A program made the translations under genes and the position numbers. DNA of 64,000 nucleotides from Squalus acanthias. Its lineage: Eukaryota. The DNA is taken from the NCBI GenBank assembly GCA_030390025.1, contig CM059433.1, positions 11,842,001-11,906,000 of the forward strand. The letters run 5' to 3'. Positions 1-64,000 of the stretch are shown here, one piece after another. How positions within the stretch are numbered: position 1 is the first letter of the stretch; each line of letters begins with the position of its first letter. Below the pieces are notes generated by a model, which was not told where the DNA came from, ran no database searches, and saw only the letters and a list, made by a program, of their open reading frames with translations.

Positions 1-535
1 TGAGGAAAGATGTTCTTGCCATGGAGGGGGTGCAGCGGCGATTCACCAGGCTGATACCAGGAATGGCGGGATTGACCTATGAGGAGAGACTATGTAGTTT
101 AGGGATGTACACACTGGAGTTTAGAAGATTGAGAGGGGACCTCATAGAAGTGTATAAAATTCTGACAGGTCTAGACAGATTAGATGCAGAAGGAATGTTT
201 CCCTTGGCGGGTGAGAACAGAACTAGAGGACATAATTTAAGGATAAGGGCTAAACCATTTAGGACAGAAATGAGGGGGAATTTCTTCACTCAGAGAGTGG
301 TGAACCTGTGGAACTCATTGCCACAGAGGGCAGTGTACGCCAGCTCATTAAATATATTTAAGAGGGAATTAGATATATTTCTACAGGCAAAAGGGGTTAA
401 GGGTTACGGAGAGAAGGCGGGGACGGGATACTGAATTGAAGGATCAGCCATGATCTCATTAAATGGCGGAGCAGGCTCGAAGGGCCGGATGGCCTACTCC
501 TGCTCCTATCTTCTATGTATCTATGTATCTATGTA
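1..535 (+). mobile_element. CR1-clade LINE, 3' fragment (end of ORF2, 3' UTR, microsatellite tail)
   Basis: ORF 21..434 (EGVQRRFTRLIPG...RRLRGDLIEVYKIL...FFTQRVVNLWNSLP) is the CR1 ORF2 C-terminus; 3' UTR gatcagccatgatct...; tail (tatgtatc)n. Confidence 0.93.
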
Positions 536-616
536 AAATCTTTTGCGTAACACAAGAGCATGACTACCATCTCCAGGACCCACCTCCCTCCAGAATTGCT
601 GATCATGGACAGGGTA

Positions 617-1090
617 CATAAGAACATAAGAATTAGGAGCAGGAGGAGGCCATACGGCCCTTCGAGCCTGATCCGCCATTCAATAAGATCATGGCTGATC
701 TTCGACCTCAACTCCACTTTCCTGATTCCCATATCCTTTGATGCCCCGAGAGTCCAAAAATCTATCTATCTCAGCCTTGAATATATTCAATGACTCAGCA
801 TCCACAGCCCTTTGGGGTAGAGAATTCCAAAGATTCACAACCCTCTGAGTGAAGAAATTCCGTCTCATCTCAGTCTTAAATGACCTGCCCCTTATTCTGA
901 GACTGTGCCCCCGAGTTCTAGACTCTCCAGCCAGGGGAAACAACCTCTCAGCATCTACCCTGTCAATCCCCCTCAGTATCTGATATGTTTCAATGAGATC
1001 ACCTCTCATTCTTCTAAACTCCAAAGAGTATAGGCCCAATCTACTCAATCTCTCCTCATAAAACAACCCTCTCATCCCAGGGATCAATCT
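617..1090 (-). mobile_element. CR1 LINE 3' fragment
   Basis: ORF 689..1087 is the CR1 ORF2 C-terminus; cataagaa tail repeat; flanked by agggta at 611-616 and 1091-1096 (possible TSD). Confidence 0.92.
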
Positions 1091-1253
1091 AGGGTAGGAT
1101 CAGATACCCTGCAGTCAATTTCCCCTGCAGCTGTACCTGAATCTTTCTGTAACCTTTCTTCTACAGTTGCATTCTTTTACTTCTACAGCAATCTTCTTTC
1201 TTCCTAAGTGGGATCATGCGTGCTACATTCCAGGTAGAACTGAGACACACTTT

Positions 1254-2417
1254 GGGGTAGAAATTAGACCTTGTTGCACCCATTTTAAGAACATAAGAAC
1301 ATATGAAATAGGAGCAGGAGTAGGCCATACAGCCCCTCAAGCCTGCTCCGCCATTCAATAAGATCATGGCTGATCATCGACCTCAATTCCACTTTCCTGC
1401 CCGATCTCCATATCCCTCGATTCCCCTAGAGTCCAAAAATGTATCTATCTCAGCCTTGAATATATTCAATGACTCAGCATTCACAGCCCTCTGGGGCAGA
1501 GAATTCCAAAGATTCACAACCCTCCGAGTGAAGAAATTCCTCCTCATCTCAGTCTTAAATGGCCTACCTCTTATCCTGAGACTATGCCCCCCTAGTTCTA
1601 GACTCCCCAGCCAGGGGAAATAACCTCTCAGCATCTACACCGTCAATCCCCTTCAGAATCTTGTATGTTTCAATGAGATCACCTCTCATTCTTCTAAACT
1701 CCAGAGAGTATAGGCCCAATCTACACAATCTCTCTACTCGTAGGACAGCCCTCTCATCCCAGGAATCAATCTAGTGAACCTTCGTTGCACCGCCTCCAAG
1801 GCAAGTACATCCTTCCTTAGATATGGAGACCAAGGCTGTGCACAGTACTCCAGGTGTGGTCTCACCAAGGCCCTGTACAACTGTAGCAAGACTTCCTTAC
1901 TCTTATACTCCAACCCCCTTACAATTTTACAGGCGTAAAATCAGCACAATGAGGGCCAATATAGGGTCGGACATCCTGCGTTGCAAGGACACCAGAAAGA
2001 TGTCAGACCAGATATTGGGTCAGGCCGTTTTTCAGGCATTCCTGGCGGCTGCCTAAAACAGGCATCAGACCCCCTTATAGGTAAATGAGGGGCCGAAGGG
2101 GCTGCTTTGGGTCCCCTTGCTTAAACCGGATTTCGGCGGCTGCCAGGTAATTTGTTCCGTGAAACCTTACAAAGAAAATATTGCTGTGTAACCAGGAGGA
2201 GCAGGAGTGCTCCCCTGACTCTACAGTACTCGTGATCGGTCCCTCTCCCATTGCCACTTACCTTCGGGCCACTGCCAGTGAGGCAAGAGGCCCGCCTGAC
2301 ATCATTCCATTTAAAATGGGCGTGCTGCCTGTGGAGGTGCTGCAGGCGCCAGCAGTCCAGCCAAAGGGTTTGGGAGCGCACTGGTGGCGCATCGCTGGGA
2401 TAATCAATTTTTACCCC
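1254..2417. mobile_element. Non-autonomous DNA transposon (PIF/Harbinger-like MITE) with a nested CR1
   Basis: Ends ggggtagaaatt...aatttttacccc are inverted repeats; 3-bp flanks ttt/ttt. Confidence 0.7.
1288..1923 (-). mobile_element. CR1 LINE 3' fragment nested in the MITE
   Basis: CR1 ORF2 3' end (FFTRRVVNLWNSLP), taagaaca tail; atttta on both sides (1282-1287, 1924-1929). Confidence 0.9.
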
Positions 2418-2606
2418 TTTGATTCTGTAGTGGCCTGGAACATGAGCTATGAGGAAACTTTAGCGTTCCATCATGTGCTCCCTTCCAGTTTATTCTACGA
2501 CTGAATTTAAATTGAACATGCAGAACCACAAAAAAATCTTCCAAATAGTCCATAAGAAGATATATTAACAATATTCCAATTGGAAAAAAATGTTCTGCTG
2601 GGATTA

Positions 2607-3138
2607 TTCTGGTCGCCGTATTATAAAAAGGATATAGAGGCAGTGGAGAGGGTGAAGAAAAGATTTACAAGCATGATATCTGAAATGCGAGGGTATACCT
2701 ATCAGGAAAGGATCAACAGGCTGGACCTCTTTTCTCTTGAAAAGAGAAGGCTGAGGGGTGACCTAATAGAGGTCTTTAAAATTATGAAAGGTTTTGATAG
2801 AGTGGAAGCAGAGAGAGTGTTTCCACTTGTGGGGAAGAGCAAAACTAAAAGTCATCAATATAAGATAGTCACCAAGAAATCAAATAGGGAATTCAGAAGA
2901 AAATTCTTCACCCAGAGAGTGGTGAGAATGTGGAACTCGCTACCACAGAGAGTGGTTGAAGCGAATAGTATAGATGCATTTAAGGGGAGGCTAGATAAGC
3001 ATATGAGGGAGAAGGGAATAGAGGGTTATGCTGATAGAGTTAGATGAGGAAAGGCAGGAGGAGGCTCGAGTGGAGCATAAACGCTGGCAAGGACTGGTTG
3101 GGCCGAATGGCCAGTTTCTGTGCTGTATATCCTATGTA
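2607..3138 (+). mobile_element. CR1 LINE 3' fragment (different subfamily)
   Basis: ORF 2580..3047: FWSPYYKKDIEAVERV...RRLRGDLIEVFKIMKG...FFTQRVVRMWNSLP; distinct 3' UTR. Confidence 0.9.
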
Positions 3139-4411
3139 AGATTATGCAGGGATATCTTGTAACCTGGATTAGAAATTCTACACAGCAGCATTGTATGGGT
3201 AGGGGTTTGGTACAACAGTATTTTATGGTTGTAATAGAATTGTATTTGATCTACACTTAGCTAATTGTACTATAGTTGAGGTTTCTACTTGATGATATAC
3301 TGTCACTTGGTACAATGTACTTGTAAAGTCAACACATGTCATCTATTTGGTCCGAACAGGAGCTTGTTTTTGTTGCCAGATAAGGAGAACTACCAGCAGA
3401 GCCACATTTCATTGTCAGTGATGTAGCTCCAGCACAATCATGTGCTTCAATATCAACTGTATCATTGTTTTTATTGTTTGGTAAACACAGAAAAAATACT
3501 GTTACAAATTCTTTTTATGACAGTGCTCTTCTGAAAAAGAACTCCCACCAATGAGCACCCATTTATTAATCAGTTATGAAGATATATGGTTCATTTTAAT
3601 ATCCCTCTGTATTCACCAATGACATGCCTTATGGCTGCAACCATGGTACGCCATCCTGTCGTCCTCCTTGGCCTCACCACAGCGTTCAACATGGGTGACT
3701 ACTGGCCTCCTTCACCATCTCTCCTCTATCATCCGCCTGCACGGCACCACCCTCACTTGGTTCCACTCCGACATTTTCCAATGTAACCAATACATTTCCT
3801 GCAATGGCATCTCCTCCCACCCTTGCGCAGACACGTGGGAGTGCCTCAAGGTTCTATGCTCGCCCCCCCTCCCCCCCTTTTCCTCATCTACAAGCAGCCC
3901 CTCAGCCACAACATCCGCAGCCACGGAGTATTGCTGATGACACCTGGTTCCACCTCTCCACCACCAGCCTCAACTCTAAGACCCGCAGTGTGCTGTCTGA
4001 CTGCTTGTCCAATATTAAGTCATGGATGAGTGAGAACCTACTCCAACATAACAGTGACAGGATCAAAGCTATCCTGTTTGGCTCCCATCAAAAACTCAAA
4101 AGCCTAGCCCTTGATTCCATCTCTCTATCGAGCTGCTCACTTAGGCTGAACACACTGGTGCACAATTTCAGTGTCCTATTTGACCTTAAGCTGAGCTTCA
4201 TACTCCAAATCCTAAGCATCACCAAAATTGCCTATTTCTATCACACACTTCCACCCTTACCATACCCCCATCACCACTGAAAAGCTCATCCATGCTTTCA
4301 TCATAGCCAGACTCAACTTTCCAATGTTACCCTCATCAGCCTCGCAAGTTTCATCCTACACAAGCTCCAATTTGTCCAAAGTTCTGCTACCCACATCCTG
4401 TCCCGCACTGA

Positions 4412-6198
4412 GGGGGGAATTTTTCGGGGGGTCAACGGGCGCGTTTGGTGGCGGGTCGGATGGGAATTTTCTTTTTGACAGCGGGTAGGGACTCTGCTGT
4501 CAACCCGCCGTCACGCAAGTTTTCCAGATGTCGGGTCTGTCATCGCTGAACAGACCCGACACCAAGCAGCGGAGGAGGCAATTTAGATGATTAAGAGTTT
4601 GTTAACAGGCTCTTAAAACTATTTTAAGCCCACCTTTAAATTTTTAGAGTTCGTCCACGGGTTCCCCACTGCTCGGGGATCACGTCAGGTAAGCAGGTCA
4701 GGAGTTGTGTCACCATGGGATCATTTCTTAACTTGACAGCTGCAAATGTGGTATAAAAGCTCCCATCTCACAGCTGTTCACTTCCAAGGTCAGAAGCTGT
4801 TGCTTACTGCATTTGGAAGACAGATTGAGCTTTATGTAGGTTGCAAGTGTTTGGAGCAAACTCTCTATCCAGTGTCACCTCATTGGAGCAACCTCTCTCA
4901 CCATTGACAGATCACTTCTGTCATCTGAACTTCACCTGCCATCTATTCCATCAGCATCGGTGCCCTTTATACTCTCTCACCTTGGTCCTCAGAATCCCAC
5001 CATGATCAGCCCCAACACCAGCAGCACCAGCAGCACCAGACACACCAGCAGCACCAACACCACCACCAACCTTCTCCGCAATCACCTGATGCTGCACAGG
5101 ACACAGGGCATCAGCACCTGACCACATTGCTGCCCGGGAGGCCAGGGATGGCCTCAACATAGCCAGATTTACTTCAGTTGACACATGACACTTGACACAT
5201 GATGCGCCAGGTTGGCACCACCCCACGCCAATACCATAAAGCATCCCTACAATGCCCAAGCCATTCCTTTCACACTCATCACCATTGCGGGGGGTACCGA
5301 TTTGTCTCACCATTCACTGCAACTCATTAAGCCACTTCCAAAGGTGCACACAAATCTGTCCAAGAACACAAAGTGTTGAAAATAAAGATTTCTATGTTTG
5401 AAAGCACATTAACAGAAACTTCACATGAACATTGCATAAAACACCCAAGTGCCTACCCTTGTGTGTTGTTAGTTGGTATGCTTGCAGTAGGATGAAGCTG
5501 AGTGTGAGGGGTGGCTAGTGAGATGAGGAAGTGATAATGTAGATAGAGAGGGATGGGTGGAGGTGTAAGGTAAGTTGGTGTGAGTAAGGATGTGCAGGAG
5601 TAGGGTAGGGAAGGCAGAGTGATGAGGATGTGATGAGTGGCACAGGAGGATGAGGTTGAGTGTGGCTTTGCAGTAACGTTTCGTGATCTACTGAGATCAT
5701 TGAAAGGTTTGCGCCACTGCAGCCTGGTCCTCCTGATGACATCCCTGCTTGTGCTCTCCTGTGCAATGTGCAACCAGGCTGTGTTGATCTCCTGGGGAGG
5801 TCTCTTCCGCCCATGGGAAGGGAAGAGAACCTCCCTGCGTGCTGTGACTCCCTTCATAAGCATATGGAGAGAGTCATGAGAGAGCCTGGGTGCAGCCGTT
5901 CACCTCTGTGCAGTGATTGTCAGTGTTTGCAGCACCTCAATGCTGTAGAACACTGACAGCACAAATGTCAAAATCAATTTGCATCATGGTCCCTTTAAGG
6001 AAACCGGCTGATGATGCATCATCATGTGATGTCATCAGAACCGCTTCCTTCAATTGGCCGGGAACCTTGCAGAGCGGGCTTAACAAGCCCAATCAGTGTA
6101 AGACCACTTTGGACAACGGGCTGGAGCCAGCAGCGGGGTCGCAACCCGCCACCGACCCCGGCCGCACCGGACCCACCGAGGTGGGGGAAATCGCGGCC
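4412..6198. mobile_element. Internally deleted PIF/Harbinger DNA transposon
   Basis: Imperfect TIRs (ggggggaatttt / gaaatcgcggcc), subterminal ggtggcgggt / acccgccacc inverted match, flanks tga/tca, Myb/SANT remnant on minus strand and transposase-like C-terminal remnant (AAREARDGLNIARF) on plus strand. Confidence 0.8.
5680..5900 (-). pseudogene. Harbinger accessory Myb/SANT-like DNA-binding domain remnant (NAIF1/MSANTD-like)
   Basis: Translation GVTARREVLFPSHGRKRPPQEINTAWLHIAQESTSRDVIRRTRLQWRKPFNDL fits the Myb_DNA-bind_5 pattern (AW..IA..V...RT..QCRK.FNDL); upstream AAPR segment is frameshifted. Confidence 0.8.
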
Positions 6199-7339
6199 TC
6201 AGTCCCACTCCACTGGTCACCCTTGTCCTCGCCAATCTCCATTGGCTCCCCAGTGCCCAAGGCGCTGAATTTTAAATCCATGCCCTCATTTACAAAATCC
6301 CTTCGTGGTTCTCTCCCCTCCCTACATCTGCACCGTCCTCCAGCCCTATGCGCCAATGCATCACCTCTGCTCCTCTTATTCTGGTTTCCTTTGCATTCTC
6401 CCCCTCCCTCCGCTTCACCTTTAATAATATCATCTTCAGCCATACTGGCCCCGATTCTGGAACTCTCCCCCTAAAGCCAGGTGCTAACGTAATGCATCGT
6501 GTTTCTGTCATGACACTGAACCAGACTCTCAATGTAATTAAACTGTCAGTGAATGGTCACCGACATCAAAGCACGGATGAAGTACCTTATTAAAATAACT
6601 ATTCAAAATAAACATGAGGAGAAGCAGCTTTTTACAGCGAGGAGCTACCGCTTTCAAAACTAGCCACTGGAAAGTCCTGAACAATCGCGTCTGTTATTCT
6701 CTGGCCAGTGCCAGCTAATAATTACACCGCAATCAATACACAGTAACTTTTAGGTATGAAAGTGATTAAATGAGATAGCAGGGGAGCAGAATCAATTATT
6801 AATGTTTCCATTTGCAGCAAAAGATTAAAGGAAAAGGTAACATGTAACGAGCTGAGACAGAATGAATTAAATTCAATGAATCGCTCACCAAGGACAGTGG
6901 CACAAACCATGTGGGGCTGCAGCATTTGAATTTATTGTTGGATTTTTTTTTTTCCCCAGTTTGGGGAGATAATCAACACGATACTATAATTAATTTTGAG
7001 TCCTGTTACTCGGCACATTTTGTCAAGATAATTGTGCTGTTAAGCACAATTCACCTCTCGAGGCTGAAGGCTCGCCTCAAAGTGAATAATAATCTAAGCC
7101 TTGAAACGGTGATGGAAGCTGAACCTAAACACTAATCCAGCTCCAGACAGTGCAATTGTAGACTATAAATGGATATGGTCAGAACACAAAAAAAACAATT
7201 TCGAGAGGAAAATAAAACACACTGACTGATTTACACAGGTATGCTGTAGAGTAACCATGCATTGCAAGTATATATATCGGGTCAACATCCTGACCTCCAA
7301 GTCTTTACAGTCATTTATAAAAAAGACTTCTGTATATTG

Positions 7340-8310
7340 ACAGTCTGCCACTGGTGGCAAGTGAACAATAATCCCACTATCGACCGCGCATGGTAATGAA
7401 ACTGAGCTGACCTTTAAAATGAAGTTCGGAACCTGTAACGTCAGGACCCTCATGGACAACCCCAACAGTGACAGACCGGAGTGTCTGCCCCACCTGTGAC
7501 AGAGACTGTGGGCTGGATTTTCATTGACCCGTGGAGGCGGGTTTGGAGGCGTGTGGGGGGTTAAAATTGTGAAAACTGGCGGGCGGGCACAAGTCCACCT
7601 CTATCCCGCCTCCACGCAATTTTGATGAAATCGTGTCTGCTGGTCCAGACTCCGTCCCGCCTTTAAGAGACGGGATAGGCTGTTAAGGCCCTTAACAAGC
7701 TCTAAATTGGCTCTATAATGCCATTTTGAAAGGCCTTTGTGATTTTAACCCTTGTTCTACGTGAAGCACGCCTGTTCTGAACCATGATTGTGAAACCTGG
7801 CGGGAGCACATTTGGATATGGATAGTTCTGGCTGGCTATGGGGATGCATATATGGATGGCTATGGGGATGGATGTATATATGGATGGATAGAGAGGAGAC
7901 ATATCTGGGAGTGGTGGTGTAAAAATATCTGGGAGCAGACTTAGGGCTGCTGCTGCTTATTTTGCAGGTCCTCTCGCAGCAAAGGCCAGGCAGTCTTTGA
8001 AGACCTTCAATGCAGCAGCAATGATGACATCATCAGAGTTGACTTTCAGACTGAAAACACTAATTGGCTCATGGGTTCCCACATGCTGGAACTCAATTGC
8101 CCAATTAGGTGAAAATTGCATCAATCTCCCACATCCAATTGCAGTCGGGTGGATAACACGAAAAGTGGATGACACGACCCCAACCCGCCCCAGTATCAAA
8201 ATCCAGCCCTGTAGGTCCCACATTGGACTCATCAGTCACCGGAGAACTCATTTTTAGTGTGGAAGCAAGTCATCCTCGGTTCCGAGGGACTGCCTAAGAA
8301 GAAGAAGAGA
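7340..8310 (+). mobile_element. Internally deleted RTE-clade LINE, interrupted by a MITE
   Basis: 7419: ATG AAG TTC GGA ACC TGT AAC GTC AGG ACC CTC ATG GAC AAC = MKFGTCNVRTLMDNPNSDRPE (RTE endonuclease start), joined to the 3' end (CPTCDRDCRSHIGLISHRRTH, 3' UTR, (aag)n tail). 5' boundary approximate. Confidence 0.75.
7510..8209. mobile_element. Harbinger-like MITE
   Basis: 12-bp perfect TIR gggctggatttt...aaaatccagccc with 3-bp TSD tgt/tgt; the RTE sequence is continuous across it. Confidence 0.88.
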
Positions 8311-8590
8311 CACCTTTGACAGCACCGAGGACTTACATTTTTGTGGGTCCCCAGAACCGAGTTCAGAGATACGGAAACCAAGCACCTCTTTTTTTTTTGT
8401 CCTCCAAACAGGGACTAAAAGCACATGAGTGCAGTTAAAAAAAAAAGGGGGGGGATTGTTGGAGATCGGAGTCAGGGGGGCCAGTGAAAATGCGCTCACA
8501 CCCAACAACGCTACAGCGTTTTCAGCAATGTGAAGCCAGAACCGCATCAACAAAAAATGCTTAGCGTGACTGGCTTGTAAGACAACCGTA

Positions 8591-8771
8591 GCCCTGAATT
8601 TCCAAAAGGTGGGGTTGTCCCAGTCTCCCACTGTAACTCTGGTAGGTGGAACTCCCAGCAAAATGTTGGGGAAAAATGTAAATTTAAGCCATTTGCCTGG
8701 GCTCTATCTGCGTCAGTCTCCCACCAAAATTACAGTGGGAAGCGGGTAGAACCCCCAATGAATATCAGGGC
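8591..8771. mobile_element. Short MITE
   Basis: gccctgaattt...aatatcagggc ends plus internal inverted tcccactgtaa / ttacagtggga. Confidence 0.6.
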
Positions 8772-9275
8772 CCCCCATCTCTCTTGTTTGAGCACCGATT
8801 TCCCAAAGGCCCTGGCAGGGTTGCACCAATGCCAAAGGGGTCAATAGGATCAAGGACACTTTGATACTTTGTTTCACATTTTCACGTTCTGTTTACTTCA
8901 CACAGCCTCCAGCGTTGGCAAACACCATGAATTTCTCCTAAAAAAAACCTTCCACTGACATTGCATTATGTTTAAGTCGCTCATTATTAGGCACTGACAC
9001 ATTATTGCGATAACATCTGTGGGCCTCAAATTGACTTTCTCCTGGGCTTTCTGGAAGTCTTATCTACCCCGGCAAAAAATGCTTTCGTCTCCAGCTGTAA
9101 TGCATTGCTTTTTCTTCAGTTTTCTCCAGTCGCTTATTAAAATATCTCCCTCAAATAATATATCATTCTACAGCCAAAAACAAAAGTGAGGTTAGGCAAT
9201 CTGTTCCCAAGCCCCTTCTAACACGACTCGGCACCTGATTTTCCTTTGAGAAAACAGCTAATAATCACTCAGCAC

Positions 9276-9440
9276 CAATGCTACCTTTAAATTTTTGGGG
9301 GGGTGCGTGGCCCCTTTAAGGGGCTGCGCGGCCCATTCAAAAAAAGCGCGCATGCGCGGTTTTTCCCATTTAAAAGCCGGTGAGCCGGCTGCGCTGGAGC
9401 TCGAGCGCATCGGGGGCCACGCAGCTTAAAGGGAACATTG
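9276..9440. mobile_element. hAT-superfamily MITE
   Basis: TIR caatgctacctttaa / ttaaagggaacattg; perfect 8-bp TSD ctcagcac (9268-9275, 9441-9448). Confidence 0.88.
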
Positions 9441-9609
9441 CTCAGCACCCGCTAATGACAACACCGCCAAGATCAGAAATTCACCAGGTGGGAATCACAC
9501 CTATACCGGTGGAGTTTAGCACACTCGAGAGCTGTGAACCTGGAGACCTTCCCCATGTTCTAGTGGTTTACTGGTAGGGCAAATGATCTGGTACGGCATG
9601 GAACTCCCA

Positions 9610-10008
9610 GGGTTAAGGGGAGATCTGATAGAGCTGTTCAAAGTTATGAGGGTGTTTTGATAGAGTAAATAAGGAGAAGCTGTCTCCACTGGCAGGAGGG
9701 TCGGTAACCAGAGGACACAGATTTAAGGTAATCGGCAAAAGAACAAGAGGGGAGAAGAGGAGGATTTTTTTTTTTTCCCGCAGCGAGTTGCTGTGATCTG
9801 GAATGCGCTGCCTGAAAGGGTGGTGGAAGCAGATTCAATAATAACTTTTAAAAGGGAATTGAATATATACTTGGAAAAGGAAAAAAAAATTGTAGGGCTA
9901 TGGGGAAAAAGCGGGGGAGTGGGTCCAATTGGATAGCTCTTTCAAAGAGCCGGCACAGGCACAATGGGCACAATGGGCTCCTTCTGTGCTGTGTCATTCT
10001 ATGATTCT
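9610..10008 (+). mobile_element. CR1 LINE 3' fragment
   Basis: ttaaggggagatctgatagag... (LRGDLIE), tggaatgcgctgcct, 3' UTR and attctatgattct tail. Confidence 0.85.
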
Positions 10009-10259
10009 GATGCTTTCTACTTTTGCTGCTTGTTATATGATTTGCTGCTGAAGGATCACAATTTTACATAAAAGGCCTGGCGGCAGAGAAAACATTAGTT
10101 TCTGAGCGTATCTGAGCAATAACAAATCACTTAACGCAACAAATCGCTTGCCTTGTTTATGAATGGTGTTCGTTCTACTGCAAGTACCAGTTTCAGACTA
10201 GTCATTACCTGCTTGGAGCCACGTAGAGCTGGCAAACCTAAATGATATGATCGACTTAC

Positions 10260-12240
10260 ACAACAATGACAACTTGCATTTATTTAACGCTTTTAATGCA
10301 GGAAAAACGTCCCAAGGCACTTCACAGAAGCGTTATCAAACAAAAATTTGACACTGAGCCAAAGAAGGAGATATTAAGAGGTATAATTAAAAGCTTGGTG
10401 AAAGAGGTAGGTGTAAAGGGGGCTCCTAAGGGAGGAGAGAAAGGTGAAGAGGTGGAAAGATTTAGGGAGGGAATTCCAGAGCTTAGGGCCTAGGCGGCTG
10501 AAGGCACAGCTGCCAGTGGTGGGGCGAAGGGAGTATGTAAGAGACCAGAGTTGGAGGAATGCAGTGTTCTCGGAGGATTGTAGGGCTGGAGGAGGTTACA
10601 GAGATAGGGAAGGGCGAGGCTATGAAGAGATTTGAATATGAGCATGAGAATTCTAATTTTGAGGTGTTGGTGGAGTGGGAGGCAATGTAGGTCAGCAAGC
10701 ACAGGGACGATGGATAAGCAGGACTTGGTGCAGGTTCGGATACAGGCAGCAGAGTTTTGAATGAGTTCAAGTTTATGGAGGATGGGAGGCCGGCCAGGAG
10801 AACATTGGAATACTCGGATCTGGAGGTTGCAAAAGTGTGGCTGAGGGTTTCAGCAGCAGGTGGGCTGAGGCAGAGGTGGAGGTGGGCAAAGTTACAGAGG
10901 TGGAGGTCGGTGGTCTTGGTGATGGACAGGATATCATGTTGGATGCTCAGCTCCTGGTCAAGATTACGAAGAGTTGGGTTCAGCCTAAGACAGGCGGGGA
11001 GGGGGTGGCGAGGGCCCAAAGATGTAAACGAGGTTCAGGCAATTTCCACCCCAGTGGCTTCAATCTTCGCGATGTTTATTTGGAGGAAATTGCGGCTCAT
11101 CCGGGATTGAATGTCGGAAAAGCAGTCTGACAGCACGAAGGCAGTGGAAGGGTCGAGAGAGGTGGTGGAGAGGTTGAGCTGTGTGTTGGCAGCATATAAG
11201 TGGAACCTGACGCCATGTCTTTGGAGGACATCGCTGAGGGACAGCATGTAGATGAGAAAGAGGAAGGGGGACTCCTGAGGGAGGAAATGGTGTGGGGGGC
11301 AGGGAGAGAAGCCATTGCAGGAGATTCTCTGGCTACAATTGAGCAGGTAAGAGTGGAACCAAGACAGAGCAGTCCCACTCAGCTTGTCAATGGAAGAGAG
11401 GTGTTGGAGGAGGATGGTGTGGCTGACTGTGTCAAAGGCTGCAGTGAGGTTGAGAAGGATGAGGAGGGATAGTCCAACATGGTGACAGTCACAGAGGATG
11501 TAAACCGTGACTTTGAGTAGGGCCGTTCCAGTACTGTTACGGAGCAGAAATCGGATTGTAGAGGTTCAAACATGGAGTTGCGGAAAAGATGGACAGTAGT
11601 TTGGGAGGCAACAACACATTCAAGGACTTTGGAGGAAAAGGATGTTGGAGATGGGACATTAGTTGGAAAGGGTAGAGGGTTGAGGGTGGATCTTTTGAGG
11701 AGAGGGTGATGATGGCAGCTTTGAAAATAAGAGGGGACAGTACCTGAGAAGATGGAACCATTTACAACATCAGCCAGCATGGGGGCCAGTAAGGGAAGTT
11801 GACTGGTCAGCAGTTTAGTAGGAATAAATTCGAGAAAGCAGGAGGTGGATCTCATGGACAAGATGAGCTCAGAGAGGGCATGAGGGGAGAAACTATTAGA
11901 AAGATATGGGTTTAGGGGTAGGGCAGGGAAGAACCTCAGGGAAAGTTTGGCCTGGTGGGCAAGGGGAAAGAGGGATGCGTCACAGGCAGTTGAATGGATG
12001 GTCTCAATCCGAGTGACAAAGAAATCCATGAGCTCCTCGCGCAAGTTGTTGGAAGTGAGGGTCGAGTGGCGAGGGAGAGGGGTAGAAGGAGCTGGTTGGC
12101 AGTGGAGAAAAGAAGCCGGGGTTATCTTTGCATTCCAGGATGATGCTGGAATAACGAACAGTTTTGGCAGAGGAGAGCAGGGCTCAATAGTGTTTGATGT
12201 GGTCCAGCAAGATCTGGCGGTGAATGGCAAGACCAGTTGG
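10260..12240 (-). mobile_element. L2-clade LINE, 5'-truncated and degraded
   Basis: acaacttgcatttat 3' tail; RT remnants (FHLYAANTQL, SDCFSDIQS, IPTKLLT, SKVLECVVASQ) with frameshifts. Confidence 0.85.
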
Positions 12241-12394
12241 ACACCCTATACGTTCAGGTCTGTGCCCCTTGGACATGAGGGAGAGAAGGTGGGGGCCAAA
12301 CCACAGTGGAGAAACAGGGCGGGAGAGAGTAACAAACATTTTCAGAGCTCTATTCTCCAGCATCCAATTGAGCGTCAGCCGTGTTTGCTTTAAT

Positions 12395-12720
12395 GGTCAG
12401 ATAAGACATTAAACCGAGGCCCCGACTGCCCTCTTAGGTGGACGTAAAAGATCCCATGACACTATTTCAAAGAAGAGCAGAGGGGAGTTCTCCCCGGTGT
12501 CCTGAACAATATTTATCCCTCAAACCAACATCACGGAAACAGATTATCTGGCCATTATCACGTCGCTGTTTGTGGGACCTTGCTGTGCGCAAATTGGCTG
12601 CTGCGTTTCCTCCCTTACAACAGTGATTCCACTTCAAAAAAGTACTTAATTGGCTGTAAAGCGCTTTGCGATGTCCTGAGGATGTGAAAGGCCCGAGATA
12701 AATGCAAGTCCTTTCTTTTT
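12395..12720 (+). mobile_element. DeuSINE (SacSINE1-like), 5'-truncated
   Basis: Deu-domain core ttaaaccgaggccc...ggtggacgtaaaagatcccatg and L2-like tail. Confidence 0.85.
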
Positions 12721-13275
12721 TTAATTTTAACGTTAGAAAAGAGCCAGCAGGACAGTTGACCCTAACTCATAGACGAAGGATTCAAAATGAAGTTTCCAAG
12801 CCATTTTGGGAGAAGATTTTCATCTTCAATGGAAGAAAAAACCGGGTGGGCGCTGCTATGGTCGTGCATTCCTTCCTGCCTAATTTTTCGTCTGTGCCCG
12901 CTACCCAGGCGATGCTCTGCGGCCTGGCAGCAAAGATGCAAATCTACCCCCTTTAAATCAGTTGCGGTTCTATCGCAGTGAGTGCCAAGTTGAAGCGGTG
13001 TGATTCTGACTCCTGGCGGTGTCCTCGCACACTACCGGGATTAATCTGATTCGATGAGTTCGCACCCACACTACACTATGCAGTTGAAGCTAGAGTGATT
13101 TTTGCATCGACACTGAATGTGTTCTGTAACTGGCCCTCGCCCGTACACTAGTACCAAGGTGGCATATTGCTAGTAGAAGGTTTGCAACTACAGGATTGGA
13201 AAGAACGACAGTAAATAATAACAACCAAAGCAGAATAAGCTATAACCAAGAAACTCCACACGAGCAGAAACTCAC

Positions 13276-13324
13276 CATTTCATTTAGCTTTTTTTGTGGC
13301 TTCTTTGTTGTAATCTGCAAGTAA
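13276..13324 (-). CDS. DCDC2C: Doublecortin domain-containing protein 2C, coding exon 2
   Basis: ttcctcag|T TAC TTG CAG ATT ACA ACA AAG AAG CCA CAA AAA AAG CTA AAT GAA ATG|gtgagt; the phase-2 start completes GA|T from exon 1, giving (D)YLQITTKKPQKKLNEM, matching the short exon 2 of DCDC2-family genes. Confidence 0.85.
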
Positions 13325-13578
13325 CTGAGGAAATATAAATGACATTTTTGTAAGATTGAACAGCATGGCAGATTAGATCAAGTTTTCAACCAACAGCAAG
13401 ACTGAAGGTATCTTATGTGTATTGGTTATTTTTAAGCATTATTGTGAAAAAGATCGTTACCCTTACAATAATATTTACTTGTGATTTTTGCTTCTAGCAT
13501 TTCTGCCCCTAAACATGTAAATGATAATTATTTCATTTTCCCCCAATTACTTCAGTTTATGTCCCTTTTTATCATGCA

Positions 13579-14045
13579 GTCAGCTGTGGCACAGTGGGTA
13601 GCACACTTGCCTCTGAGTCAGAAGGTTGTGGGTTCAGGTCCCACACCCATGAGACTTGAGCACATAAAGCTAGGCTGACACTCCAATGCAGTGCTGCACT
13701 GTCAGAGGTGCTGTCTTTCGGATGAGACGTTAAACCAAGACCCCGTCTACTCTCTCAGGTGGACGTAAAAGATCCCCATGGCCACTATTTTGAAGAAGAG
13801 CAGGGGAGTTATCCCTGGTGTCCTGGGGCCAATATTTATCCCTCAACCAACATATCAAAAACAGATTATCTGGTCATTATCACATTGCTGTTTGTGGGAG
13901 CTTGCTGTGCGCAAATTGGCTGCCGCGTTTCCCACATTACAACAGTGACTCCACTTCAAAAATAGTACTTCATTGGTTGTAAAGCGCTTTGAGACGTCCG
14001 GTGGTCGTGAAAGGCGCTATATAAATGCAAGTCTTTCTTTCTTTT
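13579..14045 (+). mobile_element. Full-length DeuSINE (SacSINE1-like)
   Basis: tRNA-like head with A box (tggcacagtgg) and B box (ggttcaggtcc), Deu core, 3' tail aaggcgctatataaatgcaagtc(tttc)n. Confidence 0.9.
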
Positions 14046-14369
14046 CTTTTTCGTTACCAGACTAACTTGACAATCCATTGTCAAAGAACTCCATCCAACA
14101 CAAGCACTCCAATGCGTTCTTTTTTGACAAACAGAACAAGGTAGCATATTTTCCTTAGATCTCCTTCCCAAAACCCTTATTCATCATACTTCAAGCAGAG
14201 GACCACTCTGTGCAAAGAGAAGTAGGTCGTTTATTTTGGGCAGGAGACCGGTCTTAGTAAGAATTGTGCTGATATAATAGTTATGAATTTATCTGTTTTA
14301 TAGCTGGTGGAACAAAGCAATATTTCAGTAGTATAGCAGAATGCAATTTACCTGATCCAATAAGATATA

Positions 14370-15304
14370 GGAGTGGGGCTTCCGCCAGTGCAATTCGCCC
14401 AAAATCAGCGCAAAAGATCGAGGAATTTCAAGCGCAAATTACGTCCGGCGCAAATCGAGCTTCCGCGATCTTTTGCGCCGGTTTAAAAAAAAACATCGCA
14501 CTGGAAGTCGGCCCTGCCCACAAAGCTGGCCACGCTCCCAGATCGAACTAATCGCCATTGGGAGTTTCCGCTAATTGTACCCGTTTGCAGGCCTTCGAGG
14601 AGGCTCTTAAAATTAAGCTGGGTTTTTTTTTAGACGCAAGGGCACTAATAGGCACCTGTTAAAAGCTTTTAAATATAAAAAAATATTTAATTTACTAAAA
14701 AAAAACTGACGACTGTGCACCTATGAAACAAGTAAATGGCTCTGTACAGTTTATTTTAAAATCATTTTCACTTATTGAAAATCAGGTTACTCACAGGTGG
14801 TGGACTAGACACTGATTAGAAAAGCTTATCTTGTGCGATAAATCCATTTTCAGCTGTATTAATAAAACTGTACCAGGTGCCCAGCCTAAACCTCTCCGCC
14901 TCGCTACCTCTCTATCCTCCTTTAAGACGCTCCTTAAAACCTACCGTCTTTCACCTGCCCTAATTTCTCCTTATGTGGCTCGGTGTCAAATTTTTTGTCT
15001 TACAATACTCCTGTGCAGCGCCTTGGGCCGTTTTACTATGTTAAAGGCACTATATAAATACAAGTTGTTGTTGTTGTTGTTGTTACCACTCTTAAATATA
15101 TCGAAGAATTTTTTTTCATGCAAAAATATTTTTTTCAATTACATTCAAAAAACGCTGCCTGATTGCGCTGGTCCATGAAACATTTTACATTCGGCGATAA
15201 TGCAAATGAGTTTGAGCGGAAACTTGAGCAAAAAATTCGATTCAGAAAACTAACGCAATTTACGCCCAGATCGCCGATTGCGTCCACAACGGAAACTCTA
15301 CCCC
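14370..15304. mobile_element. Harbinger-like MITE containing an L2 3' fragment (14882-15085)
   Basis: Ends ggagtggggcttccg / cggaaactctacccc, TSD ata/ata; internal L2 tail with (gtt)n. Confidence 0.7.
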
Positions 15305-15629
15305 ATAATGTGTATTTGGATATACAAGGTCAGGAGAGTGAACATTAATGATTTTCCACAGACATTTCTGTCATAAGTATTGAACTTAGAAAATACAACT
15401 CTGTCCACTCAATCAGTTGCAAACACTTCTGTGTCATAATTATGGTTTTACAAACTTACTTAGGGCTGTAAATATGTTGAATGCTTCTAAAGCATTTTTA
15501 TTTGTGGGTTAATTGGAATGAAAGGGAAGGTGTTGATGTCATAAACAGGCAGAAATCATTTTTTTTGTCTCTTTCCTGAAGTTTTAGGGAAAAGGGTTTC
15601 ATAATTCAAGCTCTCATCATGGGAGGTAG

Positions 15630-15825
15630 AAAGATTAACTGTAGTCGTCTGGCATTGTTCTCTGACTATTTATGCTGTGCCCATATGTATTTCTTCACTT
15701 CACCTAATGAAGGAGCAGCGCTCCGAAAGCTTGTGATTTCAAATAAAGCTGTTGGACTATAACCTGGTGTTGTGCGACTTCTCACTTTTGTCCACCCCAG
15801 TCCAACACCGGCATCTCCGCATCAT
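15630..15825 (+). mobile_element. Penelope-like terminal repeat fragment (family A) with mutated hammerhead core
   Basis: Near-identical to 35160-35319; core reads CTAATGA rather than CTGATGA. Confidence 0.8.
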
Positions 15826-15892
15826 GTACATTATTGGGAAGGGGAGATATTTGCAGTTTATGTTCCGATAAGACCAGTGTTGTTTCAACAGC

Positions 15893-15995
15893 TAGGGCGG
15901 GAAAGTGGAGTTGATGTAGTTCAGCCGTGATCTTACTGAATGGCGGAGCAGGCTCAAGGGGCCGTAAGGCCTACTCCTGCTCCTATTTCTAGTGT
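15893..15995 (+). mobile_element. CR1 3' UTR fragment
   Basis: gggcgggaaagtggagttga...tgaatggcggagcaggctc...cctactcctgctcctatt. Confidence 0.75.
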
Positions 15996-16100
15996 TGTTA
16001 GCAAATTGCCAATATTGCCAGTCTGTCATTACACATATCAACTAGTGGAGACCACTGGAAAATCAAATTTAAAACCCAAAATGTACCATAAAAATGCATA

Positions 16101-16605
16101 GGGGTGATTTTAACTTGTTGTGCTTGACGTTAATGGGGCAGCAACAGCCTCAAAATGGCATTGGTGGCCTTACCGCCCCATCAAGCCCGTCGATGCGGCC
16201 GGCGCCTTTTTGAGAGGGGGCCGCTGAGCCTGCCTGTTTCAGACAGTAGGCTCCTTTTCATATGCAAATCGGGGTCCTCGGGCAAACTATCGCTATTTTA
16301 GATTGGAACTGGTTAGGGTGGGCGCTGTTCATGCTCTGATCAGTTCCACCGACGCTGGGATGTTTCACTGGCAGCTCCAGCACGGAAGGTTGAGGCCACG
16401 ACTGGGAGCTAAAAATCACGTCGGGGTCCGGAACACACTATTGGATCCCGATATTTAAATATCGATGAGGGCCTTGGCCGCCGCCACCTTGAATCAGCGG
16501 CGATAAAATGTCCACGAGCGTGAACGTGTCAGGAGCGCAGTGGGTAGCGCCCAACCATCTGCCGTGCACGCCATTCCCGCTGGGCGAGCAGGGTTATAAT
16601 TGAGG
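16101..16605. mobile_element. GC-rich Harbinger-like MITE
   Basis: ggggtgattttaac start, gttataattgaggc end, CpG-rich interior like the other MITEs here. Confidence 0.55.
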
Positions 16606-17064
16606 CTGTTTACGTAGTACTAGTTTGTAATGTCGCTGTAATCCTGGTAATGTAGGAGTGGTATTTGGAGTTGTTACTATTTAATTTGTAAATTTAGTGG
16701 GTTTTTTGCGGTTAACAAATTGCCATTCCCAACAGAATTAGTTCATGTATTTGTTTATGAATTTAGCAATAAATTCTTAATCAAACCTACACTGGTTCTT
16801 TCCTGAATGAATTAATCATATTGCCTAACAGGTAGTTTGCAGAATTTGTCAGTACATTTGCAAATAATCTCTGTTACGGCATCAAAAAATTCTAGAAATA
16901 GGTTTAAAAAAATGCACAGAAACTGCTCAACATTCTTGCCGATGATCAGTTTGTCAGACACAATAGAATTAAGACGATCAAGCTTATATTGTACCAACCA
17001 AGCTTGGCACTGCTACATTCCTTGCGACACCACAAGGGTACCAATGTTACAATATAATACTCAC

Positions 17065-17351
17065 TCCAGGGTTTTAAACTTCTCCACTCCTGCCGCTACA
17101 TAGCTGGCTCCGTTCTCCAGATCATCCAGATCAAAGACTCTGTGTCCCTCCTTAGGAGTGTAGATGTTCCTGACTGCCCCAAAGGGTGCGTTAATGCCCT
17201 TGGTGACCTGGTTAAGGAAAGTGTCAAAGGTGGAGACTTGTTTGTTGATGAGAAACCTTCTGCCAGTGAAGAACGGATCCCCATTTCGGTAAACTATCAC
17301 ACTCTTAGCTGCTGGTGGTTGCGGGGGAGCTCCTCTTGATGCCGTGGCCAT
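17065..17351 (-). CDS. DCDC2C: Doublecortin domain-containing protein 2C, coding exon 1 (first DCX domain)
   Basis: MATASRGAPPQPPAAKSVIVYRNGDPFFTGRRFLINKQVSTFDTFLNQVTKGINAPFGAVRNIYTPKEGHRVFDLDDLENGASYVAAGVEKFKTL; Kozak gccATGG; donor GA|gtgagt. Family is clear; the paralog call rests on lying downstream of ALLC on the same strand. Confidence 0.88.
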
Positions 17352-17532
17352 GGCCTTTAATAACAATAACAATCATAATAATGATGCTAGAAATGTCTGC
17401 AGTCACTTTCATTCACAGTCACTGAGCTTAGCGTGGACCGTCAAGATTCTCTGTCTTCTCCATAAGGTCCCACAGTCAAATTGTGTGAAACACGAGCCAG
17501 TCAGCTTGTTTGTCTGCTACCTCAGTTTAGAC

Positions 17533-17546
17533 CTCACTATGGCAAC
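17533..17546 (-). promoter_or_regulatory. Candidate RFX X-box upstream of the DCDC2C ATG
   Basis: Minus strand GTTGCCATAGTGAG, one perfect GTTGCC half-site and one imperfect half, ~180 bp upstream of the ATG of a ciliary-family gene. Confidence 0.5.
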
Positions 17547-17864
17547 TGAAGGCAGCAGTCACTCAACCAAAAAATTAACTTTTCTGACTTGGGAGGAAAA
17601 TTTGTAACCTTGAAATAAAGCAAAACAAAACACCTTAGATTAAGAAAATGTTCCAGGCCAAATTAGATCAGGTTAATGTTTGTACATCAGATATCCGTTC
17701 AAACTAATGCATTTGAATGGTTAGTGTGGTATTAAACACCAAAAGCAATAATGAGTAAGTAAAACCACCTTTCAGAAATGCTAATAAACACAATCTCCAC
17801 ATACTCCGCATATTTTAGTCAGTTGTTTGCACACATGTGCATTAGTAATTATAGCTATCACGTT

Positions 17865-18360
17865 ACAACAACTTGTATTTATAAAGTGTCTATCACAGAG
17901 TGAACACTGCAAGACATCCCAAGGAAGTGACTGAGGGCATAGTCAAAGAGGTTCGTTTTGAGGAGACCTCTGCAGGTTGGGAGAGAGGTAGCATGACCTT
18001 GTGGGGCCAAGGTCTGAAGACTCTGCCACCGATGGGGGGTTGGGTGGAGGGAGGGGGGAGTGGAGGGGGAGGGGGTACACAGGAGATCAGAGTCAAAAGA
18101 GTAGAGGGCACACACTGGCACGTAGGGCTAGAGGTGGCTATGGAGGTAAAGTAAGGCAGGGTCATGGGGGGATTTATAAACAAGGAGTTGGAGAGCGGGG
18201 CGCTAATGGAGTTCAGCGAGGATAGATGTATAAGGTCAGCTTGGCTTTGTATGAGATAAGGTGCAAACAGCAGAGCTTTGGAAGAATTGGACTTTATACG
18301 GGAATGGAGTTAGAAAGGCCAGCAGACTTGTAGAAGTTGAGACTGGAGTGATGGAGGCGT
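17865..18360 (-). mobile_element. Old degraded L2 3' fragment
   Basis: acaacaacttgtatttata tail; similarity to the other L2 3' ends in the window. Confidence 0.65.
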
Positions 18361-18754
18361 GGCTGTGTTGTGATAAAATGTGTAGGTAAATTTTGAAAAT
18401 GATGCATTTAAAACCACATATTTCTTTATAAATAGATGGTGCAATGAGACCTATATAAGGTTTCCTTTTCAGGTGTGAAATCAGTTGATCACCAGGCTGC
18501 AACATAAAATAATCATCAGCTGAAGCTCCAGTGTATATGAACAAAGAACTCCTTCGCTCCAAAAGTGCAATCTGAAATATGAGCTGTTGGAACAATATCA
18601 TTGTTAATTAACATTATAGGATAATAGATATTTAGGAGCATGTTACAAGGCTGCAACACATCGAGGAACACATAGGATCTACAAGGATGGAACACACCAA
18701 AGGGTTTAGATGATGCCATAAATTTCAAAATCACAAGCTGATATCACCTTTAAA

Positions 18755-18974
18755 GTGAGAAGTCGCACAACACCAGGTTATAGTCCAACAGCTTGATTTG
18801 AAATCACAAGTTTTCGGAGCGCTGCTCCTTCGTCAGGTGAAGTCTTCACTTCACCTGACGAAGGAGCAGCGCTCCGAAAGCTTGCGATTTCAAATAAAGC
18901 TGTTGGACTATAACCTGGTGTTGTGCGACTTCTCACTTTTGTCCACCCCAGTCCAACACCGGCATCTCCGCATC
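18755..18974. mobile_element. Palindromic Penelope-like terminal-repeat insertion (family A) with a hammerhead motif on each strand
   Basis: Inverted arms of ~90 bp; 12-bp TSD atcacctttaaa (18743-18754, 18975-18986). Confidence 0.88.
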
Positions 18975-19174
18975 ATCACCTTTAAACACATTGCAATGTA
19001 TTTGAATCTTGCTAAGTTGGGCATCCAAGGATACTGAGGCCGACAACATGCCTGGGCTGCATGTTGGAGAGTGGCTGGTGGTGGACAAATGTACTCAGCA
19101 GTTTGATGAGACAGTCCACCCACTGAGCTAACTATTCTCAGCCAATTTGTAATGTAAGGATGTGACGCCCTTAC

Positions 19175-19597
19175 CTAGTGATGGAAAGCAATTTCTGACC
19201 CGACCCCTAGAGCGGAGGTGTCCCGTCATGTTTTCCAGCTGCAAAACCTCTTTCTTTTATGAGGTGACCTTGGGACGATGGTGGCACTGAAGTGCCTTTC
19301 TCCTGGCTTACTTTGCTGCCCACTATATTATGCCCCTTGTCTGTTGGAAGGCATTCTACGGTATCCGTGTATCCATCCCTAAGCTTCGAACGTTTCTTCT
19401 TCTTTGTCTTCATCAAATCAGACAAGGCAATGGCACCGCCTCCTGAGAACTCAGCCATGGTTTGGGTTATGAATGAATCATCTCTGTAGATATGTGTATA
19501 CGTCATTTCTGAATATACGACTCTGGACTCAAGATCATCTGAAGGGAATTCTTTATAAAAGGGCTGCTGAGTTGAATTATATTTACTTGCAAATAAA
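19175..19597 (-). CDS. Putative exon of an unidentified spliced ORF (coding 19207-19597)
   Basis: Acceptor ttttctcctttatcattatttcatag|T, donor AG|gtaagg, 423 nt; open frame of 129 full codons to a TAG at 19207-19209; non-repetitive; no homolog recognised. Confidence 0.5.
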
Positions 19598-19629
19598 CTA
19601 TGAAATAATGATAAAGGAGAAAAGGTAAT

Positions 19630-21248
19630 GGCCCGGATTTTGCAGTCAGCGGCGAACGAATGGCGCTAGCCGTTCATTACACTTACACTTGCCCAGAGAC
19701 TTTCTGTGGGCTTTTGCACTGGAGCTTGCCAAAACAGCGCAGAGCCCTCTACAGGGGATCTGGGACCTGTGTGAACAGGGCAAGCAATGGTGTGTCTCCT
19801 TAACCAATCAGATTGAAAAATCCTTACTGAGACGCACAGGGGGGGGGGGGGATTTTAACCCCCAAAAACGGGTGGGTTCGGGTGGGAACTAAAAATGTAA
19901 AAAAAATCTCAAATTCAAACCCAACCCACCCACTTCCGGTTTTAATGGAGGCGGAAGTGGGGGGGAGGTGGGGGGGGGAGTGGCGACCAACCCGCTCCCA
20001 GGAGGTGGGTCGCTCATTTAAATATTTTAATGAGTCTGCGTGCCTCAGATTTTTTTCTCTCTTCCAGCTTTAACGCTGGCCAGCCAGGTTTCCCGGGCCT
20101 CAGGAAACCCGGCAGCTAAAGTAAGGTGAGGACTGCTTCATGGAACAGGTAAGCACTTTTCCAGCACTGCTTGTGGTCCAGGAGGAGCAAGAGTGCCTCC
20201 TCCCTGACTCCTCATCCCTACCAGCAAGCCTGCTAACCTCCCCAGCAATTGAACCTCAACAACCACACCCCCCGATCAGCCCCACCCCACCCGCGATCCG
20301 ATGCCCTCCCAATGTCCCCCACGGCCCCCCTGCAATCTTCTTCCCTGCTCCCCAATCTCGCCAGCCTCCCGCGATCTTCACCCCTCCTCCCCCGATCTCT
20401 CCGACCCACCCCCCCCCCCCGCGATCATCTTCCCTCCTCCCCGATCTCCATGATCCCTTCCATGATCTTCTCCCCTTCCTCTCTGAACTCTCCGGCCCCA
20501 CCCCACCCCCACCCATCAATGTCCCCTCAAACTGGCTGGCTGCAGCCAGGAAACGGAATCCAAAAATGGTAATCAGGTCCTGACGTTAAATTCAGTAGGA
20601 CCTGAGGGGAAACCCTTTCTTCCCGGTTTCCCGACGACAAAACTGCCCTCCTACCCCCACCACCCCACCCCCCCCCCTCCCCGCCTCCTCATTAATATCG
20701 GAGCAGCAGGGTCAGTCTGAACCAGGAAGTGTAAGTTAGAATAGTTAATTCGAAATCAAATCATGTACTGAAAGTGAAATAAAGAGAGGGAAAGAAAGAT
20801 GGGATTAAGAGAGAGATAAACGAAACAGAAAGAAAAAGTAAACTAAAATGTTTAATTTTAATATTTCAATTTTTTAAAATCTCTAACAATAATTAAAACC
20901 CGAGGAATGAGACTCCACACTTGTAAAAATTAATTTTCAGTGCCACAGATGTTGTTTGGCAGCAATTAAGACTTACCACGCCATTAAAAATGATTAGTTT
21001 GTTTAGTGGGTATCTATCACATAAGTACAGCAACCTCACGTCATTCCACGTGTTTCAATGCCAAGTCTCTCGGCGAGATACCGGTATCGCGCAGCTTCTG
21101 GAGGAGCAGGGCAACTCGGACAGCAACTTCCTGATCTCCGCGTTTAACTGCGCACACGCGGCCGCCGCCGCGAGTTGCTGTCCGATTTACTCTTTAGTAA
21201 TGGTGAGCACCGATAGCCTCGCCGTTATTTTTACTGCAAAATTCAGGC
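19630..21248. mobile_element. Harbinger-like MITE with a second MITE nested at ~19839-20705
   Basis: Outer ends ggcccggattttgcagt / actgcaaaattcaggc; the inner element starts g(n)attttaacccc, has a C-rich ccgatc interior and resembles 38603-39563. Confidence 0.72.
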
Positions 21249-21879
21249 GATTACTGTTGGGGGGATTTAGAAAATTGTCACCCCAATGGGTGAGAGTCCT
21301 GACTGGGAGTGAGATTTTGTAAAATTAGACCTTTTTTATAATACATTACTGACATCCACCTAGAACGTAATACGCATCTGTGAGGACTTCTTGTGTCAAC
21401 GTTCTCCATTACAATTGTCGATATCTGCCTTTTTAATGTTAACTGTCTGTGTAAAATTATTGCACTGTAATTACACCTTTCACCAGTGGCAGCACTGTGG
21501 CTCCTTGGCTTTGCATCTTTCAGCTCCTCAGCCTACACGACAGAAATATCTATATGCTCAAAGTCAACTCGACTTCTCCGCTTCCCAAATTGCTATAAGT
21601 TATGCTGATTAACGATACATAATAACATAAGATTTCAATATTATAATCAGAATAATGACAGAATGCATAACTATTAAAATAGAGATTGAACTGCATCTGT
21701 TCAATGGTCCAATTATCCCCTACCTTCTAACCCTGCTTCACCTGAAGTTTACGCTTATTTCCCCTGTGCAATGCCACAGGAGATTGACTAATGTTATATA
21801 TTAGTATAAATAAATTACATCTGGTTGACATCCTAAACAGTGAATGAAACATGACTTTGTGTTAGGAAATAACTTACCT

Positions 21880-22330
21880 GGGGGAGCTGGCTGGTGCAGT
21901 GAGTTAGATACTGGCATTTTTATCTCAGCAATCTAATATAACTCAGACTGATGAGATGAAAGTTTTCTCTATTCGCTGGCTGTAAGCACTCTAAGTAAAA
22001 ATAATTGGAACATTCTCAGTCCAATTACCTGTGGGCTCACAGCAGCCCCAAATCCAGCATTAATTAACACTAAATAGACATCTTATGCAGAGGAACCAGA
22101 GAATGATTGGTGTGGGAATTGAAAAAGAACTTGCACCAGTAGAGCAGAGTGTGTCCTACCAGAACAGAGGATCATTGCTGGGCAGAGCACATGATCTGTA
22201 TTCTGCATCTAACTGTACCGTGCCTAACCTGGGGGAGTGATGAGAATGTGCTTCAGGGAAGCAGAGAGATTCATCCCAAAAGTCTAACGTGCCTCACCTT
22301 GATGACCTCAGACCTCACAAACAAAAAATT
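21880..22330 (+). mobile_element. Ancient tRNA-derived SINE, LF-SINE-like
   Basis: ggggagctgg...cagtg head and collinear blocks (gaaagt, ggctgt, tctcagtccaattacctgtgg, aattaacactaaat, gcagaggaaccagagaatga) resembling the LF-SINE consensus as I recall it. Confidence 0.55.
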
Positions 22331-22644
22331 AAAAAATCACTTACTGGAATCACCACCATCTATCTCATAATCTGCATTTCCTTCCAATTAATGCTGTATG
22401 GAAGTAAGTTCCAACACTATCTCCTTCATAGGAATTAAGGGTCTCAGGTGACGAAATCCATCTCCACAGCCTCTGCAAGCCTCATGCTCAAATGCAATCT
22501 TACTTTTAGCGGTTTACTGGACTTCACTGAACTACTTTATCACACCTTTTCCTATGTCAACAGGCATTGAGGTTTGATCAATTCAAGGCGATTCCAAAGA
22601 TGGAGGCCTGCCTCCTTAACTCTCCTCCATAGTATATCTGGCCT

Positions 22645-23182
22645 TTTTTTTATTATTCGTTCATGGGATGTGGGCGTCGCTGGCAAGTCCAGCATTTATT
22701 GCCCATCCCTAGTTGCCCTTGAGAAGGTGGTGGTGAGCCGCCTTCTTGAACCGCTGCAGTCCGTGTGGTGAAGGTACTCCCACAGTGCTGTTAGGGAGGG
22801 AGTTCCAGGATTTTGACCCAGCAACGATGAAGGAACGGCAATATACTTCCAGGTCAGGATGGTGTGTTACTTGGAGGGGAACTTGCAGGTGATGGTGTTC
22901 CCATGCGCCTGCTGCCCTTGTCCTTCTAGGTGGTAGAGGTCGCGGGTTTGGGAGGTGCTGCCGAAGAAGCCTTGGCGAGTTGCTGCAGTGCATCTTGTAG
23001 ATGGTACACACTGCAGCCACGGTACGCCGGTGGTGGAGGGAGTGAATGTTTAAGGTGGTGGATAGGGGTGCCAATTAAGCGGGCTGCTTTGTCCTGGATG
23101 ATGTCGAGCTCCATGAGTGTTGTTGGAGCTGCACTCACCCAGGCAAGTGGAGAGTATTCCATCACACTCCTGACTTGTGCCT
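22645..23182 (-). mobile_element. LINE 3' end (CR1/L2/Jockey group, poly-A tailed family)
   Basis: KAQVRSVMEYSPLAW...IQDKAARLIG / SLHHRRTVAAVCTIYKMHC...SWNSLP RT C-terminus; 3' UTR ending gaataataaaaaaa. Confidence 0.82.
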
Positions 23183-23539
23183 TCAGCTCCACAAAACATG
23201 GCTTCCTTGTTTTCTCAGTTAAAGATACCATTATGCACAATATTATTACAGAGCTATTGCTATGGAGTAACTTACAAGGGTCAATTTCCAACTAGTTAAG
23301 CTATTTAAAATTATTTTGAAAATATTTTCATTTATTGGTTGAACTTACGGTCAGCAATTAATGACTATGAAAGAATATAGCCTACCACACAGATACAGCC
23401 TAGATAACCTCAATGTCAGACAGAATCATTCCAGTTTGTGTCATTAATTGTTCTGGGCAATTTTATGTTTATATAATTCTGTAGCCATACAATTATTGCT
23501 ACAATTATTTTTTGTAGTAATTGAGGAAAATTCTGTAAA

Positions 23540-24045
23540 ACAACAACAACAACAACTTGCCTTTATATAGTTCCTTTAACATAACAAAAAGGTCCCAATG
23601 TGCTTCACAGGAGCATAATCAGACAAAATTTGACACCGAGCCAGATAAAGAGATATTGGGACAGCTTGGTGAAAGAGGTAGGTTTTAAGAAGTGTTTTCA
23701 AAGAGGAGAAAGAGGTAGAGAGGCAGAGAGGTTTAGGGAGGAATTTCCATAGCTTAGAGCCTAGACAGCTGAAGGCACGGCCGCCAATGTTGGGGTGAAG
23801 GAAATCGGGGATGTACAAGAGGCCAGAAATAGAGGAACGCAGAGATCGCGAAGGGTTGTCGGGCTGGAGGAGGTTACAGAGTTAGGGAGGGGTGAGACCA
23901 TGGAGGGATTTGAAAACAAGGATGAGAATTTTAAATTTGAGGCGTTACTGGGCCGGGAGCCAGTGTAGGTCAGCGAGCACAGGGGTGATGGGTGAACGGG
24001 ACTTGGTGCGAGTTAGGACACAGGCAGCCGAGTTTTGGAGGAGTT
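23540..24045 (-). mobile_element. L2 LINE 3' fragment
   Basis: (caa)n tail, IGGRAFSCLGSKLW segment; matches 44650-46238. Confidence 0.85.
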
Positions 24046-24409
24046 GGATGCTCCAATAATTACAGTTTTTCTCTCTTTGTTTTGCAAATTAGATTTATGA
24101 TGCAAAAGCCAAACAGTTTGATTGCAATGATTACTTTCTGTTCATTATTATTTTAATATTTAAGTTATCTTTGATTTATTTTTCCCCTAAAGTTTCCCCA
24201 CATTGTACAGCTTCCTTATTCCCAGGCCTCTGCTAATGGCACTCTGTTAAGAGTGCTAAGAGGTGCAAAAGATTAACACAGGTGATTGATGCTCCAATTT
24301 CAAGGATGCCTAAAGCAATATGGAATTTAGGGCATTTGCCCTTCCAATGGCAGGATTCACATAGGGTAGAAAGTGATGCATGGACTCCTGTCTGTACAAG
24401 GTGGATTAC

Positions 24410-24646
24410 TTGGGGAGTTATGCCCGCTGTCACTGGCCAACATTTATCCCTCAATCAACATAACAAAAACAGATTATTTGGTCATTATCACATTGCTGTT
24501 TGTGGGAGCTTGCTGCGTGCAAATTGGCTGCCGCGTTTCCCACATTACAACAGTGACTACACTTCAAAAGTACTTCATTGGCTGTAAAGCGCTTTGAGAT
24601 GTCCGGTGATCGTGAAAGGCGCTATATAAATGTAAGTCTTTCTTTC
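24410..24646 (+). mobile_element. DeuSINE 3' half
   Basis: Matches the 3' half of 13579-14045. Confidence 0.85.
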
Positions 24647-26404
24647 TTAGTGTCAGAACTGCATGTTTGGCATGAAAATAGTTAAGACTTAAATCCCATT
24701 TTTCCTTCAATATTACTTTGTTTCTGCTGATCCTGATTTTGTTTTCCTTCTTGTGGGAAAGCACCTGGCCTCTGCTTGGCAACTCCTCACAAAAGGGCCA
24801 CTGTTATCTGAAAACAAGCTACGAGACAAATCGAGGGCGCTGAGTCACATCCTACCAGTCCATGCAGCGCATGGGATCTCAGTGCACGGTGCCATCATGA
24901 TGACTAAGGAACTGTGATCTTACTTTTAGAAACCCCCCCCAAAAAAGGCAATTGTTTGTTGACATGGCATGGAGTGGTGGGACAAGTTCCCAGTCTATGC
25001 TGTATCCGCATGGGGGGAGGCAGAGAAAATCTAGGACAAGCCCACCTGAGTTGCTCTCATACACCTCCTGGTGGCCACTTTCAGAACAAAATTGGCAGTG
25101 ACTCAGAAGCAGATCCTCTCTGATTGTGCCCTCAGCCAGGGTTTGCTGTATTCAACAGGGACACCTACAAGGGAGGGAAAAAAATCAAGGAAAAATAATT
25201 ACCTTTAAAAAAAATTGAAATCAATGATTTATTTAAAAGCTCACTTATTGTAAGTCAGGTACTGTGTCACTAATCATTTAAATATTTGTTTTATTTCCCA
25301 TTGGACTTGGTTGGAGCACTAAAAGTCTCAACTAAAACTGGAGGGAATGTTATTGCGGATCATAATTTTGAACATCAAAATATTGCATTAAAGGTAAGGA
25401 TTTTTTTTTAACCTTTTGATGAGCACCGCCTCCAGCACGGAGTGAGATAAAACCCTATGTCACTGCCACTCAAATGTTTCAATGTCACTCAATTCAAATC
25501 ATTCCCTCACAAACGCAAACCATCCCTCGCTACAAGTCAAGAAACCAGCCATAAGGCAAAGGAAGTCCACTCGCTAAATTTAGTTTCCTTGCCCACTGAA
25601 AATATACAATAAAGGCTCATAAAAACTGAGCTTGGCCACTCCTGGATGGGCTCATCCCCAATGAGTTATCTGCTTACTCCTGCTGGTGGCGATGTTTATT
25701 CTGCTGGCCATGATATTTTATCTATTTTATCTATATACAGAACTTCATCACTTGTGCATTATTTATCTATCCAACAAGTGGATGGCCTCCAGCAGTACTG
25801 TAAGAATCTATATGATTCTAACTATCCAACATGCATTCCTTGTTATAAACTTGGAGCTATACCCGTTGAAATAACAATTACTTATAGTAAACTTCGTATA
25901 ATTCATTAATTAGTTAACTTAGAAGTTGAGTATTTTCTATGCATTCTTTGCATTATATTCTTAGTCTGCACAATTTTAAAACAGCCATTAATGCGATTAA
26001 CATAAACAGATGAACAACGGAATTAAAAAAGCACAAACGGGAGTTTAAAGTGAACCATTTCACTAATGGCAGTGCACAGTGGAAATTACACTTCCCTCCA
26101 CACCCCCACACCCCCCCCCGCCCCCGCCCCCCTCCAATCCTGTGAGTTCTACATCCCTAAAGGTGCTACATCAAGTGGCAGTACCTAGATAAAGACCCCA
26201 GTGGATCAAACAGACCGTCAGCTTAATTTGTCATAAATATGAGCAAAATTCATTATCCTCTAACTCTTGTATTTTGGGTCTGGTCTGGGTTTTCGGGGTT
26301 CTGCTGATAATACGTAATTCAAACGTTGTGCGTGTATTTTATGACATGATCCCAATCCCTTAATCGGATTACAGTTTAATCCTGATACTTTCATAGGATA
26401 ATAT

Positions 26405-26620
26405 CATACAGCACAAAAGGAGGCCATTCGGCCCATCGTGTCTGTGCCGGCTCTTTGAAAGAGCGAACCAATTAATCCCACTGCCTCAGCTCTTTGCCCA
26501 CAGCCCTGCAAGTTTCTCCTTGTCCAGTATATATCCAATTCCCATTTGAAAGTTACTATTGAATCTGCTTCCACCAATTTTTCAGGCAGGGCATCCCAGA
26601 TCATCACAACTCGCTGTGTC
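26405..26620 (-). mobile_element. CR1 3' end fragment
   Basis: TQRVVMIWDALPE...; 3' UTR like 9610-10008. Confidence 0.8.
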
Positions 26621-27030
26621 ATACAAAATCCCCCCACCCCCACCCCCCTGAATTTTTTGAGATTTTTTGAGTTTCAAAAAAATTGAATTGTCCAATAAAT
26701 TGAAATAAATAACAACATAGTGAGAATTTAGTGCTAAGAAATGGAATCATGCTACGATTAGTAGCTGCACCAGTTGTCAGGCATGGGGCAGCATTCACTT
26801 CCCTCTTGTGTAATCTCACTGTGAGAGCACATCACCAGGTAGAGAGAGTCCTCTCGCTTTTCTTTCGCTTACAAGAACTTAAAAGATGCTCAGATTCACT
26901 TTTGACAGCGGCAGGTGATAGTTGCACGAACTGTGAACTTCCTCGTACTTACTGGACATTTTGGTGGGATTTCGGGAACTGCAGTCGAATTAATTGTGCG
27001 TTACATATGTCAACACATGCAATCCCGTAC

Positions 27031-27089
27031 CTTGAGGATAGCTTTTCCGGGCGAGGGCTTTTTTTCTTCCTTCCAATGCACGTAGACAT
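27031..27089 (-). CDS. Putative first coding exon of the unidentified spliced ORF
   Basis: ATG TCT ACG TGC ATT GGA AGG AAG AAA AAA AGC CCT CGC CCG GAA AAG CTA TCC TCA AG|gtacgg (MSTCIGRKKKSPRPEKLSS, phase 2); upstream acceptor after a (ct)n tract at ~27173-27179. Confidence 0.5.
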
Positions 27090-27274
27090 GAGTGTTCAGG
27101 TGGGTAACAAGAGAGTGTCTCCAGATTTGTTAAAAGACAGGCGAGAAAGAGTGGGGGAATTCAGGCTCAGGTCCTGCCCTTCAAGGTGAGAGTGAGAGAG
27201 AGAGAGAGAGGCAGAGATGTGACAGAATAGGTGGGGAAAATAATGAAACGCAGGGTAGCGCTGATCTCACTTAC

Positions 27275-27500
27275 TCCAGCCGTGTGATTGAAGGGCAGTG
27301 GGTTGCTGCCTGCGCGCCGCTTCGCTCGCTGCCCTTAGCCCCAACTCCCTGCTTGCTGCAGCCGCTCAGTGTTGGGAGTCAACTGCTGTCACTCCGCTTC
27401 CATTCCCCTGCTGATTTATTCCGACCCACACCAAGTACTGGCCCTGGGCAAACAGCGCACAGGCTCCCGACTTTCCTGCCTTCTATTGGTTGTTGTAAAA
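27275..27500 (-). promoter_or_regulatory. Candidate promoter and non-coding first exon
   Basis: Non-repeat GC/CpG-enriched patch (gcgcgccgcttcgctcgc), CCAAT on the minus strand at ~27485, consensus donor GA|gtaagt at 27274-27269. Confidence 0.5.
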
Positions 27501-27615
27501 ATGTTTCCCACAGCCGAGGGCCAAAAAGAGAAAACGTTTCAATGGGTTGTTTAACGAGAGCTCACTCATCTTACTTTTAATTCACTGGCTTTTTCTCACC
27601 TTCACGTTCTTTTAA

Positions 27616-28073
27616 GTGTCAGCTGTGGCTCAGTGGGTAGCACACTCGCCTCTGAGTCAGAAGGTTGTGTGGTTCACAGTCCCCACTCCAGGGACTTGAG
27701 CACATAAAGCTAGGCTGACACTCCCAGTGCAGTGCTGAGGGAGTGCCGCACTGTCAGAGGTGCCGTCTTTCGGATGAGACTTTAAACCGAGGCCCCGTCT
27801 GCTCTCTCAGGTGGACGTAAAAGATCCCACGGTACTATTTCAAAGAGCAGAGGAGTTCTCCCCAGTGTCCTGGTCAATATTTCTCCCTCAACCAACAAAA
27901 AGAGATTATCTGGTCATTATCACAATGCTGTTTGTGGGAGCTTGCTGTGCGCAAATTGGCTGCTGCGTTTCCCACATTACAGCAGTGACTACACTCCAAA
28001 AAGTACTTCATTGGCTGTAAAGCACTTTGAGACGTCCGGTGGTCGTAAAGGCGCTATCTAAATGCAAGTCTTT
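27616..28073 (+). mobile_element. Full-length DeuSINE (SacSINE1-like)
   Basis: A/B boxes, Deu core, L2-like tail. Confidence 0.9.
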
Positions 28074-28389
28074 CCAATGGTTTTTTTCTCTCACCCTCAT
28101 TCCTGTACTCGCTCCTGCCTTTCTCAATCATTCAGTCCTTTTCTCCTGCTCTCACCTCCCCGCCCCTTCTCTCTCTGGTTTCCCTTTTCCTTATTTACTC
28201 TCACTCAGACTCAATTTCTCTTCTCTCTGTTACTGTTCCCTTGTCATTTGCCCAGATCCTTATTCACTCCCTGCCCCAAAATGATTTGAGACTGTTCAAA
28301 CCACATTGCAGGAGTTAACCCAAGGGAATCAACTTGGCACTTTGAATAACACCAACAGTGGAACCCGAGTAATAATTGTTGGTGACATA

Positions 28390-28702
28390 ACCTCCCAAAC
28401 CCGCAACCTCCGCCACCTAGAAGGACAAGGGCAGTAGGTACGTGGGAACACCATCACTTCCAAGTTCCCCTCCAAGTCACACACCATCCTGACTTAGAAG
28501 TATATCGCCGATCCTTCATCGTCGCTGGGTCAAAATCCTGGAACTTCCTCCCTAACAGCACTGCGGGAGTACCATCACCACACGGACTGCAGCGGTTCAA
28601 GAAGGCGGCGGCTCACCACCACCTTCTCAAGGGCAACTAGGGATGGGCATAAAATGCCAGCCTTGCCAGCGACGCCCACATCCCGAGAATGAATAAAACA
28701 AA
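28390..28702 (+). mobile_element. LINE 3' end, same family as 22645-23182
   Basis: Reverse-complement match to 22650-22960. Confidence 0.82.
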
Positions 28703-29566
28703 ATTCTTACCCACTCTGCCCCTGAAATAATTTTTCCCAGCACCATCTCTGAGGAAGATTTCAGGTTTTCAAAAGCAGTGGTCAATTTTAGAAATGCTTG
28801 ATTTTAGTATTCACCCTCGGGTTCTGGTTCTGTGGTTGGCTGGGACTCAGGAGCAAAGACCAAAGGCCAGGGATATCATTACACAAACTGTGCACTGTTG
28901 AAATTAATCTCCACTGCAAAAAAAATACGACCACCTTTATAGCAAAGTAATACCAGTACAAAGTTTTATCCTCAACTCCTGTTCTCTGAAGGAGAGAAAC
29001 AACTATATGAAAACTGTAACTTTTGACATGATTTAACAATACGTAAAATGCTTTAAACATAAGTGGCTCGTGAGAGCTACAAGGTTAGATTTAGCAGGGC
29101 AATGCAGGCCCCTTTAACTATCTTGCAAAACCGGTTACAAAGTCTACTACATGCCTTACATAACATAATTAGCAAATCATTAATCTTGCTTTTTTTTAAT
29201 CAAATTTAGTGACCACATTTAGCCACTGAAACCAGACTGAGACGGACTATCCTGAAGCAGATAACAATTGTAAATAAAGAACTTCTTGGTCCACATTTGT
29301 ACAACCAGAGAAAAAGACCAGCTTCACTGCACAAGCTCTTCTCACGCAGAAGCTCTTACATGGATAGTACCTACTTCACATGCTCAGGGCCGCGCGACTG
29401 TTGCCGTTAATCTTGGACACAGTGCTCAGGTTTTCTTATCGTTAAGTCACGCCTGATAGACTAAGGTATCGATTCACTGATATCAGAAGGTCTGAAAATC
29501 ACTGAGACATGTTTTGGAGTGACGCTGTCAAAGAAGAAATATGCAGCACCTTTATCATTGGCCACT

Positions 29567-29579
29567 GTTGCTTAGTAAC
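29567..29579. promoter_or_regulatory. Consensus RFX X-box
   Basis: GTTGCTTAGTAAC fits GTNRCY-N(0-3)-RGYAAC; inverted CCAAT (attgg) at 29557-29561; non-repeat context. Confidence 0.45.
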
Positions 29580-30317
29580 TCATACACTGTCTCAAGTTTA
29601 TGACTGATCTATTTTTGGAATGGTGGCAGGAAGTATAATGTTTTAAACACTGAAATAAGGAAGGTAAGAGATTCCCCTTTTTTTAAAAAAAGTATTAATT
29701 TGTAAATATTTTATAACCTTTAATGAGTTTTCTGATATCTGAGTGCAGTCTTTCAACCTTCACAAAAGAAAGGCTCCTTTAACATCTCACAGTTACTAGA
29801 GATGTGGAAATGCACAGATACTCTGGAGTTTTGCTTGATTACCTTTGGGAGTCAGGGAGAGATTTTGCAGCACTTTCCCTACAGAGATTAAATTGGAGTA
29901 GAGTTCATGATAGAGTAGATTATACACGGGCTGCGGAAGTATTGGGTGTGATGGACTGAATGGCCTTTACTCATTCCATGTATTCTCATGCTGTATAAAG
30001 TGTGGGTGAGACTTGCAACCTCACTCTCAAACAGCAGAGAATGCCCTCAGCAAACCTTAAGAATGAAATGCACCAAGGGACATTTTTATTGAGAAACTAC
30101 ATGAAAGGACAAGTCCCATAGTTCTGAACATCCCCAAAGTTTAAAAAGTGTAGGAGGGAAAAGGTAAATCAGGAAGTAGGAATTTGGTGACGCCAAACTT
30201 GATTTTAAACATCTGTAAATTGCACGAGCAACAAATGGCCGAGGAAGATAAAGTGTTTCACAGTTTTGGGGTCCTGGCAAAGAATGAGTTAGAATAAGAG
30301 AAGCTTAGACGTTCACA

Positions 30318-30616
30318 GGGAACTGTAGCATAGTGGTAATGTTACTGGACTAGTAATCCAGAGGCCTGGACTAATAATCCGGTGACAAGAGTTCAGCTGG
30401 AGAATTCTAATTCAGTTAATTCAATTTTAAATAAACCTGGAATAAAAAGCTAGTATCAGTAATGGTGACCATGAAACTACCGGATTGTCATAAAAAACCA
30501 TCTGGTTCACTAATGTCCTTTAGGGAAGGAAATCTGCCGTCCTTACCCGGTCTGGCCTATATGTGACTCCAGACCCACAGCAATGTGGTTGACTCTTAAC
30601 TGCCCTCTGAAATGGC
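30318..30616 (+). mobile_element. tRNA-derived SINE of a second family, 3'-truncated
   Basis: A box tagcatagtggtaa, degenerate B box gagttcagct, core tctggttcactaatgtcctttagggaaggaaatctgcc. Confidence 0.72.
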
Positions 30617-32189
30617 GACGCCCAGACCCCTTGAACGAATTTGGAAAAAAAAGCATAGAACATGGCTATTTGGCCCATCAGGTCTGTGCCAGATCTTTGC
30701 TGGAACAATCCAAAACTGATTTGTATCTTCCTCTACTTCAAATATTTATCCAATTTCCCCTTAAAAGATGCAACATTCTGTCTCAACTATTCCCTGCTCC
30801 AACTCTGCGTCTGCCACAGTCTTTCTCCTCAGCCCCAGCAACAATTTTAAATTGATGATCCCACAACAATGATTCCCCAACCAGAAGTAATTGTTTTCTT
30901 ATTCACCCTATCAAAACCCTTCATTATTTTAAATCTCAAGACTCTCCTCAGAACCATAAGCTTCACCTCCCTGGCATCATCCTGTGCAGCAAGTCTCAAT
31001 TTCAACACAGCCAGGAAGGAAGGAAGGAAAGGAGGAAAGGAGTGTGTAGAAGCAGGGAGGAAAGGAGTGTGTAGAATTGCTTAGAAGGAACAAGAGAGAA
31101 AAATATCAGAAGAGCACTGACCACAGTAATATTGATGGAGAGGCACAAGGAAGGCTGTGACAGGGAGGTTGGAGGCTAGAGGGGAGAAATAAATCATCTA
31201 GCGAGTGCCCAGTTTTCTCTTGTGTCCTGTGTAGGGGTGTGAGCGAGGTGTCAGAAGAGCCTTCTTCTCACAGTAGAGACTTCAGAAGATATATACACAC
31301 AGAAATAAGTATAAATGACAGAGGGAAGGCAAGAAACCTAAGAGAGATATCTTGACTCCCTTCTTAGCTCGGGATTGTGGTGCACCAGAAGAAATAAAAT
31401 AACATAAAATTGTAGCCTTGCTCATCTCTTATTTTCTTTTAAAAATAAAAACCCGTCCACTCTTATTACTTTCCATGGCACTAACTTCCGTTAAATTGAT
31501 TAAAGTTTACTGCCGTTATTTATATATATAGTTTCTGCAGTGTCCGTTCTTAGGAGGATCCAGATACGTTTAAAAATTTACAACTAAAACTCAAGAGTTA
31601 TCAACCTATTCTACCTGACTGATTGTGCCTCGGCACTAACAGTTAACTACTCCCACTAGGATGAAAGAAGTAATTGATCTGTCCTTGAATAAGTGGTGTA
31701 GTCACCTCTGGGAAAAAAGTTATTTTCAAAGCACCTGAAAATAATCATTAACGTTCAAGAAATTCTACCCGCACAGTTACATGACTGGTCAGGAAAATTT
31801 ACAATTGTTCCATGACAAAGATAATTAGTAGCCCACTTTTTGCAATACGTAATTCTGCTGTAGAACAAGATACAAGATATTTTCAGAAGCCTCATAAAAG
31901 GCCTCATCAAACCTGCAACTGTATACGATGCTTCATTTCACACCGAGAGATCTTGATTGAAAGGATTTAATTATACAGATGTAATGCTTGTGTTGGCACT
32001 GGGATAGATGCCAGTAAAGATTATGAGCCACTTTGTTATTTGAGTTCTCTGTAGCACCACACACACACACATTCTGAGTGTTTTCATTCTCTGTCTTCCA
32101 GACTCTCACATTTTCTTTGGCTTTTTGCAGCTCACTTGAATCTTTACGTAGTAATTATGAACTTTTGTGCTCATCAACATTAGAATTTG

Positions 32190-33455
32190 CTAGAGTTCTT
32201 TGAGGATGTAACGAGCAGGGTGGATAAAGGGGAACCAGTAGATGTAGTGTATTTGGATTTCCAGAAGGCATTCAATAAGGTGCCACATAAAAGGTTACAG
32301 CACAAGATAAGAGCTTCACGGGGTTGGGGGTAATATATTAGCATGGATAGAGGATTGGCTAACTAACAGAAAACAGAGAGTTGGGATAAATGGGTAATTT
32401 TCCAGTTGGCAACCAGTAACTAGTGGGGTGCCACAGGGATCAGTGCTGGGGCCTCAACTATTTACAATCTATATTAATGACTTGGATGAAGGGACCGAGT
32501 GTACTGTAGCCAAATTTGCTGATGATGCAAAGATAGGTGGGTTAGCAAGTTGTGAGGAGGACACAAAGAGTCTGCAAAGGGATATAGATAGGTTAAGTGA
32601 GTGGGCAAAAATTTGGCAGATGGAGTACAATATGGGAAAATGTGAGGTTATCCACTTTGGAAGGAAGAATGAAAAAGCAAATTATTATTTAAATGGAGTG
32701 AGACTACAAAATGCTGCGGTACAAAGGGATCTGGGGGTCCTAGTGCATGAAACACAAAAAGTTAGCATGCAGATACAGCAAGTAATTAGGAAGGCTAATG
32801 GAATGTTGGCCTTTATTGCAAGGGGTATGGAGTATAAAAGTAGGGAAGTTTTGATGCAACTTTACAGGGTGCTGGTGAGACCGCACCTGGAGTACTGCGT
32901 ACAGTTTTGGTCTCCATATTTAAGGAAGGATATACTTGCATTGGAGGCAGTGCAGAGAAGGTTCACTAGGTTGATTCCTGAGATGAAAGGGTTGTCTTAT
33001 GACGAAAGGTTGAGCAGGTTGGGCCTATACTCATTGGAGTTTAGAAGAATGAGAGGTGATCTTATTGAAACATGTAAGATTCTGAGGGGGATTGACAGGG
33101 TTGATGCTGAGAGGATGTTTCCCCTAGTGGGGGTATCTAGAACTAGGGGGCATAGTTTCAGGATAAGGGGTCGCCCATTTAAGACGGAGATGAGGAGGAA
33201 TTTCTTCTCTCAGAGGGTCGTGAATCTTTGGAATTCTCTACCCTGGAGAGCTGTGGAGGCAGAGTCACTGAATATATTCAAGGTGGAGATTGACAGACAT
33301 TTGAACTACAAGGGAGTCAAGGGTTAATAGGAGAGAGCGGGAAAGTGGTGTTGAGGCCCAGATTGGATCAGCCATGATCTTATTGAATGGCGGAGCAGGC
33401 TCGAGGGGCCGATTGGCCGACTCCTACTCCTGTTTCTTATGTTCTTATGTTCTTA
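32190..33455 (+). pseudogene. CR1 LINE ORF2 reverse transcriptase, 3' ~1.25 kb
   Basis: YLDFQKAF, GVPQGSVLGPQLF, KFADD, RPHLEYCVQFWSP; stop/frameshift upstream of ORF 32428..33327; (ttcttatg)n tail. Confidence 0.95.
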
Positions 33456-33479
33456 GAATGACTGGGGAAATGGATAAAT

Positions 33480-33720
33480 TCGCACTTTTTGCACTTTGTG
33501 TCAATATGTAGCACTCTCAGAACAGGTATAGCACAGGTTAGATGAAGGGTAAAGCTCCCTTTAGACTGCCCCAACGACGCTTCTTAATCTCACCCTCAGA
33601 TGCACATTCCATAAACCAATCACTAAGAAATGCATTGGAGTGCCCCTGGATGGCCCGATCATTGATCTATGAAGAAGTGCTTCTTCACCTCTGCTTGACT
33701 CCTTCTTCTAACAACTTAGC
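33480..33720 (-). mobile_element. LF-SINE-like 3' fragment
   Basis: Reverse complement ggggcagtctaaagggagcttt...catctaacctgtgctatacctgttctg resembles 22180-22235 and the recalled LF-SINE 3' part. Confidence 0.45.
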
Positions 33721-33793
33721 TGAAATCAAGAACTCACCACAGATTTGAAATTCCCATGTATTCAATTTTAGCCCATTGATTAATCCGTTGGTG

Positions 33794-33889
33794 TCAAATT
33801 CATGTGTGCTCTATTTTAACAAAGTCATAAGCAGGTTTAAAATAAACACGCTTAATAGCTTTGTTAAAATATTGCACATAGGAATTTGA
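33794..33889. repeat. AT-rich imperfect palindrome (old MITE-like)
   Basis: tcaaattcatgtgtgctctattttaacaaag pairs with ctttgttaaaatattgcacataggaatttga. Confidence 0.7.
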
Positions 33890-34129
33890 TAAGAATGTAT
33901 CGACTAGTTTGGTAAAAATAGTACATACAGGAAATTAACCCCCCAGAAAATGTGATTCATTTTATACAGAAACCAACTCTGTATCACATGTCTATTAGGG
34001 GGACTTAACAACTGTGTTCAGCTCACGACAACTGTAAACAAGGACAGATGTCTCACAAAATTGAACCTCATACTTTTTGGGATCAGGAAAAGACTTGGAG
34101 AAGTTGTACTGGGATATCAGATAACAACC

Positions 34130-35319
34130 GATTTCCCATAAACTGATACATACTCGATCGACAGTTCCGACGGGCCACAGCGAAAAATCGCATAGACCTC
34201 CTCAGAAGACGAACACGGGACACAACCAACAGGGTACCCTACGTCGTCCAGTACTTCCCCGGAGCGGAGAAACTACGCCATGTTCTTCGCAGCCTTCAAC
34301 ATGTCATCGATGACGACGAACACCTCGCTAAGGCCATCCCCACGCCTCCCCTACTCGCCTTCAAACAGCCGCCTAACCTCAAATGGACCATCGTTCGCAG
34401 CAAATTACCCAGCTTTCAGGAGAACAGCGACCACGACACCACACAACCCTGCCACGGCAACCTCTGCAAGACATGCCAGATAATGGACACAGATACCGTC
34501 ATCACATGTGAGGACACTACCCACCAGGTACATGGTACATACTCATGTGACTTGGCCAACGTTGTCTGCCTCATACGTTGCAGGAAAGGATGCCCCGGAG
34601 CATAGTACATCGGCGAGACCATGCAGACACTGCGACAACGTATGAACGGACACCGCGCAACAATCGCCAGGCAGGAGTGTTCCCTCCCAGTCGGGGAACA
34701 CTTCAGCAGTCAAGGACATTCAGCCTCCGATCTTCGGGTAAGCGTTCTCCAAGGCGGCCTTCGAGACACACGACAACGCAAAATCGTCGAGCAGAAACTG
34801 ATAGCCAAGTTCTGCACCCATGAGGACGGCCTCAACCGGGATCTTGGGTTCATGTCACGCTACATGTAACCCCACCTGACGTAGAGTCAACCAGACTCGA
34901 GTCGTCGTTGGCTTGTTCTCTCTACACAGATGCAGCCGGACCTGCTGTGATTTCCAGCAAAAAAAGTAAAAAGTTTTTTGTTTTCCCTACAGACCCCAGC
35001 ATCTGTCACATTTGACCCCTTGTGACCCCACCTCATTGTCTTTGTTGTATTTTGCTATCGTCTTTGATGTAATGTCTTCCTGACTGACCTGGTTGGACAC
35101 CATCCACACCTTTGATTGCCGTGATTGTCTCTCTGCCGAGGTGTGATAAAGGGCAGTTAGAAAGATTAACTGTAATCATCTGGCATTGTTCTCTGACTAT
35201 ATATGCTGTGCCTATATGCATCTCTTCACTTCACCTGATGAAGGAGCAGCGCTCCGAAAGCTTGTGATTTCAAATAAAGCTGTTGGACTATAACCTGGTG
35301 TTGTGCGACTTCTCACTTT
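34130..35319 (+). mobile_element. Penelope-like element, 5'-truncated (GIY-YIG endonuclease region plus terminal repeat, family A)
   Basis: PCHGNLCKTC linker, YIGETMQTLRQRMNGHR...VGEHF...EQKLIAKF...GLNRD; one in-frame stop; the 3' repeat holds a hammerhead motif. Confidence 0.92.
35231..35267 (+). ncRNA. Minimal type I hammerhead ribozyme motif (family A, intact)
   Basis: tcac-CTGATGA-a-ggagc(agc)gctcc-GAAA-gc-tt-gtga: helix I tcac/gtga, helix II hairpin, palindromic helix III AGCT. Confidence 0.8.
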
Positions 35320-35459
35320 AATACATATTCATTATACAACTGTGTCAGAAGCACAGACATTGTGCCATGATAAGTGGGCTATCTTCTTATCACACCACCT
35401 ATACAAGGGTCCCTCAGGCAATCATGCTTGGCCTCGGAATCTTTCTTGTCTTCGTCAAT

Positions 35460-36505
35460 AAGTATATCCAAGTTTGCTATCAACACCAAGTTCAGCGGCG
35501 CGGTAAATAACGCAGATGGGAGCAGAAAGTTGCAAAAAGAAAAGAAAGACTTGCATTTCTATAGCGCCTTTCACGACCACTAGACGTCCCTAAGCGCTTT
35601 ACAGCCAATGAAGTACTTTTTGAAGCGTAGTCGCTGTTGCAATGTAGGAAACATTGGTAGATTAAGTGAGTGGGCAAAACTGTGGCAGATGGAGTTCAAT
35701 GTGGGGAAAGTGTGAGGTCATCCACCTTGGACCTAAGAAACATCGATCAGAGTATTTTCGAAATGGCGAGAAGCTGGGAACTGTGGGGGAGCCGAGAGAT
35801 TTAGGGATCCATGTACAGAAATCACTGAAAGCTAGTGGACAGGTGCAAAAATAATTTAAAAACACTAATGGAATGTTGGCCTTTATCTCAAGAGGGCTGG
35901 AATACAAAAGGGTGGAAGTTATGTTACAGCTGTGCAGAGCCCTGGATAGACACGTCTGGAATATTGCGTTCAGTTCTGGGCACCGCACCTCAGCAAGGAT
36001 ATGTTGGCCTTGGAGGGCGGGCAGCGCAGATTCACCAGAATGATACCGGGGCTAAAAGGGTTAACTTACGAGGACAGGTTACATAGACTAGGCTTGTATT
36101 CCCTTGAGGAATAGATTAAGGGGGGGATCTAATTCAGGTGTTTAAGATGATTAAAGGAATTGATAGGGTAGATAGAGAGAAACTCTTTCCTCTGGTGTGG
36201 GGGGGAGTCCAGAACAATAGGGCACAACCTTCAAATTAGAGCCAGGCCGTTCAGGAGAGATGTCAAGAAGCACCTCTTCACACAAAGGGTAGTGGGAATC
36301 TGGAACTCTCTCCCCCAAAAAGCTGTTGAGGCTGGGGGTCAATTGAAAACGTCAAAACTGAGATTGATTGATTTTTATTAGGCAAGGGTATTAAGGTTCA
36401 CAGAACCAAGGCGGGTAGATGGAGTTAAGATACAGATCAACCATGATCTAGTTGAATGGCAGAAGAGGCTCAAGGGGCTGAATGGCCTACCTCTGTTCTT
36501 ATGTT
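35460..36505 (+). mobile_element. Degraded CR1 RT 3' part with a DeuSINE tail fragment inserted at ~35536-35652 (minus)
   Basis: ISKFAINTK, GKCEVIHLG, HLEYCVQFWAP remnants, 3' UTR. Confidence 0.85.
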
Positions 36506-37214
36506 CCAATGGCCTGCTGGGTGTCGCTAAAGATAACTCTGTTAACAACCTCATTTTTCTCAATTGAGATTAATTTCCAATCTGAAAGACAAGTACCAAT
36601 CAACTCATTGCAAATTGGGTAGTTAACAGACCAATGGCAATAAAGATGGAGTGTGATGTCCATCCACTGCTCCACTATCAGGGTTCTGAACTCACTCCAG
36701 TGATAGGGAGTGAGTTACGTAGGGAGCCACAGTCATAAACTTCCATCCCGTCACTCCATAGCAGAGCACACTGGTACACTCATATGCCACATCGCCAGCT
36801 GACCTTAATAGTTCTAGTTATACAGAAAAGGTTAAGTATACTTAAGTTTACTAATAGGTTTGCAAACAAGAAAAAAATCGCCCCAGGATCTAAATGTGTT
36901 AATACAAGTGTATTCTAGCTAAGTATAACTGACTGCAATAATGCAAAACAATTCCCTCGCTGAATACAAGTCCCAATGTCTGTGTGCAACATATTATCTT
37001 AAACAGTCTATCATTTGAATTCAGATTTGGTCGCCAATGTCTTGAAGAGCTGTAGTCATATACCTTGCATCATATAAATAATTAAGACATAGTAAACACT
37101 AGCAAATTTCTCACAGAACAAAGAGCAAAACTATCAGCTTACTCTGTGATCTTCTCGGCAAAGCTCTGTTGCATAATTTATAATTTAATGACCTACAATG
37201 TAAATTTGTAAAAA

Positions 37215-37630
37215 AAAAGAACTCGCGTTTCTATTGCACCTTCCGCGACCTCAGCACGTCCCAAAGCATTTCACAGCCAATGAATTTGTTTTGAAGTGTA
37301 GTCACTGTTGTAATGCAGGGAAATGCGGCACCAATTTACACTCGGCAAGGTCACAACGAAGGCATTGCCATAATTGATAAAAGATCATCTCTTTAATAAT
37401 GTTAGTTGGTGGATAAGTATTGGCCTCAGACACCAGGACAACTCCCCTGTTCTTCAAAATAGTGCTGCCATTCTCTTATGCCCATCTGAGAGGCTACACA
37501 GGGCCTGAATTTAACATTTCATCTGAGAAACAGCACCTCCAACAGTGCAGCAGTCTGGTGTGGGGGCTTCAACCCACAAGCTCTGACTCAGAGGCAAGAA
37601 TGCTACAACTGAGCCAAGAATGACACCTAG
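37215..37630 (-). mobile_element. Degraded DeuSINE
   Basis: Reverse complement of head (ttggctcagttgtagca) and tail, with an internal deletion. Confidence 0.75.
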
Positions 37631-37926
37631 CTCTTCCTTTCTTTTTACCTTTGAATCTTATACCATTATCATTTATTGGCTTTGCAATTCATATATTTTG
37701 TTAAAAACTGATCATGTCTGTCCTATTACAACTTTAGCACTGTAATAAATGAGGATATGCTTTCTATCTGTAGGTGAAAAAAGATAAAGTGCATTAGTAA
37801 GGATGATTGGAAGGTAAATTTCCAAAAAATAACTTGTCTCATAGTGTCCAGGACAGCTAGATGCTTGGGTCACCATTTTGAAAGGATGATATTTTGGATA
37901 TATTCAGAAATCTCCCTGGCTCTACA

Positions 37927-38316
37927 GGGTGGTGGTGGGGGGGGGGGGGGGGAATGGAGGGGGGTTGGGGAGGGTGGGGGGGGCGTTGGTGGGGGGGTTG
38001 GGGGGGGGCATGTGGTGGGGGGGTAGGTGGGGGGCATGTTGTGGGGGGGTTGGGGAGGGTGGGGGGGCATTGGGGGGGTTGGGGAGGGTGGGGGGGCGCG
38101 TTGTGGGGGGTTGGGGTAGCCAGGGGGGGGGTTGGGGGGGTGGGGGGGGGCGCGTTGTGGGGGGTTGGGGTGGGGGAGGGGGGGGCATTGTGGGGGGTTG
38201 GGGGCGGTGTGAAGGGGGTGTGGGGGGGAGGGGGTTGGGGTGGGGGAGGGGGCGTTGTGGGGGGTTGGGGGGCGGTGTGAGGGGGTGTGGGGGGGAGGGG
38301 GTTGGGGGGGGGAGTG
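37927..38316 (+). repeat. G-rich minisatellite / low-complexity tract
   Basis: Degenerate ~28-30 bp units of ggggggttggggagggtgggggggcgttgt. Confidence 0.9.
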
Positions 38317-38602
38317 GGAACAGGTGTCTGGCCAAAGGAACAAGAGAATGCAAACCAAATATGGGGTCAGGAAATAAGAGTATTTCAAGGCCTGTAGCGA
38401 ATCCATACTCACCACATGTTCTGACAATCTATTTCAGAGGCTGATGATTGTAACAAGAAACACTTGGTACCATCTAGCCTAACTCCATATCTTGTAGTGA
38501 TGCCCATTAGTTCTCCCCTTCCTTTATAGCTCAAATAACATATCCACTCAAACAGAATCCATTCTAAAGACCTCAATGATATCACCTTACTTCAAAGTCT
38601 AT

Positions 38603-39563
38603 GGCCGGAATTTTCCCCTAAAAAAAAGGGTGGGTTTGGAGCGTGGGGGCAGTTAAATTGTTAAAAATGGGATTCCCGACCTGATCCTGCCTACAAACCC
38701 GCCCACTTCCGGTTTTGCCGGGGGCGGGCAGCCAACCTACTGCCAGGGGGTATTACCTTAATTTAAATATTGTAATGAGGCTGGAAGCCTCTTTTTTTTC
38801 ACCTCCATTTTGTGTTTAACTGCCTGTGGACGGGTTTCACACAATTCGTGAAACCCGGCAGTTAAAGCGAGGCGGGGGCCGGTGCATCCAGGAGGTTAGT
38901 GGCTTTATACCCACCTCCTGGATCCAGGGTCCCTGCCTAACCCACCCCCCACGATCGGAGACCCCCTACCCCCCAGGCCTCCGATTCCCACCAGAAGGCC
39001 TCCCCACCAACCCACCGATGATGTTGAAGCCGGCCATAATCCTCCGGTGTCCAGCCCCGATCCTCCCTCCTCTCCTGAACGATGCTCCAGCTGACACCCA
39101 TTGCCGATCCTCGATCCTCCGATCACTGGCTGACCCACTCCCCACCCCCCGCCAATCCCCAATCCCACCAATCCCCGGCCGCCACCCCCCTCCCCGATCC
39201 TCCAACCGCCCATCCCCCACCGATCACCGATCTTCTGGTCGACCCCTGACAGCCCCCCCCCCCCCACGCGATCCCCGAGGCAGCCGTTCTCCGACACCGC
39301 CGCCCCCCCCCCCCCCCCCCCCCCTGCCGCGATCCATCCCCTGGACCGACCCCTCGCTCCCTCTCTGCAGCTGAGGCCTACCCGCCCACAGCCAGCCAGC
39401 CTCTCAAGCTGGCTGGCTGCGGGCGGGAATCCGAGGCCTCACATTCAAATCAGTCCCTGCCGTTAAAGTTGGCCGGGCCTGGGGTAAGCCTGCCCTCCCG
39501 GGTTTCCCGACTGCCTCGGAGGCCCCCTGCCCCCAACCCGCCTCCCTTGAGAAAATTCCGGCC
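38603..39563. mobile_element. Harbinger-like MITE
   Basis: 13-bp perfect TIR ggccggaattttc...gaaaattccggcc, TSD tat/tat. Confidence 0.9.
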
Positions 39564-39629
39564 TATGCTTTTGTGAAAAAGCCCCAGTTCCCTGAAGATA
39601 TTCTGATGCTAAGAGCCCGAAGGCTCACT

Positions 39630-39875
39630 CTGGTGGATTCCTTCTCTGAACCTTCTCCAGGGCCTCAACATCCCCCACTCATGTGGGGGCCAAAACTGAG
39701 CAACAGTATTCTAGATGTGGCCGTACCAAGGCCTTGTGTAAGGCAAGTATAAATAGTATTTTATATTTAACGGTCCAGGCTATACACTCCAACACTCCAT
39801 TAATTTTCTCTACACCTTTGCAACACTGGTCATGGACCTTCAAATGTTTCATGAACTATGATCCCCAGGTCACCT
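39630..39875 (-). mobile_element. Old CR1 RT fragment
   Basis: Reverse strand reads ALVRPHLEYCCSVL, similar to the CR1 RPHLEYCVQFW motif. Confidence 0.65.
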
Positions 39876-40159
39876 GAAAAACCAGCGGCCAGCAGTTGAC
39901 AATTGAGGGTCGAGGGGCTGGGGGGGGGGGGGGGCGGGGTGCGGATACCTGAGCCACCCACTGACACCCAAGGCCCGTCTGATGCAATTTTAAAGCAAGC
40001 CTATAAATAAGTGAGCAGCACACCCACGGATTTCTGGTGGGAGGCTGCTTAACTGTGCAAAACAGGGTCTTACATCAGTTCCCATTTTCAGGTACAAATG
40101 GATGCAGAGTGATCCAACCAGTGGTCCTTAAAGGGACCGGTGGTGGCTGCTTCAGAAAA

Positions 40160-41330
40160 GGGGGGTGATTTTCTCAGTGGGGAGCTTTTGAAGGCGGGAT
40201 TCCCACTTGTCGGGTTTCAGTCCCGCCTCCATCAACTTCTGGCCAACCCACGCTATTTTCCCTTGATTGACCTTGTTAAGCCCGCCCAGCGGGTTTAGCA
40301 GGCCAATTAAGGGAAAGCCGGTTGCAGAGAACGTCAACGTATGATGTTTCATCTGTCAAAAATTTTTGACAGATAAATTGTCATCGTTTGACGGCTCTGT
40401 GAAGCTGTCAAACACTGACATTCTCTGTAGTTTGATGAGTTCTTGAATTCAAAACTCATCAAACTTCTTTCTTTTGTAGAAATTAGATGGTTGTTGCATT
40501 GGAGAATGCAACGGCCATCTGTCATCTCTACCGCGGAGGTGCGAGACTCTCCGCATCCCCACCGACTGAAGCCTGCAGGAAAAAACAAAGGTAAGTACAC
40601 TTTTACGAACACTTTGCACTTACCTCAGATACTCCCCTCTCCACACTTGCACCCATCACTCACCTCCACAGCGCACTTTTGGACCCCTCCGACCCCCGCA
40701 GACCCACTGCTCGCCTCGCTGACCCTGGCGGGTTTCGGAGCCTTCGGGAAGCCCGCACTTTTGAGGGCAAAAAGGGGATAATCCTCTTTTCTGCCTGTTA
40801 ACTACCTGTTAACAGGCAATTAAGTGGATGTAATCCCTTCCCTTCTCCGAGGAGATGGGACCCGGCGCGGGACGGCTACCCGCCTCCTGGCAAGATGGCA
40901 CGGAGGCGGGTTGGGCACCCGCCCCCAGATTCTGTCATTTTCCAGCAGTTCCACCTCCAAACCCACCTCCCCAGGGCTGGCAAGATCGCGTCCAAGGTAC
41001 AAATATTTCACTGGGAGAAATGTTTTCACACCAGGAGGATCACTGCTGGCTCCACAAAAATACAGCAGGCTGCTGCGGCCTGCGCTCGTCCCCCTCTCTG
41101 GAATCATTTACCCACCCCCGGCCCAATCTTCTGGCTAGCTCAGCATTGGAGACAGCCAAATTCCCACTCTCCAGCAACCAGCGAGCTGCAGCTTAGCGCC
41201 CACAACTCAACGCCAGCACTCAAATGAGCCCCAAAGCTGAAAATGGCTCGGGCCTCCCGACGCTGGCTTCGGGCAGATCGCAGGCTCCTGCTTTGTACCT
41301 GTTTCTGGTGAAAGTCAAAAATCAACCCCC
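40160..41330. mobile_element. Harbinger-related non-autonomous element (possibly composite)
   Basis: Ends gggggtgatttt / aaaatcaaccccc; 40265-40320 resembles the reverse complement of 6040-6095 in the Myb-bearing Harbinger. Confidence 0.6.
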
Positions 41331-41742
41331 TGCCCCTCACCCCCCCTCCCCCCCCCCCTCACTCAAACGTCCCCATTCTGGCACCATTTAATCCATGAAA
41401 TACTGTATTTGGAGCTCTCGAAAACCAACCCCATTACAGTTGTACCTGTTTTTTTGTAAATCGCGTAATTGCAATTTCCGTTTTAACACAACTACTGTAA
41501 TTCCAAAGTCCCGTTTTTCCCTCTATACTTCCAAGTGTGAAACATTTCTTTTATTGCAATTCTATTTATTGTACTTCCCATTTATATACAAGATGTGGCA
41601 GGCAGAAATCCCACTTTAACGAAACCTGTCACTTTTGAGCCTGAGGCTTTCACCTCTCAATCTGATTGAGTTCAGTGGGCAACGTGCCTAAGAAGCAGGT
41701 TGACCTGGTTATCACCTGTTAGTGTTGTGTGGTGAGGGAGGA

Positions 41743-42053
41743 ATGGAAGTCGAATTTTAGGTGGCTCATCAAAAGAAGTACTGTGACTTGTCGCTGCGCA
41801 AGCACGTGGACGTTAGGAACAGTTTGAACGAAGTCGAGGATTCAAAAGCTGGTCGCACAGAAGCATGGCATTTCTGAGTCTCAGGTTTCTAGAATTCTGA
41901 AAATAAAAATGGACATCTTGAAGTACTGGCAAGAGTGAAAATAAGATGGCCAGTGTTGATGGCGTTCCGCTTAGCTGGTTTAATCATAAAAGATATCTAC
42001 CCAACTATATTTACAAGTGTGACGAGATCGGACTTTTTTATTGTGCCCGACAA
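41743..42053 (+). pseudogene. Tigger/pogo (CENP-B-like) transposase relic with internal deletions
   Basis: QKLVAQKHGISESQVSRILKIKMDIL (psq-type HTH), VDGVPLSWFN (second HTH) and YIYKCDEIGLF (N.DETGLF start of the DDE domain) in collinear order. Confidence 0.72.
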
Positions 42054-42074
42054 AATGTGAACAGTCTGGCTTAA

Positions 42075-44060
42075 CCTGAGTCAGTGGCCAGGGAGGGGGA
42101 TGGAAGTGCTGGCGAGAGAACAGAGTTTATGGCGGGGGTGGGGGGTGGGGGGGGGGGGGCGAAGACAAAGGCTTCGGTCTTCCTAATGCTTAACGGGAGG
42201 AAATTGCAGTTCATTCAAGACTGGATGTCGGACAAGCAGTGTGACAGGTTAGAGGCAGTGCAGGTGTTGAGAGAGGTGGTAGTGAGGTAGAGCTGGGTTT
42301 CATCAGTGTGCATATGGAAGCTGACCCTATGCCTACAGCTGAAGCCATCAAGGGGCAGAACAGAGATGAGGAAGAGGACAGATCCTTGGGTGACTCCAGA
42401 GGTAATGTGGAGGAGGGATTCTACTGCTGGAGGTGCTCTGGCTACGATTTGATAGTTAAGTGTGGAACTAAGCCAAGGTAGTCTCACTGAGCTGGACAAC
42501 GGAGGAGAAGTGTTGGAGAAAGGTGGCCTGCTCACTCATTTCAAGGGCTGCAGAGGTCAAGGAGGACAAGTGGGAAAACGCACCCCGATCACAGTCACAA
42601 TCACAGCCAATGAGAATGTAATTTGTGACTCTAATTACTGCCCACAGATTTGGGAGACATAACATGTTCAAGGACTTTGGAGAGGAAAGGGAGTTGGAGA
42701 TGAGGTTGTAATTTGCAAGGACAGACGGATCAAGGGTGAGTTTTTTGAGGAGGAGGGTGCTGCCGGTTGTTATGTAAAGGAAGGGAGACAGTACCCGAGG
42801 AGAGAGAACCATTTACAATGTCAGCTAGCATCGGGGCCAGGAAGGGAAGTTGGGTGGTCAGCAGTTTAGTGGAAATAGGGTTAAGAAAGAAAGAAAGACT
42901 TGCATTTATATAGCGCCTTTCACGACCACCGGACATCTCAAAGCGCTTTACAGCCAATGAAGTACTTTTGAAGTGGAGTCACTGTTGTGATGTGGGAGTC
43001 ACTGTTGTAATTAAGGGAGCAGGAGGTGGACTTCATAGACAAGGTGAGCTCAGGGAGGACATGAGGAGAGATAGGAGAGAAACTAGAGAAAGACTTGGGT
43101 TCAGGGCTATGGCAGTCGGGAACCTTGGGGGAAGTTTGACTTGGTGGGCAAGGGGAAAGGCCAGGAAGCAACAGAGGCAGCTGAACAGATGGTCTTAATC
43201 TTGGTAACGAAGAAGTCTAAGAGCTCCTTGCAAAACGAAAATACTGCAGATGCTGGAAATCTGAAATAAAAACAGAAAATGCTGGAGACACTCAGCAGGT
43301 CAGGCAGCATCTGTGGAGAGAGAAACAGAGTTAACGTTTCAGGTCGATGACCAGTTCTGACGAAAGGTCATCGACCTGAAATGTTAACTCTGTTTCTCTC
43401 TTCACAGATGCTGCCTGACCGGCTGAGTGTCTCCAGCATTTTCTGTTTTTATTTAAGAGCTCCTTGCACTTGTTGTTAGAGGTGAGGGTGGAGGAGACAG
43501 GAAAGATGGGTTTAAGGAGACAGTTTGTAGTGCAGAAAAGAAGCTGGTGGATAGTGATGCTCTCCAGGATCCTGGAATAGTCAATGGTTTGGGCAGAGGA
43601 GAGTGAAGCCCGATAGTGTGGTCCAGCCAGATTTTCAGGGTGGATGGCTACACCACTTAAGCACCAGATACACTCAAGGATGCACCCCTTAGACTTGAGG
43701 GAGTGAAAATGGGAGTCATACCAGGGGCAACAACCAGGATGGGAGAGAGTAAAGGTTTTACTGGGGACAATGGCATCAAAAATGGAGGTGAGGGAGTGGT
43801 TAAGCAGATCAACAACTGTAGAAATATTGAGGCAAATGGAAGGCCTAAGGTTGGGAAGTTGAGAGTTTGAAAGTGCAGTTGTAAGTAACTTGAGTGAGAT
43901 TGTTTTCAGGGGCAGACACAGAAGGAAGTGGGGTTGGAAGCAGGTAGGGGGTGTGGGTGGAAGAAAGTGGTCGGAGATGCCTTGTCTATGGTCAAGACCA
44001 TGGGAGTAGAGAGGCCACGTGAGGTGCCAAAGTTGAAGGGCTGACCGTAAATATTGGTAG
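42075..44060 (-). mobile_element. Degraded L2 LINE with nested DeuSINE tail (~42885-42990) and Penelope palindrome
   Basis: GVTQGSVL, FHMHTDETQLYL, ISTKLLTTQLPFLAPMLADIVNGS. Confidence 0.82.
43233..43453. mobile_element. Palindromic Penelope terminal-repeat insertion (family B) with hammerhead motif at 43353-43389
   Basis: Inverted arms of ~90 bp; 15-bp TSD taagagctccttgca (43218-43232, 43454-43468). Confidence 0.88.
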
Positions 44061-44649
44061 GATCTCCGCCTGATTTTCCATCCGTGCCAATCAGAAAACG
44101 AGTCCTATATGGTATTGGTTTCCCATCTTATGATTGTATTCATTGCTGTGTGGAAAACTATTCCAGGATGTTTCGAATGAGGGTCTCAAGTTTTCAGCTT
44201 CTGTCTTGATTTCTCCTCCAGGAACTACTATGCTGCTGGATTTAAAGGGAACATCACACTCAAAATTGGTTTGGCGGTGGATCTGAACTGTTTCTACTTG
44301 AAGAATATCTGAAGAGGTCTGCGGGGAGGGCAGAGAGCCCCGTAATTCACAGATGAAGCTCTACCAATGCTTTTGGATGGATTTAGGCAGAGGACAGAGG
44401 CAGGCACTGTTTAGTTCAGCGCAATATAGACTCACAAGAAGAGCAACTCAGCAGCCATGGCAGAAGGTGCCCAGGGCAGTTAATGCTAATATGACCACCC
44501 AAACACAAAACTTTATGTCAAAAAAGGTTTCGTTACCTTTCCAGGGACACCAAGGTAAGGGAAGACAACCGTACCTTCCAAGAATGCACTGTACTAAGCA
44601 CGGTAGCCACACTGAGTGACCTCCCTTACTCAGTAGTAAAGTGTTTGAA

Positions 44650-46238
44650 TTGCCGAGCATAGCGCAGCATCCTCTACACGCCCAGCCTTCCTCTGGAAGT
44701 TTTCCACCCTACGTAAACTTGAGGTCATCCAAAACTCGGCTGCCCGTGTCCTAACTCGCACCAAGTCCCGTTTGCCCATCGCCCCTGTGCTTGCTGACCT
44801 ACATTGGCTCCCGGTTAAGCAGCGCCTCGATTTCAAAATTCTCATCCTCGTTTTCAAATCCCTCCATGGCCTCGCCCCTTCCTATCTCTGTAATCTCCTT
44901 CAGCCCCACAACCCCCCCTGAGATATCTGCGCTTGTTTATGGCGGTTCGTGTCTGCCGTATCCCGTACGCGGTAGAGGACTTCAATGGGTCTCTGGTCAG
45001 TCTTCGCGAGTCCGCTGATGCGGTAGGATGTCGTTATGGATTTATCTGGTGAGTACCCAATTTCTTTTGGTTAGCGATAGGGTTTAGAGTCTTTGGGAAA
45101 ATCTTACCCAGGGGTAAGTCAGGAGTAGATTGTAGAGTGGAAACTTTGCGGTTCTTCGGGTTTTCTTCCCTTGAGTTGGTCTTTGTTGGTCGCGGTGGCC
45201 TGCTATTACCCGGTCAGTTGGGGGTAATGTGCGGTTGTTGGTTTCTTGAGGCCTTTGGTTTCCGCGATGGTTTTAGGCCTTGTCTAGTGTGTCGGTCGAC
45301 CTTGTGGAGCCGTCGGTGACTTGTTGCTGCTTGTTGCTCCGGGTGACTGTGTTGGGACCGTTGTTGGAGGTCCGTCGAGGTGGTATCTTCACGAGCTGGA
45401 CTCAGGTGTGTCTGAGTGGTGAGCGATGCCGAATCGCTTCCAGCTCGGCATGTCTTCTTCCTTTTTTGAACTGCTTCACGGGCCTTCAATTATACTAAAT
45501 TGAAGTGGCCTTATCTGCCCGCCAAATCTGCTCAGTCCATTATCTGGTTTTGGCGGGCTCGTTAACGGTAATGACTTTACTAGCATGTTAACTGGTTTTT
45601 AACAGGCCTTCAATCTCACCCATTGAACATGGCCTTATCTGTGCGCCAAATCTGTTCGGTTCTTTGTCTGATTTTGGCGGGCTAGTTACCAGTAACTGTT
45701 CTGTAAGTGTCAAATGGCTTTTGGGATGGCTTGCATCCTGTCGATCTCCTTGGTTGATCACTGGTGATTGATTTTGTGTTTGGTTTTCTAGGCTGGACTC
45801 AGTCTTTCTATAGAATGGTCCTGAGTGGGTTTTATTATGCATGTTTCTGATGGGCCCTGTAATCGGTTTTGATGGGGCCTGTATTTTGGGTGGGACTGCT
45901 CTTTCCCTGGGTCTATTGTTCAAATGTTAATGTCTGCTCTAATTCTGCCCTCTTGAGGATCCCTGATTATAATCGCTCAACCTTTGGTGGCCGTGCCTTC
46001 TGTTGCCTAGGCCCTAAGCTCTGGAATTCCCTGCCTAAACCTCTCCACCTCGCTAATTCTCTTTCCTCCTTTAAGATGCTCCTTAAAACCTATCTCTTTG
46101 ACCAAGCTTTTGGTCACCTGCCCTAATTTATCCTTATGTGGCTCGGTGTCAAATTTTTTGTCTTAAAATACTTCTGTGCAGCGCCTTGTGATGTTTTACT
46201 ACGTTAAAGGCGCTATATAAATACAAGTTGTTGTTGTT
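44650..46238 (+). mobile_element. L2 3' region split by a ~1-kb insertion
   Basis: ...gagatatctgcgct | ctctaattctgccctcttg... is continuous across the insert; (gtt)n tail. Confidence 0.85.
44934..45930 (-). mobile_element. Unclassified LTR-like insertion
   Basis: Splits an L2; starts tgtt on plus (ends ...aaca on minus); internal ~95-bp direct duplication (45481-45575 / 45605-45695); no TSD resolved. Confidence 0.45.
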
Positions 46239-46504
46239 CTTCTTCTTTCACTCATAGCCACATGTGTAATTGCCATCACCAATCAAAAACCTCATTGATT
46301 GTTTGATGTATGCATGTGTCATGACACACATTATGGGCTGCATACTGACATTGGGTTCTACTGCATGGCACCATAGAAGTTTACAGCACAGAAGGAGGAA
46401 GTTCAGCCCATTGTGTCTGTACTGGCTCTTTGCTCGAGCAATCCAAAATGCTGCCTCCTGGGCATCTCATGGTCATCAAAGGTAATTCTCACTTTTTTTC
46501 CTCA

Positions 46505-49500
46505 AAGAAACTAATGATGAGGGGGAGGGAGAGGATTCAGGAAAGAGTAAATTTAAAAGCAGCGAGAAAAATGTCAAGGCTCTAGAGCAGAGCAGAGATT
46601 TGGGTAAAAATAAGCAGAGTGGGTCAGGAAGGGACAGAGAGAGTAACAAAGGTAATACGGCATCAATGACTAAGTTGATGTCAGGGAAAAATATAAATAA
46701 GTCAAAGCTAAAGGCACGATAACTGAATGAGCGAAGCATTCTCAACAAAATAGATGAATTAATAGCGCAGATAGAAATGAACAGGTTTGATCTAATAGCC
46801 ATAACGGAGACGTGGTTACAAAGTGGCGAAGGTTGGGAACTAAATATTCCAGGATACTTAACTTTTAGAAGAGATAGACAAAATGGAAAAGGAGGAGGGG
46901 TAGCCATGATAATAAAGGATGGGATGAAGACAGTAGAAAGGATCTTAGCTCCGAAAATCAAGAATTAGAATCAGTTTGGGTAAAGCTAAGAAACGACAAG
47001 GGGCAGAAAACATTGGTGGGAGTTGTTTATAGGCCCCCAAACAGTAGTTGCAATGTAGGGCAGAGTATAAATCAGGAAATTAGAGGCGCATGTAACAAGG
47101 GTAATACTGTAATCATGGGAGACTTTAATCTTCATATAGACTGGGCAAACCAAATTTGCAGTAATAGTGAGAAAGGACGAATTCATGGAATGTATGAAAG
47201 ATAGTTTTCTCGATCAGTATGTTGAGGAATCAACTAGGGAACAGGCTATTTTAGATCTAGTACTCTGCAATGAGAAAAGGTTAATTAATAACCTTGTAGT
47301 AAAGGGGCCTTTAGGGAAGAGTGACCATAATATGATAGAATTTTATACTGAGTTTAAAAGTGATTTAGTTAAATCCAAAACTAGGGTCTTAAATCTAAAC
47401 AAAGCAAACTACGTAGGTATGAGGGGCGAGTTGGCTAAGGAAGATTGGGAAACTACATTAAAAGGTATGACGGTAGACAAGCAATGGCTAGCATTTAAAG
47501 AATTAATACATAATTTACAACAAATATACATTCCTTTAAGGCACAAAAACCCCACAGGAAAAGTGGTCTAACCGTGGCTAACAAGAGAAGTTAAAGATAG
47601 TATTAGATCAAAGGAAGAGGCTTATAATGCTGCCAAAAAGAGTAGTAAGCCTGAGGATTGGGAGGATTTTAGAATTCAGCAAAAAAGACCAAGAAATTGA
47701 TAAAGAAAGGGAAAATAGAATATGAGAGTAAACTAGCGAGAGACATAAAAACAGACTGTAAAAGCTTCTATAGGTATGTAAAAAGGAAAAGATTTGCGAA
47801 AGTAAATGTGGGTCCCTTACAGGCTGAGACAGAAGAAATTATAATGGGGAATAAGGAAATGGCAGAGAAATTAAACAAATACTTTGTGTCTGTCTTCATG
47901 AAAGAAGAGGCAAAAAACTATCCGGAGATCGTGGAAAAACAAGGCTCTAGCGAGAATGAGGAACTGAAAGAAATTAGTATCAGTAAAAAAATAGTACTGG
48001 AGAATTTAATGGGACTGAAAGCTGATAAATCTCCTGGACCTGATGGCCTGCATCCTAGGGTTTTAAAAGATGTGGCTATAAAGATAGTGGATGCATTGGT
48101 AGTCATTTTCCAAAATTCCATAGATTCTAAAATGGTTCCCGCGGATTGGAAGGTGGCAAATGTAACCCCACTATTTAAGAAAGGAGGGAGAGAGAAAATG
48201 GGGAACTACAGACCAGTTAGCCTGACATCAGTAGCAGGGAAAATGCTCGAATCTATTATTAAGGACGTGGTAACAGGGCACTTAGAAAATAATAATAGGA
48301 TTGAGCAGAGTCAACACGGATTTATGAAAGAGAAATCGTGTTTGACGAATCTGTTAGAGTTCTTTGAGGTTGTAACTAGCAGAATAGATAAGGGGGAAAC
48401 CAGTGGATGTGGTGTATTTGGATTTTCAGAAGGCATTCGATAAGGTGCCACACAAGAGGTTATTAAACAAAATTAGGGCTCATGGGATTGGGGGTAATAT
48501 ACTAGCATGGATTGAGGATTGGTTAATGGACAGAAAACAGAGAGTAGAAATAGACGGATCATTTTCAGGTTGGCAGGCTGGGGTACCGCAAGGATCAGTG
48601 CTTGGCCTCAGCTATTCACAATCTATATCAGTGATTTGGATGATGAGACCAAATGTAATATATCCAAATTTGCTGATAATACAAAGCTGGGTGGGAATGT
48701 AAGTTGTGAGGAGGATGCAAGGAGGCTTCAAGGGGTTATAGACAGGTTAAGTGAGTGGGCAAGAACATGGCAAATGGAATATAATGTGGAGAAATGTGAA
48801 GTTATCCACTTTGGTAGGAAAAATAGAAAAGCAGAGTATTTTTTAAATGGTGAGAGATTGGGAAATGTTGGTGTTCAGAGGGACCTGGGTGTCCTTGTAC
48901 AAGAATCACTGAAAGTTAACATGCAGGTACAGCAAGCAATTAGGAAAGCAAACGGTATGTTGGTCTTTTTTACAAGAGGATTTGAGTATAAGAGTAAAGA
49001 CGTCTTAATGCAATTGTATAGGTCCCTGGTGAGACCACACCTGGAGTATTGTGTACAATTTTGGTCTCCTTACCTAAGGAAGGATATACTTGCCATAGAG
49101 GGAGTGCAACAAAGGTTCACCAGACTGGTTCCTCGGATGGAGGGATTGTCCTATGAGGAGAGATTGAGTAGACTGGAGGGGAAAAATTGAGTCATGCCCC
49201 CTTTGGGGTGCTAACTTCGCCGGGGCGCTACTTTTAGTGTCCCGAAAAAATTAACGCCCCCCTGGCCGAAATTCATCGGTAGCGCCTCAAGAGGGAAGCG
49301 GAGCACTACTGGAAGCGCACCCCCTCCCTCTTGGGGCGCTGCGAGTGAATATCGCGGCGCTACGTGCCACAGCGCCACGCTCTGTGGTACGTCGCGCCGC
49401 GGTACTGCAGGCCTTCCTCCCCTTCTTAAAGGGGAGGGGCCTAGTACAGTGTGACCCAGTGCCCAGCTGGGCCACCAGGGATCGGAGTGCCGGCAAAAGA

Positions 49501-50273
49501 GCCCGGCACTCAAGAGAAGTGCCGGGCTCACGAAGCACAGCCGGCACTTCGCATGGGGGCTTCAGAGGAGGCCGGGGACGGCAGAGTGGGCAGATGCTGG
49601 CAGGCGGCCAGCAACAAAAATGGCCACCTGGCACCTCCCCTTTAATTTGCGCCGCCCCGGCCGCAGGTTGGCCCCCCTGACCCCGTCGGACATAGCGTCC
49701 GGTGGTAAATCAGGGGGCGCTACCAAGATCGCGAGCGGGCCGCTAACGGTTGCAGCCACCACTAACCTCCCGCTGAATTTCGCGGGAGGTGTTGGCGGCG
49801 CCGCGCCCAGGCGCTCGTTGCTTTGCATCCCAACTGAATTTTTAGGCTTAGGCCTATATTCTCCAGAGTTTAGAAGAATGAGAGGTGATCTCATTGAAAC
49901 ATGCAAAATTCTTACAGGGCTTGACAGGGTAGATGCAGGGAGGATGTTTCCCCTGGCTGGGGAGTCTAGAACCAGGGGTCAGAGTCTCAGAATAAGGGGT
50001 CGGCCATTTAGGACTGAGATGAGGAGAAATTTCTTCACTCAGAGGGTGGTGAACCTTTGGAATTCTCTACCCCAGAGAGCAGTGGAGGCTCAATCATTGA
50101 GTATATTCAAGACAGAGATCAATAGATTTTTGAATATTAAGGAAATCAAGGGATATGGGGATAGTGCAGGAAAGTGGAGATGAGGTAGAAGATCAGCCAT
50201 GATCTTATTGAATGGTGGAGCAGGCTCGAAGGGCCAAATGGCCTACTCCTGCTCCTATTTTTTATGTTCTTAT
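46505..50273 (+). mobile_element. CR1 LINE with near-complete but disrupted ORF2 (APE endonuclease + RT)
   Basis: IAITETWL, VGVVYRPP, IMGDFN, SDHNMI, KSPGPDGLHP, NYRPVSLTS, YLDFQKAFDKVPH, KFADNTK; several stops and frameshifts; 3' UTR tail. Confidence 0.96.
49178..49847. mobile_element. CpG-rich MITE nested in CR1
   Basis: CR1 reading ERLSRL|GLYS resumes at ~49851; ends ggggaaaaatt / aatttttaggc; ggcgcta motifs shared with 62276-62911. Confidence 0.72.
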
Positions 50274-51151
50274 GAAGACAACAGCCCATACCTTGCAGGG
50301 CTATGGGGAAAGAGCGGGAGAGTGGGACTAACTGGATAGTTCAATCGTTGATCAAAGAGCCAACACTGGCACGATGGGCCGAGTGGCCTCCTTCTGTGCT
50401 GTATAATCTATGATTCATAACATAAGAGAGCTAGGACAAGAGGCAGACCCCAAACCCCAATCCTCCCATTCCCTTTGAGGAGAGAGATCATAGAGAGTAT
50501 TGGCGACAGTGAAGTAGGAGGGCATATCCCAGTGCCAGGTCAGTAATGAACTTCTACATCTCTTCTTTTACCACTGTACTTCACATTTCAAATCAACAAA
50601 CTATATCAAGAAATCTTCGTTACCATTCCTTCTACTTCATGGCATATGAACTCTGCTCATCACCAACCCCTTCTAATCTCTCTTCCACCTCTAGATGTGC
50701 CCACAAAAGAAGACCCGCTGTATTCAGCCCTGTCAGCACTTCACTCCACTGTCAGCCCTGTTTGTCCTTGGCGTACAGTATTGCTATGGCAGCAGAGTAG
50801 GGGATTTAAAATTTAAAGTCTGCAGAGCAATCAATTTGGCACAATTTGTAAGCGTTTTAATTATTTTTAATCTTCAACCAGTCGCACGGTGGCTGCCGGC
50901 AATGCTATGCCCTCTGCAGGCTGGGGTCAGGCGCATATTTTAGTTGTGAGCAATTAATAGTCTCGTTCTACTTTAGTTCGTGAATGAGTTAAGAACTTTG
51001 CACTTTATTTCCATTTCAGGGCTTTATTTTCTCAGCACTGTCTATTCAATATAATTATTTTTTTATGAACGTTAGATACTCGAGAGATCAGTTTGGGAGA
51101 TTGGTTTGACACATTTTCGGGGTGGATTGAGGATGGGGTTAGTACTTGCAG

Positions 51152-51293
51152 GAACCGTTCTGACGAAAGGTCTTCGACCTGAAACGTTAACTCTGTTCCT
51201 CTCTCCACGGATGCTGCCTGGCCTGCTGAGTTTTTCCCAGCGTTTTCTGTTGTTATTTCGGATTTCCAGCATCCGCAGTATTTTGCTATCGTA
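51152..51293 (+). mobile_element. Solo Penelope terminal repeat (family B) beginning at an intact hammerhead motif
   Basis: gtt-CTGACGA-a-aggtc(ttc)gacct-GAAA-cg-tt-aac; 13-bp TSD ttagtacttgcag (51139-51151, 51294-51306). Confidence 0.88.
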
Positions 51294-52220
51294 TTAGTAC
51301 TTGCAGATACTGGGAACACTAATGCGTATGTAGAAGAAATCCTGCCAGGACAAGATGAATTGCAAAGTTCTGCAATCCAGGACAGAATTAAGGCACAATT
51401 CCAGCGGAAGGAACCGTAAACCGGAATGGAACCCAGATCCTCTGGGTTTCCACCTGTTTAAAGTCACCCCACAATTGCGCCGCAGTGGACTTCTTTTGCC
51501 CATTCCTGTTACGCTAAAGAACAACTTTGAAGAGCGTCTGGGGGGGCCATTCCTTGGCTCCCCTGGAAATTCCACCCAAAGCGCCCTATGGGTCCAGCAG
51601 GATCTACGTCTCACGGGACCATTTCTGGGCAATAAGAAGGCCTCACCCAAGTTGACAAGAGGGGTAATTGATAAACTAAGTTGCCCCCTCCATTTTCCTA
51701 ATGGAAATTTTTTTAAGCCCATGTTTCTTTGGGTCAGATTCTGACCTCAGATGGCCTTTTTCAGAGGGGTAGCGTGCCCCTCCACCTTCTGCCCCCTCGG
51801 TGGTGTGGACAGCTCTGTTGCATCACGACAGGTGAACTAAAGATTTGGGACAGAGGTCAGAAACACGCCATGCTACACTTCTGCCACCTCAAAAGGATCT
51901 GCAGAATTTCGACCCTCATGTGTTTTCCTGCCGTTACTCCTTCCCATTGCTTCGCTGAAGACTGCACTGAAATTGAACTGAACTGCGAGAAGGTCCCTGG
52001 CTGTTCACTTGGACTCAGAAATTGTATTATGATTGACAGCTGATGTGTAGAATCAATAAAGCCACACAGTCAAGGGCACATTTAATTCGTTCTGACACCT
52101 TAAAGACACTTTGATATTGGTGTCGATAGCAAAATACTGCGGATGCTGGAAATCCAAAATAACAACAGAAAACACTGGAAAAACTCAGCCGGCCAGGCAG
52201 CATCCGTGGAGAGAGAAACA

Positions 52221-52258
52221 GAGTTAACGTTTCAGGTCGAAGACCTTTCGTCAGAACT
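52221..52258 (-). ncRNA. Minimal type I hammerhead ribozyme motif (family B, intact)
   Basis: Minus strand agtt-CTGACGA-a-aggtc(ttc)gacct-GAAA-cg-tt-aact; palindromic helix III ACGT, GUU triplet. Confidence 0.8.
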
Positions 52259-53155
52259 GGAAAAAAGCAGGAAATGAAATAGATTTAAAGCAAGGATAAA
52301 GCTGGGAAAAGGGGGAGGGGATGAAAGAACAAAAGGAGAGATTAAGAGACATTAAGAGATAATCAAGGCAAGAGGAGGTGTTGATGTGACAGGTTGAGGC
52401 TAAATGAAGTGTGAAATGCACTGGCAGAATGAAGGACAGCTGCCAGCTTCTGGGAGGGAAAAAAAAGGGGGGCCAAACAAAAGGGTGGATGAAAAAATAA
52501 AATATAAATGTGATTGGGGCTGAGGTTATGATCTAAAACTGTTGAACTCGATATTGAGTCCAGAGGGCTGTAGGGTGCCTAAACGAAAGATGAGGTGCTG
52601 TTCCTCGAGCTTACGCTGAGCTTCCGTGGAACAGTGTAATAGGCCGAGGATGGTGAGGTCAGAGTGGGAGTGGAGCGGAGCGGAGAATTAAAGTGACAGG
52701 CCACCGGGAGCTCGGGGTCCCCCTTACGGACTGAACGGAGGTGTTCCGCAAAGCGGTCACCCAATCTGCATTTGGTCTCCCCAATGTAGAGGAGACCGCA
52801 TCGTGAGCAGCGAATACAGTATACTAAATTGCAGGAAGTACAAGTAAATCACTGTTTCACCTGGAAGGGGTGTTTGGGGCCCTGGACAGTGGGAAGAGGG
52901 GGGGTATAAGGGCATGTGTTGCATCTCCTGCGCTTGCACAGGAAGGTGCCGGGCGAAGGGGAAGGGGTGCTGGGGGTGGTAGAGGAGTGGACTAGGGTGT
53001 CGCGGAGGGAGCGGTCCCTGCGGAATGCTGAAAGGGGAGGTGAGGGGAAGATGCGTTTGGTGGTGGGATCACGCTGGAGGTGGCGGAAATGGCGGAGGAT
53101 GATCCGTTGAATGTGGAGGCTGGTGGGGTGAAAGGTGAGGACAAGGGGAACTCTA

Positions 53156-54412
53156 TCATGGTTCCGGGAGGGGCAGGGGTGAGGGCAGAAGTGCGGGAGA
53201 TAGAATGGACACGGTCGAGGGAAGGGAAGAGTCGGAGATGGACCATGTGAAGGTGAGGGAAGGGTGGAAATTGGAAGCATAGTGAATGAAATGTTCTAGT
53301 TCAGGGCGAGAGCAGGAGACGGCACCGATACAGTCATCAATGTACCGGAAAAAGAGGTGAGCGAGGGGACCCAAGTAGGACTGGAACAAAGAGTGTTCCA
53401 CATATCCCACGAAAAGGCAGGCATAGCTAGGACCCATGCAGGTACCCATAGCAAGACCTTTGATTTGGAGGAAATGGGTGGAGTCAAAGGAGAAGTTGTT
53501 CAATATGAGAACAAGTTCAGCCAGGCGGAGGAGGGTGGTGGTGGATGGGGACTGGTTGGGCCTCTGTTCAAGGAAGAAGCGGAGCGCCCTCAGGCCATCC
53601 TGGTGGGGAATGGAGGTGTAGAGGGATTGTACGTCCATAGTGAAAAGGAGGCGGTTGGGGCCGGGAAACTGGAAACTGTTAAAGTGGCGGAGGGCGGAGG
53701 AAGAGTTGCGGATGTAGGTGGGAAGAGACTGGACAAGGGGAGAAAAAATAGAGTCGAGATAGGAAGAGATAAGTTCCGTGGGGCAAGAACAGGCTGAAAC
53801 GATGGGTCTACCGAGGCAGTCCTGTTTGTGGATCTTGGGAAGGAGGTAGAAGCGGGCTGTGCGGGGTTGGGGAACTATGAGGTTGGCGGCCGTGGAGGGA
53901 AGGTCTCCAGAGGAGATGAGGTCAGTGACGGTCTTGGAAATGGTGGCTTGATGTTCGGTAGTGGGGTCATGGTCCAGGTGGAGGTAGGAGGAGGTGTCAG
54001 AGAGTTGGCGTTCAGCTTCTGCTAGGTAGAGGTCGGTACGCCAAACAACAACAGCACCACCCTTGTCAGCAGGTTTAATGACAATGTCGGGGTTGGATCT
54101 GAGGGAATAGAGTGCTGCAAGTTCAGAGGGAGATAGGTTGGAGTGAGAGAGGGGAGCAGAGAAATTGAGACGGCCGATGTCTCGCCGGCAGTTAGCAATG
54201 AAAAGATCTAGAGAGGGTAAGAGGCCAGAGGGAGGGGTCCAGGTAGAACGGGAATTCTGAAAGCGGGAGAAAGGGTCAGCCGTGCGGGGGGAAGACTCCT
54301 GGCCAAAGAAGTGGGCACGGAGGCGAAGGCGGCGGAAAAAGAGCTCAGCATCGTGCCGAGCTCGAAATTCATTGAGGTGATGAAGCTCAGGCCTTTGCTG
54401 AGGACTGATCAT
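53156..54412 (-). pseudogene. Penelope reverse transcriptase ORF fragment
   Basis: IKPADKGGAVVV, FYLLPKIHK, RPIVS, FTMDVQSLYTSIPH, QIKGLAMG, FFRYIDD; apparent deletion and frameshift near 53220. Confidence 0.93.
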
Positions 54413-55756
54413 TCGGGGTCAGAAAGGGGAAGGTCAGAAGGGATAGTGAAAACGCGGCAAGGGGTGAGATTGGGAGAAGTGGGGTCAGAGGAAAGTGAAG
54501 GGGAAGAAGGTTCGGGAGGGACGTTGGTGTTCAAGAGTTGATGAAGCTTGCGATCCTTGCGATATTGGTGTCAGTGGAGTGTTCGCATTACCAGTTTGTG
54601 GGTCTTGCACAGCTGACTGCAAACCAAATCTCAGGTCTTGCTAAAAGCAGCAGCCCAGAAAACCGACTAAAATGAATTGTTTATTACTAATTTGCACTGA
54701 ATAACTAACATTGCAAACAACAAAAAAATTTGAACTTGGCAAAAATTAGATTTTGATTTTGTATTCATACCAGGGCAGCCATGTTGCAGGCAAGCACACC
54801 ATAGGAGATAGCATTGGGATACTCTAAAGAAACGCAGGCTCCTGCAATGTGCGATTGAGTTGGTGCAGTGTCAGTCCAAACATCACACCAGCACCGCTAA
54901 AAGCACTCCACCTATTGGTCCCACTGTTCAGCAGTCTGTGTCCGAAACACTGCAATGAATTTCAGATGGTGCAAAATGAATACTAAGACCACCAATGAAG
55001 TTGTCAGATTTGTACAAATGGCTGTGCCAAATTCTGTCCATCTGGAGATCACTGATGATAATGAAACGCAAGCTATAACCTGCTGGGAGTTTACTGCACT
55101 CGTATGTCATCTTAACTTTTATCGGTCTCTGACCAGTCTCAAGCAGGTTTATAATGGATTGAATCAGCTAGTGACGTTGTATCCTTGTGCATAGATATTA
55201 ATTTTTCATATATATATATCCATTATTTATACCATGTCTAGTCATGCATTCACCTCCATTAAGGAACTCAACATCTGTGATTAATTACTTTTCTGTCCCA
55301 ATTGTCTCTTTGCGTTACTCTGTTTCATGAGTTGTCATTTGTCAGGGTTGAATATTTCACTTTGATTTCTAAGAGCATGTCAGTAGATTACTGAGTGCAA
55401 GTGTGATATATCTCTCAATCTCTTAAATGTCCTAGTGTGGAGAACAATGACCAAGTGTGTAATGCGCGTCTTTCGCGACTCACAGTGTGAAATAAAGCTG
55501 GAGCTCACTCTCAAGTGATGACAGCAAGAATGAATGAAACAGTGAGCAATGCTCTTGTTTTAGTTTCTAATTAAACTGATAAGGATTTAAATCTTAAATC
55601 ATCATCTGGAAAACAATTTGAAGGGGGAAAAAAAAGGATTAAAAAAAATCAGTTGAAAGACAAAATATAAAACATTGACAAGGAATTCCACAGAGCAGTG
55701 TGGGAAGGTGAAACTGAAATTCCCACTAGGACTGTAGAACGATGCTTGAAACATAT

Positions 55757-56290
55757 GGCCTTTCCCAGACTGTCACTGACCTCATCTCCTCTGGGGATCC
55801 TCCCTCCGCGGCCTCCAACCTCACAGTCCCCCAACCCCGCACAGCTCACTTCTACCTCTTTCCCAAGATCCACAAACAGGACTGCCCTGGTAGACTCATT
55901 GTTTCAGCCTGTTCTTTCATGGAATTTATTTCTTCCTATCTCGACTATTTTTTCTCCCCTTGTCCAGTCTCTCCCCTACCTACTCTTCTGACGCCCTCTG
56001 CCACTTTAACAGTTTCCTGTTTCCTGGCCATAACCGTCTCCTTTTCTCCATGGATGTCCAGTCCCTCTATACCTCTACAAGTCCGTCCCCCACCAAGACG
56101 GCCTGAGGGCGCTCCGCTTCTTCCTTGAACAGAGGCCCAACCAGTCCCCATCCACCACCACCCTCCTCCAGCTGGCTGAACTTGTTCTTACATTGAACAA
56201 CTTCCCCTTGACTACACTCACTTCCTCCAAATAAAAGGTGTTGCTATGGGAACCCGTATGGGTTCTCGCTATGCCTGGCATTTCCTGGGT
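55757..56290 (+). mobile_element. Penelope RT internal fragment
   Basis: TVTDLISSGD...FYLFPKIHKQDCPGR; reverse-complement homolog of ~53420-53940. Confidence 0.85.
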
Positions 56291-57600
56291 AAGTTTTTTC
56301 ATAAAGGCCGAAGAGTGTAGGAAGAAAAGGAAGCTGAGAAAGGTACGACGTTCCATACATTTGAGGTTTTGGAAAGAACGAGTTAGAGTAGATGGCACAA
56401 TGGGGATAACGTTCCAAATGTGCGCTGCCAATGAGAGAATGAGGTTTCCCGCCAACAGCACATATTCAGTGGTCCCATATTGGCCCCACTGATTCTAGAT
56501 TTCAATACCGTGAGGATGTAGGTAACACTTAGGAGCTCGTTTACATAACTGATAAAACTTATGGTCTAGTTATTAACACAAAAACTGCAGTATAGCTGGA
56601 AAGTGAAGTCACATCACCTGGGCTTCAGACCAGCTGATGCATCTACACCATAATAGTTGCCTTAATTGTGCTTAAGCTGATTAGTACTATTCAATTAACG
56701 TTATGCTTAATATTACATTAATGTGGTGGAGCAGAGTTAGTTCCGATAAATTGTAAATTCCCACCAGCAGTAGTATACTGTATTCACTGCTAATACTGCC
56801 TCACACGGAATAACCAAGCGACAGAATATTAATCTGACATTAACATAATCAATATTCATCCATTTCCTTTTTTTAAAGAAGTTAATCAACACAGAATGAA
56901 TTACTCTTGGTTAAGTCGATGATACATGCTTACAATGTGGGAAAACATTTCTTATATGCACATTATCAATGAGTTTTCACATTTGAAACTTCAATTATCT
57001 CCCACCCACTCTGTTTTTTCTCCATTGAGAATAACCCTAATTCGATCAATGGATTCTGATTACAGAGTTCTGAGCCCTGGAAACCTTTTTATTTGATCTC
57101 TTATGAGTTTCACATTTCCTATATCAAGGTGCATGGCTTTAAAATTCTGCACATTAAATTCCATCTGTGATTTCTTATTCGAGCCACTTAATATCTCCAG
57201 ATTTTTTTTTCACCTTATCAATCTTTCCTGCACTGGGGATAATGACCATACTGCGAGTATCCTCCTCCAAATACAAGTATTCCAAACAACAGAGGCCCAC
57301 AGCAGATTCCTACAGAAAAGACAGAAGGGTATGTTTATGTCTTCAGCACTCCTGGTGCAGAATTTCATTGGACCAGGAGCTGTGTCAGGAGCGCATATCA
57401 GGAATTTGGGTGCATGTCCAATTTGCAAGCCTATGATTTTCCATCCATTAAAATGGACAAACTTACCACTTATGTAAAATGTCAATTTATCTGTTCTCTC
57501 CACAGATGCTGACAAATCTGCTGTGTGGTTACAGCATTTTCTGTTTCTGTTTTTGATTTCCAGCATATGCAGTATTTTACTCATCACCTTCTGGTTTCTA

Positions 57601-58070
57601 GTGTCAGCCGTGGCTCAGTGGGTAGCACACTTGCCTTTGAGTCAGAGATCTGGTTGTGGGTTCAAGTCCCACTCCAGGGACTTGAGCACATAAAGCTAGG
57701 CTGACACTCCCAGTGCAATGCTGAGGGAGTGCTGCACTGTCGGAGGTGCCGTCTTTCGGATGAGACGTTAAACCGAGGCCCCGTCTGCCCTCTCAGGTGG
57801 ACGTAAAAGATCCCGCGGCACTATTTCGAAAAAGAGCAGGGGGGTTATCCCTGGGGCCAATATTTATATCTCAACCAACATAAGAAAAACAAATTATCTG
57901 GTCGTTATCACATTGCTGTTTGTGGGAGCTTGCTTTGTGCAAATTGGCTGCCGTGTTTCCCACATTACAACAGTGACTACACTTCAAAAGTACTTCATTG
58001 GCTGTAAAGCGCTTTGAGACGTCCGGTGGTCGTGAAAGGCGCTATATAAATGCAACTCTTTCTTTTCTTT
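57601..58070 (+). mobile_element. Full-length DeuSINE (SacSINE1-like)
   Basis: A box tggctcagtgg, B box ggttcaagtcc, Deu core, tail. Confidence 0.9.
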
Positions 58071-58592
58071 TTCTTGCTATAGCCTCGCCAGTTTTCAACG
58101 CAGCAAGCTAATTTGCTGTTAAATCCAAGGTTCACTACCTTCTTTAATTGTCTGAAATAAAGAACCTGATCAAATGTTTCCTGAGAGTGCCTGTATATTA
58201 CACCCATTGGCTAGCTCCCCGCCTCTAATTTTAGTTACCTCCTCAAAGAATTCCAGTAGATTAGTGAGGCATGACCTATTGCTTAAAAATCCATGCTGAT
58301 TGCCACTTATGGTTTCTATGCTCTTTACATGAACACTAAAATGTCACGTAAATGCAAAAGCACTTTTTCCACAATGGATGTTTGTTCGGCTAATTCAGTT
58401 GTTATGCTTTACAATTCCGTATTTAAAATCTACGCTCAAGGTTATTTCAGTATCCCTGGTATGGGAATTTCCATAATCCTACATTATCTAATATTGATAT
58501 TACGCCATTATAAAATACCGAAAAACACGAATGTATGGATTTTCATTCAATTTTTGTCTGGCCCAAATAACCAAAGATGACTAGGTAAGGAA

Positions 58593-58738
58593 GCCATGAT
58601 GTGGAGATGCCGGTGTTGGACTGGGGTGGACAAATGTGAGAAGTCGCACAACACCAGGTTATAGTCCAACAGCTTTATTAAAAATCACTTCAAATAAAGC
58701 TGTTGGACTATAACCTGGTGTTGTGCGACTTCTCACAA
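58593..58738. mobile_element. Short palindromic Penelope terminal-repeat insertion (family A, hammerhead part absent)
   Basis: Inverted arms gtgagaagtcgcacaacaccaggttatagtccaacagctttatt; 11-bp TSD taggtaaggaa. Confidence 0.85.
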
Positions 58739-59430
58739 TAGGTAAGGAAAGATATGTTGGTCTTGGCTGAAAATTCTTAAAGAGCTTGGCATCCTCCCAA
58801 TTCTCCTGGTTAGGACCTTATTTTAACTGTAGCACGTGGACTTTAATGTTCATTCAAAACACAATGACCAGCATATATACAAATGAGTAATCTACATTCC
58901 TTTTTTATGTTAAAATGCCACTAAATTCTTAAAGGAAATCTCTATCCAGGCTCCACTGACAACGCATAGAATAACTAAAATTCTGTGCACTTATTCCCCG
59001 CCTATCACTGAAGGAACCCAAATACAAATATAAACTTACTTCACTTAAAATAAAAATTTAAACGTCTGCATTATTAACCACAGCACACCCTCACTCACTG
59101 AATAATTCCTGAACCTGCCATTTTAAGAGACTTTTTTTTCACCCTGGAGACAAACCTGATATTTTTCCCATAAACAAAGACCGCATCTGTTTCTTCAGCA
59201 AGCCTGAAACACAATCAGTGGAACACAACCCTCAGTTTTTATTTTGTAAGATGAATCAGACACTGACTGACTTACCCTAGCTGCACAGCATGGAAAAAGT
59301 AAAACTGATATATCTTGTTTTTTTTACCTTTTCCATTTTTCCTCCCCTCTCTTGGAGGTGGTGGCTCAGGCTCACTCCTGAGGAAGCAGCAATGAGACCG
59401 AGAATGTGAGAGGTTGTGAAAACAGTAAGG

Positions 59431-59938
59431 ACATAGAAACATAGAAGATAGGAGCAGGAGTAGGCCATTCGGCCCCTCGAGCCTGCTCCGCCATTCGATG
59501 AGATCATGGCTGATCATCTAAACTCAGTACCCTGTACCTGCCTTCTCCCCATATCCCTTGATACCTTTACCTTTAAGAAATATATCTAACTCATTCTTCA
59601 ATATATTTAATGACTTGGCCTCAACTACCTTCTGTGGTAGAGAATTCCACAGGTTCACCACTCTCTGGGTGAAGAAATTCTTCCTCATTTCTGTCCTAAA
59701 TGGCTTACCCGTTATCCTTAGATTATGACCCCTGGTTCTGGACTCTCCGACCATCGGGAACATTCTTCCTGCATCTAGTTTGTCCAGACCTGTCAGAATT
59801 TTATATGTTTCGATGGGTAGGATTGATTGGGGAATGTCACTCAAGGGGTTGACGGTGGATAGGCAATGGCAAACATTCAAAGACTGCATGGATAAACTAC
59901 AGAATTTGTTCATCACAGTGTGGCATAAGAATAAAACA
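59431..59938 (-). mobile_element. CR1 3' end (minus) joined to an inverted upstream ORF2 piece (~59814-59938, plus)
   Basis: Minus: IETYKILTGLDKLDAGRMFP...; plus: DWGMSLKGLTVDRQWQTFKD, homologous to 47440-47550 (DWETTLKGMTVDKQWLAFKE). Confidence 0.82.
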
Positions 59939-59982
59939 TTCAGTCCATCAAGCCTGCCCAACGGGTAATTTTTTTCTCAGAT

Positions 59983-60296
59983 AAAGACCTGCATTTATGT
60001 AGCACCTTTCACGACCTCAGGACGTCCCAAAGCGCTTTACAGCCTATGAAGTACTTTTGGAGTGTTGTCACTGTTCTTATGTGGGAAACGCGGCAGCCAA
60101 TTCACACACAGCAAGTCCCACAAACAGCAATGTGATAATGACCAGATAATCTGTTTTAGGTGTTGGTTGAGAGATAAATATTGGCCAGAATTTCCCTGCT
60201 TTTCTTCAAATAGTGCCATGGGATCTTTTACGTCCACCTGAGAGGGCAGACGGGGCCTCGGTTTAACGTCTCATCCGAAAGACGGCACCTCCGACA
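59983..60296 (-). mobile_element. DeuSINE, 5'-truncated
   Basis: Reverse complement of the Deu core and tail. Confidence 0.85.
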
Positions 60297-60708
60297 TTAA
60301 TAAATAAAAAACATTGATTGCGAATCAATTTACCCCTCCACTGTGTTTCCTCTTGTCTTCAATCATACTATCAAAACAAATTTCAGAAATTACTCCGTTT
60401 GATACTAACACAGAAGGCACTCACACATTTAAAATGCAGTCTTTAATAGGTGATTTTTTTTTTAAAAGCACAATCAATTTTTGAACCGAGGCTTTTTGTT
60501 TCTTTTTTCCGATTTTTAAAATTATATTTGATTTCGCTCTCTGATCAGAATAATATTGGGCAGACATTTAAAGAGAGGAAACTAACCCAAACAGTAAAGA
60601 GATGGTTACACCACTGAAAGTAACCTATTACTGTCTGCAAAGAATAAAGGCTACACCATTTTACAGGTAAGAAATAAGCTAAAAGTAGACTAGATATTAC
60701 AGCTGTTT

Positions 60709-60838
60709 GTTATTTCACAAACGCACTCGTACCACGTTTCTTTCTCTGATATTTTAATAGAGCCGTTAACCCATAGCATCTCCATTAAAATAGCAGAGGT
60801 GCATTTGGTACAAGTGCATTAAACGTCTGTACAATAAC
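60709..60838. repeat. Imperfect palindrome (old MITE-like hairpin)
   Basis: Three paired blocks: gttatttcacaaacg/cgtctgtacaataac, gcactcgtacca/tggtacaagtgc, ctctgatattttaatagag/ctccattaaaatagcagag. Confidence 0.72.
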
Positions 60839-61408
60839 GCCACTGGCAGTAACTCCTAGCCTACAACCTGGCAAATGCATATATTCAATGTATCGTCATT
60901 TAAATTCAGTGATTGTCACCACATATTACTTAAAAGTGAGAAGTAGGCTCCAAAAACCTGAAGGCATCCCACTCAATGCCTAAGTCAGGCAAAAGTGCGG
61001 AGCAAGGCCTGTGATTTTGAATAAGACTCGAACGCGCCAAATCCCGGCATTTTCTGCCTCCTCGGTGGGGGGGGGCCGTTTGAGTCAGAACCTCCCGCCA
61101 ACCCCACGTCAAAGGGGATGAGGTGGAGGAGGGGGGCCTCCCAGGGTAGGAGTTCCCCTCAGGCGCAGCAGGGTGAAAGGAGGGCATACCATCCTGCTGG
61201 CAGGTGGAAAGTGAGAATCCCGAGGAATTCTGGCAGTGTTTGGGTCTGATCAGCTCTATTTGCAAGAGGACAATGGGCCCTTTCAAAATCGAATTTATAG
61301 GCAGGGCCGCTGCAGACCAAACAAGCAGTGGGGGCCTCTGCCACTTCTCCCGCCCTTGGTGGTACGGTAGGTGCCCAGAGTGGGGTAGATGCCTCCTGGT
61401 TTTATTTA

Positions 61409-61628
61409 TGATGCGGAGATGCCGGTGTTGGACTGGGGTGGACAAAAATGAGAAGTCGCACAACACCAGGTTATAGTCCAACAGATTTATTTAAAATTAC
61501 AAGCTTTTGGAGCTGTTGCCCCTTCGTCCCATTGTAACTCTACCTGACGAAGGGGCAACAGCTCCGAAAGCTCGTAATTTTAAATAAATCTGTTGGACTA
61601 TAACCTGGTGTTGTGCGACTTCTCATTT
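61409..61628. mobile_element. Palindromic Penelope terminal-repeat insertion (family A variant) with hammerhead motif at 61541-61576
   Basis: 12-bp TSD tggttttattta (61397-61408, 61629-61640); tac-CTGACGA-a-ggggc(aaca)gctcc-GAAA-gc-tc-gta. Confidence 0.88.
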
Positions 61629-62039
61629 TGGTTTTATTTAGATGAGGGAACCTCCCCCGATCCCAAATCATTCAGCTGAGGCAGGAGCAGAGGTTGATAT
61701 CAGGATTTACATGGATATTTGGACCCTTAATTTACAAGTTATAGAATCACAAAATCAGACCTGCTAATGACTTCACAGAAGGTCAGTACCTCTGCAGCCC
61801 TTGCAGTAGTAAAAGCTACATGCTTGCATGATTGGTATATAAAATGGGAGAAGTTTTCCCTCACAACTTTCATAATTTTAGCCTTCTAGCTTCCTCACAG
61901 GAGGCCAATCATTTTTGTAGTGTCAATGACATAAGACAAATTGGAAGAAAGAAAAGTTGGCAGACGAGGACAAGTCGATTTCTAACAGAGCTGATGTTGC
62001 AACTGAGAAGAATTTGCAATGCATTTACAGAGATTCTTT

Positions 62040-62183
62040 TCACAGGTTTACGGAGGGCAGAGTGCGCGGGTATCCCATAAGCCGCATCCGACTGATCCCA
62101 CCGTCTGGCTTCATCGTCAGCCGCACGTGAGTTGCAACATCTTTCGCTTCGATGGAGAAGAAGTGTTGCTGGTGTGGTTTCAG
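62040..62183 (-). CDS. ALLC: Allantoicase, last coding exon
   Basis: cttttttctttcaatcttag|CTG AAA CCA...; translation LKPHQQHFFSIEAKDVATHVRLTMKPDGGISRMRLMGYPRTLPSVNL* carries the allantoicase repeat motif THVRL...PDGGISR.RL.G; not in the ORF track. Confidence 0.92.
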   Translation of the reverse strand: MKPHQQHFFSIEAKDVATHVRLTMKPDGGISRMRLMGYPRTLPSVNL

Positions 62184-62275
62184 CTAAGATTGAAAGAAAA
62201 AAGACCAAGTCATTATTACAGACTGAAAATGATGGGAAGGAGCATTGTCTTCAAGCAAAACTGTTTAGAAAACTT

Positions 62276-62911
62276 GGGGGAGAAGTTGGGCACCTTAGCG
62301 CCTCCGGGGGGGGGGGGGGGGCGCTACCGGCTTCACGACCGGGCGCAGCGATAGTACCGACGCCTGCGAAATTGAGGTGGAGGTTTGCGGTGGCGGTAAC
62401 CACGAGCACCCGGAGATCGTGACGTCATCGCCGTGCGCAGCGCCCCAGCTCGGAAATTCACTCTCGCCTCCTGCCTGAGCACCTGCCGACAGGTAGAGGA
62501 GGCGTTATGCAGTCGGATGAGCGCTATATAAAAGTGTCAACTTCCGGGGGTTTTTTTAGTTGGCAAAGAATGCTGCCTTGTCAGCTTGACCAAAGCAAAC
62601 AGGCGTTTTGAGCAATTTGAGCGTTTTCAACTTGAAGGAGCATTCTGGCTGAGAAAAATGTATCACTTTCATTTGGGTTACATTTGATAGTGCAACATTT
62701 CCATCATTTAATGGAGATTGTACTGGCACTGGACCGTCAGCCCTCCAGCGTCACCGTCGAAGGCAGAGAGAAAGATTGCAAAATGTGGCCAGAGGGAGGA
62801 GAGCCTCTGAATTTAGCGGGAGCCGTTAGCGCCGCCGCGCCCGGGCAAAAAGCCGTTTGCGCCCCCCCGGAGGCGCTAACGGGAGGCACAAATGCACCGA
62901 ATTTCTAGCCC
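62276..62911. mobile_element. CpG-rich MITE in the ALLC last intron
   Basis: Ends gggggagaagttgggcacc / gcaccgaatttctagccc; subterminal ttagcgcctccggggg / cccccggaggcgctaa inverted repeat. Confidence 0.72.
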
Positions 62912-63129
62912 TATGTTTTTTGGATTCTTTATGGGATAGATTTTAGTCTTTACCACCTGGGGTTTCAGTGTCACCTAGGCGGAGCACATCAGGTGGGAGG
63001 ATGGTACATCCGTAACAGCCCCCCACCAATTTTTCTTCTATTTCATTATAATTGAGATGGAAATCCAAGACAAGCTGAAATGGCTTAAAACAAATACATT
63101 CTGAGGGTTAGCTGGTATTTATACCAGAG

Positions 63130-63352
63130 TGTTGAGAAAGATCAGGGAGGAAATTTGTTACAATCATTATGAGAGAGTCAATGGACACTGAGGATACTAA
63201 CTGATTGAAAACAGTAATACCCAACTAATGTAGTGCCCATATTCAAAAAGGGTGACAGAACAGACACAAGAAACTATAGACCTATCAGTCTTACTCAAAT
63301 CCATGTAAAATAATGGAATTAATTATCAGCAGTAAACTTGACAACTACCTAG
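63130..63352 (+). mobile_element. Old CR1 RT fragment
   Basis: NVVPIFKKGDRTDTRNYRPISLT motif. Confidence 0.75.
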
Positions 63353-63959
63353 TGTAAGATTTGGATCACAGGTCACACACAGATTACCCAAAGGGTCTTA
63401 CAAGTCAGAGGTCATTTTATTAAGGAGCGGCAGTTCAAATATGATCAAATACAACACGCAATCAGGATAGACATAGTAAACATACAACCTGTAACAGATG
63501 AGAACGGTTTACCAGCCCCGGAACAGACGGACGGACGTGGAGGCAGAACGGTGGTCTCGGATCCCTCCAGCCTGCGGCAGTGGTCTCTTCCTCTTTGGTC
63601 GTCTCCCGAGGCTGGCGGAGGTGTTAAGCCGAAGCTAGCATGGATCCACCTCAGAGGTTGAGCTTGACCAAGGTATTCAGCCGAAGCTAGCTTGGATCCA
63701 CCTCGGGGAAGCTCTTTCCCTCTCTGCCCGTTTTTCCCTTTCGGCTGCCCGTTTATATACCTTACTTCGGGGGGGGCCGGTGGATACCTTGCGTCAATCA
63801 TTTGTTTAATCACTTTTACCCATTCAATTGTCCAATTAGAGAAATAGGTACCTACGGCAAACCCCTCCCAGTCTCATGAGATCATTCCTCTGCTTGTCTC
63901 TTGTTTGGACATCTTGCTACCTTCTCCCAGACAGTTTGTTTATCATGAAGCTCCTTACT
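63353..63959 (-). mobile_element. Possible solo LTR
   Basis: tgtaag...cttac ends, minus-strand AATAAA near 63416-63421 and TATA-like tatataaa near 63753-63760, internal agccgaagctagc.tggatccacctc duplication. Confidence 0.45.
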
Positions 63960-64000
63960 CGACCTCTTATCAGGCCCAGCTATGCCCACTCGAAGGCCTG

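Follow-up and report, generated by a model that had tools for sequence, protein, structure and literature searches.

The 64,000-nt stretch of the Squalus acanthias genome analysed here (the window) contains eight hammerhead motifs of the minimal type I kind, which lie in terminal repeats (pLTRs) belonging to two Penelope-like element (PLE) families. This agrees with the initial annotation and is borne out by an extra base at 9.1 and a palindrome over 15.1-16.1, both marks of the published class. On sequence grounds they are new members of the minimal hammerhead (min-HHR) class known from Penelope elements (PMC4209133), and their cleavage is a prediction. We think it probable that they are pLTR motifs of two elasmobranch PLE families that cut as dimers in the RNA of an active element and that the scattered copies are inert. 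The features on which this reading is based are as follows.

15621..15826, plus strand: 5'-truncated family A Penelope end with a tail of ~38 nt
15700..15736, plus strand: minimal hammerhead of family A, core changed by G5A, lying antisense within DCDC2 intron 1 (41.9 bits)
18752..18976, both strands: head-to-head inverted family A insertion, one arm tailed, 12-bp target-site duplication
18804..18840, minus strand: family A motif with a broken palindrome (AACT)
18851..18887, plus strand: family A motif, helix I down to 1 bp
34146..35319, plus strand: 5'-truncated family A Penelope-like element with C-X4-C-X2-C linker, GIY-YIG remnant, then 3' UTR/pLTR
34870..34909, plus strand: decayed third-subfamily motif nested in the family A 3' UTR (14.3 bits, E 0.088)
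35231..35267, plus strand: intact family A minimal hammerhead, predicted cut after 35263
43238..43454, both strands: head-to-head inverted family B insertion, 15-bp target-site duplication
43353..43389, plus strand: family B motif with palindrome ATGT (wobble pairs only)
51153..51291, plus strand: short tailed family B insertion, 13-bp target-site duplication
51157..51191, plus strand: intact family B minimal hammerhead, helix I of 3 bp, predicted cut after 51188
52125..54560, minus strand: 5'-truncated family B Penelope-like element with RT, C-X4-C-X2-C linker and GIY-YIG
52222..52258, minus strand: intact family B minimal hammerhead
57495..57581, plus strand: old family B end, core not recognisable (77% identity)
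58595..58736, both strands: inverted family A insertion without core, 11-bp target-site duplication
61408..61629, both strands: inverted insertion of subfamily A2, 12-bp target-site duplication, ~410 nt downstream of the ALLC stop
61541..61576, plus strand: intact subfamily A2 minimal hammerhead, predicted cut after 61573

A loose pattern (CTGANGA-N6-30-GAAA) matches the window 15 times as compared with a mean of 5.8 and a maximum of 12 in 200 shuffles of the window. The structural descriptor, which adds a helix II of at least 4 bp and A15.1-N-N-U16.1-H17, keeps 7 of these 15 matches (shuffled mean 0.07, maximum 1), and with a helix I of at least 3 bp six are left against none in the 200 shuffles. 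These seven matches are copies of two repeat families and are therefore not independent events. All eight motifs were recovered at, or no more than 1 nt from, the places where the initial annotation had put them, 52221 becoming 52222, and the one it called mutated, at 15700, has a G5A change in its core. The core CUGANGA...GAAA with U16.1 and H17 is present in the other seven. The unpaired base between A9 and 10.1 is A in all eight, and a palindromic 15.2-16.2 without loop 3 (AGCT or ACGT) is found in six. AGCT had been assigned to family A and ACGT to family B throughout; the former holds in general, except for AACT at 18804 (-), and the latter at 51157 and 52222 (-), with ATGT at 43353. Helix I is short, as in type I topology, with 3-4 bp in seven motifs and 1 bp at 18851. 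Its reported pairings tcac/gtga at 35231 and tac/gta at 61541 are present in the sequence; the agtt/aact reported for family B is in fact gtt/aac at 51157. The A2 motif at 61541 additionally has a 4-nt loop II and C17. Cuts predicted after 35263, 51188 and 61573 agree with hammerhead numbering, and in total only four of the eight motifs (35231, 51157, 52222 on the minus strand and 61541) are fully intact. The highly conserved G10.1-C11.1 pair, which is typical of the min-HHR class and not obligatory in it, is present in family A and in all 10 aligned relatives, and is A-U in the three family B rows.

Further traces had been overlooked in the first reading: a decayed ninth motif, core-truncated arms at 61501-61528 (-) and 43333-43355 (-), and arms with no core. 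The ninth motif (34870-34909) has a family-B-like tail, a decayed core and a 5-bp helix II with two compensatory differences relative to family B.

Both families are placed by their Cys linker (C-X4-C-X2-C, of the Neptune/Nematis type CX2-5CxxC) and GIY-YIG among the EN+ PLEs of Neptune/Nematis type, an assignment made from sequence. The family B element is frameshifted and internally deleted, with its 12-bp target-site duplication at 52113 and 54561, and the motif lies ~270 nt downstream of the RT-GIY-YIG remnant. Its RVT_1 (E 7e-6) and GIY-YIG (E 0.015) matches are both below the Pfam cut-offs, and its tblastn alignments are collinear with full-length relatives having both RT and GIY-YIG. 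The closest family B RT relatives are elasmobranch proteins with 67-72% identity, followed by marine invertebrate proteins. For family A the ORF comprises the endonuclease part only (GIY-YIG E 0.073, tblastn E 5e-21), interrupted by an in-frame stop, and the motif follows ~365 nt downstream of this remnant. Target-site duplications of 11-15 bp were found at six of the nine insertions examined, with 7-bp candidates at two and none at one. Four insertions are head-to-head inverted pairs, each tailed on one arm, which is a published PLE signature in the available parts of PMC3846280 and PMC8557442; the minus arm of 43238-43454 begins inside helix II. The upstream direct pLTR is absent from the window and is seen in a metagenome relative (L005). 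We considered whether the family B cut overlaps a branch point preceding a splice acceptor and dropped the idea, the acceptor AG being GG in two of the four young B arms.

Could the likeness of a repeat family to a hammerhead be due to chance? Rfam, which the initial annotation had proposed as a check, gave no hammerhead family among the 15 matches listed at E<=5, and the seven descriptor matches collapse to two families. Against this, the two families in the window differ in helix sequence yet share core, 9.1 base, palindrome and position, and distant metagenome families contradict it with the same core, 9.1 base, palindrome and location behind a PLE ORF, so we give chance likeness a negligible probability. 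The miRNA-type matches in Rfam (58635, 61492 and 43311) correspond to fold-back insertions and were set aside.

Among 80 metagenome loci of related RTs we obtained 21 descriptor matches, 16 of them with the ACGT palindrome, which the descriptor did not require in this search. A covariance model located a sense motif behind the ORF in 19 of the 23 marine-metagenome loci of family B RT relatives having at least 500 nt of flank; six of the 19 were in the training set and about ten belong to one family. Across 17 aligned motifs 95% of cells pair and two-sided changes occur at nine of ten pairs, including G-C versus C-G at 15.2/16.2. Covariation of helices I and II is partly built in, because their pairing helped to select the alignment and the rows are related, and the palindrome is the sole feature left unselected. 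Searching metagenome and viral contigs with exact DNA patterns for the ends of families A and B gave no match.

Family A is a very abundant repeat, one 301-bp stretch being matched by 1,732-22,682 contigs per run in four sequencing runs. High-frequency variants inside the A motif in these runs fall at N7, loop II and N17, and G12A, attributable to CpG decay, is seen at 4-8% in three of the four. The listed variants cover at least 8 of 37 motif positions, at least 17 of 72 upstream and at least 4 of 49 downstream, and, taken whole, the A motif shows no higher conservation than the sequence flanking it; the core takes 1 variant in 11 positions versus 7 in 26 outside it, numbers too few to decide. 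The motifs may be hammerheads by descent that have lost useful cleavage and persist in the pLTR in another role, binding protein, dimerising RNA or serving as structure. Such a loss would fit a motif no more conserved than its downstream flank, the 10 of 12 young arms that run across the uncut site, the A-U at 10.1-11.1 and core-burying competitor fold of family B, and the anole RNA-seq data, which in the available text of PMC11167929 include no reads beginning or ending at the cut site. However, the catalytic positions are invariant in all 17 motifs of the alignment, which come from distant families (an invariance owed in part to selection), changes at N7 and N17 stay among tolerated bases and both helices covary between families. 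We regard this loss as unlikely.

Cleavage in vivo might also often set the template's 5' end, with genomic 5' truncations accumulating at the cut. The minus arm of 58595-58736 begins at 58688, the first base past the predicted cut, with no microhomology, and the plus arm begins 5 nt further. Moreover, the starts of 9 of the 12 young arms fall in the range -14 to +34 relative to C3, and in run X1 the summed contig depth, which is not copy number, about triples across the motif after being flat over 100 nt upstream. Yet this is a single arm, for which the chance of an exact start is 8-21% given 5-12 arms in a range of 50-65 nt. None of nine inverted arms in the metagenome relatives (RT-selected loci, two ends unreliable) starts at the cut, and ordinary 5' truncation already predicts short arms. 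This role for cleavage is accordingly very unlikely. Among the loose ends listed, one that run X16 shows before 35263 (8 contigs) was rejected as a sign of cutting, its consensus resembling the element's own 3' part.

The initial annotation attached significance to the density of motifs next to host genes, and our data do not support a special meaning of these neighbours; the motifs are locally dense because the underlying repeat is very abundant. Pfam scans of 150 of the 228 ORFs and 43 of the 50 exon candidates, a coverage with which short exons may be overlooked, gave only DCX, allantoicase and Myb/SANT domains and one sub-threshold LdpA match. DCDC2 and ALLC are both on the minus strand, seven motifs are located in the interval from the ALLC stop to the DCDC2 start codon, and none of the eight is in sense orientation inside the coding span of either gene. 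Scattered copies co-opted to cut or regulate DCDC2 or ALLC transcripts would find some encouragement in the 61408-61629 insertion, which sits at the first AATAAA past the ALLC stop, and in the 18752-18976 pair, 1.4 kb upstream of the DCDC2 start codon. However, at ALLC the minus arm is missing the first part of its core and its GAAA is altered, the DCDC2 minus arm has a broken palindrome and both are in fold-backs with a helix II probability of 0.0. The sole intronic motif, at 15700, is antisense and mutant, and the copies are young (88-98% alike) and decay in an ordinary manner. Co-option is thus highly improbable.

Folding predictions bear on where dimers could form. Four motifs sit in ~90-bp fold-back insertions predicted to bury them, and the family B monomer is predicted to fold its core onto the cut site, with a helix I probability of 0.02-0.07. 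The palindrome self-duplex has a predicted energy of -3.5 to -4.3 kcal/mol; in unconstrained homodimer folding the helix III dimer was not the best structure for any copy. In such models U17 could stretch the palindrome to six bases by pairing with the partner's A14, which would likely slow cleavage. None of the eight motifs has a nearby same-strand partner within the window. The closest same-strand pairs within a family, the mutant at 15704 with 18855 and 43357 with 51160, are separated by 3.2 kb and 7.8 kb respectively, and their members belong to different insertions. The scattered copies are likely ill-placed for dimerisation and inert leftovers.

Under our preferred reading, dimer cutting in the RNA of active elements, retrotransposition would have spread the motifs together with the pLTRs of the two families. 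In the tandem RNA of an active element, pairing of two copies by way of the 4-base palindromes is likely, and the pair would probably cut slowly after position 17, by analogy with the min-HHR dimers of S. mansoni, and the element's own protein likely assists, as in the anole element PAc. Cleavage would then trim tandem read-through RNA and may be dispensable for each insertion.

Min-HHRs in metazoan Penelope-like pLTRs were described in 2014 by Cervera & De la Pena (PMC4209133). According to the parts of that work available, monomers are inactive and dimers weakly active, and motifs occur in Xena, Poseidon and Neptune elements of fishes, coelacanth (~4,000) and Xenopus (~9,000). The window motifs resemble them in their type I topology without loop 3, unpaired base between 9 and 10.1, palindromic 15.2-16.2, helix I of 3-4 bp and location in pLTRs, mostly as solo truncated copies or opposite-strand pairs. 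They differ in a helix II of 5 bp versus 7-8 bp in the S. mansoni families, in the family B A-U at 10.1-11.1 and in U17 in most copies. Sharks are not named in the text or the two supplement files searched, and among openly licensed papers and bioRxiv we found none on elasmobranch PLE hammerheads. The PAc ribozyme of Anolis carolinensis requires protein in order to cleave, and in vitro insertion can proceed without the ribozyme (Frangieh et al. 2024, PMC11167929, available text). Like the motifs of our families, it is a pLTR hammerhead that has only stems I and II, and PAc also shares with them a pair of alternative 3' ends (tail), AT-rich targets and uncut RNA as the usual insertion template. 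PAc belongs to the Penelope/Poseidon clade with an ORF starting inside stem II, whereas the window families have the Neptune/Nematis Cys linker and no full-length copy. As in the EN+ Neptune/Nematis PLEs covered in the available part of Craig et al. 2021 (PMC8557442), there is a C-terminal GIY-YIG with a CX2-5CxxC linker, and copies are 5'-truncated and inverted with a 30-40 bp tail. Non-LTR retrozymes (bioRxiv 10.64898/2026.07.22.740005, in the portion available) likewise carry type I hammerheads, related to PLE pLTRs, and occur in the single chondrichthyan sampled; they are enriched in intergenic DNA, as tested in Xenopus only. They form direct tandem arrays, whereas the window copies are solo or inverted and none is in direct tandem.

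The local density is 8 per 64 kb, which would extrapolate far above the counts in the available parts of PMC4209133 and comes from one window. A more far-reaching proposal, which we hold to be improbable, is that minimal hammerheads occur about once per 8 kb in elasmobranch genomes, well beyond the published counts for vertebrates, that the AGCU and ACGU palindromes of co-existing Penelope families are unable to pair with each other and so act as family-specific dimerisation keys, and that insertions starting at the cut, such as 58688, record cleavage in vivo. If it were true, the distribution of 5' ends over the genome would be a direct test of cutting by PLE hammerheads in the course of transposition. 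Our analysis adds elasmobranch examples to a class known since 2014. A genome with two young families, both very abundant and differing in palindrome, provides material for testing dimer specificity, and in it 5' ends at the cut site could be counted with good statistical power, a count relevant to the role of the PLE ribozyme.

The eight hammerhead motifs proposed in the initial annotation were all recovered at their places by a pattern search of the window. The loose core pattern alone is a weak signal, with 15 matches versus 5.8 in shuffled sequence; with core, helix II and cleavage-site rules 7 motifs remain versus 0.07, and with helix I added to the descriptor 6 remain versus 0 across 200 shuffles. 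As the 7 matches are copies of two families, the weight rests on two differing helix sequences with a common architecture. In standard hammerhead numbering, used here for core, helices and predicted cut, four of the eight are fully intact (35231, 51157, 52222 on the minus strand and 61541). The helix III palindromes described for family A (AGCT) and family B (ACGT) hold apart from 18804 (minus), which reads AACT, and 43353, which reads ATGT, and helix I is cut down to one base pair in the 18851 copy. The copy at 15700, already described as mutated, indeed carries the core mutation G5A. The suggested Rfam check returned no hammerhead family among window matches at E≤5, placing both families' motifs outside the Rfam hammerhead families. 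A covariance model built on 7 motifs from the window plus 10 from relatives found all eight again (seven by construction), with extra weak matches at 34870-34909, 61501-61528 (minus) and 43333-43355 (minus) among the 19 listed at E≤5.

The attribution to Penelope-like elements (PLEs) is borne out by ORF remnants that motifs of both families follow (35231 and 52222), and two host exons frame most of the motifs and mark the DNA as that of a shark or ray:

34146-34870, plus strand: remnant of a family A GIY-YIG ORF that includes a C-X4-C-X2-C linker, preceding motif 35231
Preceding motif 52222, minus strand: broken family B ORF (RT, linker, GIY-YIG) within an insertion of 2.4 kb flanked by a 12-bp target-site duplication
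17351-17064, minus strand: DCDC2-type first exon, 92-98% identity to elasmobranch proteins
62183-62043, minus strand: last allantoicase (ALLC) exon, 73-91% identity to elasmobranch proteins

The endonuclease regions of A and B are only distantly related: the family A one matches family B relatives at just 26-33%. From its sequence, the Cys linker of both families points to the Neptune/Nematis clades, which a linker of this type is reported to mark (PMC8557442), and to no finer placement. The short copies are separate insertions; among nine insertions examined, target-site duplications are of 11-15 bp in six, 7-bp candidates in two and absent in one. The head-to-head pairs represent four insertions with an additional 26-40 nt tail on one arm, a published PLE structure (PMC8557442, PMC3846280). 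The 3' UTR of the family A element contains a nested, older end that is family-B-like and has a decayed hammerhead (34870-34993); the helix II of this end departs from that of family B at two compensatory pairs, which suggests a third subfamily. At 51153-51161, the 5' end of a short family B insertion, four additional bases complementary to its first four form a mini fold-back, which may be the shortest form of inverted arm. A second, more decayed PLE RT fragment (55760-56305, plus) has 85% identity to 53406-53940 in opposite orientation.

Both genes lie on the minus strand and, relative to their coding parts, seven of the eight motifs fall in the interval from the ALLC stop codon to the start codon of DCDC2, with the core-mutant 15700 antisense inside DCDC2 intron 1. 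Databases name the protein DCDC2; the order of ALLC then a DCDC2-type gene on one strand is that of the DCDC2C neighbourhood in other vertebrates. An inverted insertion of the family A subfamily A2 (61397-61640, minus) landed at the first AATAAA past the ALLC stop (61638), which is copied in its target-site duplication (61406), and carries a further one (61491). With its ~90-bp hairpin behind the signal, the insertion might change how the ALLC 3' end is formed. Around 27% of the window matches elsewhere within it, and there are numerous LINE-like RT fragments, presumably CR1/L2. A Myb/SANT-like domain (PF13873, E 2e-5; 5456-5899, minus) is likely derived from a Harbinger-type transposon. Two imperfect inverted repeats are unrelated to PLE ends, one AT-rich and without explanation (33794-33889) and one apparently of two facing LINE 3' ends (477-665).

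A total of 1,112 relatives of the family B RT pass E≤1e-20, elasmobranch proteins leading the list, and a metagenome scan for RT relatives retained 80 of 387 loci. On these the structural descriptor gave 21 matches, 16 with the ACGT palindrome that it left free, and three further matches have ACAT or ATGT, each a single CpG change from ACGT. Among the 23 loci that extend 500 nt or more past the ORF, a sense motif follows 99-146 nt behind it in 9 by descriptor and follows it in 19 by covariance model, which found none in four (L006, L008, L027 and L029). As six of the 19 served in model training and about ten come from one family, the independent families number about seven. In a 17-row alignment 95% of cells pair (slid controls 24-45%), with two-sided changes in 9 of 10 pairs; since pairing in helices I and II had entered the selection of motifs, independent evidence comes solely from the palindrome and the 9.1 base.

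The family A stretch 35030-35330 is represented by 13,388, 10,393, 1,732 and 22,682 contigs in four runs from two organisms (20 runs listed), so this family is very abundant. Among variants listed around 35231, those at ≥3% affect at least 8 of 37 positions in the motif, 17 of 72 in the upstream flank and 4 of 49 in the downstream flank, counts that do not show the motif to be better conserved than the downstream flank. Within the motif the frequent changes affect N7 (T, C, G), loop II and N17; at N17, U to C accounts for 11% of depth in one run and 27% in another. The sole variant listed among 11 core positions is G12 (4-8% in three runs), and the C of its CpG varies at a similar rate. This fits tolerated master-copy change together with neutral decay after insertion. 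In one contig of a single run (X5), position 35315 at the 3' end of family A is joined to 35182, possibly a short direct tandem with two whole motifs that could dimerise.

By analogy, two motifs carried on one tandem transcript (pLTR-ORF-pLTR) would pair via the palindrome, making helix III, and would then cut slowly after N17, as reported for S. mansoni minimal hammerhead dimers (PMC4209133; review PMC6765202). Computed self-duplex energies are -4.3 (A) and -3.5 kcal/mol (B) versus -0.2 for the A-B cross duplex, which predicts that neither family activates the other. Counting against easy activity, the helix III dimer was not the top structure in unconstrained co-folding, family B is predicted to favour a fold pairing core with cut site, and U17 could pair with A14 of the partner motif. 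Where an ACGU-type motif has C at N7, its core and cut-site strands can pair with each other, over 5 bp in family B and 6 bp in the L022 family, and this pairing is predicted at:

52222-52258, minus strand: family B motif
51157-51191: family B motif
43353-43389: family B motif
L019, L022, L036 and L039: metagenome loci

Modelling predicts this to be a self-inhibited monomer fold that the AGCU-type family A is missing. When folded in context, helix II probability is 0.0 for the four motifs in inverted pairs and helix I probability ≤0.005 for those outside them. Within the window no motif has a nearby same-strand partner, and the dispersed copies are poor candidates for activity.

Past the predicted cut each young arm runs 50-105 nt to its end; 10 of 12 young arms span the cut, so the template that was copied had mostly either stayed uncut there or been rejoined. 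The anole element is reported to be in agreement, with uncut RNA as its main substrate and a ribozyme that cleaves only in the presence of protein (PMC11167929). Nine of the 12 arms start between -14 and +34 relative to C3, and arm 58688 (minus) starts at the first base past the predicted cut without microhomology. One such exact start is expected by chance at 8-21% under simple assumptions and occurs in none of nine inverted arms of metagenome relatives, leaving it a hint, a lead to something more rather than evidence.

No paper on elasmobranch PLE hammerheads was found in the openly licensed literature and bioRxiv; related retrozymes are reported from one chondrichthyan (bioRxiv 10.64898/2026.07.22.740005), and the copies here are not a retrozyme array. 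The motifs resemble the PLE minimal hammerhead class, reported for fish Neptune and Poseidon elements (PMC4209133), in mode and its testable features, with cleavage predicted; family B differs in its A-U at 10.1-11.1. Judged from sequence, the motifs of both families are real, ordinary additional examples of this already described class.

Follow-up and report, generated by a model that had tools for sequence, protein, structure and literature searches.

A transcribed region upstream of DCDC2C in Squalus acanthias is probably an alternative non-coding 5' exon of that gene

The window analyzed here, a stretch of 64,000 nucleotides (64 kb) from Squalus acanthias, carries on its minus strand the last coding exon of ALLC and, downstream of it, the first coding exons of a DCX-domain gene (Table 1). 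This downstream gene is DCDC2C: it contains a DCX domain, belongs to a clade apart from DCDC2A, and adjoins ALLC. Its main ATG, at 17351, has a strong context, and its first coding exon shares 88–99% identity with proteins of sharks, rays, and chimaeras. In a 25-row DCX tree, in which the window row fills 38% of the columns and which includes neither a named DCDC2B row nor a tetrapod 2C row, window exon 1 grouped with seven chondrichthyan rows, Amblyraja 2C among them (support 95/92); this group was sister to a teleost clade containing Salminus 2C, and the DCDC2A rows were placed apart. The assignment to DCDC2C thus rests on the ALLC neighbor and on the clustering with two rows named 2C. Human DCDC2C is likewise a DCX-domain gene adjoining ALLC.

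Table 1. Features of the locus, in positions of the window.
Feature	Position	Strand	Basis
ALLC, last coding exon (upstream neighbor)	62040–62183	minus	Pfam PF03561, E 1e-11
Leader exon piece, followed by GTAAGA	28711–28746	minus	9/12 residues as in the Heterodontus DCDC2 extension; tblastn E 3e-4
Likely leader exon split by a SINE-like repeat (~27615–28074), donor after 27600	27600–28100	minus	flanks match the Chiloscyllium extension
Transcribed region, probable DCDC2C leader exon, with donors after 27275 and 27031	27031–27621	minus	RNA contigs X1, X5
Upstream ATG 27089, weak context, to donor 27031	27031–27089	minus	sequence; junction deduced from contig ends
DCDC2C leader exon, 119 nt, ends MRATQ then GT	25046–25164	minus	splice scan and RefSeq extensions
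Candidate cassette exon, 423 nt, 129-codon open frame	19175–19597	minus	splice signals and ORF
DCDC2C, first coding exon, first DCX domain (acceptors 17608 and 17354)	17066–17608	minus	Pfam PF03607, E 2e-20
DCDC2C, coding exon 2	13276–13324	minus	join 13324–17065, depth 1035 in X1; spliced loose ends in X5

Upstream of DCDC2C, a preliminary description had proposed a spliced unit encoding either a lineage-restricted basic protein of 149 residues or an alternative DCDC2C N-terminus. The data that bear on this unit come from four of 12 sequencing runs, examined as contigs, a form in which rare transcripts are lost. Two of these runs, X1 and X5, were classed as RNA (tissue unspecified) on the basis of spliced DCDC2C joins and loose ends; the other two, X11 and X12, are DNA relatives that share alleles and are therefore not independent. 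The joins and pieces considered are those among the ones listed, beyond which there are more than 11,000 further joints. The contigs carry no strand, and their loose letters are known by count, not by sequence.

The region at 27.0–27.6 kb is exonic in the RNA of two studies, on the upstream side of DCDC2C. In X1, record 8 covers positions 27273–27621 at depth 39; in X5, record 32 covers 27029–27302 at depth 138 and ends in 28 loose letters. Across 27029–27621, contig depth in the two runs ranges from 39 to 230, and bin depth reaches 42 (X1) and 114 (X5), compared with 0–11 in four intronic bins; the DNA runs cover the same region at near single copy. The GC-rich patch from which the unit had been proposed to start is present (58% GC and a CpG observed/expected ratio of 0.58 at 27250–27500), as are its CCAAT box (27489, minus strand) and its GTAAGT donor (27274). 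That this patch belongs to a distal leader of DCDC2C agrees with the exonic RNA and with its position among the leader exons used by RefSeq models, but the CCAAT box is unsupported as a marker of the transcription start, because the X1 contig continues upstream of it to 27621. Similarly, the (ct)n tract that had been read as the acceptor of a short intron is there, but the intron itself is read through by X5 record 32. The exon that follows, with its ATG at 27089 and a phase-2 end before the donor after 27031, can be read as described.

The ends of the RNA contigs give an indication of where these donors lead. For each donor–acceptor pair (seven acceptors for donor 27275, five for donor 27031), the expected end of the alignment was computed. 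Only two acceptors, 25164 and 17608, both of which start with GT, account for the observed ends at 27273 and 27029. Acceptors 19597 and 13324, in contrast, predict ends at 27275 and 27031, and the acceptors of the proposed short intron, 27178/27173, predict 27274; the junctions 27275>27178/27173 and 27031>19597 suggested by the preliminary description accordingly do not fit these contig ends. In addition, the end of X1 record 8 overlaps the start of X5 record 32 (27302) by 30 letters, which points to a single branch point common to both runs. Donors 27275 and 27031 are therefore likely to splice to 25164 or 17608, the partners being deduced from contig ends; no direct join from either donor is among those listed for X1 and X5, and neither 27031>19597 nor 27031>13324 has a supporting join, piece, or loose end among those listed.

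On the acceptor side, contig boundaries in the region of the first coding exon of DCDC2C lie at 17610, 17356, and 17328/17327. When six donors were tested against the two contig starts, those of X1 record 2 (17356) and X5 record 26 (17610) fit donors 25046 or 19175. The proposed junction 19175>17608 is thus compatible with a contig start, but it shares this fit with donor 25046, and no spliced piece from 19175 is among those listed. X5 record 26 has 16 loose letters, fewer than the 27 or so that a simple branch should leave, and its end at 17328 fits a donor ending in AAG (27600 or 27031) joined to 17354. In intron 1, a GTAAGT donor coincides exactly with the end of X5 record 25 (15627–15460, depth 11.6), near the weak match of a Scyliorhinus protein that is considered below.

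Other leader exons were identified from N-terminal extensions in RefSeq models. Many of the 102 DCDC2C-group proteins from sharks, rays, and chimaeras have short extensions ahead of the conserved start. Three distinct extensions of RefSeq DCDC2/DCDC2C models map to the window, at 25060, 28746, and 28100/27600, and would join three bases ahead of the main ATG; in two of them the match is immediately followed by GT. The sequence MRATQ at 25060 is identical to the extensions of Cetorhinus (XP_078397812.1) and Carcharodon (XP_041043349.1) and shares four of five residues with Heterodontus. It ends the 119-nt exon 25164–25046, whose acceptor is the strongest of the 592 AG sites in 27030–17609, which is the single hit of a pattern scan, and which, if spliced to acceptor 17354, reads on in the DCDC2C frame. 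This exon has no match among the contig pieces listed; the depth of its bin would imply about 390/640 for it, by arithmetic that is weak. It was absent from the preliminary description, although it lies between the two exons proposed there.

The piece at 28746 is the best match for the Heterodontus extension (XP_067878364.1) in a six-frame scan of the window, and is known from sequence alone. The Chiloscyllium extension (XP_072417220.1) matches the 28100/27600 flanks at eight of 13 residues at fixed positions, and at nine when the most favorable of 17 cut points is chosen; unlike in the RefSeq Chiloscyllium model, a SINE-like repeat interrupts this exon here, and X1 record 8 passes unspliced through donor 27600. 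The extension of Pristis finds its best place at 25060 among GT-followed matches, yet only three of its five residues are identical, and those of Scyliorhinus, Stegostoma, Callorhinchus, and Narcine have no convincing place within the 64-kb window. Several species have many accessions for one identical DCDC2C protein, which suggests alternative UTRs. Since the RefSeq extensions map to 28746, 28100/27600, and 25060, the proposed unit likely lies mid-way in a partly conserved DCDC2C 5' leader. In contrast with these extensions, the N-terminus that would start at ATG 27089 occurs in none of the 102 proteins and, in the coding parts compared, the RefSeq models contain neither the 27089–27031 piece nor exon 19597–19175.

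As for the latter exon, its anatomy is as described. Joined in silico to 27089–27031, it gives an ORF of 149 codons with its stop at 19212–19210 and a donor after 19175; the acceptor at 19597 is in phase, and the exon is not a repeat, with no second copy in the window and approximately single-copy depth in two DNA runs. According to approximate splice matrices, the acceptor ranks 7th of 592 AG sites and the donor 3rd of 506 GT sites in 27030–17609. Chance expectations were derived by copying the 9.4-kb intron 400 times with a Markov model and 400 times with block shuffling, with thresholds fixed after the candidate was known. An in-phase acceptor that equaled or surpassed 19597 and led into 128 or more open codons arose in 11/400 Markov and 3/400 block-shuffled copies, and in 0/400 of either kind when a donor as good as 19175 was added; under lenient settings the counts were 173/400 and 113/400 without the donor, and 29/400 and 15/400 with it. 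This anatomy is thus uncommon by chance (0–7% per intron), but similar cases are to be expected when introns are scanned in large numbers.

Expression and conservation give a different picture. The sole RNA contig over the exon among those listed, X1 record 4 (19757–19432), continues unspliced across acceptor 19597 with a depth of 4.09, comparable to the 3.8–9.1 of intronic pieces; it is oddly divergent, with 18 other letters, 15 gap letters, and 28 loose letters. No spliced RNA piece over 19597–19175 is among the pieces listed for X1 and X5. In the DNA relatives, pieces over the exon, which include flanking intron and whose CpG content is similar to that of several comparison pieces, carry 36 substitutions in 539 positions (X11, 6.7%) and 47 in 761 (X12, 6.2%), compared with pooled values of 4.5 and 4.7% in the seven other pieces listed per run (Fisher p 0.03 and 0.09). 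Divergence over the exon is thus no lower than that of intron, so that no purifying selection is visible in these pieces. Gaps are absent over it in both X11 and X12 and occur in 6/7 and 7/7 of the other pieces.

That the protein has no recognized homolog was borne out for its 128-aa part from the second exon, which was used in all searches; the 19-aa first part is too short. No homolog of this frame was found in 5.8 billion clusters (70–224 aa and 225–2000 aa), a collection in which many sharks and rays are represented by RefSeq proteins, nor in Pfam or the Atlas, where its recognition score was 1420 (2300 is the level reached by 91 of 100 known-family proteins). The single match among 1.84 billion representatives (E 1e-5, 29% identity, 10 stretches) was rejected as repeat-driven: the target is a repetitive 2916-aa protein resembling a bacterial adhesin, and the match is a sum over repeats. 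A second candidate, from JGI metagenomes (20 residues, 60% identity, one of 213 candidates), was rejected as chance. Missing homologs are equally expected for non-coding DNA, and the 129-codon frame is likely that of a cryptic exon without protein constraint.

Taken together, these results favor the reading that 27.0–27.6 kb serves DCDC2C as an alternative non-coding 5' exon, likely joined via 25164–25046 to 17608/17354 and likely skipping 19597–19175; we would give it roughly three chances in four. Transcripts from 27.3–28.8 kb would then be DCDC2C mRNAs, in which leader exons would splice through 25164–25046 to 17608 or 17354. Through these predicted joins, ATG 27089 would open a uORF of 23 codons via 25164 or 30 via 17608; joined directly to 17354, it would give 38 codons, out of frame and overlapping the main start. 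Ribosomes would either scan past this weak ATG or translate the uORF of 23–30 codons and reinitiate at ATG 17351. The leader would in this way tune DCDC2C translation, and the product would be the full-length, two-domain DCDC2C.

A cassette exon at 19597–19175 that is minor and real, and that acts at the RNA level, is a rival reading in keeping with the ranks of its splice sites. Its inclusion would give a longer uORF, leading to NMD or blocking reinitiation, with the peptide incidental. The contig starts at 17610 and 17356 are compatible with donor 19175, and NMD would hide such transcripts from contigs. However, the exon has no spliced piece among those listed and no excess conservation, and the residual of its X5 bin is −18, where a depth of 524 would add about 313, a weak comparison as repeats dominate this bin; we regard this explanation as unlikely. 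We consider it very unlikely that 27031>19597 is used to make the 149-aa protein itself, a basic and probably disordered product of a young, fast-evolving ORF in the DCDC2C leader, in a tissue or stage that was not sampled, such as late spermatids. In its favor, the 129-codon in-phase frame, bounded by a good acceptor and a good donor, has no counterpart elsewhere on the window's minus strand, the simulations reproduced it in 0/400 (strict) or 15–29/400 (lenient) copies, the exon is gap-free in both DNA relatives, and X1 record 4 has unplaced gap letters whose number, 15, is a multiple of three. These points are opposed by the stop of X5 record 32 at 27029 rather than 27031, the unspliced, intron-like cover, the divergence not below that of intron, the lack of homologs, the low Atlas recognition, and the weak ATG context. 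Moreover, a stop codon upstream of several splice junctions is the layout that triggers NMD, and such would be the position of this stop with respect to several DCDC2C junctions if transcripts were spliced on from 19175. The lineage-restricted gene of the preliminary description thus finds no support in contig ends, RNA cover, conservation, or the 102 proteins, and there is only a slight chance that a shark-restricted basic protein is made at one germ-cell stage, with one promoter toggling between a nuclear basic and a flagellar microtubule protein.

A DCDC2C lacking the first DCX domain, made by splicing 27031 directly to exon 2 (13324), had also been put forward. The phases do match and the frame is open through exon 2, and a RefSeq model without the first domain exists in Scyliorhinus torazame (XP_072354810.1). 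This isoform, however, predicts a contig end at 27031 where 27029 is observed, its N-terminus is the one absent from all 102 proteins, and that of the Scyliorhinus model maps weakly to intron 1 (15636–15559, E 0.015) and not to 27 kb; we find it hardly credible. A transcript without the first domain may arise by another route, from intron 1 near 15460.

The arrangement favored here, an alternative non-coding DCDC2C leader, resembles a general class in vertebrates, that of alternative 5' UTR exons with uORFs. In these leaders, too, several upstream exons lead to one coding exon, and weak upstream ATGs precede a strong one; the difference is that translational control is, at this locus, what we infer. 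With de novo or orphan genes the candidate shares a short basic ORF without homologs, but it lies inside a leader intron of another gene, on the same strand, and has no spliced transcript among the listed contigs. Among the listed papers on DCDC2C, shark DCDC2, shark orphan genes, and testis uORFs, no title or opening line of an abstract treats this locus for cartilaginous fish. Two papers touch on the gene: one places human DCDC2C in the distal sperm flagellum (PMC13515645, citing Jumeau, 2017), and the other, a survey of the DCX family, held that DCDC2C arose only once the marsupials had split off (PMC1550402).

If the 149-aa form were true, it would represent a de novo gene that can be dated, lying within the leader of another gene and reached by a simple splice switch. 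On the reading that we favor, in which the transcribed region is a DCDC2C leader, the gene model of DCDC2C is refined to include a leader of about 11 kb that is partly conserved across sharks and rays, and the uORFs of this leader could tune the production of a microtubule protein.

Two contigs from X1, a sequencing run judged to be RNA, deserve comment. One of them (record 3, 17327-17949, depth 85) reads through the DCDC2C acceptor at 17608 as far as 17949, beyond which 91 contig letters do not fit the window. The position of a fair acceptor, 17969, does not match this end. The other (record 4, 19432-19757) differs from the window by 5.5% and contains 15 gap letters, whereas the remaining X1 pieces are mostly 0-1.4% different; it may derive from a haplotype that has diverged, from a further copy lying elsewhere, or from a different species present in the sequenced material.

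Within intron 1 of DCDC2C, a contig from a second run judged to be RNA, X5 (15627-15460, minus strand, depth 11.6), ends precisely at a GTAAGT donor that follows 15460. The Scyliorhinus torazame model lacking the first DCX domain (XP_072354810.1) maps weakly to this region (15460-15636) on the same strand. A minor internal promoter at 15460-15636, giving rise to a one-domain DCDC2C, is possible; a conceptual 15460>13324 junction contains no in-frame ATG up to the end of exon 2. In the Narcine RefSeq model (P0130), the first DCX domain is truncated, and the MRVHQ extension connects to the middle of this domain.

A SINE-like repeat (27590-28074), present in at least eight copies across the window, is inserted within a probable DCDC2C leader exon whose Chiloscyllium counterpart codes for a DCDC2 N-terminal extension. 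Five long frames, judged by their translations, resemble decayed fragments of LINE and Penelope-type retroelements. The G-rich, high-GC, low-complexity tract at 37934-40000 is probably repetitive sequence rather than a promoter.

Long frames in the window
Feature	Position	Strand	Basis
Long frame	10377-12245	-	translation
Long frame	32398-33324	+	translation
Long frame	34147-34866	+	translation
Long frame	46486-48699	+	translation
Long frame	52366-53874	-	translation

A DCDC2C-type gene adjoins ALLC in this cartilaginous fish, and its first exon (17066-17351) is 88-99% identical among chondrichthyans, whose proteins are mostly labeled DCDC2 in RefSeq. A 2006 paper dates the origin of DCDC2C after the marsupial split (PMC1550402); the presence of such a gene beside ALLC in a cartilaginous fish is at odds with that dating.
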